This document shows, piece by piece, positions 1 through 64,000 of a DNA stretch of 64,000 nt. Both the position numbers and the translations under genes were made by a program. The notes beneath the pieces were generated by a model, which searched no databases, was not told the DNA's origin, and saw only the letters and a program-made list of their open reading frames with translations. Origin of the DNA: Octopus bimaculoides (lineage: Eukaryota); the NCBI RefSeq assembly GCF_001194135.2, contig NC_068997.1, forward strand, positions 3,521,669 through 3,585,668, written 5' to 3'. Each line of letters starts with the position of its first letter. Position 1 is the first letter of the stretch.

Positions 1-2
1 AA

Positions 3-3000
3 CCAACAACAACAGAGCCAACAATAACCACTCCAAAACCAGTAACCACAACAAAAGCAACAGCGACCACAACAAAAGCAGGAATAATAACAGCAGAGCC
101 AACAACAACCACAACAGAACCAAGAAGTACCACAACCAAGTCAACAACAACTGCACTAAAACCTAGCATAACCACAGCAGAACCAACACCAACCACAACT
201 GAACGAACAACAACCATAGCAAGGTCATCAGCTACAGCCACAACTCAGGAAACAACACCAAAACCAATAACAACCGCAACTATCACAAGAGGACCAACAA
301 CCACCAGAACACAACCAGTAACAACCACAACTGAACCAACAACGACTACAATAGAACCAGCAACTACCGCGAGAAAACTAACAGCAACTGAACCAAAACC
401 AACAACAACACAACAAACGACAGCCACACCAGGACTATCAATAACTTCAATCACAACAGAATCAACAATGACAATAGAACCAGCAACAAGCACAACAGAA
501 CCAACAACAGACATAACACTATCGACAACCACACCAGATCAATTAATATTTACACATGTACCAACAACAACAAAGGCACAAAGTACATCACCACAAACAA
601 CAACAACAACAATCACACCAGAACCTACAACTACAAAAACAATACAAAGATCAACCACGACTCATCCAACCATAACCACAGCAGAACCAACAACCACAAT
701 ATCACCAATAACATCAATTATAAGCGAACCAACAACCACAACAGGACCGACACCAACAACCACAATCTCAAAAACAACAACAACAAACACAAGTTCACCA
801 ATAATAACCACCGAAGTACCAACACACACAGCAACAGGACCAACTATAACATCACCAAGGGCAATTGCCACAGCAGAACCGGTATCGAGTCCAACAAATC
901 CAACGTTATCATCCATAAAAGAACCAGCAACAACCGCAAGAGATCGAACCTCGACCACAACAGAAGCAACTTCAACCAAGGCAGCACCAATTCCAGCAGC
1001 CACAACTGAACCAGCAATAACAACAACGTTTCCAACAACGACCACTGCAACACCAACAACGACAACCACCAAATTACAAACAAAAACAGAAACAATACAA
1101 ACAATAGCAACGTCCCCACCAACCACGACAGCATCACAACGAACAACAACAAATATGAGAGCACCAGCATCAACATCAATAGAAACAACAACGTCCGAAA
1201 CATCCCCAATAACATCCACAAAAGAACCTATGTCAAGCACAATAGAACAAGTAATAGCAACTACAACTTTACTAACAACATCCGCAACAGAGCCAACAAC
1301 AACATTCACGAAAGAACAAACAACAACAGCTACAATAGAAACAGCCACGGCCAAAACATCACCAAGAGCATCCACAATAGAACCAACACAAACCACAAGA
1401 GAACTTACAGTATCAACAGTCCCGACTACAATAACAACGACATTAGAACCAGCAATAACTACCACAAGTTTATCTACAAAGACAATGCCATCAACAATTA
1501 CCACTACTAAGCCAGCTATAAGAACTATGGAAGGAACAATAACAGCTGAATCATCAACAGCAACACCACCATCAACAACAACAACAGAACTAACATTTAC
1601 CACGCGAACAGGAACAAGAACAAGAACAACAGTGCCGACAGTAACCGCAGAAACAACAACGGAAGCAGTAAAAACCGCCGCAGAACTAAATACGATAACC
1701 GCAAAAGAGCAAATAACTACAACCGAATCACCATTAGAAATAACTGCAACACAAACAAAAACGACATCAACAAACACAATCGAACCAACAACAACCACAA
1801 CAGAAACCACATCAAAATCACTACCAACCACAGCCAAAACAGAACCAACAACAGAATTGCCACGAACAACAAGCGCAATTCAACAGACAGCAACTGCAAT
1901 GGGACCCCCAACAACAATGGAATCCACAATAACAGCATTTCTACGAACGAAGACCACCACACAACCAATATCCACCAGAAGATCGGAAACACCAACACAA
2001 ACCATTGAACTAACAACAGCACCAACTGCAGCAACAACATCAACTGGGTCCACAATACGCACAACAGAACCGTCAACGATGTTATCACAACCGACAACTA
2101 AAACTATGAAAAAATCTACATCCGAACCAATCACGGCAACCTCTTCACCTGCAGCAAATACAAAACAATCAATAACAAGCAGAACAGAACCAACAGCAGT
2201 TACACCTGAGCCAATAACAACAAAGACAACAGAACCTATTACATTAACAGAGCGAACAACGACAACCACAACAGCACCAACAACAATTACAATAGAACCA
2301 ACAAAAAGAACACCACCAACAGCAACCCCAACACATCCAATAATAACAACTCTATTAAGAACAACAGCACCACCAACAACAACCACACCCGATCGGACAG
2401 CAATCACAACAGTACCACAATCAACAGCCACAACAGAACCAACGACAGCCTCACTAGAACTAACAACGACAACCACAACAGAACCAAGAATGCCATCACC
2501 ACCAAAAGCCACCATAACAGCAACAATCTCAAACACAACACCAAGTGCAACGTCAACAACAAGCTCAAGAGAAACATCAGCGACAACATCACAACCAACA
2601 TCAACTGCAACAGCTCAAAGAATGATAACAACAATACCAACAACTAGAACATCTCCACCTTCAGCAACTTCAACAGGACCAGCAACAACTGCTAGAGAAC
2701 CAACAACTCCAATAACAACCACAACAGATCAAACAACAATCACGAAAGCTCCAGCAACAATAATCCCAACAGGACCAACAACGGCCATAACCGAACAACC
2801 GGCAACAAGCGCAACAGGACCAAAATTTACAAATGCATCTGAAACAACAACAACAGAAACAGAACCAATAACTGTTGCATTATCAACAACGACTACAACA
2901 AAAACAACATCTCCGACAACAACCATCAGAACACCAACAACAACTAGAACATCACCAACGATAACAACCACAAGAAAACCAACAAAAACAACAGCAAGAG

Positions 3001-6000
3001 AACCAACATCTACAAACAAATCAGTAACAACAACCAATGAAGAAACAACACCAACTCCAGCAAAAACGAAAGCAAACCTTTCCACAGCACCACCTGCAAC
3101 AACTACAACAAGCACAAAAGAACCCTCAACAACGTCATCACAAATAACAACCGTGCCAAAAACCACCACAGAACCAACAACAACCACAGCAGAACTAACA
3201 ACCACAACTATAACAGAAGCAGCAACCACAATCACAACGAAACCAAGAGACGCATCCACGACAGAAGAAAGAGCAACCACAGTCACAACACAACCAATAG
3301 CAACCACCACAGAACTAACAACAACCACATCACAAACATCCACAACACAAACAAGAACCACCACGGAACCAACCACCACAACAACAGAAACAAAAACCGC
3401 AATCACATCAGAACCAACAACCACAACAGGACCAACAACCACAACAGGACCAACAACTACAATCACAACAGAGCAAACAACAACCACAACAGAACCAAAA
3501 TCTACAGCAGAACGAACAACAACCACACCAGGACCAATAACCACAATCACAACAGTACAAACGACAATCACAACAGAACCAAAAATCACAACAGAAATAA
3601 AATCCACAACAGAACCAAAGACCACAATCACAACAGAACCATCTACAACTAAAGCAGGATCAAAATCCTCAATCAAAACAGACCAAATAACAACCACCAC
3701 AGAGCCAACAACAATAACAACAACGGAAGCAACAACCACAACACAAGCACCAACAACTGAAACAGAACCAACAACACCCCCAACAGCACAAACAACCACA
3801 ACACCAACACCCACAGCACAAACAGCAACACCCACGGAATCAACGACCAATACAATAGAACCAACAGCCACAATCACAACAGAAGCAACAACAGCTAGAA
3901 CACAAACAACAACCACCACAATAGTACCAACAGCCACCATCACAACGCAACCAGGCACAACAACAGCACAAACAACAGCCACAACAAAAACAGCAACGAC
4001 CACAGAACTGGCAACCACCCCAACAAGACCAACAACTAAAATCACAACAGGGCCAGCAATCACAAGACCCACAACCACAATCACATCACAAGAAACAACC
4101 ACAACAGCAACCACTACAGAACTGACAACAAACACAACAGAGCCACCAACCACAACCACAGCAGATCGGACAACAGCCACCATAGAATCAATTACAAACA
4201 GACTAGTTCCAACAACCACATTAGAACCAACATTAACAACCGCAACAAAACCTACAATAACATCACAAGCAACAACCACAACAAAACCAACAACAACAGC
4301 TACAAAAGCAGCACCAACTCCAACCTCAAAATTAAGCACTAAAGAACGAGTGTCAACAACTACAAGGGAACCAACAACAACCACAACACAACAAACAACT
4401 CCAACCATCTCTGGACCAACCTCTACCACAACTGCAAGCACAACACCTACCACAACAGAAGCAACAACAACCACAGCAACATCAACACCCACAATATTGC
4501 ATACCACAACTCGAATGTCACCAACTAAGTCACGTACAACTGAAGCAAACACACCCATAGCGCATTTAGCCTCTACGGTTAGATACGAAACATCCAGCAA
4601 CCTTGAAACAGCTACTGTCACAACAGGAGAAACTTCTCTACCATCGACAGGTACAGGCTCATTAGAATACAAACAAACACCTTCTATTACAACACAGAAA
4701 ACATCAGGTACACAAGATCTAACATCTTCAACCGTTACACTTTCATCTGTAGATGAGACTTCAGAATTTTCCACACACGAAGAATCATCAAACTTAGCAT
4801 TCCCTAATTCTCTTCCACCGACTCCGTCTACAGAAATGTATACGTCTCAACACATTACGGAAGACTTTCCGAAGCATTCCACAAAATTTAGCATTCCAAC
4901 CAACATGACACAAGGACCATCTAGAACCACTACACACATCCCTACATCACAAACAGCAGCAGCAACAAAAAATAAGAATACGGCAACTACACCAACTACA
5001 TCACAGACAACAGCAACAACAAACCTCACTACTACACCAACAACTACATCACAGACTAGAGCAACAACAGACATCAATATAACACCAACAGCTACACCAG
5101 AGGCTACAGCAAAGACAGACATCACTACAACACAAGGAGTAACAGAAATTGCAACAAGCACCGCGAATACACCGGCAACTACATCACAAGCTACAGGCAC
5201 CACTGTTACACCAACCACTGCATCACGAACCACAGCATCAACAGACACCACAGCTACACCAAAGTCATTACAGACAACAGCAACAACAAACCTCACTACT
5301 ACACCAACTACATCACGAATTAAAGCAACTAGAAGCACCACTACCACACAAGCAAGTACATTAGAAACTATGCTAACAACAGGCACTACTAGCACACGAA
5401 CAACTACACCACAAAGTACAGCAACAACAGACATCACTACTACATTAACAACTACAGCCAAGACAGTCACGACATCCACTACATCACAGTCTACAAAAAC
5501 AACAGACAGCGCTATTACACCAACAACTACAACACAAGCCACAGCTATGCCAGACAAATCTATGACTCAGACAACTACATCACAAACTGCAACAGTACTA
5601 GGCATTATTACTGCACCAGCAACTATATCACAAACAACAGCAAGAACAGGCACCACTACAACACCAGTAAATACTTCACAAAGTACAGCAACAACAGACA
5701 AAACTTCAACACCAGCAACTACATCACAAACAACAGCAAAAATAAGCAACGCTACTACACCAACAACATCCCAAATTAAAGCTACAACAGGTACTACGAC
5801 TTCTACTTCTACTACTAAACCAGATACTACATCACAAACTACAGCAACGGAAGTCACTACTACCACACAAACAACTACACAAGAAACTACAATAACAACT
5901 GGCGCTACACCAGAAACTACAGCACAAACTACAGCAACAACTGAAGCTTCTATGTCAGAAACTACACCTACTACACCACAAACTACAACAACAGCAAGAA

Positions 6001-9000
6001 CCACTACTAAACCAGTAACTACATCACAAACCACAGCAACAGAGGACACTACTACCACACAAACAGCTACACCAGAAACTACAGCAACAACAGGCGCTAC
6101 TACTACTACACCAACAACTACAACACAAACTACAGCAACAACAAACCTCCCTACTACAGTAGTAACTACATCACAAGCTGCCGCAACAACAAGTACTACT
6201 ACTGTACCAAGAATTACATCACAAACTACAGCCACAACAGGCACCAGTCCAACACCATCGACTACACTACAAACAACAGCAACAGCAGATAGTAGTACTA
6301 CTACACCAGCAACTACATCAGAAACTACACCTACAACAGGCAGTAATACAACACCAACAAATACACCACAGACTACAACACCAGGAGCCACTAGTACACC
6401 TACAACTACATCACAAACTACGCCAACAAAAGGTACCACAATAACACCAACAACTACACAAACTACAGTAATAGTGAGTACCACTACCTCGCCACTCACT
6501 ACAACGCAAACTACAGCAACAAGGGGAACCACTACTACACAACCCGCTACAATACAAACTACTGCAACAACAAGTATCATTACTGCACCAGCAACTACAT
6601 CACACACTACATCGTCAACAGGCACCACTAGTACATCAGCAACCACATCAGAAACTACACCAACGGCCGGCACCAGTGCCATGCAAACAACTACACCACA
6701 AAGTAAAGTAACAGCAGGCACCATTACTACGTCATCAACTACATCACAAACTGCAGCACCAACAGATACAGATATTACTCCAGCAACTACATCACAAGCA
6801 TCAACAAGAGCAGACACTACAACCGCACCAACAACTACTTCAAACACCACAGCAACGCCAGGTACCATTACAGCACCAGCAACTACGACACAAACTACGA
6901 CAATAACAAGTACAACTACCACAGACACAACTACACCGCAAACTACAGGAATAGCAAATATTGCTACCACACCTCCAACTACATCACAAACAACAGCAAC
7001 AATAGGCATCACTACTACACCAGCAACTACATCACAAACTACAGCAACAGCAGGCACTACTATTACACCAGTAACTACAGGTAGTATTATTACACCAGCA
7101 ACTACTTCAGAAACAACAGCATCAGCAGGTACCACTAGTACATCAGCAACTACATCAGCAACAACAACAGACAGTACTATGTCATCAATTACATCACAAA
7201 CTACAGCATCGACGGATACAACTATTGCACCAGCAACTACATCACAAACATCAACAACAACAGACACTCCTATCACACCAGCAACTACTTCACAAACCAC
7301 AGCAGCGGCAGGCACTATTACAACACCAACAGCTACACCACACACTACAGCAACAACGGATAGAACTACTACCCCAGCAACTACATCACAGACATCAACA
7401 AGAACAGGTGCACCTACCACACTAGCAACTGTAACACAAACAGCAGCGACAAATGGTACCAGTAATACACTGACAATTACACCACAAACTACACCAAAGA
7501 CTGCAGCAACAGCAGGTACTACTACTACACAGCCCACTACTACACAACCCACTGCACTACATACTACAGCAACAATAGGCACAACAACTACACTAGCAAC
7601 TACATCACAAACTACAACAACAGCAAGCACTACTACCACAAGAACAACTACACCAGAAGGTATAGAAACAGCAGGTGCCACTACTACACCACCCACTACT
7701 CCACAAACTGCAGTAACAAAAGCTAAAACTACTATACCAGCAACTAGGTCACAAACCACAACACCAGCAGGCACCACTATTACACCAACAACTGCATCAC
7801 AAAGTACAGCAACAACAGGCACCACGACTACACCAATGATTACACCACTAACTACGCCAGCAACTACATTACAAACTACAATATCAGCAGACATTACTGC
7901 AACCCCAGCAACTACACCACAAGCTACATTAACAACACTCATAACTACGACACAAGAACCTACATCACAAGAAACTACGTCATACACTGCACCAACAGCA
8001 GACACCGCTTCTATCTCAAGTACAATATCAAAAACTACATCAGCAACAGCGATCCCAGTTACACCAGCCACTTCATCACACTTGAAACCAACAACAAGCA
8101 CCACTAATACACCAGAAACTATGCCACAAACTACATCAACAGCAGCTACCACGCCTAGGCCCACAACTACATCACAAACTACAGCAACAACTAGGTCTGC
8201 TACCACACCAACCACTTCATCACAGTCTAAAAGAACAGTCTCAACCTACTCACCGAGCATTACATCACAAGCTTCATCAACCATAGACACCGCTACTACT
8301 GTATCACAAACTGCAGAAACAACATACACGACATCTAAACCATCATTATATATTACACCGAAAACATCCTCATCTACTCTTCCTCAGCCACCGTCCACTG
8401 GGACACAAATATCTTTAAAATCAGCAACTCCTCCACCAACATTTGTCTCTGTTTTTTCATCAGCGACCCTTGTGCCACGAACGTCCTCACTTTCACAGTC
8501 TAGGTTTCACTCCACCTCTACTACCCCGCAATCAGAATCTGTTACAATGTCACCAACAAGTTCGACGAGTGTGTCATCAACATTTTATAATACACTCATG
8601 CCGAAAACTAAAGTGGTGAAGACCTCTACTACTTCCCAACCCATTCCTAACGCTGCTTCTGTAACACCTACAGCCGGACCACCTGTCCATACAAGTACAA
8701 CGGCTACATCTTTGTCATTAGAATCTACAACTGCAACCACAACGTCTGCAACTCCTCTATCAGTATCGAACTCTGTAGTAACACCATCAACCAGTCATCT
8801 ATCAAATACTGAGGATAGCCTAGAAAAGCTGAACGAAAATAGAAAATCCCCTTCAACGCCAGTTACGATGTCTAGCAAGGAGATACTGACAGATCATACA
8901 TTGCCAACCATTACAAAGGTGTTATTATATACAAGAAAGAAAGCAATGACGATTAAAGGACACCAGAACATAACATTTCCGACCGAAAGGGTAGTAACTA

Positions 9001-12000
9001 ATCAGTTAATGACATCTGGCAAGGAGCCACAAACTACACCACCAACAACAATAAACGGAACAGCAGAAACGACAGTCATGACAGAAAAGGCAATAAATAT
9101 AACAGAGCCAACAACAGAGTCAACAGAAACAACATCACAAAAAATGACAACCACAACGGAACCAACAACACTAGACGTAACAGAAACAACATCAACCGCT
9201 GCACCACTAACAAAAGCCATGACAGAGCAAACAAAGACCTCAACAGAACTAAGAAGAACAATACTAACAATCAAAACAGCCACAACAGAAACAACAACGA
9301 CAGCGGAACCGACAACAATCAACGTAACAAAAATAACAACGACAACAATACCAACAACAACTACTACAGAATCAACAACAGAAACAACAACAACCACGAC
9401 ACAATCAGCAACAGATCTAATAACAACACAAATAACAGAATCAACAACACCATTAACAACAGAACGAATAGCAACAAACACAGCAGAACCAACAACAATC
9501 ACAATTGCGCCAACAACGACACCGGAACAAACAACATTAAAAGAGCAAACAACTTCCAGAGCAGAACTAACAACGACCACAGCGAAACCAACAACAGCAA
9601 CAGAAGGAACAATAACTACTTCAAGACCAATAACAACCGCTACAGAACCAACAATAATAGCTACAACCTCAACACAGTTAATTACAAATGTAACAGGATC
9701 ATTAACAACGAAAACAAAACAAACTTCAAAACAGTCAACAACACAAACCACAACAGAAGCTATAACAACTACCACACCAACCAATATATTTACAACGGAT
9801 TTCACAAAACGGGCCACAACACGATTAGCATCAGCAAAAGATTCAATAACAGCAGCAATAAATAAAACATCAAGAACAACAACCACATCACAACCAACAA
9901 TGAAAACTGCAACCGAACAAAAGACAACTACAAAAGAACCGACAACAACCATAACAGAATCAACAACAACCATAACGGAATCGAAAACAAACAATATAGA
10001 ATTAACAAGAAACATAACAGAACAGACAGCTTCCATTACAAAACCGTCAATAACCAGAACAAAAACCAAAGCAATTACAACAAAACCGACAACAACCACA
10101 ACAGAACCACCAACAACCAAAATAGAACTGACAACTGTAAGAGAACCTACAACAACAAGGATAGAACAGACAACTACTGCAAGAGAACCAAAAAGAACCA
10201 CAACAGAACCAACAACAACCGTAACAGAACCAACAGCAACATCAGAACCAACAACAACAACAGGAGCAATAACCACTACGACAACAAAACAAATAACAAC
10301 TGAACGACCAACTACAAGCCTAACACAAACAATAACCACATTGGGACATACAACAATAAATCCAACAGCAACCACAACAAAACCAACAACCATAACAGAA
10401 CCAAGAACAGACGCACCAATAACAACCACGAAACCAACAAAAGCTACAAACCCATCAACCACAAAGCCAACAGCAACCACAAACGTATCAACAACCACGA
10501 AACCACCAACAACTACAACTGAAGCAAAAACAACCACAACAGAACCAACAACAAAATCAGTAACAACTATAACAGAACCAACGTCATCCATAAGAGAAAC
10601 TGCAACAATAAAAGCTGAACTAACAAACACCACACAAGGAACAACAGCCACAACTATAGCTATTTCCATAACAAAGGAAGCAAACATTTCCACTGTATCA
10701 CAACCAATAGTAGCAACCACAACAGAAACGACAACAACAGAACCTGTAAAAATAATTCCAACAGTACCAGCAACAACATCCACAACATTGCCAACATCAT
10801 CAACCGCAGGAGGACTAACATCAAACACATTAGGGGCAACAACACCAATATCAACTAAAACAGCCATAGCAACAGAACCAATGATATCCTTAAAAGTACC
10901 AACAATAAAAACGGCGAAAGAAGCAACATCATCAACATCAGAATTATCACCAACAACCACTACAAAACTGAGTACAATAACAACAGAACGAAAGATGTTT
11001 TCAACAGATGCGTCAACAATCACTAAACCGCCAACCACGACAACCACAACAGAACCATCAACAACCACAATAGAAGCATCATCAACCACAACAGGTGCAA
11101 CAACAACAAACAAAACACTTGAAGCACCAATGACAACAATAGTACCAACAAGGATTGCAGTAGAATCCACAACAACGACCACAACAGAACCAATAACAAG
11201 CACTACAGAACCAACAACTCCAACCCCAACAAGGCCACCACAAACGACAAATCCCACAGAACTATTAATTGCAACAAACCCAACAGAACTGGCAACGAGC
11301 ACAGATGAACCGAGAACAACCACAAGAGAATCGACAACAATCACAAAAGAACCTTCAACATTCACAAAAGAACCAACAACCACAGCAGAGCCAACAACAG
11401 CCAGAACAGAACAACCAACATCTCCAAAAGAACCAAGCACAAACATCACAACAGCAGCAGCATCAACACCATCGTCAGCAGAACCGAGAGCAACAAACAT
11501 AATAGAAGAAACAACTGTTGCAAAATCAACGACAACGAATGCAAAAGAATCAATAGCAACAGAATCAATAGTAAGCACAAGAGAACCACCAGCAACAACC
11601 ACAATTGAAGCAGTAGCAAGAACCACCACTGGACAAACAACATCCACGAAAGAACAATCAAAATCAACAGAATCATCAACAACCACAACACCCAGTAAAA
11701 CAGACCTGTTAACCACAAACATTACATATCAAACATCAACCACAACAGGACCGCTATTCAAAACTACAAATCAAACAAAAATAACCACTACATCACTACC
11801 TATATCAACAAGCACAAGGGAATCGAAAACAACATCAGAACTCGCAACGGCAATTACAACAGTTCCAGCAAGAACAACTGCACTACCAACAAATACAACC
11901 AAATATGAGTCCACCGCCATCATAGCGGAACCAACAACAACCACGTTAGGAAGAATAGCAACTACAACAGAACCAAAACCAACCACAGCAGGACAAAGAA

Positions 12001-15000
12001 CAACTACGACAGGACCGGCAACAACCACACTAGGGGTAAAAGCAGCTATGACATCAACTGCAGCTACCACAAAAGAACCAACAACAACAAAAACCATATC
12101 AAGAACAACGACAGTACCAACGAGCACTACAACAGAACCTACAAGAACGACGACAACCACAAAAGAATCATCAATAACCGCAGCAAAATCAACACCATCA
12201 AGAGAATCAACAGCTTCAACGAGACCAATTACAACAGAACCTAGAACAACCGCAATGGAACAAACAACAAATTCAAAACAACCAACATTAACTCCAACAT
12301 TACCTACAACAACGACCAAAGCATCAACGACAACTACAACAGAACCAACAACATCACTCGTAACAGAACCAGCAACAGCATCCATAACAGAACAAATATC
12401 AACTATAACTGGACCGGTATCCATGACAAAACAAGCAAATGTGACACCTACATTACAACGAACAAGCGCAGCAAGAATAGAAAAGACGACCACAAGGGAA
12501 CAAACAGCAATATCAACAGAGCCTGCGGCAACAGCAAAGGAACCAACAACATCTATCAAAGAATCAACGAAATCAATCACAACAAAACGAACAACAACAA
12601 AAACGATACCGACAACAACCACAATAGAAACGCTCAGCACTGCAGAGGCAACGACAGTAACTGCAACAGACACGAATACAAGCAAAACAGAATCAACAAC
12701 AATAATTCGAACACTAACACCAACCAGTGCAGCGGCACTAACAACAGCCACAACAGAAGTAACAAAAAGAGCAAACACAACAGAACCAACAACAACAATA
12801 CAACCTATGGTGGCCACAACAAAGCCAACAACAACATCCACAAAGGAAGTGACGGAAACAAACATAACAACAACAAAAGAGCCAACAACAACAACAACAG
12901 AAACAACAAGACCTGTATCAAAAACAAGAATCACGATAGGACCACCAAATTCAACGCAATCAATAACAACCACAGCAGAGCCAAAAACATCTATAAACAC
13001 AACAGAACCAACTACATCAACACTACCAACAATAACAATAGAAACGACAGCAAACACAACAAACAGAACAAAGACAAATACAACTAACACTGAACCCACA
13101 AAATCTGCAAAAAGAGAACCAACAACAAAAACAGTACTATCAACAACAGCTCCACTAGAACTAACAAAATCTACAGCAGAAACCACAACAACAGAACCAA
13201 CTCCAACACAGCCAACAACAAGGAAAACGCAACCAACCACAAATACACCAGAAACACCAACTACGACAGAAACGACAACAATAGCTTCAATACAGACAAT
13301 TACAACCACAGCTGAACCAACGACCACTACAATAGAAGATACAGCAACAGACACATTAGGACCAACATCCACAACAGAATCAACGGCTAAAACTACAACG
13401 GAACCCGCAACAATAACCACAAGGGAACAAACAACAGCTTCAGAGGAAACAACAACAATAATTCCAACATTAGTTACGCAAAAAAACATAAAGACATCCA
13501 CAACAGGACCGACAACAACAAACATTACACAGCAAACATCAATCACAATAGAATCGATACCCACAACAAGAAAACAAACAAAAGCAACCACTACATTACA
13601 AAGAACCTCAACCAGTGTAGAAACCGTAACAACAGCTGAATCCACAACATCAGCCACAACAGTACCAAGAGCAACAACAATAGTACCAACAACCGAAAAA
13701 GAACCCACAGCAACCAGAATAGAAACAACCAAAACAATAAACACTGCAAAGCAAACAAAGCCAACACCGATGACGACCACAGCGGAACCAACAACAAAAA
13801 CCACAATAGAACCAACGGAAACTAACATTACAGTACCAACAACAACTATGAAAGAACTAACAACAACTACAACAATACCACCACCAACAACAACAACAAC
13901 CATATCAGAACAAACAACAACGACGGAACCAACAACAACCACAACAGAAACACTAACTGCAACAGATGTAACGCCTGGATCTTCAACACGGACAAATACA
14001 ACCACAACAGAATCAACATCAGAGACGATAGAGCCAACAACAACAATCACAACAGAGTCAACATCAATAACAAAAACTGAACCAACGGTAACCAAAACAG
14101 CAGAAACACCGATCACAACAATAACTGCCCTCGCACCAAAAACAACTAAATCTGTACAAACAACAACTACAGAATCAGCTACAACAACAGGACTAAAAAC
14201 AACATATGCAGAAGGACTTACACCCACCACCGAACTAAATACAAAGATAAGAGAAGAGAAGACCCACACAACCGTATCAAAAACAACGAAGAGTGAACCT
14301 GTAGTAACCCCAACTCTATTCACAGCGCTCATGACAAAGCTAAAGAGAGTCACAACAGAAAAAGCAACAAGAATATTAGAACCAACATCCAACACTACAA
14401 GAGAAGCACCAAAAACAACAACAGAAACAGAACCAACAACAACAAAAAAGACACCAGCATCAACAACGGCCACCACCACAATGGAACAAGTAGCCAGAAA
14501 AGAACCAACAACTATAACAGATCACACAACAACCACGACAGAACCAACAACAGTCACAGTAGAAACCACAAGAATCCCAATAGAAACAACAGTCGCAACA
14601 GAACCAACAACCACAAAAGTACCAACAACACTAACAAGCACAACAGAACGAACACCAAGAACCTTAGAACCAACTGCAACCACAACAGAATCTTCAACAC
14701 AAACGCTACTATCAACAAACACACCAGAAACCAGGGCAAAGCCTACAAGTACAAAGCCAGCTACAACAGAAAAGCTAACCACAAGTCAGGAAATAACAAC
14801 AGTTACAACGGAACCAACAAGTGGACCACCACGAAGAACAGAACCCACAACGACAAAAACGGAGGCAACAAGAACAAAAGAACCAAGAACTATCGAATCA
14901 ACAATTTCACATAAAGCACTGACAACAATAGCAATGCCATCGACAATAACCCCAGAACCACCATCAACGATTGAAGCTTTCACAACTGCGGGCACAGTAT

Positions 15001-18000
15001 ATACTACGGAACAAGCAAGTAGTTCTGGTCCGACAGCAAATACTACAGTAATATCAACAAGTTCTAAACAACCAGCATCAATCCTAACTGGTCTAAATGG
15101 TACTACAACAGAACAAGTTACAATTAATACACTACCTACACAAACTATTCTGCAAACTAAAGATATTACAATATCGACTTTGAGCACAGAAGAGTCAGCA
15201 ACAAATAACGAAGCAATAACAACTAGGAAACGAACAACAGCAGCAACAGAAACACCAATGTCGTCAACAATAAATACAACCCAATCAAAACCAACAACTT
15301 CACAACAGACAACTGCTACAATATCGCTGACAAGCAATGTGCAATCAAATGCAAACACAACACTTGCATCACTAGATACAACAATGACTGCAAAAGAAAT
15401 AACAACCACTAAAGAATCCACAACAGTTTCCTCAGAAACATCGGTAGATGTACCAACGTCCGCAACATTTCCAACAATCAACATGGATAAAACAACAGAA
15501 GACCAGGCATCCATAAACAATACACAGCAAATATCTAGCGGTACTATGTCAACAGCAGTTACACTAGAACCAATAACAGATACTGCACCTCAAACAAGTA
15601 AAACAAGAGAGTTAGGTAAAGCATCGGGTATGACACTACCAGCAACGACAACAACAATAGCAGAACCAATAACATCCGCAACAAAAACAACATACACAAC
15701 AAAAATAATCACAACAGAACCCACAGCACAAACAGAACCAAAAACAACCACAGTTGAATTAACAAGTGCAAGAGAAACTAACACCACAATCCCAACAGAA
15801 CCCACAAAATCCACAAGAGAACTGCCAACAGCATTCACAACAGAACCAGCAACAACAGCTACAGCAGAACCAACAACAGTAACAACAACAACAACAACAA
15901 CCACAACAGAACCAACAACAGCAACAACCACAACAGAACCGACACGAACAACAACAACAACCACATCAGAGCCAACAAAAACAACAACAATAGAAGCAAC
16001 TGTACCAAACATAACAAAACCGACAACAAAAACCACAACAGAACCGACAGCAACATTCACAACAGAACCGACAAGAACGATCGTAACAGAACCAGCGACA
16101 ACAGCAACCACAAGACCAACCACAACAGAACCGACAACAACCACAACTACAATAATCACATCAGGACCAACAACAACAACCACAACAGAAACGACCACAA
16201 AGCTCACAACAGACTCAACAACAATAACAAGAGGACAATCAACAACAAAAACAATAACAGAATCAACAGCAACAGCGACAAAACCAATAATGTTGACAGC
16301 AGAACTAAGCAAAACTTCATCAGAACCAGTAACAAACATAATAGAACCAATAACATCCACCAGAGAACTAACAACCACAGCAATAACAGCTACAACCACA
16401 GCAAATCCAACAATGCCAATCACAACAGAAACAGCAACATCTACAAAACCAACAACAGCATTAAAGGAAGCATCAACCTTCGCAGAAACAATAATACCGA
16501 CCATAACGGAACCAACAGCTACAAAAGAACCAAGAACTGCCCAATCAACATCGAGTGCACATGTGCCAATAACAACCATGATGCTACCCTCGACTATAAC
16601 TCCAGAACCACCATCAACGATAGAAACGTTCACAACTACCGATTCAGGATACACCACAGAACAAACCAGCAGGACTGGTCAGACAGCAAACACAGCATTT
16701 ATTTCAAGAAGCAGTGGACAGCCAGCATCAACAACCATAACTGGTCGAAATGTTACTACAACAGAACAAACTACAATCCATGCATTACCTACACAAACTA
16801 TCCTGCAAACTAAAGACATAACAATATCAACTTTGAGCATAGACGAGTCAGCAACAAATAACGAAGCAAGAACAATAACTAAGGAAGGAGCAACAACGGC
16901 AACAGAAACACCAACACCAACAACAATGAATACAACACAATCAAAACCAATTACTTCACACCAACCGTCTGCTACACTACCAGTGACAAGCACTGTGCAA
17001 TCAAATGCAAACACAACACTAGCATCACTAGATACAACATTAGTCGCGAGGAAAACATCCACTAAACAATCCACAACAGATTCTTCAGATACATCAGCAG
17101 AAGTGCCAGCGTCCACAGCATTTCCAGCAACAACTATAAGACGACCAACAACTACAAAAGATGCGACAACAACCACCTCGGATAAAACAACAGTCAACCA
17201 GCCGTCCACAAACAATACACGCCAAATGTTGAATGGTACAATGTCTACAACAGTTACGCAACAACCGATATCAAATACTACACTGCAAACTACGATGACA
17301 GGAGAATCGGGTAAAACAATTCGTACAAGAACATCAGAAACAACAACAGAACCGACAACAATCACAGCGTCACCAAATACAACTGAACCGGCAGCAACCA
17401 CGCTGGTACTGACAACATCCACACCAGAAACAAATGCAGCAGTAGCTTCAACAACAGATGCAGAAGGAACAAATCATACTACCGAAATAAACGTAAGCAC
17501 AACAGATGCGAAGGCCTCCACCACTGTACCAAAAACAGCGAATAGTACACCTGTAGTAACATCGATCCTACTCACAGCTCTCATGACGAAGATAAAAGGA
17601 ATCACAACAGAACCAACAAACACAACAACTGAAGAAATAACCACAAAGACAACACAAGCAAGAACAGCCACATCTGAATCAACAACTACAACAGAATCAA
17701 ATACAGCAACAGAACCAATAGCAATAACAACAACAACAAAGCCCAAAACAACAACAACAACGACAACAGAATCAAAAACCACAACAACAGAACCAACAAC
17801 AACGGCAACAGCACCACCGACAACAACAACAGAGCCAATAGAAATCACAACTGCGTCAAAGTCAACAACCGAACTAACGACAGCTACAATAAAAACAGAA
17901 CTAATACCAACAACAATAACCGAACGAACAACAACAACCATTACACAACCAATGAAAATTACAACTGAACCTACGTCAACCACAACACAAAGAACAACAA

Positions 18001-21000
18001 GCACAACTGAACCAACAACAACAGCAGTACCAATAACAACATCGCAACTAGTAACAAGCACAACAGAATCAAGAACAATAACAGTTCAGACGTCGACACG
18101 AATAGAACCAATAACCGCCACAACACAACAAGGAACGACCTCAGCAGAACAAGCCACGGCAAAAACTACAGCACTACCAACAACAGCTTCAGCAACAACA
18201 GCTTCAGCAACAACAGCCTCCATAGCACAATTGACAATTGCCTCATTACACACCAAAACTACAAGAGGAATGACTTCAGGAATAGCTCCAAATGCAACCA
18301 TTATGTTGCCAACAACAAACAAAACAGAGTCAATAACATCTTCATCACAAACAACAACAGTCACAAGAGGATTAACATCAGACACAGAATCGACAAGGCC
18401 AACAGCAGTCACAAGAATACAAACAACGCCAACAGCAATACTTGTAGAAAGCACAACTATACCAAGAACAACAACAGAACAAAAGCGATCCACTACAGAA
18501 CCAAAAACAACCACAGCAGAACAATCTACATCAGACATGACAGAAAAAACAACCACGGGAGAAGCAACAAAAGCAATCAAAATAGTACCACCAACAACTA
18601 CTACTGCACAACCAACAACAGCAAGGACTACAGAACGAAAAAGACAACCAACTGCAGCGACTACAGACTCTAAAATATCTACTTCAGAACCAACAACAAA
18701 TACGACAGAATCAGCAATAAAAATAGTATCAACAAAGATAAGGCAAACAACTTTAACACCATCAACATCAACTACAACCACTGTAGTACAGCGGTCTAAT
18801 GGAACCGACAAAGCAGCCACAACAGAAATTCCACTCAGAACTGCAACCATAAGAGAAACAACAACGACGATTACAAATCAAACAGCAAGCAGAGAAGTGC
18901 CAACAGCAGACACTATACACTCCACAACAACCACTGATTTGCCATCAATTCCAACGGCAGGACACAAGACAAAAAGTACACTAACTACAGGGGAGTCAAC
19001 AGCACAGCAAAACACTGCAAACAATACAGTAGATGCAATAACGACAACAACAGTAGAAGCAGACACAGCAACTACAACCGAAAAGGAACGCACAACAGCA
19101 ATCAGGAGAGAACCAACAATAACAACAACAATGATAGACAAGACAGTAACAACAAACGTAACACAACAAGCATCAATACACACAACACAACCAACAGCAA
19201 AAACCACAACACGACTAACAACAACAACAACAGTACCACCAAAAAACATAACAGAACCAACAACAATCACAGGAGAAACAACTTCAATAGCCACAAGAGC
19301 GCCAACAGCAACAACCACAAATATACCAACAAAGAGAAATACAACGGTACCAACAACAAACACAACAGTACTATCAAGAATAATCACAGGTGTGCCTAGA
19401 ACGAACACAACAACAATACCAATGCAAACAACCACAACAACAATCCCTACAGTTCGATCAACGAACAAAGCAGAAACATCAACAACAACAACAGTACCAG
19501 TAGCTGAAACAGAGCGAACAACATCAACAACAATCCCAACAGTACCAGAGACAAAACTTATGACGGAAACAACAAAATTAAGCACGTCGAAAACAGAAAC
19601 AACAACAGAACCGACATCAAACGCAACAGTACCATCAGAAGTACTCACTTCAATGTCGACAACAAACAAAACAGAAGCAACAATGGCAACAGAATCAATC
19701 ACAGCAAACTCGATACCAACAACAAAGCCAAGAGCAACAACAAGACCAAAAACAACAACAAAACCAACAAAAATAGCAACAAAACACGCAACATCCACAA
19801 CAGAACCAACAACGATTACAACAGAACCAAAAACCACAAAAGAACCAACAACTACAACACAAACTACAACCACAACAAAACCAACAACCACAACAGAACC
19901 AATAACCACAACAGAACCAACAACCACAACAGAACCAAAAACCACAACAAAACTGACATTAACTAGCACAGCACAACCAGAAGCAATCACAACAGAACAG
20001 ACAACAATATCAACAAAGCCAATCACAACCACAACAAAACCAACAACAGTAACAACAAAACTAACAACGACCACAACAGAACCAACAATAACAAAACCAA
20101 CAACAACCACAATAGAATCAACAACTACAACAGAACCAGAAGCAACCACAACAAAACCGAGAAGAAGCACAATAGAACCAACAGCAACAACCACTACAGA
20201 ACCAAGAACGACCACAACAGAACCAACAACAACCACTACAGAACCAACAACGACCACAACAGAACCAACAATAACCACAACAGAACTAATAACAAGTAAA
20301 ACGCAACCTAAAACACCCGGCGGAGAACCAAAATCGTCCACAAGAGAAACAACAACCATAGTACAACCGAAATCAACCACTGCGCCAGCGGCAACGACTA
20401 AAGAACAAAGACGAGAACCAACAACAACACTAGAAGCAACAATGACAACAGAACAAGCAGCAACTATGACAAAAGGAAGAACTACAACGCAACCAGCAAC
20501 AACCACAACGGAACCAATAACAACATTAAGAGAATCAATTACAACAGTAGAAACAACAACAACAACACAACCAACAACATCAGCAGAGCAACCACAAGCT
20601 ACAACAGAACTAACAATAACCAAAACACAGCCAACATCAGCTACAACAGAACAAGCGACCAGAACAGCAATAACAGAACCACCATCACCAACATCTGAAA
20701 AAACAGCAATCACAACAAAACCAAAAACACCCACTACAACAACAACAAAAATAGAACCAAGGAACACCACAGCAGAACCAACAACAACCTCAAGAGAACC
20801 AACATCTGTCACAACAGAATCAACAACAACCACTGCTGGACCAACAATGACAAGAGAACCAACAGCACCAGGAATAAGAACAATTATAACAGAACCAACA
20901 ACAACCACAACACAAACAACAACTGCAACAACACTAGCAACAAGCACAATAGAAGCCATAACAATACCTGAACCAAAATCAACAACATCAGAACCGATAA

Positions 21001-24000
21001 CAATGACTATAGCACCATCAACAACAACCACAAGAGAACCGACCACAACAACAACGATAACAGAAGCAACAACAATCACAAGAAAACCAACCACAACAAG
21101 AAGGAAACCATCAATAACAACAACAAAACCAACAATCACAACAGTACCAACAGCAGCTGTAAAAGAACCAACAACAACCATAACAACAGCAGAACCAATC
21201 ACAACAAAACTGACAAGAACCACAGCGGAACCAGCAACAACCACCACAGATTCAGCAGCAACATCACCAGAACCAACAACACAAACAGCAATGGAGCAAG
21301 CAACCATAACAGAACCAAGAAGCACAATTGCATCAACAACAACCACAACAGTACCAACAACATCCACAGAAGAATCACCAACAAGAACTGCAACAGAACC
21401 AAGAAAGGCAACAGACACAGCAACGACGACGATGACAACAACAGAACCAATAATAACACCAAGATCACCAACAGCAACTACAACAACAGAATCAACATCA
21501 GCAGCAGAATCAACAACGACAACGGCAATAGAACTAACAAAATCCACAACAACTGAGCCAACAACAACAGAGACCAAACCAAAGACAACAGAATCAACAA
21601 CAACAGCATCACCAACAAAAACGGCAACTGAACCAATAACGACATCGAAATCAATAATAACCACAGAACAAACAACAGCGACAATAACAGAATCAACAAC
21701 GCAAACCAAATTAGCGACAACAGTCACAGCAAAACCAACTACAACCACAGTAAGATCATCAACAACACCAAAACCACCAATAACAATAGAACCAATAACC
21801 ACAATCATAACAAAACTGGCAACATCAACAACAGAACCAATAAGTACAACAACAACGAAACCAACAATTACAGCAACAGAACCTACAATAGCAACAACAA
21901 ACACGACAGAACCAGCGACACCCACAACAGTACTAAGAACCAAACCTGAACCAAAAACAAATGCAACAGCAACAACAACAATACCAACCACAGTGGGAGC
22001 ACCAACAGCAAGAGCAACACAACCAACACCGACTCCAACAGAGTCCACAACAGTCTCTGCAGAATCAAAAACAACCACACCCACAACAGGACTACCATTT
22101 ACAACCACGACAGAACTATCAACAACTGTCCCAACTACATCTACTACAGCAGTACCAGTAACAGCCTACACAGAACCATCAATAGCAACTACGCTGACAC
22201 CAACAACAAAAAACACAACAACTGCAAGAACTACACCAGCCAAAACAGAACCACCAACAGTAGCGACGACTCTGCCAATAACAACTACATCAACAGAAAC
22301 AGAAACAACACCACCTACAACAGAACTAACAAGAACCACAACTCTACCAACTTCTACAACCACAGCAGTTCCCACAATAACATCGACCACAGAATCAACA
22401 ATAACCACATCGATGCAATCTATCGCCGCGACAGAAACAGTACCAATAACAATCACAGGAAAGTCAACTGAAACCACATTGCTACATACAATAATAACCT
22501 CAACGAAATCTTCGGGAACAGACACAACAGTATCAACAGCAACAAGAACAACAGAAAAAACATCAACCACGTTACCACCAAAAACGTCAGGCACTATAGA
22601 AAATACGACACTGATAACAGATAGAGATACAAAGACCACAACAGTTCCAGCAAGCACAACTATAGCAACTACAACATCCACATTTGAACCAATAACAACA
22701 ACCAAAAATGTGCCAGTTACAAGAACCACTGCGAGAACCAACACAATTCCATCAACAGGCGCTGCAGAACAAGCATCGAGTACAGCAAGACCCAGAACAA
22801 CAACTAGACAAACAATGCCTATAACAAACAAAACTACTACAACAGTACCGACAACCTCAACAGCTGTACCAACAACAGCAACAATTGTACACACGACAAC
22901 AACCACAGCAATACCAGAAACAACATCTCCAGCATTATCACGAACAAGAACATCAATTGAATCAACAACCACTAGCAAAGCAGAACCAACAATAACCGCA
23001 GCTGAATCAAAACCGCCAATCAGAAGAGAAACAAATGCAACAATCACAGCAACAGCAACAGCAACAGCAACAGCCACTAAGTTTCCAATAACAAATAAAT
23101 CAATATCGGAAATACAAACCACAACAGAACTGGGAACAAGGACCACAACAGAACCAACAACCACAGCAATACCGACTACAAACACAACAGAACATACAAC
23201 GACTACAACGGTAACAACACCAACAACAAAAACCATGCCGACTACAACAAGCAAAACAGTTCCAGCAACCACATCCGCCAAAGTACCAACTGTAACAAGT
23301 ACAGCAGAAGCAACAATGTCGACAACAGTACCTACAACAACAACGGCATCGGAATCGACAACAACATCGCCAATAACAATTTTAACAGAACAAACTATAA
23401 CAACTATAATAGAACAAACATCAACTTCTGAAACAGTACCAACGACGACAACCAAAACGAAACCATTAACAACTACATCACAACCAACAACATCCACAAC
23501 AGAACCAATTACAACGGGACGAACAACAAATACAACTGAACCAATTACATCCGCAACAGAAACAACAACAGCTACAAAATTACCAAGAAAAACGCCAGCA
23601 GAAGCAACAATAATTACAACAGAACGAACAGCAACAACCACGACAGTGCCAACAACAATATCAACAGCCGAAGCGAAACCACCAACAATAGAATCGACAA
23701 CCACAGTATCATCTTTAACTGCCCCAACAGAAGCAACCACAGTAGTACCAACAACAAATGCAACAGAACCAACAACAACAAAATTGCCAATAAAAAGCAC
23801 AACAGATGTGCCAGTTATCACAACTGCATCACTGACAGGTATCACAAATGTACCATCAACAGCAATCACAACAGAACCAATAACTACCACAATAATTCCA
23901 GCCACAAAAACCACTACAATACTAGCAAATACGACGACAGAAGGAACAATCACAACAGGACCAAAAGCAACAACAAAAATCACAGCAGAGCGAGCAACAA

Positions 24001-27000
24001 ACACAACAGATCAAATGACAACGATACTGGAGCCTAAAACAATCACAACAGTACCCACAACGACAACTAGAATACCATCAACAAGCACAACATTACCAAT
24101 AGCAACAACCCCAGTATCAATACCAGAAACGACAACAACAATACCAACAACAAACACAACGAAACCTACAAGTACGATCACAACAGAAACAGCAACAACA
24201 AGAATAGTCCTGCAAACTGCCACAGCAGAAACAACAATGGAACATACAGAACCAACAACATACACTACAGTACCAACAACAACTACATCAGAAAAAACAA
24301 CCGAAACAGAGCCAACAACAACAACAAACAAATCAACAACCACGGCAAAGAAACCAACAACTACAACAGAACCTGCAACCAAAACAGAACCAACAACCAC
24401 AACAGAACCAACAACCACAACAACAATAAAACCAACAACTACAATAAAGCCTACAACACCCACAGCAGAACCAACAGTCACAACACAAACAAGCACCACA
24501 ACAAAACCAACGACTGTAACAGAACCAACACCCATAACAGAGCCAACAACCGTATCAAAACAAACAACTACAAGAATGCCAACGACTTCATTTGAACCAA
24601 CAACAACAACCACATCAGAACCAATGACCGCACCGAAAACTACAACCACAAGGAAACCAACGATCACTGCAAAACCAACTGCTAGAACTGAAACAACTCC
24701 AATAGAAACAACAGCTACTACAAAACCAACTACAACTAAGCGATCAACAACCACCACAAGACCAATAACTACAAAAGAACCAACATTCATGACAGAGCCA
24801 AAAACAGCCCCAACAGAAGCAACAACCACTACACGACCAACAATTATGACAAAACAAACAACCACAACGAAACCAAAATTGACAACAGAGCAAAGAACCA
24901 CAGCAGAAACATCAACAACCACGATAGAAACAGCAACCCAAACACAACAAACAGCAACCACACCAAAGCCAACAACAACAACAACAGAACCATCAGTTAC
25001 AACACAACCAACAACGACCATAAAGGAACCAACAGCCACAACCGAACCAACAACAACCTCTACAGAATCAACAACTACAACAAAACAAACCACCATACTA
25101 GAACCAACAAGAAGCACAACAGAACCAAGAAGCACAACAGAACCAAGAAGCACAACAGAACCAAGAAGCACAACAGAACCAAGAAGCACAACAGAACCAA
25201 GAAGCACTGAAAAATTAACAACTGCAACGGAACCAACAACTACAACGGAAACAGCAACTATAACAAAAGCAGCAACAAAAGAAGCAACAACCAAAACACA
25301 ACCAACAACAATCACAACAGAAAAGATTTTAATAACAAAACAAACAAAAACCACAACAGTGCCAACAACCACAACGATTCCAACGACAACAATGGAACAA
25401 ATAACAAACACAACAGAGTCAAGATCAACAATGAAACAAACACCTACATCAGAGTCAACAACAACGGAACCAAAGACATCCACAGAACCAGCAATTACAA
25501 CAGAGCCAACAGCCATAGCAGAGCCAACAACCTCAACAGAACCGATAACAACAACAAAACCAACAACCACTACAGAAACAACAACAACAACAACAACGAC
25601 TACAGAACCAGTAACCACAATACAGCCAACAACCACAATAGGGCCAACAACTAAAACAAAAACAAAAATAGCAACAAGACCAAGAACCACTACAGAGCCA
25701 ACATTTGCAACAGAACCAACAACAACCATAACAGAACCAATAGCAACCAGAACAGGAAGAACAGCCACAACAAATCCAAAAGCCACAAAACCAACAACAT
25801 TAAGAGGACAAACAACCACTCCGAAACCAACAACCATAACAAAACTAAGATCAACTACGACAGAGCAAATATCTACAAGAGAACCCACAATGATAAAACA
25901 ATCAACAACAATACCAAAACCAAAAAGTACAACAGAACCAATAACAGCTAAAACAGAACAAACACCCACAAACGAACCAATGACAATAGCAAAACCAGCT
26001 GCAACAGAACCAACAACTACAACGGAGCCCACAACAGCACCAAAACTAACAACCACACCAAAGCCACAAACTACAACAGAGCCAACAACTACATCAAAAC
26101 CAACAACCATCTCAACAGAACTAACAACCAGAAGAAAAATAACAACAACCACAATAGTCCCAACATCAGCAACAATAGAACCAACCACCATGACCGACCC
26201 AATAAGCACCGCGGCTGAGCCAACAGCCACAACAACTAAACCAACACATGCAATGGTACCAAGAGTCACCACAGAACCAAGAACCACCACCAAACCAACA
26301 GCTATAACTGAACAAACACGAGAAGAAACGAAAGAAACCACACCCGAACAAAAGACTACAAGGAAACCAATAACAGCCACAACAGAATCAACAACAAACA
26401 CTACTGAACCAGCAAGGATAACAAAAAAAACAACAAAGAAGACAACAGAATCAACAACCACGTCAAAGCCAGGATCCACAACAATGCCAGCAACTAAGAC
26501 AAAGCCAACAACCAATACAGAAACCATAAAAACTACAGAATCAACGACAACCAACTCTCAATCAACAACCAAAACAGCGCCAACAATCACTTCAGAAACA
26601 ACCATCACAACTGAACAAAACACTTCTACAAAACCGATAACGGATATAACAAAACGAACTACAGCTACAGAACTGACGAGCACAAAAAAGCCAAGAACCA
26701 TTAAAGAATCCAGAACCACAACAGAACCAACAACCACAACAGAACAAACAACCACAACAGCACAAACAGCCACAGAAGGAGACGCAACCACAAGAAAACC
26801 AACAACCACTACAGAGCCATTGACCACAACAGAACCAACGACCACAACAGCACAAACAGCCACAGGAGAAGACACAACCGCAAGAAAACCAACAACCACA
26901 AGAGAACCAACAACCACAACAGCACAAACAGCCACAGAAGAAGACACAACCACAAGAAAGCCAACAACCACTACAGAGCCATTAACCGCAACAGAACCAA

Positions 27001-30000
27001 CAACCACAACAGAACCAACAAGCACAACAGCACAAACAGCCACAGAAGAAGACACAACCACAAGAAAACCAACAACCACTACAGAGCCATTAACCACAAC
27101 AGAACCAACAACCACAACAGAACCAACAACCACAACAGCACAAACAGCCACAGAAGCAGACGCAACCACAGGAAAACCAACAACAACTACAGAGCCATTA
27201 ACCACAACAGAACCAACAACNNNNNNNNNNNNNNNNNNNNNNNNNNNNNNNNNNNNNNNNNNNNNNNNNNNNNNNNNNNNNNNNNNNNNNNNNNNNNNNN
27301 NNNNNNNNNNNNNNNNNNNNCAACCACAACAGAATCAACAACCACAACAGAACCAACAACCACAACAGAATCAGCGATTACAACTGAAGCAACAACTATA
27401 ACAGAACCAACAACCACAATCATATCTACAATTGCATCAAAATCAACAACCACAACAAAACCAGCAGCCACGACAGTACCAACAACCACAACGCAACGAA
27501 TAACTACAATAGAACTAACAACGGAGCCAGCGTCAGTAACTACTGCGGTAACAACATACGCCACGGCCTTACCAACAACACACTCAAAACAACCAAATGA
27601 AACAATGCATCCTATATTAACAAGCAGAACTGTTCTCATAGCTGCGACATCTTCGGTACCAACAACAACCACAACAGAAGCAGCATCAAACACATCCTCA
27701 AAACTAAGGACGACAAAAACCACTTCTACTCCACCCATGAGAACCACGCTGCCAACAACCACATCACTACCATCAAAAAACATAACTGTACAAATATCAA
27801 CTAACAGAACAGAAGTAAGACATATCACAACTGACACAACAAAAAGCACTGCAGATTTAACAAACACAACACCACAAAGTACAACGACTAAACAGACTGC
27901 AATATCAAACACAACATCGGCAACAATAATTGCAACACATCCATCAACATCCTCCACCGAACTAGCAATAGCTGATACTAAAATTGTGCCAACAACGACA
28001 ACCACTGCTAGACTAACAAACATAAGCACGACTGGAATAATATTTTCCACAAGGTCTGCAACATCAGCACGATCAAAAATGCTGCCAACTGCCCTTGATT
28101 CTACGCCAACAACAACAAAGCAGACCGCAAAAACCTCAACTGTACCAAAATCAACAATGAGGCTGGATACATTAGCACCAACAACAACAGCTGCAACCAC
28201 TACAATTATATCAACAACGGGAACAATGCCATTAAGAAAACTAAAATCACAAACAACAATATCAACAGTGACAGCAAAACCCACAGCAAATCTAGTGACA
28301 AGAAAGCCCACAATAGTACCAACAATATCAATTCGGACAACAGTACCAGCGACAATAAAAACCACAAAGGTACCAACCACAAAAACGAGACCCACAACAG
28401 TACCAACAACACCAACAACCATTACAACTGTACCAAAAACAGCAAAATTCACAACAGTACCAACAACAACAAATCCGACAACAGTACCAGCGACAATAAA
28501 AACCACAAAGGTACCAACCACAAAAACGAGACCCACAACAGTACCAACAACACCAACAACCACTATAACTGTACCAAAAACAGCGAAATTCACAACAGTA
28601 CCAACAACAACAAATCCGACAACAGTACCAGCGACAATAAAAACCACAAAGGTACCAACCACAAAAACAAGACCCACAACAGTACAAACAACAACAAATC
28701 CGACAACAGTACCAGCGACAATAAAAACCACAAAGGTACCAACCACAAAAACGAGACCCACAACAGTACCAACAACACCAACAACCACTACAACTGTATC
28801 AAAAACAGCAAAATTCACAACAGTACCAACAACAACAAATCCGACAACAGTACCAGCGACAATAAAAANNNNNNNNNNCCACAACAGTACAAACAACAAC
28901 AAATCCGACAACAGTACCAGCGACAATAAAAACCACAAAGGTGCCAACCACAAAGACGAGACCCACAACAGTACCAATAACACCAACAACCACTACAACT
29001 GTACCAAAAACAGCAAAATTCACAACAGTACAAACAACAACAAATCCGACAACAGTACCAGCGACAATAAAAACCACAAAGGTACCAACCACAAAAACGA
29101 GACCCACAACAGTACCAACAACACCAACAACCACTACAACTGTACCAAAAACAGCGAAATTCACAACAGTACCAACAACAACAAATCCGACAACAGTACC
29201 AGCGACAATAAAAACCACAAAGTNNNNNNNNNNNNNNNNNNNNNNNNNNNNNNNNNNNNNNNNNNNNNNNNNNNNNNNNNNNNNNNNNNNNNNNNNNNNN
29301 NNNNNNNNNNNNNNNNNNNNNNNNNNNNNNNNNNNNNNNNNNNNNNNNNNNNNNNNNNNNNNNNNNNNNNNNNNNNNNNNNNNNNNNNNNNNNNNNNNNN
29401 NNNNNNNNNNNNNNNNNNNNNNNNNNNNNNNNNNNNNNNNNNNNNNNNNNNNNNNNNNNNNNNNNNNNNNNNNNNNNNNNNNNNNNNNNNNNNNNNNNNN
29501 NNNNNNNNNNNNNNNNNNNNNNNNNNNNNNNNNNNNNNNNNNNNNNNNNNNNNNNNNNNNNNNNNNNNNNNNNNNNNNNNNNNNNNNNCAAAAACAGCAA
29601 AATTCACAACAGTACCAACAACAACAAATCCGACAACAGTACCAGCGACAATAAAAACCACAAAGGTACCAACCACAAAAACGAGACCCACAACAGTACC
29701 AACAACACCAACAACCACTACAACTGTACCAAAAACAGCGAAATTCACAACAGTACCAACAACAACAAATCCGACAACAGTACCAGCGACAATAAAAACC
29801 ACAAAGTTACCAACCACAAAAACGAGACCCACAACAGTACCAACAACGTCAACAGCCACTACAACTGTATCAAACGCAGCAAAATTCACAACAGTACCAA
29901 CAACAACAAATCCGACAACAGTACCAACAACAACAAATCCGACAACAGTACCAGCGACAATAAAAACCACAATGGTACCAACCACAAAAACGAGACCCAC

Positions 30001-32011
30001 AACAGTACCAACAACACCAACAACCACTACAACTGTATCAAAAACAGCAAAATTCACAACAGTACCAACAACNNNNNNNNNNNNNNNNNNNNNNNNNNNN
30101 NNNNNNNNNNNNNNNNNNNNNNNNNNNNNNNNNNNNNNNNNNNNNNNNNNNNNNNNNNNNNNNNNNNNNNNNNNNNNNNNNNNNNNNNNNNNNNNNNNNN
30201 NNNNNNNNNNNNNNNNNNNNNNNNNNNNNNNNNNNNNNNNNNNNNNNNNNNNNNNNNNNNNNNNNNNNNNNNNNNNNNNNNNNNNNNNNNNNNNNNNNNN
30301 NNNNNNNNNNNNNNNNNNNNNNNNNNNNNNNNNNNNNNNNNNNNNNNNNNNNNNNNNNNNNNNNNNNNNNNNNNNNNNNNNNNNNNNNNNNNNNNNNNNN
30401 NNNNNNNNNNNNNNNNNNNNNNNNNNNNNNNNNNNNNNNNNNNNNNNNNNNNNNNNNNNNNNNNNNNNNNNNNNNNNNNNNNNNNNNNNNNNNNNNNNNN
30501 NNNNNNNNNNNNNNNNNNNNNNNNNNNNNNNNNNNNNNNNNNNNNNNNNNNNNNNNNNNNNNNNNNNNNNNNNNNNNNNNNNNNNNNNNNNNNNNNNNNN
30601 NNNNNNNNNNNNNNNNNNNNNNNNNNNNNNNNNNNNNNNNNNNNNNNNNNNNNNAGACCCACAACAGTACCAACAATGTCAACAACCACTACAACTGTAT
30701 CAAACGCAGCAAAATTCACAACAGTACCAACAACAACAAATCCGACAACAGTACCAGCGACAATAAAAACCACAAAGGTACCAACCACAAAAACGAGTCC
30801 CACAACAGTACCAACAACGTCAACAACCATTACAACTGTACCAAAAGCAGCAACATTCACAACAGTACCAACAACAACAAATCCGACAACAGTACCAGCG
30901 ACAATAAAAACCACAAAGGTACCAACCACAAAAACGAGACCCACAACAGTACCAACAACGTCAACAACCACTACAACTGTATCAAACGCAGCAAAATTCA
31001 CAACAGTACCAACAACAACAAATCGGACAACAGTACCAGCGACAATAAAAACCACAAATGTACCAACCACAAAAACGAGACCCACAACAGTACCAACAAC
31101 GTCAACAACCACTACAAAATTCACAACAGTACCAACAACAACAAAGTCCCGAACAGTACCAGCAACGACAATCTCGACAACTATAATAAAGACAACAAAC
31201 AGCACAACAGCAATGAAGCCCACAACAATACCGACAACTACAACAAACCCCACAACAGTACCAACGACGATAACATCCGCTATAGTACCAATAACAATAG
31301 CAAACCCCACAACAGTCCCAACAACTTCAGACCTCACAACAGGACCAAAGACAACCAAAACTACAACAGTACCAACAACAAACCCCACAATAGTACCAAC
31401 GACACCAATAACCTCCACGACAGTACCAACAACAACAGCAAACTCTAGAACAGTACCAACGACAAGTACTTCAACAGTACCAGCAACAACAAAATCAACA
31501 ACGGTGCTAACAACAATACTATCCACAAAAGCAGCAGCTGCAATAAAACCTACAACAATACCAACAGCAGCAACAAAATCTACACCAGTACCAACGAAAA
31601 CAACAAAATCTACAACAGTACCCACATTAATAAGAAACACTACAACAGCACCACCACCAACAACAACAGCAAAAGCCACTACAGTGCACACAGCAATAAA
31701 GACGACAACAAAACCAACAACAACAAAAACTACGAGATTGCCAGCAACAACACCGATCAAAAGTACCACAAAAATTGCAACAACAACCGCTACACAACGA
31801 AGAACGACGTCTCGCAACACGGAACGAACCCAGTTACCAACAGGACCAACTTCAACAAAAGTACCACCAAGTACCACTGTGAAATATCCAACAACTTTCC
31901 CAAAAGACCATGTGCCTTCAACCCTTTCGTTTCGCCAATCTTCCACGACGACCTCGCTTCCGCAACGGAAAACCACAATTCCAGTTATTACTACGCCTTT
32001 CCCAAGAATCA
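3..32011 (+). CDS. Giant PTS (Thr/Pro/Ser-rich) mucin exon, 5'-partial, ~10,600 codons, of a MUC4-like NIDO-AMOP-VWD-EGF mucin
   Basis: Frame 3 is open from nt 3 (PTTTEPTITTPKP...) to the gap at 27221 (provided 8977-aa ORF). The same T-rich coding resumes after each gap (27221-27320, 28869-28878, 29224-29588, 30073-30654), with frame changes only at gaps. It ends at a consensus phase-1 donor ATC A|GTAAGT (32011/32012) that joins in frame to the NIDO exons. No Cys or Trp seen by eye. Confidence 0.88.
4920..8330 (+). repeat. Degenerate 48-bp (16-aa, TTSQTTATAGTTTTPA-like) coding tandem array
   Basis: The ACT-AC(A/T)-TCA-CAA anchor recurs at 48-nt spacing (6978 to 7026; 7188, 7236, 7284). Confidence 0.85.
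14880..17316 (+). repeat. Diverged internal direct duplication of a ~250-aa module (14880-15625 and 16527-17316)
   Basis: Shared peptides PSTITPEPPSTIE, LPTQTILQTKDITISTLS..ESATNNEA and VQSNANTTLASLDTT. Confidence 0.9.
25110..25211 (+). repeat. Perfect 18-bp coding minisatellite (AGAAGCACAACAGAACCA)x5 plus a partial copy = (RSTTEP)n
   Basis: Direct reading of the sequence. Confidence 0.95.
26760..27220 (+). repeat. Coding tandem array, AQTATEEDTTTRKP(TTTTEP)n units, running into the gap
   Basis: Unit starts at 26760, 26850, 26922, 27030 and 27138 (spacings 90, 72, 108, 108, all multiples of 18). Confidence 0.9.
28337..31130 (+). repeat. Near-perfect 141-bp (47-aa) Lys-rich coding tandem array, gapped and probably collapsed
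   Basis: Units start at 28337, 28478 and 28619, with an 84-bp short variant (28619 to 28703). Unit TTVPATIKTTKVPTTKTRPTTVPTTPTTTTTVPKTAKFTTVPTTTNP; three N-gaps lie inside. Confidence 0.93.
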
Positions 32012-32093
32012 GTAAGTATAAAATTATGTACACACTCACAGAGCATCATGGTTTAGATGTTTGCTTTGCAATCATACGTTTCTGGTATGTGTA

Positions 32094-32154
<61 letters not shown>

Positions 32155-32249
32155 NNNNNNNNNNNNNNNNNNNNNNNNNNNNNNNNNNNNNNNNNNNNNN
32201 ATATATATATATATACACACATATATATATATATATATATATACATATA

Positions 32250-32540
32250 CACACACACGTCAAGTGGTCGACCAGACTGTTAGATGTGTTGCTATGCATC
32301 GCTGGTCACAATGCGCTTTGCACCGTTTTAGCTTTCGAATTATGCCACCCTGCTGGCTAGGTGAGCAGGCCAACATTCTGTTGGATGAGAAATTTAGTCT
32401 GTCGCAGGGTGACCCATTTATACCTCAGTGGACTTGAGCAATGTGAAAAGAAGCGCTTTGCTCAAGAACCCAATGCGCCGCTTGGTCCGGTAACCGAACA
32501 CACGATCTAGCGATTGTGAGTGCAGCAGCCCTTATCACTA
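32250..32540 (-). mobile_element. Degenerate tRNA-derived SINE (core-type family)
   Basis: Minus strand reads ...CTGCACTCACAATCGCTAGATCGTGTGTTCGGTTACCGGACC...TTCTTGAGCAAAGCGCTT...GCTCAAGTCCACTGAGG, similar to the head and core of the 38005 element. Confidence 0.5.
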
Positions 32541-33029
32541 GGCCACACGTCCTCATACAGTCACACACACACATATGTGTGTGTGTGTGTATGAGTGTAT
32601 TTATGTGTGTCTGTACACGCACACTTTATATGTACGTGTGTATATGTGTGTGTGCGTGTGCGCGGGTATGTGTGTGTGTGTGTGTGTGTGTATGTGTGTG
32701 TGTGTGTGCGTACGTACACGCACACACATACACAAAATGAAATGATTCAAAAATCCCCTTAGCCTTAATGTGACTTAGCCTTAACAAGTGGACCCTGTTG
32801 CTCTCAGTTGAGTTTCTTAATGTCGGTCTCTTCTCTCCCTCTCTCCTTCTCTCTATCTTACTTTCCCATCTTACCCGCCACACCTCAGCCTCTACCTGAT
32901 CCCCAGCTGCACTTTCTAGCAAGTCTTGTTACAACATAGAGCCATTCGGGATTGGCATTGTTGTCCTCATATATCTTCTATGTGGTAGGTGATGGTTTAT
33001 CTTAATCTGGTTATCTTTTTTACCACCAG

Positions 33030-33172
33030 AACTGCTGCCATTCGGCTCTTCCACCAACGCAGGACTGTCAAAGAAACTGATTAAAGGCGATGACGTCATC
33101 AGCAACGCAATCATATGTAAAGTAGGTTTCCCAGCAATGATTTCAAAGGGCACAGTTTGGAAACGAATATGG
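33030..33172 (+). CDS. Exon: NIDO N-terminal lead-in (K-LLPFGSS...GDDVISNAI...GFP...KRIW)
   Basis: Acceptor ttttttaccaccAG, donor TGG|GTAAGT; 143 nt, phase 1 to 0, exactly bridging the mucin exon and the next exon. LPFG...GDD...GFP...IWIHTDG matches the pre-NIDO pattern of nidogen/MUC4-type proteins. Confidence 0.85.
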
Positions 33173-33342
33173 GTAAGTGATAGACTTATTTTTAATCCTC
33201 CTCCTAATTCTCTTCTGGCCACGTAGAGGCGAAAAGAGAATGTGCTTGATTATTGATTTCATATTTTGGCACAAGGCCACAATATTAGGGGAGAAGGTAA
33301 ATCGATTACAGCAACCCCACTGCCACCCCGCCACTAATCAAA

Positions 33343-33435
33343 TGGTATTTATTTTATCGACTCACCACCACCACCACCACCAAAGGATGAAAGGTAAAGT
33401 CGACCTCGGCAACATTTGAGCTGAGGGCGTAAAGT
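33343..33435 (+). repeat. Short interspersed repeat fragment (GAAAGGATGAAAGG(C/T)AAAGTCGACCTCGGC family) with an internal (CAC)n expansion
   Basis: The same motif recurs at ~36955-37035 (+), ~58090-58266 (+) and ~43110-43310 (-). Confidence 0.7.
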
Positions 33436-34226
33436 CGGAAATGCCGCTAGGCATTTCGTCCTACATGGGTTCATGGGAATGATTCTGTCATCTCACTGCC
33501 CTAAAGGGTTTTAAAGGTTTGATTATTGATGACAAATAAGCAAGTAAGAGAAGAAACTGAAGCAATAAAGCACCACGTTAGAATCATTTACAGTGTTTAG
33601 CTACAGCCATTCAATTATTTAGCTACAGCCATTCAATTTCTGTGTTCGAAGTACAACCAGGTTTAGACTCTACTTGGTTGCTTAACCTGCAATAGTAACC
33701 AAATAGCCCACATAGTTATACCAATCCTAGTCTTGCAAAACAATAGAAAGTATAGTATCTACATAGAACAGGAGACACATGGAATGGAGAGTCGCTGAAG
33801 AGGCGACAAATCGTGTAACGAAAGATTTCCAGACAAAGGACATAAAATAAGATTAATAATAAATCTGAAGTGAAAAACGAATATATAGTGCGTGTGTTTA
33901 TATTCATATGAGTGTATATGTACGTACATACATACATACATATATGCATACATATATCGTGTACTTTTCTTCTGACGAGCGGTCAGCAAACTGAGAAACA
34001 GTCTGTCAGAGAAATCCTCCACTCTTTTTCTGTACATCAAAATCATACAAGGAATATGTTTATAATTTTCTTTCCCAGCTAGGTTTTCTAATATTCAAAT
34101 ATATTTTATCCTTCTGATTCACACTATGTTATTCAAAGTTATACATGCGCATGCGTGTATGTGCGTGTATTTGTATGTGTATATGCATATATGTATAAAG
34201 CCATGTTAGTGCCGATGTGTGTGTCG

Positions 34227-34276
<50 letters not shown>

Positions 34277-34390
34277 AGTTATACTTATGTATATTTAAAA
34301 GTAGGATTTGGATTCGATCCGACCATATTCTGTACACTTTTTTTAAAAAATAATTTCAATGCAAATCCTTCGCGCTTTGCTTTCGTTTAG

Positions 34391-34711
34391 ATTCACACCG
34401 ATGGTTTCCTGATCATAAAACAAGATGGCTTCAAAATCAATAAATTACCGAAGAAAGATATCGGTGAACAAGATGAAGTGATCATCGCTCCGTTTTGGGC
34501 AGATGCAGTGACCAGCAAACGTTTCCCGTCCAGTGCCGTATTCTATGATGTCTATGAAATGTGGCCTCTGAAGCGCATACGTACCGAAGAAGAAAGACTC
34601 TTCCTAAATCACATCTCAAAACGGTTGAATATTTCGACCTTCCAAGCTACCTGGGCATTGGTTGTTACTTGGAGGGACCTCCGTCCTGGTGATATCCTCA
34701 ACCCGTCTGAG
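34391..34711 (+). CDS. Exon: NIDO domain (IHTDG...IIAPFWADA...FQATWALVVTW)
   Basis: tttcgtttAG acceptor, GAG|GTGAGT donor; 321 nt, phase 0 to 0; hallmark NIDO motifs IAPFWAD and ATWALVVTW. Confidence 0.93.
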
Positions 34712-36623
34712 GTGAGTTCATTACACTAACATCTATTATTATTTTTTTTAACTTTGGTCAGTAAGAGTTATTTCCTATTTACTTCTATCTAGAAATCAGA
34801 AGAAATAACTACGATTCCCTTCAAACTTTACTTTTGTGACCTGAATCTATTTTCCATTACTTTTCAGACAGATTCAGCACTGAGTTTCTGAAGCAGAAAT
34901 ATCTGTATAGTAAATATTCTGCTCAGTACCACAGATTTATTTGTCAGTTGCTTGACCTTAACCACTCGAGCATGTCCCTTGGTAGATGACAATATGTGCA
35001 TCACTGATGATGAGCAGGAGTATAGGGGGAGCATCATAGCCATATGTTGAGAGGGATTCTTTTGGGTTTGAATAAATGTAACAAAAACAAAGTTTGAAGG
35101 AAATATTAGCCATTTTTCATGCTTTCTAGGGGTAAACAAATATGAAAAAACAGTTGCTATCCAAGGACAAAAATCATGTTAGACAATGTTATTTTATTTA
35201 TTCAGACCTAGAATAATGAAAATAACTATTTAGATATCATTCTCTTAATAAATCGAGTTTTCTATGGCAAATGAACAATTGTTCTACACTTAATATTGTA
35301 ATTGCCTCATCACTGCTTTGGCAAGCCGATGTTTCACTTATGAAGTTATAGTATTGCAAAAGCATCTCCGGATTGTCTCATACAGCACTCAAAATAAATC
35401 TTATGGCTATGACACTTATCCTTAACAATTATTCACTCTTCTAATACAGTGCAGTTTATATGAAGAAACCGACGAAATTGAAGGATTGGATTGGTTCTAA
35501 CGATTATCGAGGTTGGAGTAACATTATTGAATGCAAATAATTATCATAACTAGTGGTTGTTACCTATAATATTAGGTCATTAAAAAAATGACTATGGATT
35601 TTACACTATGTTATCACCATTACATAATAAGTATTATGTAATCATTGTTCATATTCATGAATCCAGCTCGTTATTTAAACTATAAAATGTTGAAACAGCT
35701 GTAACCAAGGAAGGTGCGCATTTTCTCCTGATGACTCCATACACATGCTAGCATCCGGTATGCGGAGCTTTCATCTGATAGCACTTGCGTCTGCAAGTTG
35801 TTTGCAAAGAATATATCAAACAGGCATCTTTCATCTAAATTATTAGCTGGAAAAAACAATAAACTATTGATGGATATTAATAATTCCGACGTTATAGTGA
35901 GAACAAGTTCATACATTAAATACGTTAGCACTAAATTACCTTTGTCAGCACAGAGCCGACATACATATTTGATAGTATTTACACCTCTGGTCTCAGTCAC
36001 AAGATCAATAATTATTGCAAGTTCGTAGAAATATTATCATGAGATGAGATCGTAATGCAGTTTGGATTCCCGATTGAAACTAATTTCAGGGTAAAAAGCA
36101 TGAATATTACATCATCTCACTTAAACATTTCAGCCTTCCATCAAATTCATGATCAAAATAAATATAAAGAAAGTTATTCACTGGTATCGTGGTGCAAGAA
36201 AGAGACTTTGGGTGAAGTAAGTCTACGATCCAATTCCGATTTCCAGTAAACTCATTAAGCCATCATTTTTTTTTTATTCATGAATTAGTCAGAGGAAGTA
36301 TAAATCCTCCTAAGGAAAATTAGGGAGGAAACTGTGGGCCTAGTTGAATACACCACAAGGGAGCGAGCTTTGTAAAAGTCTAAAAGAAGTTTTAAGTAAT
36401 GCGATTTAAGCGCAAGGGTACCCACGCAACAATTGGTGCTTTTAAACCGAGGGGCTTGCCTTGCTTATCAGCTAATCACAGACAATCCAATAATGACTAC
36501 AGGAACAGTATTAATGCCACAGTTCTCCATTGTTGTCCTTAATAAACAAGAGCACCATGTCCAAACATTAAATAGAAAAAATGTTTGTAAACTCAAAGTG
36601 ATATTGTGGTTGTATATTTCCAG

Positions 36624-36831
36624 AAAAATACATTCCAAGCTGTTTTGGTAACAGACGGTAGAGCCTCCTATGTCATTTATTTGTATGAAAGAATGGAATG
36701 GAAAACATTTAACTTACTCTACAGAGATGTAGTTGTAGGTTACAGAAGAGGCATAGATGACAGCAACTATTTTATGACTTCCATAAGAAACACAGATATT
36801 TTGCAGATCGACAAGATCAAAGGAAATACAG
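36624..36831 (+). CDS. Exon: NIDO domain (KNTFQAVLVTDGRASYVIYLY...KGNTG)
   Basis: atatttccAG acceptor, G|GTAAAA donor; 208 nt, phase 0 to 1; NTFQAVL.TDG..SY NIDO motif. Confidence 0.93.
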
Positions 36832-36840
36832 GTAAAAAGA

Positions 36841-36842
<2 letters not shown>

Positions 36843-36910
<68 letters not shown>
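36843..36910 (+). repeat. (TAA)n microsatellite just after the NIDO exon donor
   Basis: About 22 perfect ATA/TAA units. Confidence 0.95.
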
Positions 36911-37075
36911 CTTTTCTTTTAATGGCACAAAGCCTGAAATGCGGGAGGGGATAATAGATTTCATTGACTCCAGTGTTTCATTGGTACTTAATTTATTGAT
37001 CCCGAAAGGATGGAAGGCAAAGTCGACCTCGGCGGCCATATAATAATCATAATAATAATGATAATAATAATAATA

Positions 37076-37456
37076 ACATGCTTTCTAATTGATGTATCAA
37101 TACCAGCAGATGACAACGTTTCCCTAAAAGAAATGGAAAAAACTTTCAAAATACAAAGACCTGGAAATAGAGGTAACTCGAATGTGGAATCTAAAAACAA
37201 ACAATTCCTATCATAGTAGGTGCCTTAGGTATAATAAAAAAATATTCAGACAAATACATAACAAAAACACCAGGACTTACAGATATATATAACATACAGA
37301 AAATTGCACTACTGGGCACTGCACACATCCTAGGCAAAACACTTTCAATACAGTAACCATAAGAGCACCACAGCAAACCACAGCACATACCCAAGGCGCA
37401 CAGAGCTGCGCTCGGTAGTGAAGTGAAAGCACGTTATAAAAATAAAACTACTGAAC
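37076..37456 (+). mobile_element. 5'-truncated non-LTR retrotransposon 3' end, restriction-like endonuclease (R4/Dong-like)
   Basis: With two 1-nt frameshifts repaired it reads TCFLIDVSIPADDNVSLKEMEKLSKYKDLEIEVTRMWNLK-TIPIIVGALGIIKK...IQKIALLGTAHIL.KTLSIQ* (stop at 37354-56). A 3' UTR follows, and (TAA)n lies on both sides. Confidence 0.85.
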
Positions 37457-37702
37457 AATAATAATAATAATGAACCTTTTGACAATTTGGTGGGTGGAAA
37501 TAGCCACGCTACTTGTGGCAACGTTTCAGGGTTCATAAAACAAATATTAGTGAATTTCAGGATCGGTTTAATCGACTAGGCTCCTCACAAATATCTTTCT
37601 TTCCATATAACCTACGTTACAAATTAATGTTGTTGTTGTTGAGTTGTTATTGTTGATGTTGTTATCACTGGCGTCATCATTGTGGTCATCTTCAATTCAC
37701 AG

Positions 37703-37956
37703 GAATTTACGGGTGGTGGCAGTTCCCGCTAGGAGTAATTAAAGAAAAAGAAAATTTCGCACAACAATGTATGAAATGGTATTACGAGAATTCGGCACAG
37801 CAGCGAATCGAAGCCAGAAAACTCTCGGCATTGAGTACACCATGTCCGTGTAATCTTCTGCAAGCTAAGAAAGACACGCGCTTTGAAATGTACCAAAATT
37901 CCAACAATTGTCTCCGCCTGATGTTTCCTACCGATGGAAAATCTAAAGGTGTCAGG
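37703..37956 (+). CDS. Exon: end of NIDO, start of AMOP (GIYGWWQF...CMKWYY...PCPCNLLQAKKDTRF)
   Basis: caattcacAG acceptor, AGG|GTGAGT donor; 254 nt, phase 1 to 0; C..WY and PCPC...QA..D.RF AMOP motifs. Confidence 0.92.
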
Positions 37957-38004
37957 GTGAGTAAGATGTTGCCTCCTTAAATACACGATATGGTTTTACA
38001 TTGT

Positions 38005-38288
38005 GAAGGCGCGTGGCTTAGTGGTGAGAGTAATCGGATTACGGTCGTAAGGTCGTAAGATCGTAAGTTCAATTCCCGGCAGCGCGTTGTATCCTTAAGC
38101 AAGACACTTTATTTTACGTTTGCTCCACTCCATTCAGCTGGCAAATATGAGTTGTACCCGTAATTTAAAGGGCCGGCCTTGTCGCATTCTGAGTCACGCT
38201 GAATCTCTCTGAGAACCACGTTAAAGGTATGTGTGTCGGTAGAGTGCTCAGATAACTGGAACCCTCGTCGTTGTAACCGACGGAATTT
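38005..38288 (+). mobile_element. Degenerate tRNA-derived SINE with a CCTT(A/G)AGCAAGACACTTT core and a 3' body shared with the 40578 family
   Basis: A-box GGCTTAGTGG, B-box-like GTTCAATTCCC; 3' part aligns to the 40578/54029 copies. Confidence 0.75.
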
Positions 38289-38803
38289 CAGTTATAGTCT
38301 TACATAACGGCAAATATGTTCCGATCTTTTGACCCCGCTTGTGTGTATATATGTCAATGCATTTATCTATGTATGTCATTCTTCAGTTTCATTTCAAGAT
38401 TTCTTGCTAACAAAGAAAAGACCCCTTTCTAACCTAGGTCCAAGGCTCAATAGTGTACTTTTGTATGTATGTGTATATATGTGTAGTGTTTGGAATCAGT
38501 GCGTGTACAGGTTTGTATGTTTAGTTTTATGCATGTATTCTCATGCGAATATATACCTAAATGATAAACATTTGAAAACTTTTATAGATTTTATAGATGT
38601 GTATGCATGTACATATTATGTGAGTGTAAATCTGTGTATGGTTGTGTGTGTGATGCATGGTGTGTGTATTTATGTGTGCGGGCGTGTATGTGTAGTGTGA
38701 CGTGTGGAGGCATGAGTTAGCACGTTTCAGTGTCGAGGGTACGTATGTGTGTTTTGTAATTGTTTACTTCCAAGTTCAACACAACTCATTTCTTCGAATG
38801 CAG

Positions 38804-39008
38804 ATCTGTTGCTATGATTATCAAACAAATGCCTTGAAACCAACTGACAGTCCATTCTTCATCAATGACCCAACAAATGCCAAAATCAAGTGGATTGAAG
38901 AAGACAAAAAACCTGTGGACGTTTGCTGTTCCTTTTCTGCTTACTGTTCGCTTTTCAATGAAGTTCGCTCTGTGTCCGATTGCAGCAATTATGTGATGCC
39001 CGTCGAAG
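38804..39008 (+). CDS. Exon: AMOP domain (ICCYD...DVCC...YCSLFNEVRSVSDCSNYVMP)
   Basis: cgaatgcAG acceptor, G|GTTAGT donor; 205 nt, phase 0 to 1; CCY and C..CC...C..F...R...C..Y.P AMOP pattern. Confidence 0.92.
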
Positions 39009-39173
39009 GTTAGTCCACTTTCTTCATTGTTGATCATCACTGTAACCATGCGCAAACAGAAATACATGCATACACATTCAAATTATCCATTTACATATAT
39101 ATATATATTTATATACCTATATGTACATGTACACACACTAAATGTATGGATGTATTTTTATGTAATTATGTGT

Positions 39174-39241
<68 letters not shown>

Positions 39242-40094
39242 NNNNNNNNNNNNNNNNNNNNNNNNNNNNNNNNNNNNNNNNNNNNNNNNNNNNNNNNNNN
39301 NNNNNNNNNNNNNNNNNNNNNNNNNNNNNNNNNNNNNNNNNNNNNNNNNNNNNNNNNNNNNNNNNNNNNNNNNNNNNNNNNNNNNNNNNNNNNNNNNNNN
39401 NNNNNNNNNNNNNNNNNNNNNNNNNNNNNNNNNNNNNNNNNNNNNNNNNNNNNNNNNNNNNNNNNNNNNNNNNNNNNNNNNNNNNNNNNNNNNNNNNNNN
39501 NNNNNNNNNNNNNNNNNNNNNNNNNNNNNNNNNNNNNNNNNNNNNNNNNNNNNNNNNNNNNNNNNNNNNNNNNNNNNNNNNNNNNNNNNNNNNNNNNNNN
39601 NNNNNNNNNNNNNNNNNNNNNNNNNNNNNNNNNNNNNNNNNNNNNNNNNNNNNNNNNNNNNNNNNNNNNNNNNNNNNNNNNNNNNNNNNNNNNNNNNNNN
39701 NNNNNNNNNNNNNNNNNNNNNNNNNNNNNNNNNNNNNNNNNNNNNNNNNNNNNNNNNNNNNNNNNNNNNNNNNNNNNNNNNNNNNNNNNNNNNNNNNNNN
39801 NNNNNNNNNNNNNNNNNNNNNNNNNNNNNNNNNNNNNNNNNNNNNNNNNNNNNNNNNNNNNNNNNNNNNNNNNNNNNNNNNNNNNNNNNNNNNNNNNNNN
39901 NNNNNNNNNNNNNNNNNNNNNNNNNNNNNATATATATATATATAAATATATGGAAATAGCACAGAAGTAAGTCTTAGACATTTCAATTTAAGAAGGAATT
40001 TAATAAAAATGGTTTTAAAATTAGATAAAGAAAATATTACCTGTTTCGATGTATCAAATATCAAATTCATTCATTTCTTTCCTGTTTCTTTCAG

Positions 40095-40352
40095 GTGGAG
40101 CCTTTGGTGACCCACATATTCAAACTATTGACGGCAAATTCTATACCTTCAATGGATGGGGAGAGTTTACCCTGCTGAATATATACCATAAGGACAAGCC
40201 CAAAGATCGCTTGTTCACTCTAGAAGGTCGCACTGAACGCGGAGAGAATGTCCACGGTGAATTGACTGATGCCACGATATTTACCGCTTTCGTCGCCATG
40301 GATTTCGTTTATAACAATTCCTTCCAGGTGGAAATAATGCAAAATAAAGAAG
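40095..40352 (+). CDS. Exon: VWD domain start with GDPH motif (GGAFGDPHIQTIDGKFYTFNGWGEFTLL)
   Basis: gtttctttcAG acceptor, G|GTATTT donor; 258 nt, phase 1 to 1; classic VWD N-terminus. Confidence 0.95.
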
Positions 40353-40577
40353 GTATTTGCATAATTTACGTATTGGTCTTTGGTACGCTTGACAGGTTCT
40401 CGCTTCTATCGGGTTGCTATGTAAGCGATGTGGGGTAAGAGATGTAGAAAATAATTTGAAGGAGATAAGCAGATGGACGGGGACTAAGGTGGTACTTCTT
40501 ACTCGCGGTTTGGGAGATCGAATCTACTGCAGAAGTTTTATTGTTGGTGTTTATCCTTAGGTAGGCCTCTGATCCAT

Positions 40578-40958
40578 GGAGGCGCAATGGCCCAGTGGTT
40601 AGGGCAGCGGACTCACGGTCATAGGATCGCAGTTTCGATTCCCAGACCGGACGTTGTGAGAGTTTATTGAGCGAAAACACCTAAAGCTCCACGAGGATCC
40701 GGCAGGGGATGGTGGTGAACCCTGCTGTATTCTTCCACCACAACTTTCTCTCACTCTTACTTCCTTTTTCTGTTGTGCCTGTATTTCAAAGGGCCAGCCT
40801 TGTCACACTGTGTCACGCTGAATATCCCCGAGAACTACGTTGAGGGTACACGTGTCTGTGGAGTGCTCAGCCACTTGCACGTTAATTTCACAAGCAGGCT
40901 GTTCCCTTAATCGGATCAACTGGAACCCTCAACGTCGTAAACGACGGATTGCCAACAC
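40578..40958 (+). mobile_element. Full-length tRNA-derived SINE, family A (resembles the octopus OR-type SINEs from memory)
   Basis: GGAGGCGCAATGGCCCAGTGGTTAGGGCAGCGGACTCACGGTCATAGGATCGC.GTTTCGATTCCCAGACC head; highly similar to 46667-47050 (-) and 54029-54402 (+). Confidence 0.9.
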
Positions 40959-41099
40959 ACGGAAGTCGTATCATCAAAGACGATCCACTTGCGATCATTG
41001 TAACTACTATTCAGTTTAAGTTTAATATGGTGTGGTGGTGTGATGAAGTGTGTTGTAGTTTGAGTTGATGGAGTGTACTTGTTGTTGTTGTTCTTCTTC

Positions 41100-41134
<35 letters not shown>

Positions 41135-41770
41135 GTTTAGCCTTAAGGTCAACCGTAAGTGTTCAGAATTAGAATCAAAAGTATTTACACCACGACACTC
41201 CCCATCTTATCTTAAGGAACAGTGCATCCCAGAATGCATCATCCAATATGTCCTTTCATTGAGACAGTAGGATGTGATCTGAAGAAGATTTGGTTTCTAT
41301 TTCTAGCAACGAGAATGTCTCCAGTGTGTGGTGTAGTCAAGTGTAGGGTAATGAGATATGATGGCATGATGTCGTTGTTGTTGTTGTTAAATCCAGGTCA
41401 ACCTAAATTTAGAAGGCTTATAGTTGAAACATTCCAGCCCTGGCCACTCCATCTTATATTTAGATAAAGTTAACCTACAACGACGTTAGCCACTTCTTCA
41501 GTGGTCGTGGTCGTAGTCATACTGCCGAGGTTGGTAATGTGTTATTTAAAGGACAACTGTCTCTCGTTTCGTCGTTATTCTTAACGTAATACTTTAATAC
41601 ATTACTCTCTTAAAGGGAAATAAGGTACTAGCTATTATGAGAACATTGCCCAAGAGGTACCGGCGCTTTATTGAAGAGATTATTTATATTGTTTCTTACT
41701 TGTGTCACACCACGGGAACAAAAATGAGAAGTAGTCTTCCAGAGTTTCGGAAACGTATTTTATTTATTTA

Positions 41771-42142
41771 TTTTACTCTTTTACTCTTTTACTTGTTTCA
41801 GTCTTTTGACTGTGGCCATGCTGGAGCACTAACTTTAGTCGAGCAAATCTACCCCAGGACTTATTCTTTAGAAGCCTAGTACTTATTCTATCGGTTTCTT
41901 TTGCCGAACCGCTAAGTTACGGGGACATAAACACACCAGCATCGGTTGTCAAGCGATGTTGGGGGGACAAACAGACACAGAAACACATACACACATACAT
42001 ATATATATATACATATACATATATACGACGGGCTTCTTTCAGTTTCCGTCTACCAAATCCACTCACAAGGCTTTGGTCGGCCCGAGGCTATAGTAGAAGA
42101 CACTTGCCCAAGATGCCACGTAGTGGGACTGAACCCGGGACC
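41771..42142 (-). mobile_element. SINE family B with an internal (TA/TG) microsatellite
   Basis: CTTGGGCAAGTGTCTTCT...GGATTTGGTAGACGGAAACTGAAAGAAGCCCGTCG core on the minus strand; also at 52330-52682 and 61946-62347. Confidence 0.85.
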
Positions 42143-42288
42143 ACATCTTTACTCATATATGTATATATGTTAACACCACCTCCTTCTCTTCTTGCCACCA
42201 GTCTTGGAGGCCATAAAACGGCCCCAATTTCTGTTTGCTCTGGACAAAACTATTAAGAAAATATCATGTGATTTTCTTTGTATTGTAG

Positions 42289-42420
42289 GTATCATCATCA
42301 TCGCCAATGGCATCGATTTCACCGTCCAGTTTGTAAATGATGAAAACTTCAACCAGTCTATGAAGTTTATGAAGCTGAAGAAACTGAAAAATGGAGGAAT
42401 TCAAGGAATATTCCAGAAAG
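42289..42420 (+). CDS. Exon: VWD domain (GIIIIANGIDFT...GIFQKG)
   Basis: tttgtattgtAG acceptor, G|GTCATT donor; 132 nt, phase 1 to 1; keeps the frame between flanking VWD exons. Confidence 0.8.
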
Positions 42421-43579
42421 GTCATTTATGTCGGTTATCATAATCGCTATCAACTTAAGCATCATCGTCATCATCGTCGTCGTCATCATCATTTCATCAA
42501 CAACTTCATCATTATCATCGTCGCTGCCATCATCATTGTCGTCATAATCCTTAGTATAAAACAAAATAATGAAATTATTATGGACGATGTAAAACATTTT
42601 AAGCACCAGTTTTGACATAAAACTAGAACTAATCCCAATTGAAAAACAAATCAGCTACAGTTTGCCTGTTATATAACTGTGTTAAGGAGTAGAAGACAGT
42701 ACGATACTCATTTCATCATTTGAAATGTTTCTCTTTATTTAAGACTATTAACTTGATTTCTGTAAGGAAATCCGTCAGTTATTTACCGCTAGCAGGATTG
42801 GTCATTATGCTAATGACCAACAAAACAATGTGCTCCACCTTGATTTGATTCTTGCCAACTACTCGCCTGGATATAAATTAGTGGTGGTGTTAAAATATCA
42901 AAAATAAGCTAAAACACCTAATCTGAGGTGGATTTGTACTCTGTTATGTAGTTGTTGATATAATTTCATATTAAGCGGTAGGTGCATGGTTCTAATATCG
43001 CCAGGGAGCTGAGAAATTTTCTTTTTTCTTTTTTCTTTTTCGTTCACAAATTGATGATTATGCCATCCAAGTATAATTTAGATTAAGCAGTCAATTCACG
43101 ATTATTATAAGAGCAGTGGATAGGCGGAATCGTTTAAATATCATATAAAATATCATTTTATCTAATACTTTAACTTATGGCCATTTAAGCTCTGAGTTCA
43201 AATACCGCTGAGGTCAACGTTGCCTTTCATTCATTCGGGGTACAGACCCAGCAAATTAATCGACTAACTCCTCCTTCGAAAATTGCCCTCCTTGAGACTA
43301 TACCAGAAACGGCTATTAGTCATATTTTTAGTATTATTGGGTACCGTAAACTATGTATTAGGACTTACTAGTGCCATAATCTAGGCAATAACAGCTCAAT
43401 TCTCTTTTCGTTGGTCCATCCTTTAAAGGCAGATGTTGTAAGTTTTATTTTCAGTTTTCAGAATTTGAAGAAGCCGTTGCAAATGAGAAGTCCATAACAT
43501 TTCAACAGATCAAAATTATTAACATCGTCATAACTTTTCATTGAATTTATATATATATCTTTATTTTTGTTTCTCTAAG

Positions 43580-43783
43580 GTTTAACCCTGAATATAAACC
43601 AAGCTAACGGAATACTGGACATAGGTGTAGCGTACCCACCCGAAATGCGTTCCGTAATGTTGACACGAGGTTTACTGGGTGTTGTAGATGGTAATCCTGA
43701 CAATGACTTCCAAGCTCCAGACGGCAGTGTGTTACCATCAAATGCCACAGAGAAAGATATATATAACCGTTTCGGTCTCCTTT
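43580..43783 (+). CDS. Exon: VWD domain (TRGLLGVVDGNPDNDFQAPDG...IYNRFGLLW)
   Basis: gtttctctaAG acceptor, T|GTAAGT donor; 204 nt, phase 1 to 1; T.GLLG..DG...NDF VWD motif. The split TGG (Trp) codon is completed by the next exon. Confidence 0.93.
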
Positions 43784-44155
43784 GTAAGTAGAGTTTTTTT
43801 TTTTTGTTTTGCTTTTTCTACAAAACATATATGTAGCGCGGCACTCCGACAAAAATGCATTGCCATACGAGATTACGACCCATTACATCCAGTATCGAAA
43901 GCCATCTGACAGCATCTTCGCTGTTTGTTCATACTGGTGTCAGTGTAACAGACTGTATCCTCCTTCAAACATGCAGCTGTGGCTCTAGCAACTCTGCTAA
44001 TAAATATGTGTACAGTCATAACGTTCTGCTTAATACACATATACGATTCTGTCAATAGATACGTATGCAGGGTTTTTGGTGCCAAAACGCCAAAACGACT
44101 CTGCTAAACCTTCTTGTACCCACACTAACGGTGTTATTTCTATTCTTTTCTTCAG

Positions 44156-44401
44156 GGAAAGCACAGAAACCGTGTTTTACTTATGCCGCTGGTAAAAATT
44201 CTTCCAGCTATAAACACGCCAACTTCACTCCGAGATTTATAAACAAGGAAGAACTCTTAAGTTTAAGTGATAACGAGGCGAAACGATTTTGTCGAAATAA
44301 CATCGAGTGCTTATATGACCTCTGGACAACAAACATCAAACAATTAGCCGAAAATACCAAAATAGTCAAACAAACTGCTGAAGCCAACACAGAATTTCGA
44401 G
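44156..44401 (+). CDS. Exon: post-VWD Cys region (CFTY...FTPRF...FCRNNIECLYDLWTT)
   Basis: cttttcttcAG acceptor, G|GTAAGA donor; 246 nt, phase 1 to 1; F.Y...F.P.F...C..N..C.YD...T resembles the segment after VWD in MUC4/SUSD2-type proteins. Confidence 0.88.
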
Positions 44402-44696
44402 GTAAGAAAACAAAACTCAAAATGGTTTTATTAACAGTTTTAAACACCCTTGTTATTAAAAGCAGATGCAAATACCCACTTCGTATACCTCCTGTGTCCC
44501 CATGGAATATTCAGAATGTGCAAGATAGAATAAAGAAAGGGTTGCTCCGACGTTTGACTAGTGCTCATTTTAACAAACCCTGAAAAAAAAAAAACGAAAA
44601 AAAAGAAAAAAATGAGAAGTAATGAACTCGGTAGAGCTCGAACTCAAAGCGTACAGTAGTAAATAAATATATTGGTGGAGATTTGGTTGCTATTTC

Positions 44697-45087
44697 GGCG
44701 GAATTCTGCTTTAAGTACACCATATAACTCCTCGTGACTTTTTTATTTTCAGAAAATTTTTGCGAATTTGTGTTTTAAACACGAGAATTCATACGATTAC
44801 GCAAAAACGCAAAAACCAAAAAGCACAGTGATTTAAGGGCTATTTAGCTGTTAATTTTAGCACATCTCACGATTACTCATACCCTCTTCATTTATTTGTC
44901 AGAATGACGTATTGATGTTTTTCATTAGCTTTCTCCCCATAAACACTTTTAATAATCTATTGCTGTGTTTAATCTAAAAATTCGAAATGTCCGTATTTTA
45001 AACTGGGATTTCAAAAATATTTCGAATTTTAAAAAAAATTATTTTAAAATTTAAATAATTATTATTATTTTTGTTTTTATTTTATTT

Positions 45088-45118
<31 letters not shown>

Positions 45119-45239
45119 TTCATTCATAGTCGTGTGAATTTCCGTGTGCGGTATACAAATTCGCAAAATTTTTCTGAAAATTCCAAAAAATATAAAAGTT
45201 ATGAGGAGTTATGTGGCGTGCTTAAAGCAGAATTCTACT
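44697..45239. mobile_element. MITE/foldback element with ~100-110-bp imperfect TIRs and a probable 8-bp TSD
   Basis: 44697-44799 is the reverse complement of 45127-45239 (GAATTCTGCTTTAAG...AACTCCTC...TTTTCAGAAAA...TGCGAATTTG). Flanks are GCTATTTC (44689-96) and GTTATTTC (45240-47). Confidence 0.85.
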
Positions 45240-46666
45240 GTTATTTCTAGCAGGTGTCATTCGTTAAAGCAGGCATAGGCTTCTATACTCGAGAATTTGA
45301 GTCGCATGAGCCATAGTTTATCAAGAGGCAGGTCGCACTACTGAAAATAAATTCAAGGTAATGTTTCTCTAGGTATACCATTTAGAAAGTCTTGCAGGTT
45401 GTTTAAATATAAAAAAAATTAATGTATGATTATGTTACCATATGGAGCTGTTAACAGACGATGTCTTGGAAACTGTATTCTGCAATGAAATACCATCCAT
45501 TCAGTCTGACACCAATATCATCTGAGTTATCGAGTTTATGTGGTCAATGTGACTGCTAGAAATAGCAGCCAAATCTCCATTCAATCACTTCAATTTTGAA
45601 AATGGATAACGTAGTTTTAAATATTCAGTACCCGGGAGTCTGAGTTTGATCGAGTAGTCATGGTTGAAGTTGCCTTTGATCATTTTTCAGCCCAGGCTGG
45701 ATTGTAATGGGATCAAGCAACAACAAAATAATCTAATTCTCTCGTATGATTCTACTGTCCTGGAAGAAAGAAATATTGGATAATTAAGTGTGAAATATAA
45801 AGATTGGAATATTCTCGGCTGAAATTTATTTTGACCATAAAGTTTGTCCAAATACCTTTCACATATTTTAAAGTTCAATTTTGCCAGGGGAAATCACTTA
45901 TATAAAAATTGAAAAGAATAGCTTCCCTTGAAATATTTTTTACTTTTTTTTCGTTACTTAATGTGGAGTTCTTTTTGATCAGTCCTGAGCGATCAACACG
46001 AAAAAACTAGGGGTTTATTTTAAGAACTTTGTGGATCAAGTTTCATTGCAAAAATAATCAATGCTTCAAGCTAGAGATATTATGAAATAAAATTTATCGA
46101 AGATAAAATTGGGGGAGACAAGGGTGTGTCTTACGGAAGTTTGTGTTGGATGCCACTTTGCGACACACTGGCCAAGTGGCTTCTGCTATCATCACACTTC
46201 GACCAATATGTATGTGGGCACGCACGCATGCGTGTGTGTGTGTGTGTTTGTGTGTGTGTGTAGATAGATGGGTATGTATATTTGTGTAGATCACCTTTGG
46301 ACTATCGAAATAACGGTAGGTCAAGCAAAAATATTAATAGTTAATTAGTCTATGGGAGCTGCTTCCTTTCCTTTTTTCTTTTCTTTTTCTTTTTTACTGT
46401 GAAACAGAACTTAGTAGTTCGATAAATGGATATCGATATTTTGTCGACATAATCGTTGAAAATCCTGTATGTTGGAGTCCCAGCATGGCTGCAGCCGAGT
46501 GGGTGGGATTCGATGCCAACCGCGAACGAGTATCGTTTAGTAACACCTACCAACCTTTTGCTTGGTAAGTGCTTCCATTCTCCGAACGTGTTTATATAGT
46601 TGTGAGTAGGCATAGACGCCTTCTCCTCTCTCCCACTCTCTGACCTAACGGTACATCCACGATGTG

Positions 46667-47050
46667 TTGTTGTTGGCACTCCGTCGCTTACGACGTCGAG
46701 GGTTCCAGTTGATCCGATCAACGGAACAGCCGGCTCGTGAAATTAACGTGCAAGTGGCAGAGCACTCCACAGACACGTGTACCCTTAACGTAGCTCTCGG
46801 GGATATTCAGCGTGACACAGTGTGACAAGGTTTACCCTTTGAATTACAGGCACAACAGAAACAGGAAGTAAGAATGAGAGAAAGTTGTGGTGGAAGAGTA
46901 CAACAGGGTTCACCACCATCCCCTGCCGGATCCTCGTGGAGTTTTAAGTGTTTTCCCTCAATAAACACGCACAACGTCCGGTCTGGGAATCGAAACCGCG
47001 ATCCTATGACCGTGAGTCCGCTGCCCTAACCACTGGGCCATTGCGCCTCC
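46667..47050 (-). mobile_element. Full-length SINE family A, minus strand, with a 14-bp TSD
   Basis: Flanked by ACATCCACGATGTG (46653-66) and ACATCCACGGTGTG (47057-70); (AAC)n tail. Confidence 0.92.
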
Positions 47051-47094
47051 ACGCTAACATCCACGGTGTGACAGAGAGACAAACACCGTGTGGC

Positions 47095-47260
47095 CTGCTC
47101 CGATACTAAGCTGGTATTCAGGTTTAGCTGAGTACATTGGAGCATTATGAAGTAAAGTGCCTTGCTCAGTGACAAAACGTACTGCCCGATCTACGAACCG
47201 AACCCACAGTGTTATGATAGTGAACTGATGATCCTGAAACACTAGGTCACGCATCTTCAC
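47095..47260 (-). mobile_element. Degenerate tRNA-SINE head plus core (GAGCAAGGCACTTTACTTC...GCTCCAATGTACTCAGCT)
   Basis: Similar to the head and core of the 38005 element. Confidence 0.55.
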
Positions 47261-47363
47261 TCAGGCGATAAAACAATTCACTCATAACAGACTAAATCTA
47301 TCAGCGTACCTTTCTCATTTCCTTTTCTTTTTCTTTTCTTTATTAATCTGTTATTTCTTATAG

Positions 47364-47571
47364 AAAATTCTCCGCCCCAAATCAAGAGTAAGAGAGTAAT
47401 GTACGCCAGTGTAGGGCTTTCTTCACGTCTGAATTTTACTGTGATCGATGACGACAACACTCAGGCATTTTTGGCAAAGCCCAGCAAGTCTCTGGAGATT
47501 TACCATGACAACCAGACCAATAAGGGATATGTGATATATACACCTGCCAGCACGGAACCTGTCAGCATTCA
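47364..47571 (+). CDS. Exon: linker, probable beta-sandwich (ENSPPQIKS...LNFTVIDDD...VIYTP...VSIQ)
   Basis: ttatttcttatAG acceptor, CA|GTAAGT donor; 208 nt, phase 1 to 2; the only candidate I found that reconciles phases between 44401 and 48296. Confidence 0.8.
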
Positions 47572-48295
47572 GTAAGTACAGCACATAACAGTGGCTTCCA
47601 TTATTTATTCATTATATATTTTTGTCTTTTTCTTTTGACATTATACATCTATAACAGATGCTTACTCGAGATGAATACCGCAGTTTAGAAGTCTTTCAAC
47701 AATATATCTGCTTTCAGTGTTATATGCAGATCACTGATTTAAATTCCTACTGCTTTCATCACCAACAACGAATTTTCATTTAGTCTCTCGGCAAAATGCA
47801 ACATCATTAAACTTTCAATCACAGTTTAACTATATTAGCTAGCAGCCAATTCTTATTGATAGCCCTTTTATAAATTTTATATATCGTCATATTTTTTATA
47901 TATGTTAATATTTTTTATATACTTTATATTTCTTTAAAATTTTTACAGCTTAATATATTTCTTTTTTTTATAATTTTACTTATTTACCTTATATTTAATA
48001 TTTAATTTTTCTTATCGTTATAAAATTCATGGTTTAAGACTTTGACCCCCGTAACCTTTATTCCATTATCCTTTCAAAGTTTTTTCTCTCTTAGTGCTAT
48101 GGTAATTAGTAACGGCTGGGTTGGCTGTCTTCCTTTTTTCCTTTATCCGCTCTTCACCATCCTTTGCTGCCCTATTGCGTCCCTGTGCCTTGTCTGGTAG
48201 TAGAGATGAAGCTTGTGAATGGGTTCCATCACAAATGACTTTGACAATGTGCTACATCAAGTTTTAAATAATGTATATCAATGTCTCTATTTCAG

Positions 48296-48450
48296 AATTG
48301 TTGTTAAAGACAGTAAGAATGCCGTGGCGCCAATCCAAGAGATCCAGGTTGTTCTCTGTCCTGGTTGTAAACATGGTAAATGTGACTTCCAGAACAATGC
48401 ACAAGAACTCTTCCACATTGTGGCATGTGACTGCGATATAGGTTACACAG
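48296..48450 (+). CDS. Exon: linker end plus first EGF-like module (CPGCKHGKC...CDCDIGYTG)
   Basis: ctctatttcAG acceptor, G|GTAAGA donor; 155 nt, phase 2 to 1. Confidence 0.9.
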
Positions 48451-48623
48451 GTAAGAATAAGTTGGTCAGTTACTGTTGGAGGAAAGTCATCAGAGATACT
48501 AGGTCAAAGATCAGTTGAAATCAGATAGGATTCATCGAAAGAAAAATGTTAGTAATCGCATAATATCTCATATTTAGACTTAGGTCGTCGATTCAAATGA
48601 AAAGATTGTGTGTGTGAGTATGT

Positions 48624-48661
<38 letters not shown>

Positions 48662-48953
48662 GTGTGTCTGTCTGTCTGTTTGAGTAATTATGTGTGCGTA
48701 TGCGTGTGTGTGTACGAATATGAGATAATGAAAAATATGTGTGTGCATAGAGGGAATAGTGTTTTTTAATTTTTTAATATGTATGTATGTTTGAGTGTGT
48801 GTGTATGTGTGTGGAAGTATATATANNNNNNNNNNNNNNNNNNNNNNNNNNNNNNNNNNNNNNNNNNNNNNNNNNNNNNNNNNNNNNNNNNNNNNNNNNN
48901 NNNNNNNNNNNNNNNNNNNNNNNNNNNNNNNNNNNNNNNNNNNNNNNNNNNNN

Positions 48954-48991
<38 letters not shown>

Positions 48992-49398
48992 GTGTGCGTG
49001 TATGTGTATGCGAGTGTACGTGTGTGTATTATATTCAGTTTTACTTGTATTTCTATTTTTTCCCACATTATCCAATATGGAAGTCATACTAGTTAATATA
49101 GTCCACTACGACCACAAAGAGAAAATATGTATGACAGAGTCATGGTTGGAATACATTAGATCACAGATCTGCTCTATCAGATCTGACCTGGGGTTAAAAA
49201 TCAAGAACTAGAATCATATAGATAAGATTAACTCGTCACCCAGTTTAACAATCCATAACTGTCCTTAGGGTGACTTTAGTACAGAACCCTCTATTGCAAG
49301 CATGTGTGTCTTTAAACACTCCCTACCGATGCTATCCTTCCTAGTTTGAATTAAAATTTAAGTAACAACAACAGCAGTGATTATGTGTGTATTTTCAG

Positions 49399-49557
49399 GT
49401 GAGGACTGTAATGTAGACTACGATGGCTGTGCATCGTCTCCCTGCCTTGGGGAAGCTCAGTGTATTGACGTTCCAGCAGAATTACAAACATCCAACGGTT
49501 TGACTTACCGCTGTAACTGTTCAGACGGTTATAGTTTATACAACGATAAATGTGTGG
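49399..49557 (+). CDS. Exon: EGF-like (EDCNVDYDGCASSPCLGEAQCID...YRCNCSDGY...KCV)
   Basis: gtattttcAG acceptor, G|GTGAGT donor; 159 nt, phase 1 to 1. Confidence 0.93.
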
Positions 49558-49783
49558 GTGAGTAACACGTCTCTGTACTCTGATGCTCTTACATATTCTC
49601 ATATACTCTGATATAGTATCTCTGCATACTACATTTCGATTATTAAAGAATATTCCAGAATGAATTATCTATAATATTTCAATAAAATCGAGTAGCTCTT
49701 AAAAAAAACAATGAAAGAATTTTATGCGTATAACTTAATTATGATACTAAAATAAACAGACTTATAAATCTTGTTTCAAAACC

Positions 49784-49950
49784 TTATTGGAAATTTTCAA
49801 CATGAGCTCCGGCTGTGTCCTTGCAAATTTCAAATCTTTTCTTAGCGTTGCGAAACACATTTTGAAGCATTTCAGGAGTCATCTCCCGCACTCCCAAATG
49901 AATGCGCTCTTCAAGTTGAATTAAACTTTTGCTCCATCCTGGGGATGGAT
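49784..49950 (-). mobile_element. Tc1/mariner-superfamily transposase C-terminal remnant
   Basis: Minus strand encodes QLEERIHLGVREMTPEMLQNVFRNAKKRFEICKDTAGAHVENFQ*, matching the typical ...L..RI......I..EML..V......R...C....G.H.E..* tail. An out-of-frame QDGA (second catalytic Asp motif) lies just upstream. Confidence 0.65.
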
Positions 49951-50379
49951 GTAGAGAAAATCATTGCAGCCAAATTGCAAAAACAAGCTGTAGTGGACAG
50001 ATTAACGGGATCTAATAGGGATGAAAATAAAGCAGTAAAAAAACTGTAAAATTATAAACGAAGTTGAACATTTATACACTTTTAACATATCAAATATAAA
50101 CATAAATAAAAGTGAGTTTTTTTTTTAATTATCCGATTTCACTGAAATAGATTGTTTATTCTGAGATAGCATGTAAGATAGGTATGTACATACATCAATG
50201 CCAGAATTGATGTGTATATACATCTATATCTACATATACATACATAAGTAGTGTGTGCGTGTGAGCGTGTATGTTTCTATGCGTATATATATATATATAT
50301 ATATATATATCTACCTATCTGTCTATCTACCTGACTGTATGTTTGTCTCTCCTTCCTCTCTCTCTCTCTCTCTCTCTCA

Positions 50380-50446
<67 letters not shown>

Positions 50447-50494
50447 CACACACAATGTAAATCAAGATGTCGACTAAGTGATTCTCAGTCATTC

Positions 50495-50528
<34 letters not shown>

Positions 50529-50666
50529 CATACATGTATACATACATGCACACACGCATACACACACACACATACATACACACATACATACTTGTTTACT
50601 TACTTCCTATATAGGTCCGTATAACAGTAATAAGTAATATAAATTTAAATATTTTATCTTTTACAG

Positions 50667-50786
50667 ATGTTGATGAGTGTGATAGAGGTAAATCAAAATG
50701 CCAGCAGATTTGTATTAACACTCTGGGAAGTTATCAATGCGCATGCAAATCGGGATATCAGCTTTCAAATGATGTTAACTGCTACG
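50667..50786 (+). CDS. Exon: calcium-binding EGF ([31 protein letters not shown])
   Basis: atcttttacAG acceptor, G|GTAGGT donor; 120 nt, phase 1 to 1; DVDEC...C.N..GSY.C consensus. Confidence 0.95.
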
Positions 50787-50939
50787 GTAGGTCATGGGTC
50801 CCTGTGGGTATGTGGTGCGTATGTCAATGTGTGTGCGGTTGTATGGTGTATATGTTAATGTTTGTGCGTATACATATATAAATATATATGTATACATGGA
50901 CATTATATCTATCTATCTATGTATCTATATAGCCATATA

Positions 50940-50975
<36 letters not shown>

Positions 50976-51832
50976 NNNNNNNNNNNNNNNNNNNNNNNNN
51001 NNNNNNNNNNNNNNNNNNNNNNNNNNNNNNNNNNNNNNNNNNNNNNNNNNNNNNNNNNNNNNNNNNNNNNNNNNNNNNNNNNNNNNNNNNNNNNNNNNNN
51101 NNNNNNNNNNNNNNNNNNNNNNNNNNNNNNNNNNNNNNNNNNNNNNNNNNNNNNNNNNNNNNNNNNNNNNNNNNNNNNNNNNNNNNNNNNNNNNNNNNNN
51201 NNNNNNNNNNNNNNNNNNNNNNNNNNNNNNNNNNNNNNNNNNNNNNNNNNNNNNNNNNNNNNNNNNNNNNNNNNNNNNNNNNNNNNNNNNNNNNNNNNNN
51301 NNNNNNNNNNNNNNNNNNNNNNNNNNNNNNNNNNNNNNNNNNNNNNNNNNNNNNNNNNNNNNNNNNNNNNNNNNNNNNNNNNNNNNNNNNNNNNNNNNNN
51401 NNNNNNNNNNNNNNNNNNNNNNNNNNNNNNNNNNNNNNNNNNNNNNNNNNNNNNNNNNNNNNNNNNNNNNNNNNNNNNNNNNNNNNNNNNNNNNNNNNNN
51501 NNNNNNNNNNNNNNNNNNNNNNNNNNNNNNNNNNNNNNNNNNNNNNNNNNNNNNNNNNNNNNNNNNNNNNNNNNNNNNNNNNNNNNNNNNNNNNNNNNNN
51601 NNNNNNNNNNNNNNNNNNNNNNNNNNNNNNNNNNNNNNNNNNNNNNNNNNNNNNNNNNNNNNNNNNNNNNNNNNNNNNNNNNNNNNNNNNNNNNNNNNNN
51701 NNNNNNNNNNNNNNNNNNNNNNNNNNNNNNNNNNNNNNNNNNNNNNNNNNNNNNNNNNNNNNNNNNNNNNNNNNNNNNNNNNNNNNNNNNNNNNNNNNNN
51801 NNNNNNNNNNNNNNNNNNNNNNNNNNNNNNNN

Positions 51833-51868
<36 letters not shown>

Positions 51869-52020
51869 CGCTCCTCGATAAAGATTTCGGTAAGTCCAAA
51901 TCATTTGATTAATTCTAAGCATTTTCTTATCTGCGGATTTTATCTTTTGACTCTACACATACGCGCCGTATACATATGTATGATGGCCGATAAATAAACA
52001 CTTTAAATTAAACGTTTCAG

Positions 52021-52146
52021 ATGTGGATGAATGTAGAAGCCCCGACAATGGCTGTCAACAGACTTGTGAGAACATTGAAGGAAGTTACCAATGTGGATGT
52101 TCCGAAGGTTATAAACTTGCTAAGGACCAGAAATCTTGTGAAAAAG
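52021..52146 (+). CDS. Exon: calcium-binding EGF ([31 protein letters not shown])
   Basis: aacgtttcAG acceptor, G|GTAAGA donor; 126 nt, phase 1 to 1. Confidence 0.95.
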
Positions 52147-52329
52147 GTAAGAGCAAATGATTTCACTCATTCACTCACTCACTGGTCTTCATGACTCCCC
52201 ACCACATTCAGCACTACCATCATCATCATTATCGTCGTCGTCGTTGTCGTCGCCACCACCATGAACACCGTCACAATCGTCATCATCATCATCATCATCG
52301 TTGTCGTCGTCGTTTTTGTTTACGTTTTC

Positions 52330-52682
52330 ATTGCTTCTCAAGCACACGGTTCCAGTTTCAGTCTCACTGCGTTGCACCTTCGGCAAGTGTCTTCTGCTAT
52401 AGTCGCGGGCCAGCTAATCCTTTGTGAATGGATTTAGTAGACGGAAACTGAAAGCAGTCCGCGTGCGTGTTTGTGTTTGTGAGATTACCGTTTGACAATC
52501 AGTGTTGGTATATTTATGTCCTCGCAACTTAGGTTTTCGGCAAAGAGATCGACAAGATAGGTACCAGGCTTTAAAAGAAGTACTAGTGTCGATTCATTCG
52601 ACTAAAAATTCTTCAAGGCGATGCTCCAACATGGCCGTAGTCTAATGATTGAAGCAAGTAAAAGGATACAAGATAAAAAGAT
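52330..52682 (+). mobile_element. SINE family B, degenerate
   Basis: GGCAAGTGTCTTCTGCTATAG...GGATTTAGTAGACGGAAACTGAAAG core; AAGATAAAA tail. Confidence 0.8.
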
Positions 52683-52906
52683 CAGCAGGAGCTCCGGCAT
52701 ATTCCCAAAGTGTGTGCAGTACTGTCTTTGAAGCGTATAAGTTTGTATTCATATACCTTGTTCAATTAAGGGTTTGATTTTTTGTTTCTTGCGTTACTTC
52801 AGGCTTTCGTCTATTTATTGTAGTTGTGTAGAGTATGTGTATTTTAGGTTGTGTTTTGCAATTCATTCAAAGCTGTTATTTCAACATCTTCTTTCTCTTG
52901 TTATAG

Positions 52907-53029
52907 TCGTGGATTATTGCACCGAACACAACTTGACCAATTGTTATGGTTGCAAATTTGAGGATGGACAGATAAAATGTTTTTGTCCAGCTGGATACGA
53001 ACTCGGCCACAACAATTTTTCGTGTGTTG
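52907..53029 (+). CDS. Exon: EGF-like, non-Ca-binding (VVDYCTEHNLTNCYGC...CFCPAGYELGHNNFSC)
   Basis: ctcttgttatAG acceptor, G|GTAAGT donor; 123 nt, phase 1 to 1; six Cys. Confidence 0.92.
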
Positions 53030-53437
53030 GTAAGTATTGTAATCTCTCTAAAAATACGATAAGTAAAGCGTGGGCAATGGTAAGTAATCATTATAGCTCA
53101 TTGGTCATTGATAAACAGTCTTTAAATTATCAGTGTTCAACGGTAAGTGGTCTTTAGAGGCGAAAGACCAACGAGAAGTGTTGTTTGTATTTCCCGGTTT
53201 AAGATGAGTTTTCCTTAAACGTAGTGGAGCTTGCTTGCTTACCTATGATAATGAATATCGCTTAGTGGTGACTTGGGATCATTGATGAATTAACACTTTC
53301 AATGTGGTCTTTGTAGATAGTGGTCTATATTAATCTCTATAGGTATGGTAATTATAGAATTTTTCTTTCTCAACTTTGTACTGATATCATATCTAACATT
53401 TGTATTGTCTTATTTTTGTATTATAATTAATCTTTAG

Positions 53438-53560
53438 ATATTGATGAGTGTGCCAGCCCAGTCCATCGATGTTCGCAGATCTGTCAGAACAAACCCGGGG
53501 GTTTCACCTGTCACTGTTATCCTGGTTACAAACTAAAACCTGATAAAGTCATCTGTGAAA
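53438..53560 (+). CDS. Exon: calcium-binding EGF (DIDECASPVHRCSQICQNKPGGFTCHCYPGY)
   Basis: taatctttAG acceptor, A|GTAAGT donor; 123 nt, phase 1 to 1. Confidence 0.95.
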
Positions 53561-54028
53561 GTAAGTCTTGAAATACTCCTCTTATTTCTGTAATTCATAA
53601 TTCTATATAAAACAAACCAATTGCTTTTACTCGATTTTAACTCTTAAAACATAATTATAACCCTGTTTCAAGATATTTTACTGAGATCTGTATGTGATGA
53701 AGCTAAACAACAATTTGCAACTTAAAAGCTGAGAACCCATTTTGGACGTTGTTGCATTTTCACAATATTCTTTTCTGCTAATTATATTCTTCTGTCCTTC
53801 TAACTATTTTACCCCTCTGTTCTCAAATTCACATGTTTCGCTTCGTTGAAGCGCAAAATATGTATTTATTTCTCAGAGTAACCAATTTAGATTAAAATTT
53901 AAAATACTTTAATTCTTTCTTCTTTCACTTTTTATTTTCACGTTTTTCCTATTTTCATACCAATAAATGGTGATGGATAAAATGCCATGTGTTATTTAGT
54001 AATTTTCCCCTTGGGTTCTAAGTTCAGA

Positions 54029-54402
54029 GGGAGGCGCAATGGCCCAGTGGTTATGGCAGCGGACTCACGGTCATAGAATCGCGGTTTCGATTCCCAGACA
54101 GGGCGTTGTGAGTGTTTATTGAGCGAAAACACCTAAAGCTCCACGAGGCTCCGACAGGGGATGGTGGCGAACCCTGCTGTACTCTTTCACCACAACTTTC
54201 TCTCACTCTTACTTCCTGTTTCTGTTGTGCCTGTAATTGGAAGGGTCAGCATTGTCACACTGTGTCACGCTGAATATCCCCGAGGACTACGTTAAGGGTA
54301 CACGTGTCTGTGGAGTGCTCAGCCACTTGCACGTTAATTTCACGAGCAGGCTGTTCCGTTGATCGAACCCTCGACGTCGTAAGCGACGGAGTGCCAACAA
54401 CA
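54029..54402 (+). mobile_element. Full-length SINE family A with a perfect 10-bp TSD
   Basis: TAAGTTCAGA at 54019-28 and 54403-12; lacks a short internal segment present in the other copies. Confidence 0.93.
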
Positions 54403-54885
54403 TAAGTTCAGATCATTCCATGACGTCTTTTCCATTCAGCCAAAGCCAAGTAATGTGGGAACATTGAATACAATCACCCACAACTATGCTTGCTATCAAA
54501 TGCTTGTTACGGCTCATATATCTTTATGTATACATGCGCATGTCTGCAACAATATACATGAGAATACATACATAAAACAAAACAATCAAATCTGCACAAA
54601 CACTGATTACAAATGCTTCAAGTATGCACACATATATGCAAAAATATCCAGCAGATGTTGCTGAAATTCCAATGAAAGAGCCTTAGATCTAGGTTAGAAA
54701 ACGGCACTTTCTCTATTGGCAAGATATCTTGAAATAAAACTAAATATTGACGTACATACACACATACACTCAATCACATACACACGATCCCTTTCTCTCT
54801 CACACACACACACACGCAGGCACACACAGAGAATGCACACAGGCATACACGCATATTTGTATTTATTTACATTCTTCATTTGCAG

Positions 54886-55143
54886 AATGCGACATTTTCC
54901 ATTGGGGTGAAAACTGCAAAAACAAATGTGCATGCAATGGTAATGAAGAACTATGTGACTCAATCCGTGGCTGTGTCTGCAAGAAAGGCTGGACTGGTAT
55001 TCATTGTGACCAAGACATCAATGAATGTGCCGGCAATCACACTTGCTACGATTTTGAAAACATGAAATGCATTAATACACAAGGAAGTTACCATTGTATC
55101 TGTCAGAACGGCTACATTGATGACAGCGAGGGACACTGCATTG
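54886..55143 (+). CDS. Exon: laminin/MEGF-type EGF repeat plus cbEGF (CDIFHWGENCKNKCAC...DINECAGNHTC)
   Basis: cttcatttgcAG acceptor, G|GTAAGC donor; 258 nt, phase 1 to 1. Confidence 0.94.
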
Positions 55144-55179
55144 GTAAGCATTGGGCCAGCTGAGAACATCTTGGCATCA

Positions 55180-55220
<41 letters not shown>

Positions 55221-55775
55221 TGTGTGTGTGTTTTGTGTGTGTGTGTGTGAATCTGTCTGTCTGTGCGTGTGTGAATCTCTCTCTCTCTCTCTCTCCCTCT
55301 CTCTATGTCTCTCTCTCTCCCNNNNNNNNNNNNNNNNNNNNNNNNNNNNNNNNNNNNNNNNNNNNNNNNNNNNNNNNNNNNNNNNNNNNNNNNNNNNNNN
55401 NNNNNNNNNNNNNNNNNNNNNNNNNNNNNNNNNNNNNNNNNNNNNNNNNNNNNNNNNNNNNNNNNNNNNNNNNNNNNNNNNNNNNNNNNNNNNNNNNNNN
55501 NNNNNNNNNNNNNNNNNNNNNNNNNNNNNNNNNNNNNNNNNNNNNNNNNNNNNNNNNNNNNNNNNNNNNNNNNNNNNNNNNNNNNNNNNNNNNNNNNNNN
55601 NNNNNNNNNNNNNNNNNNNNNNNNNNNNNNNNNNNNNNNNNNNNNNNNNNNNNNNNNNNNNNNNNNNNNNNNNNNNNNNNNNNNNNNNNNNNNNNNNNNN
55701 NNNNNNNNNNNNNNNNNNNNNNNNNNNNNNNNNNNNNNNNNNNNNNNNNNNNNNNNNNNNNNNNNNNNNNNNNNN

Positions 55776-55812
<37 letters not shown>

Positions 55813-56494
55813 ATCTATTTCTCTATTTGTCTCTGTCTATCTATCTATCAATCTATCTCCATCTCTCTCTCCCTCTTCCTCCCCCCTCTCTCTCTCTCTG
55901 TCATCTTTCATGCTATCACATATTTTGTAAACTATGTATACTTTTATCACATTTCACCTTCTTTTCCATTCCCTTCTCTCCATCCCTTACATAAATCCCG
56001 ACACAAATTATTGCTTGTCTTTGTGTTGTTCCCTTCATCGATGTCCCTGCGGCTAAGAAAAGAAATTATAATCATTAAAAGAAAAAAAAAACTAAGTTAT
56101 TTCCCTTTAACTCTGACAAATTTAACTCCCTTGTTTCGTTTATTTTCTTTTATTTTGATTTGTTTTTTCCTCGTAACAAATAAACTCGTTTGAATGAAGA
56201 AAAAAGCATTAATTATTGATCAAGTGAAGTCAGCTTTCATCAGTGGTTGTGGTAGGGTATACTAGCATGAGATGGAGGGAGTGAAATAGAGAAATGGAGG
56301 AGGAAAGAAAATAATATACAGTGGATAGGGAATCATTAAAAAGATTGAGGTGAAGAAATATCGGTTCTACAAGCACGTATGCACTGTATGCATATATATT
56401 TATCTTTTACGTGTTTAGCCATTGGATTGCGACCGTTCTGGGGTACCACCTTGTTTGGTTTGGTCGGCCAAACCAACCCATAACAGGGTGTTGT

Positions 56495-56830
56495 GAACTG
56501 GTTGATTGACCTGGTCTATGTCCTCTGGCCTTTTGCGACGAAATCTCTTCCTGAACTCCCTCACAACCCCTCAAAGTATTCTTTGTTGACCGTCTAGCTA
56601 AAGGGAACCAGTAGATGCAGATGATATCCTTGTTGTCGAAAAAGGGGATCATCATGAGCTTCCCAGTGGATTTACATTGCATGACCTCGTGTACCAGCGA
56701 AAAACAGATGGTCGACTCGTACAAATTAATCCATAGAACTCTGTCTGGGGCAAGTCATAAGTTTCTCGAGCGTTTTTTGCCCAGGTTAGCACAAAACTTT
56801 CTTGCATAGGGAACTTCTAAACTGTCTTCA
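56495..56830 (-). mobile_element. Internally deleted mariner transposase remnant
   Basis: Minus strand pieces: KFCANLGK/NARETYDLPQTEFYGLICTSRPSVFRWYTR (mariner N-terminal HTH) joined directly to STGKLMMIPFFDNKDIICIYWFP...TVNKEYF...EFRKRFRRKRP (catalytic-domain region). Confidence 0.75.
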
Positions 56831-57014
56831 CGTCCCGACTCTATTCTGAAAACTAGTCAGCTGTGACAAACAGTTGTTTACATGAAACTAGAATAAATGT
56901 TGACATGTCAGTTTTTAGATGTATCATAATGATATACTAAAATTACACCAATCTAGAACAATTATAGCTACCCCTCCTAAAAAAAGTCTCAAAATTTCTG
57001 GAATGCACTTCGAA

Positions 57015-57196
57015 TACATACATACACATATACATACATGCATACATGTATACATACATACATACATACATACATGTGTGTGTATGTGTGTGTATGTGTA
57101 CGCATGTGTCTGTGTGATTATGTATGTATGTATATATGTATGTATGTATTTATGGAGAGAGAGAGAGAGTGAGAGAGAGATAGATAGATAGGTAGG

Positions 57197-57251
<55 letters not shown>
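57015..57251 (+). repeat. Compound microsatellite (TACA)n-(TG)n-(TATG)n-(GA)n-(GATA)n
   Basis: Direct reading; similar CA/TA/CT tracts flank almost every intronic N-gap. Confidence 0.9.
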
Positions 57252-57252
<1 letters not shown>

Positions 57253-57720
57253 CAACGTCGCTAGTCAAAATATTTTCTTTGTGTATAATTTCTTGTACAT
57301 AATGTTTTTACATTCTCTACACTGTTGACACTTAAATACATAATTTTTGTATAATTAAGAACAGACTTGTCCGCGAGACAAACACACGCTTTGTTATATT
57401 CCATATATTCCTGCTTAAACGGTCATATATATATATATATATATATANNNNNNNNNNNNNNNNNNNNNNNNNNNNNNNNNNNNNNNNNNNNNNNNNNNNN
57501 NNNNNNNNNNNNNNNNNNNNNNNNNNNNNNNNNNNNNNNNNNNNNNNNNNNNNNNNNNNNNNNNNNNNNNNNNNNNNNNNNNNNNNNNNNNNNNNNNNNN
57601 NNNNNNNNNNNNNNNNNNNNNNNNNNNNNNNNNNNNNNNNNNNNNNNNNNNNNNNNNNNNNNNNNNNNNNNNNNNNNNNNNNNNNNNNNNNNNNNNNNNN
57701 NNNNNNNNNNNNNNNNNNNN

Positions 57721-57776
<56 letters not shown>

Positions 57777-59971
57777 TGTGTTATGTTGAATTAAGCCCCT
57801 CTAGTACTTCCATTGGTTACCTGAGGGCTCTAAATTTTCCACTTTCAGTATTGACTTCTAATGTAGGTAGAAGGCTGCTAGATGCCGTTGCTGGTAACAT
57901 TCCACAGAAAAAAGAATGGGATGTCTTAATTAAAATATAGGAATCAGAGGATGAAAAAAATATATATTATGGAAAATATTGAAGTAATAGCTAAACCAAA
58001 ATGTGCACTACATGGATGAAATAGTGAAGGGCCGTAGAAATACGCAGTGAAATATCAGAATAAGATGAATATTGAACAACAACAATTGTTTCAAATTTTG
58101 ACACAAGGCCAGTAAGTTTGTGGGAGGAGTAAGATGATTATATCGACACCAGTGTCCAACTGGTACCTATTTTATCCACCCTGAAAGAATGAACGGCAAA
58201 GTCATCCTCGGTGGAATTTGGACTCTAAGCATTTTGCCCATCGTACTAACGATCCAGCCAGCTTGCAACCATTTTCCAAAAATTTATATTTGGAGCAATG
58301 CGTATATATTTCAAAATACTTACTCAGAACATCAGGATAAGATTATTCTTGTTCCACATCTCACATATAAATTTATGCAAAACTAATTTCTTACAGAAAC
58401 ACAAAGCCAGAGCGCCTGATATTTAACTGACATCTATTTTATCGACCTCAGTAAGTTTCGAACTCAAGAGATATTAGACCGTAAATAGATACCACACGAC
58501 AATCTGTTCAAAGAACTAACGCGATCGCACGTGCAGCTAAATCTCACTTCAACCATTTTACAGTGTCTTAAATAATGGAAAGACACATTAAATAATTTAA
58601 TGTTAGAAAACCAGAGAAGGGTTCACGCTTGAAAATCTTTGATTATAGTTTTACAAAAGCAGGCCTACCTTTCACATTAAGAGATACAATGCAAAGTGGT
58701 ACCTGTGCAGTAGAAAGGGTACTATGGACTCATGTGCGGTGATGGGCAAAGTGGACCCGAGTAAGCGGTGCACTGGGAATTAAAGGGATATAACTAACTA
58801 GTCCCCATTATTCTATCTATCGGTTACCTCCCTTTGAATCTACTTTCCTTTCCATCAAGTGGAGACTGACTACGTCATTTGACTTGGTAAAATTAGCAGC
58901 CAAATCTCCCTGAAATTACACCATACCATAAACTCTTAAAAAGGCTACATGTCACAAAGTTGTGTCGGATTTCATAATAAAACCAGATAATAAAAGTTGC
59001 ATGGCCACAGTTGGTAGTCTTTGATCATGGATCTGGGTTATGAAGTTTAACATCGGGCTAAACAACAACACACTTATAATATCTCTGAGACAGGGTAATA
59101 TATTTGGGGGTTTCGGATGCAGAATTCAAAGGGGTGTAACTATAACGATACTGATAGTGGAGTTTATCTCTTTCAGTTATGATAATAAAAATAACAGCTA
59201 TTTTTTATATTCGCCGCAAAAGTAATAAATTGCGAGATATTTAAAGGACAAATTACGAAAATAAGGGCGGGAAGCGAAGAATTAACTGGGTAAAACCAAG
59301 AACATACGCAAAACAAGTGTAAAACAGTGTTTTATATATATATACAAGAGAATGAAATATGAGAGCCCAATAAAGGATTCAACATCTGGTGGTGGGGGCA
59401 ATCATGGAACCGGATAGACCTTTATTACCAAGAACAATTACCCTATCCCAGCTGTGTTGCAGCAAATTCTTACCATACAGGCTTGCTTTTAATAAGATTC
59501 CCTAGAAAGCAACACGTTAATGAGGTCTGAGAGGATCAAATAATTATTTTGATCATCATACAATCTCTTTCTCCATAGCCACCTCACAAAGTAAATATTC
59601 CTGCCTTCCCTAACCAACGAAAGCTGGTAATTACGATTCCCACAACGGACCCAGCGTGGTGATAGATCAGTCCTAGACACAACAGTTCTCCTAAAATATT
59701 CAGCCATTCTGGGGCTCTGAACAAGTGTAAGTGGAATGGTTTCGTCGTTGTGTACACGTTTCAGACAGACTAGATATACGGTAGTACCATTCCAGTTCAT
59801 TGTATTTTGAATCATGAAAGGCCACACCAGCAGTACACGCACACCAGGGATTTTTGGAAGTTAGCCATAGAACCTTGGATAAAATTACTTCATAATACAT
59901 TGTTTAAATACACAGTTGATGATCATCGATACCCAGTCTATCCGAATGCGTCACATATATACATTCTTACC

Positions 59972-60011
<40 letters not shown>

Positions 60012-60347
60012 CACAGTGTGTATGTGTGTGTGTCTGTGGTATATGTTTGTGGTATGTGTATGTATGTGTCTCTGTGTGATCGCGCGCGGGTGTGCATCCT
60101 TTAAGTTCGTTTAAGTGAAACATTTTTGAATGCGCATATGATAAGCTTTTAGGCAATTTTTGTCTGAAGAACCAAACACATGGATAAATATTCACATAGA
60201 TTAATAACATCCATGGATTTTGCAAATCATACTTGTAGTATCCTATGGATGGGAAATGCAGCTACTAAAACATGAGTTTTGTGGAAACGTATGTAGCAAT
60301 GCATTAAGTCGTTTGCGAACTTCCATCTAAAAGTGCTTCTTACTACA

Positions 60348-60387
<40 letters not shown>

Positions 60388-60655
60388 TGTATATCATAAA
60401 TTGCATATAGCTATATAATTTATGTAACTGTTTACGTCTGAATAACTACTTCTGTACTTGAAATTCGTAACCGAATGCGGTGACCCATGAATCAACAGAT
60501 GTGATTTCGATTCTTAACCAGATATATATTATGGCTTTTATCACGTTTTAAATTTATTGTTTAAATTTCTTAAAATATTAGGGTTTTTTTTTTCTTTTTT
60601 CTTTTCTGTAAATGAAATATTGGACAGACTTTTAAAGTTATGTTTATATATGCAG

Positions 60656-60787
60656 ATATTAATGAATGCAAAACTGGAGTACATTTCTGCTCGCAGAAAT
60701 GTCGAGATGTGGAAGGAACTTACAACTGTGAATGTTACGATGGTTATCGATTGAATGACGATCGAAGAACCTGTACTAAAATGTCAG
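60656..60787 (+). CDS. Exon: calcium-binding EGF ([31 protein letters not shown])
   Basis: ttatatatgcAG acceptor, G|GTAGGT donor; 132 nt, phase 1 to 1. Confidence 0.94.
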
Positions 60788-61058
60788 GTAGGTAGACTAA
60801 TCGACTAATATTCTTTTTTTATTATTTCTTCAGGCGGGAAGCAATGGTAACCTGCCTATTGTCAAATTTAATGAATAGACCAATAGATGGGCTCACTAGA
60901 AATGTCAGTTCTACACACACACACTCACACACACACACATGTCTCTTTCCTCATCTCTCTCCTTCTCTCTAACTTTCTCTCTCTCCTTCCTTTTCTCTCT
61001 GACTCATTCTCTCTCTCTCACTTTCTTACTCTATATATGCGTCTATCTATCTATCTAT

Positions 61059-61121
<63 letters not shown>

Positions 61122-61329
61122 NNNNNNNNNNNNNNNNNNNNNNNNNNNNNNNNNNNNNNNNNNNNNNNNNNNNNNNNNNNNNNNNNNNNNNNNNNNNNNN
61201 NNNNNNNNNNNNNNNNNNNNNNNNNNNNNNNNNNNNNNNNNNNNNNNNNNNNNNNNNNNNNNNNNNNNNNNNNNNNNNNNNNNNNNNNNNNNNNNNNNNN
61301 NNNNNNNNNNNNNNNNNNNNNNNNNNNNN

Positions 61330-61366
<37 letters not shown>

Positions 61367-61434
61367 TTGTTGTTACCAATCTTGTTGTTGTTATTGTCAT
61401 ATGTTCTAATTTATTATGACCGTTGCTTTTCCAG

Positions 61435-61551
61435 AAAACGAACTCTGTAACGCTGTCAATTGTTCCCACATCTGTTTAGTTGAGAGCACCCGTCCCGTAT
61501 GTTACTGCCAAAAAGGTTTCCGATTAGCAAAGGATAAAATCACGTGTCTAT
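61435..61551 (+). CDS. Exon: EGF-like, non-Ca-binding (ENELCNAVNCSHIC...CYCQKGFRLAKDKITC); gene continues beyond the window
   Basis: ttgcttttccAG acceptor, T|GTAAGT donor; 117 nt, phase 1 to 1. Confidence 0.92.
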
Positions 61552-61945
61552 GTAAGTGTTTGTCTGTTGGTTCATAGAGCTTTACACCAAAGTTCATTAG
61601 ATATTAATGCACTAAACATTGCGTGCCAAAAAATGATTAATTAAAGTGAAACTCGTTATTAAGGCAAATTGCGATTCGGTGAAAAGTTATTTATTTTCAG
61701 TAAAAGCAAGGGAGGCAATTCCGACATTTAAATTAATAAAAATTAATTACAAATTGACTTGAATCATACAACAAAAATTGAGCCTGTTTTAAGGACTTTT
61801 GTATACACAGAGCGGAGAGTGTATATTTAGAGTTAATCATTGTATCATCTGTTTTAACACATATGACACATATTTACAAACACGAAACCTATTGTGCACG
61901 CAGCCATACAGTATACCAAACATACAAAATGGTTATACATACATT

Positions 61946-62347
61946 AGGCGCAGGTTTAGTTTGTGGTAAGAACCTTGCTTCCCAAACCGCATGGTTCTCG
62001 ATTTAGTTACACTGCATGACACCTTGGGCAAGTGTCTTTTTCTATAGACTTGTGGGTGGATTTGGTAGACGGAAACTGAAAGAATCCCGTCGGATGTGCA
62101 TGCGTATGTGTGTGTGAGTGTGTGCGTGCGCGCGTCTATATGCCGCTTGACAACCGGTGTTGGTGTGTTTACATCCGTGTAGCGTTAGCGGTTCGGCATA
62201 AGTGGTTGATAAAATGAGTACCAGGCTTAAGAAAAACATAAGTACTCAGGTGGATTCATTCGACTACAAATTCTTCCAGTTGTTGCCCCATCATGACCAC
62301 AATCTAATAACTGAAACAAGTAGAAGATAAAAGATAAAACATAAAAG
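61946..62347 (+). mobile_element. SINE family B, near full length with tRNA-like head
   Basis: AGGCGCAGG..TAG..TGTGGTAAGAA.CTTGCTTCCCAAACC.CATGGTTC head, family core, internal (TG)n, AAGATAAAA tail. Confidence 0.82.
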
Positions 62348-62472
62348 ACACCTGCACGACTGTTTATAGGTATAATATATAAGTGTGTATGTGTGTGTGT
62401 ATTTTATGATTTCCTTTAGACATAGTAATCCTAAATCCTGTTGTTAGAACTGATTATACATATGATTTAGTA

Positions 62473-62782
62473 CAGTGATTCTCAGCCGGGGTCAAAATAT
62501 GATTTTTGGGGTGGGAGGGGGGCATACAACAAAACAGTATTTTAAGAACCCTTGAAAAAAATTTGCTTTAAATGTCTGTATTGGTATTCTTGCAAGAAAC
62601 AGCCTGGTTTCTATCTTTAATGTTCAACCTACGCAAGTTAATGTGTGTAAAACAAAATATGAATTTTGAAAGTAGTTTCTAGAAACCTATTTTTTTAAAA
62701 TAGCAAATGGCTACGGTGATCCACAAAAGTAAAACAGTAATCAAAGGGGTCCATAGATAAAAAAAATGTTTGAGAACCCTTG
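62473..62782. mobile_element. hAT-like MITE (310 bp)
   Basis: Ends CAGTGATTCTCAGC... and ...GTTTGAGAACCCTTG (Charlie-type CAGGGGTTCTCAAAC TIR pattern); 8-bp flanks ATTTAGTA and CTTTAGTG. Confidence 0.7.
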
Positions 62783-62935
62783 CTTTAGTGTAAAGCATTT
62801 GCCGAGAGCAAAATGTTATATTAATTACTGAGTTATAAGGGAACAGAAATGAAGTAATCAACTTCATTAGCATACCGCTACTACAGCTATAAGAAATATT
62901 GTAATCACACAATATAGATATGCGAGTGTGTGGAT

Positions 62936-63000
<65 letters not shown>

Positions 63001-63415
63001 NNNNNNNNNNNNNNNNNNNNNNNNNNNNNNNNNNNNNNNNNNNNNNNNNNNNNNNNNNNNNNNNNNNNNNNNNNNNNNNNNNNNNNNNNNNNNNNNNNNN
63101 NNNNNNNNNNNNNNNNNNNNNNNNNNNNNNNNNNNNNNNNNNNNNNNNNNNNNNNNNNNNNNNNNNNNNNNATATATATACATACCTATATAAATACTAT
63201 ACATATGCATACACACAACAGACACAGATATACACACATATACATATATGCACCCATATAAAAGCTATATACGTTACTACATACATGTATATACAAATAC
63301 ATGCGAACATGTATTTGCATATACAAACATGTATGCATTCCTACACACATACATACATAAGTTATACGTTCATGCACGTTCATACATGCAGGTGCATATA
63401 CACGCACATTGGCAC

Positions 63416-63532
63416 ATGTAAGTGTTTGTCTGTTGGTTCATAGAGCTTTACACCAAAGTTCATTAGATATTAATGCACTAAACATTGCGTGCCAAAAAAT
63501 GATTAATTAAAGTGAAACTCGTTATTAAGGCA
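63416..63532 (+). repeat. Exact 117-bp copy of 61550-61666 (exon end plus 5' intron)
   Basis: ATGTAAGTGTTTGTCTGTTGG...CTCGTTATTAAGGCA is identical at both sites. Confidence 0.92.
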
Positions 63533-64000
63533 TTCCTACAAACCCATGTCTTTGCGGTCATGAGGCCCCTAACCACCGTGCGATAGACAAACATATAGTT
63601 TTAGTTCGTTTGAAATGATTATCTCCCTTACACCGGCGAAATTTGAACATGTGAAATAAATTCCGGGTTGAAGTTATGCTATTTTAGTTACTCAGTAAAC
63701 CATGCCTTTCGTAGGAAAGGCATGGAGGGGCATGGTTATCACAGCAGGAGTTGTTGAGGGTTTTAATTATGAATGTGAAAGAATAAAATTTGATAGTCTA
63801 GACAAGGTGGAGAAATGCTGTTATGATTGTCATACACACACACACATACACATGTAAATGTGTATGTTTGTATACCAGATGTTGCGGTCGCGTGAGGCCT
63901 GGTTGGAGGCCCAAACTTCCGAGTTCTTTTCCAGAGCTTAGAAAAACTGAAAGGCCACTGCAATGTGTGTGAATCTGAGAGGGAAACGTGTTAGCTGATT

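Follow-up and report, generated by a model that had tools for sequence, protein, structure and literature searches.

The window, a 64,000-nucleotide stretch of the Octopus bimaculoides genome, carries on its + strand a very long Thr-, Ser- and Pro-rich (PTS) open reading frame followed by a chain of small exons. An ORF scan up to the first gap, at 27221, detected no stop among the 9,072 codons of one frame running from base 3 to 27220 (3..27220), while the two remaining + frames of the same stretch contain 554 and 153 stops. From the codon-position composition of the frame ~130 stops are predicted, compared to none seen (P ~2e-57), and in mononucleotide shuffles of the block the longest ORF averages 205 codons. 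An uninterrupted coding ORF of 27.2 kb, its 5' end open at the window edge, is strictly demonstrated, in agreement with an earlier sequence-only reading of this DNA. Its translation is composed of 40.6% Thr, 9% Pro and 7.8% Ser and includes neither Cys nor Trp. Codon periodicity is alike in 180 of the 180 windows of 300 nt across the block, none of which looks intronic, and from this uniformity we infer that the PTS block is a single exon. The repeats of this part are degenerate (units of 18, 21, 24, 48 and 96-144 nt, 61-76% identical), and the block is of low complexity (A 55-60%, T ~10%). The antisense strand also carries ORFs, the longest reaching 3.3 kb.

The low complexity and the antisense ORFs would be compatible with the 27-kb open frame being a mere by-product of an A/C-rich non-coding satellite, poor in stop-forming triplets. 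Such an origin is very unlikely, next to negligible, given the stops counted in the alternative sense frames and the lack of the expected ones in the coding frame. Moreover, the repeats are old, yet all their indels preserve the frame, which terminates at a consensus donor joined in phase to a NIDO domain.

Five gaps (starting at 27221, 28869, 29224, 30073 and 32155) interrupt the sequence from the end of the contiguous 27.2-kb part to exon 2. The four intervening PTS pieces each contain exactly one stop-free Thr-rich frame on the + strand. The first piece (27323..28868; 515 codons, 39% Thr, absolute frame 1, alternative frames with 33 and 9 stops) is a less repetitive stretch that leads into the start of an array of a 141-nt (47-aa) unit. 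This tandem array continues in 28881..29223 (absolute frame 2, flanks 95-98% identical to the unit and in its coding frame) and in 29591..30072 (absolute frame 1, matching the unit), and ends within 30655..32011, where it is followed by a unique Thr/Pro-rich tail closing with a phase-1 donor (A|GTAAGT). The sequence-only reading described one frame continuing through the four PTS gaps; one open Thr-rich frame per piece is indeed present, however, the absolute frame (2, 1, 2, 1, 0) changes at every gap at the nominal N lengths, and continuity is deduced rather than read. Three of the gaps (28869-28878, 29224-29588 and 30073-30654) are bordered on either side by sequence that matches the one 141-nt unit at 94-100% and shares the unit frame, which implies that these gaps are collapsed copies of the array and that their N lengths are wrong; the 10-N gap 28869-28878 must represent 87+141k nt. 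The flanks of the 100-N gap 27221-27320 are alike only in TTTTEP-type sequence, and this gap is a join of unspecified length. The PTS exon is thus built of old degenerate short repeats and, at its 3' end, of a young 47-aa tandem array that was collapsed into gaps by short-read assembly. The pronounced strand asymmetry (GC skew ~-0.5, AT skew ~+0.6) ends exactly at 32011. Across all pieces 10,313 PTS residues are readable (58% T+S+P, 4,984 Ser+Thr, no Cys). The scaffolded exon measures about 32 kb, and a length above 32 kb is a well-supported inference: of the single >32-kb exon previously claimed, 27.2 kb is contiguous, and the claimed figure includes unread gap letters.

The donor at 32011 (ATCA|GTAAGT, phase 1) was found as the sequence-only reading had it, and so were 19 downstream exons, from 33030 to 61551, with AG/GT borders and consistent phases that translate into 1,164 aa without a stop, the very length given before. 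In the complete gene model 20 of the 20 donors and 19 of the 19 acceptors are canonical, and the tblastn HSPs obtained with three homologs fall inside the exon model only and on the + strand only. At the level of sequence it is established that the PTS exon would splice in phase 1 to these 19 small exons. The readable protein amounts to 10,313 + 1,164 = 11,477 aa; the earlier figure of >11,800 aa was overstated, having included unread gap letters. The gene is open at both window ends, and its signal peptide, transmembrane segment and stop codon lie beyond the window.

All the small exons lie on the + strand. NIDO is encoded by exon 2 (33030..33172, phase 1 to 0), which holds the domain start (K-LLPFG...) and has the position and phase of a Mytilus exon (E-LIAFG...), by exon 3 (34391..34711, 107 aa), the Pfam-matched core, and by exon 4 (36624..36831), its end, supported by Pfam and tblastn HSPs. 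A Logan fragment is 60% identical to exon 3, and the similarity stops at the two exon borders. Pfam assigns NIDO (PF06119) with E = 2.6e-23 and 83 bits (cut-off 25) over profile positions 2-184 of 186. The next two exons encode the halves of an AMOP-like region: exon 5 (37703..37956; C..W, PCPC) was placed by chain phase, alignment and hhalign, and exon 6 (38804..39008; CCY, CC, C, C.Y; donor G|GTTAGT) by alignment and hhalign. VWD begins in exon 7 (40095..40352), which includes the GDPH motif (GGAFGDPHIQTIDG), a predicted autocleavage site at the domain start, and shares 47-52% identity with Ridgeia and Batillaria. It continues in exon 8 (42289..42420), the weakest exon of the chain, having a weak donor (GTCATT) but being required for the phase and fitting the VWD profile, and is completed by exon 9 (43580..43783; Pfam, tblastn HSPs). 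Scanned alone, the region matches PF00094 with 33.2 bits (cut-off 22.9) over profile positions 3-155 of 156. Exon 10 (44156..44401) encodes C8-3_MUC4 (PF23263, 27.9-28.9 bits, cut-off 25), and exon 11 (47364..47571) an Ig-like linker region collinear with that of the homologs.

The remaining exons encode at least nine EGF/cbEGF modules, with cEGF, EGF_CA, FXa_inhibition and EGF matches in five to six stretches each (Pfam). The linker ends in exon 12 (48296..48450), which also encodes the first EGF-like module; a further EGF-like module lies in exon 16 (52907..53029) and a cbEGF in exon 19 (60656..60787), all three exons being supported by tblastn HSPs. Both Pfam and tblastn HSPs support exon 13 (49399..49557, EGF) and the cbEGF exons 14 (50667..50786, DVDEC...), 15 (52021..52146) and 17 (53438..53560). 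Exon 18 (54886..55143) joins a laminin-type EGF to a cbEGF (Pfam) and is 48% identical to the Bulinus homolog P0026. Exon 20 (61435..61551, an EGF-like module located by tblastn HSPs) ends at the donor T|GTAAGT, and the gene goes on past the window; the homologs possess more EGF modules beyond the counterpart of this exon.

The Pfam search of the joined 1,164-aa part, recovering NIDO, VWD, C8-3_MUC4 and the EGF modules, bears out the MUC4 or mucin-like domain order proposed earlier, except that AMOP requires a qualification. Pfam PF03782 has no match in the joined product even at E<=10; a profile comparison by hhalign against six Pfam-verified AMOP segments, however, aligned 124 columns with 96.4% probability (E = 1.3e-9), and the region keeps the AMOP Cys pattern minus one deleted loop. 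What had been called AMOP therefore appears to be a shortened, AMOP-like module, recovered by profile comparison alone. Neither TIL nor the cystine knot (CK) was found by Pfam, and the window contains a single VWD. A gel-forming mucin of the MUC2/5/6/19 type, whose hallmarks are repeated VWD-C8-TIL units, CysD domains inside the PTS and a cystine knot at the C-terminus, was considered and, for the part of the gene inside the window, rejected in view of the one VWD, the lack of a TIL or CK match and the absence of Cys from the PTS residues.

The closest homologs are invertebrate proteins named "mucin-like protein" and "MUC4"; SUSD2-like and mesh-like proteins rank behind them. Ridgeia P0001 and P0002 are collinear with 91% of the NIDO-to-EGF query (E ~1e-85), Mytilus P0003 is collinear with 94% of it, and the match of Bulinus P0026 extends over 100% of the EGF part (E = 8e-106). 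The octopus gene and a Mytilus galloprovincialis locus (L001) both have a phase-1 intron three residues ahead of the (P/A)FG motif, and in both the next short exon is followed by a phase-0 intron; the M. galloprovincialis relative, which is split between two gene models, includes an annotated protein with an N-terminal PTS ahead of NIDO. The splice from PTS to NIDO proposed by the sequence-only reading is thus supported by an intron of identical position and phase in a bivalve.

It could nevertheless be argued that the PTS block does not form one exon, or one gene with the NIDO-EGF exons: mis-scaffolded PTS-rich contigs or two neighbouring genes may have been joined, or introns may be hidden in the gaps, in which case the exon would be 27 kb or less and the protein smaller. 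Five gaps intervene before exon 2, the frame differs across four of them, the first is a conventional 100-N join of unspecified size, and the link of the PTS exon to exon 2 also depends on scaffolding, since intron 1 contains the gap 32155-32200. We consider such a split locus unlikely, since three of the gaps are flanked by one 141-nt array in one unit frame, strand composition does not change until exactly 32011, the PTS frame is free of stops up to the donor, the intron bounded by this donor and its acceptor has the position and phase seen in the Mytilus relative, which has a PTS before NIDO, and no HSP or ORF points to another gene. The window most likely comprises most of one + strand protein-coding gene, open at both ends, for a giant octopus MUC4-like mucin ("mucin-like protein").

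Among 5.8 billion protein clusters nothing matches the non-repetitive part at more than 37% identity except the one exon-sized fragment (60%). The gene therefore looks unannotated, as if overlooked by annotation (the sequence-only reading had expected automated annotation probably to split or truncate it), and orthology with vertebrate MUC4 is not established; vertebrate MUC4 is absent among the sequence matches of the non-repeat part. That no annotated database protein corresponds, even though Octopus bimaculoides proteins are present in the database, together with one cbEGF module of the Bulinus homolog that is unmatched in the stretch from exon 18 to exon 19, could be taken as signs of a decaying or silent relic, either a pseudogene or an unexpressed duplicate. 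The odds of this are slight: more than 11,400 codons in 24 readable pieces show no stop or frameshift in spite of ~35% repeat divergence, and the donors and acceptors are canonical throughout. The absent module could sit in the gaps 55322-55775 or 57448-57720 or be missing from the lineage, and annotation pipelines routinely miss giant repeat exons (PMC13345508).

Regarded as a functional MUC4-like gene, the locus shares with vertebrate MUC4 a huge Thr/Ser/Pro repeat domain in one large exon followed by NIDO, AMOP (an AMOP-like region in octopus), VWD and EGF-like domains and the GDPH at the N-terminal end of VWD (PMC5354666, PMC13345508), as well as the Pfam C8-3_MUC4 domain; the NIDO, AMOP, vWD and EGF composition of MUC4 and the GDPH at its vWD N-terminal end have been described (PMC5354666). 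It differs in that the AMOP region is short by one two-Cys loop and falls below the Pfam model, in having at least nine, mostly calcium-binding, EGF modules instead of three and in a mostly degenerate PTS in place of a regular 48-nt VNTR. The likeness is closer to the invertebrate mucin-like proteins compared (Ridgeia piscesae, Mytilus edulis, M. galloprovincialis, Batillaria attramentaria, Bulinus and Biomphalaria), a group that also covers the coral mucin-like protein and the mucin4-like proteins already described in cnidarians (PMC9080433). These have a collinear NIDO, short AMOP, VWD, C8-3 and cbEGF array including a laminin-type EGF, and, like the octopus gene, they lack a Pfam AMOP match. 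Identity is only 27-37%, and the PTS differs widely: the exon is ~0.6 kb in Mytilus against at least 27 kb in octopus, the 10 kb upstream in Batillaria yielded no PTS exon, and in Ridgeia LDL-receptor YWTD repeats stand in place of the PTS. SUSD2 and Mesh share the core of NIDO, AMOP (AMOP-like in octopus) and VWD and are more distant homologs; unlike in the octopus gene, an insert of ~250 aa separates their NIDO from a full AMOP, Sushi domains lie at their C-terminus, and a giant PTS and a cbEGF array are lacking. An identity of the octopus gene with SUSD2 or Mesh was rejected, since Sushi (CCP; PF00084) has no match in the joined product (Pfam) and the insert is absent.

A coding repeat block of tens of kb in a single exon or gene is also known from human MUC12, MUC16 and MUC4 and from Drosophila Muc14A, where the repeat blocks are likewise collapsed or fragmented in short-read assemblies. 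The non-repeat domains differ (SEA in MUC12 and MUC16; no NIDO-VWD in Muc14A), and the octopus block, unlike theirs, is largely non-periodic and free of Cys. The coding sequence of Muc14a, a gene extending over 52.6 kb, contains tandem repeats (PMC7108745). Every mucin has one large repeat exon; in long-read assemblies the human MUC4 repeat exons extend up to 27,843 bp, and human MUC12 proteins have up to 23,080 aa, the exon length varying over a range of 55,233 bp (PMC13345508). The 17-22 kb formerly quoted for the largest human exons, and with it the claim that the octopus exon is larger than any human exon, is outdated, and the octopus PTS exon is not the largest known exon. The mucin family and its architecture were already known; the octopus gene is unusually large for that family but not a new kind of gene, and it leaves the understanding of how mucins work unchanged.

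By analogy with MUC4 and other mucins, we propose that the PTS block would be densely O-glycosylated in the Golgi and would form an extended rod or brush, ~2.5 micrometres long at ~0.25 nm per residue, which may lubricate and shield an epithelial surface and keep it hydrated. Autocatalytic cleavage at the GDPH of VWD may leave the mucin subunit bound non-covalently to an EGF-bearing subunit, whose cbEGF array could serve as a calcium-stiffened stalk or provide an interaction platform. At the end of P0031, a gastropod relative of the EGF part, a hydrophobic/transmembrane helix is followed by KKRKK.

The full reading, which we put forward tentatively and would not yet back against its contrary, is that of a single exon without interruption, longer than 32 kb and probably far longer with the collapsed array and the missing 5' part, which would rank among the largest documented invertebrate coding exons. 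As the first of its kind to be characterised in a mollusc, the gene would then encode a giant mucin of MUC4 architecture, with a micrometre-scale Cys-free glycan rod and an octopus-specific PTS expansion, and it would be missing from current octopus gene sets. If the single exon of this length is true, relatives with a PTS of ~200 aa or none imply that the PTS expanded specifically in the octopus lineage, possibly in connection with the mucus of cephalopod skin or suckers. Bivalve and octopus have the MUC4-like architecture in common, down to the PTS-NIDO intron, while PTS size differs about fifty-fold. The gene is a candidate major structural mucin of octopus epithelia; as it is apparently absent from protein catalogues, octopus mucus proteomics (e.g. 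PMC11431876) could not assign peptides to it. It also provides a clear case of a giant repeat exon broken by short-read assembly at its youngest repeats and skipped or split by gene finders. The cephalopod origin guessed by the sequence-only reading is backed by a SINE-like repeat in an intron of the gene, which in the databases matches nothing but three proteins of Octopus bimaculoides (86-89% identity).

The Pro/Thr/Ser-rich (PTS) mucin block is open on the plus strand from base 3 up to the first assembly gap at 27221, which amounts to 9,072 codons without a stop. Its translation (3-27220) consists of 40.6% Thr, 9.0% Pro, 7.8% Ser, 7.8% Ala and 6.8% Glu and contains neither Cys nor Trp, and the remaining two sense frames of the same interval carry 554 and 153 stops. 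With the base frequencies observed at the individual codon positions, a stretch of 9,072 codons should contain about 130 stops but has none (P(none) ~2e-57), and the longest open stretch in mononucleotide shuffles averaged 205 codons versus the 9,072 observed; these stop-codon statistics rule out the reading of the 27-kb frame as a chance ORF. Among the three phases, C at codon position 2 was the strongest in 180 of 180 windows of 300 nt, and the codon periodicity of these windows revealed no intron-like stretch within the PTS. Tandem Repeats Finder detected many overlapping degenerate arrays in the block, with units of 18, 21, 24, 48 and 96-144 nt and 61-76% matches; despite the old age of these repeats, all of their indels are frame-preserving. 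A uniform and extreme strand asymmetry (GC skew ~-0.5, AT skew ~+0.6) extends from base 1 to ~32000 and vanishes beyond.

Two minor features of the block may be mentioned here. A non-repetitive spacer of ~80 aa lies within the PTS at ~8763-9000 (SHLSNTEDSLEKLNENRK...KVLLYTRKKAMTIKGHQNITFPTERV), with T+S+P of only 0.32; it is in frame, keeps the codon periodicity and has no assigned domain. On the minus strand (1-32045) open frames reach 3,285 nt; these antisense frames arise as a side effect of the ACN-rich codon pattern and give no sign of a gene.

There are 12 N runs in the window, six of them in the first 40 kb of the finding. The sequence-only reading had described a single frame running through four gaps into an exon of more than 32 kb. 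Each of the four readable pieces past the first gap has indeed exactly one stop-free, Thr-rich frame, but the absolute frame differs between the plus-strand PTS pieces (frame 2 for 3-27220, 1 for 27323-28868, 2 for 28881-29223, 1 for 29591-30072 and 0 for 30655-32011), therefore the frame is not literally continuous at the N lengths as written. Between ~28300 and 31600 the block consists of a 141-nt (47-aa) unit in a young tandem array with 83-95% identity. When 90 nt on either side of the gaps 28869-28878, 29224-29588 and 30073-30654 were aligned to one reference unit of 141 nt, the flanks were 94-100% identical to it, and on either flank the coding frame of the unit was the stop-free frame. 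Since the flanks share one unit and one frame, and the unit is a multiple of three, these three gaps are collapsed copies of one array; the N lengths written for them are wrong, and the 10-N gap 28869-28878 must represent 87+141k nt. The 100-N gap 27221-27320 has TTTTEP-type sequence on either flank, and its flanks give no phase. Strictly, the result is a 27.2-kb unbroken coding frame, open at the window edge, and the ~32-kb exon, which counts 30,939 nt of read sequence and 1,057 N, is inferred with good support. Thus of the initial observations all were confirmed save the literal continuity of the frame over the gaps, while the amino acid totals, and the claim that the exon is larger than any human exon, which relied on an out-of-date size benchmark, were overstated.

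The PTS frame ends at ATCA/GTAAGT (slash: exon border) in phase 1, with 32011 as the last exon base. Downstream, an exon chain was built from plus-strand stop-free pieces and their splice signals, comprising exons 2 (33030-33172), 3 (34391-34711), 4 (36624-36831), 5 (37703-37956), 6 (38804-39008), 7 (40095-40352), 8 (42289-42420), 9 (43580-43783), 10 (44156-44401), 11 (47364-47571), 12 (48296-48450), 13 (49399-49557), 14 (50667-50786), 15 (52021-52146), 16 (52907-53029), 17 (53438-53560), 18 (54886-55143), 19 (60656-60787) and 20 (61435-61551), after which the gene runs past the window. In this 19-exon chain every acceptor is AG, every donor is GT and all phases are consistent, exon 8 with its GTCATT donor being the weakest element. 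The joined product is stop-free and 1,164 aa long, in agreement with the length proposed at the outset. Tblastn of the Ridgeia, Batillaria and Bulinus homologues against the whole window gave HSPs only in the modelled exons and only on the plus strand. No further exon was found 3' of 61551 within the window, a stretch that carries a gap and an exact 117-nt duplicate. The Bulinus truncatus homologue has one more cbEGF module at the intron between exons 18 and 19, which holds two gaps (55322-55775 and 57448-57720); no additional cbEGF exon was found in 55144-60655 outside these gaps, hence it may be hidden in one of them or absent in this lineage, and the frame would be kept either way because all EGF exons are phase 1-1.

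The splice between the PTS and NIDO was compared with a Mytilus galloprovincialis locus (L001, OZ263158.1). The PTS exon ends in phase 1 in both, with ...TCA G/GTATGA in Mytilus and ...ATC A/GTAAGT in the window; the next exon starts with CAG/AA TTA ATA GCA TTC GGA (E-LIAFG) in Mytilus and with K-LLPFG in the window, and encodes 43 and 47 aa, respectively; it is followed by a phase 0 intron in both, then by an exon of 102 and 107 aa. Both introns thus have the same position and phase in the two loci. The match is the best available support, short of RNA, for the join of 32011 to 33030 and for correct scaffolding over the gap 32155-32200, which lies within the first intron between (TG)n and (TA)n runs. 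Two adjacent same-strand genes are annotated in L001 (10001-31869), with products of 856 aa (PTS, NIDO, VWD, C8-3) and 396 aa (EGF modules only); these are probably one gene split by annotation. The M. galloprovincialis protein of this locus, P0005, has ~190 aa of TTLETTT-type PTS at its N terminus, ahead of NIDO. The PTS exon of Mytilus is only ~0.6 kb, a 10-kb upstream flank in Batillaria showed no giant PTS exon, and Ridgeia has LDL-receptor repeats in place of the PTS; therefore the giant PTS is no family trait.

Only 17 proteins matched the NIDO-to-first-EGF query. The best match was a "mucin-like protein" of Ridgeia piscesae (29% identity, 91% coverage, E ~1e-85), other best matches being Mytilus edulis "MUC4", a Batillaria attramentaria protein and a M. 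galloprovincialis "mucin-like protein"; SUSD2-like and mesh-like proteins from corals, scallops, echinoderms and Argonauta came next. The EGF part is closest to a Bulinus truncatus protein (37% identity, 100% coverage, E = 8e-106) and also close to Biomphalaria proteins, including a fragment named mucin-4; one gastropod relative of this part has a hydrophobic helix and then a basic tail at its C terminus. An exhaustive HMMER scan with exon 3 alone gave five weak matches, all unnamed. P0023, a 152-aa Logan fragment in a matched cluster, is 60% identical over 112 aa and, because the similarity ends exactly at the exon 3 borders, represents genomic sequence of a related gene that lacks annotation. 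Apart from this exon-sized fragment, the searched collections contained no protein of more than 37% identity and none flagged as encoded by the window, so the gene is apparently unannotated in those collections.

Pfam identified in the 1,164-aa part NIDO (E = 2.6e-23), C8-3_MUC4 (27.9 bits, cut-off 25) and several stretches each of cEGF, EGF_CA, FXa_inhibition and EGF. VWD, which starts with GGAFGDPHIQTIDG and has a GDPH motif, scored 33.2 bits (cut-off 22.9) over profile positions 3-155/156 when its region was scanned alone. The NIDO, VWD and EGF assignments of the sequence-only reading therefore stand; its AMOP call went too far, as AMOP had no Pfam match in this part even at E<=10. MAFFT alignment with homologues showed that the NIDO-VWD interval keeps the AMOP Cys pattern (C..W, PCPC, C, CCY, CC, C, C.Y), with one two-Cys loop missing, as in the closest homologues. 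Hhalign against a profile of six segments, every one a Pfam AMOP match, gave 96.4% probability (E = 1.3e-9, 124 columns). On the basis of the Cys pattern and the hhalign result, we name the region AMOP-like and shortened. Membership of the SUSD2/Mesh group and of the gel-forming mucins was ruled out on domain content.

The identity of the gene as a MUC4-like mucin and its splice are thus supported. The domain order is the same as that of MUC4 and invertebrate mucin-like proteins, and Mucin4-like proteins that combine NIDO, AMOP and VWD with variable PTS regions are known from cnidarians (PMC9080433); therefore the gene is a very large, apparently unannotated member of an already known family. 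According to an older survey cited in PMC4948705, Xenopus has the deepest Muc4-like protein. In Drosophila, Muc14a occupies 52.6 kb, and its coding sequence contains tandem repeats (PMC7108745); octopus skin-mucus proteomics lists "mucin-4-like" and "mucin-like" proteins (PMC11431876). If it behaves like MUC4 and other mucins, the Cys-free block, with at least 10,313 aa of which 4,984 are Ser+Thr, would be densely O-glycosylated and would form an extended, hydrated, micrometre-long rod. The GDPH site of MUC4 is at the N-terminal end of vWD (PMC5354666). As in MUC4, the NIDO/AMOP-like/VWD module may be cut between GD and PH into two associated subunits, and the cbEGF array may form a calcium-stiffened stalk.

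Intronic gaps start at 32155, 39242, 48826, 50976, 55322, 57448, 61122 and 63001; at those inspected, dinucleotide microsatellites form the borders, as a rule (TG)n or (CT)n on the left and (TA)n on the right. Compound simple repeats are very common in these introns and are apparently the places where the assembly breaks. Directly 3' of the exon 4 donor, a long (ATA/ATT)n run (36832-36910) reads as poly-Ile in the frame of the exon, a potential trap for ORF-based exon callers. A 117-nt stretch occurs twice at 100% identity (61550-61666 and 63416-63532, 1,866 nt apart), the first copy beginning at the donor of the last exon and the gap 63001-63171 lying between the two; the duplicate may reflect redundancy in the assembly, from a contig end or haplotype present twice, and not a real repeat. 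Scanning the window from end to end with Rfam and for tRNAs gave no matches.

A repeat search of 32-64 kb yielded mostly N-run and microsatellite noise, the informative families being only D10, D11 and I19. A SINE-like repeat of ~380 nt has intronic copies that are 91-94% identical, two on the plus strand (40577-40957 and 54030-54399) and one inverted (46671-47051), with a partial copy in a fourth intron (38151-38251). An 84-kb Argonauta hians locus lacks the repeat, and neither ARAGORN nor Rfam detected a tRNA-like head. When one copy was translated in six frames, the only matches among 5.8 billion clusters were three proteins, every one of them from Octopus bimaculoides (86-89% identity over 38-44 aa). 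These matches point to an Octopus or a near relative as the source of the DNA, in support of the cephalopod origin proposed in the sequence-only reading. They also suggest that the repeat has been incorporated into exons in the gene set of this species.
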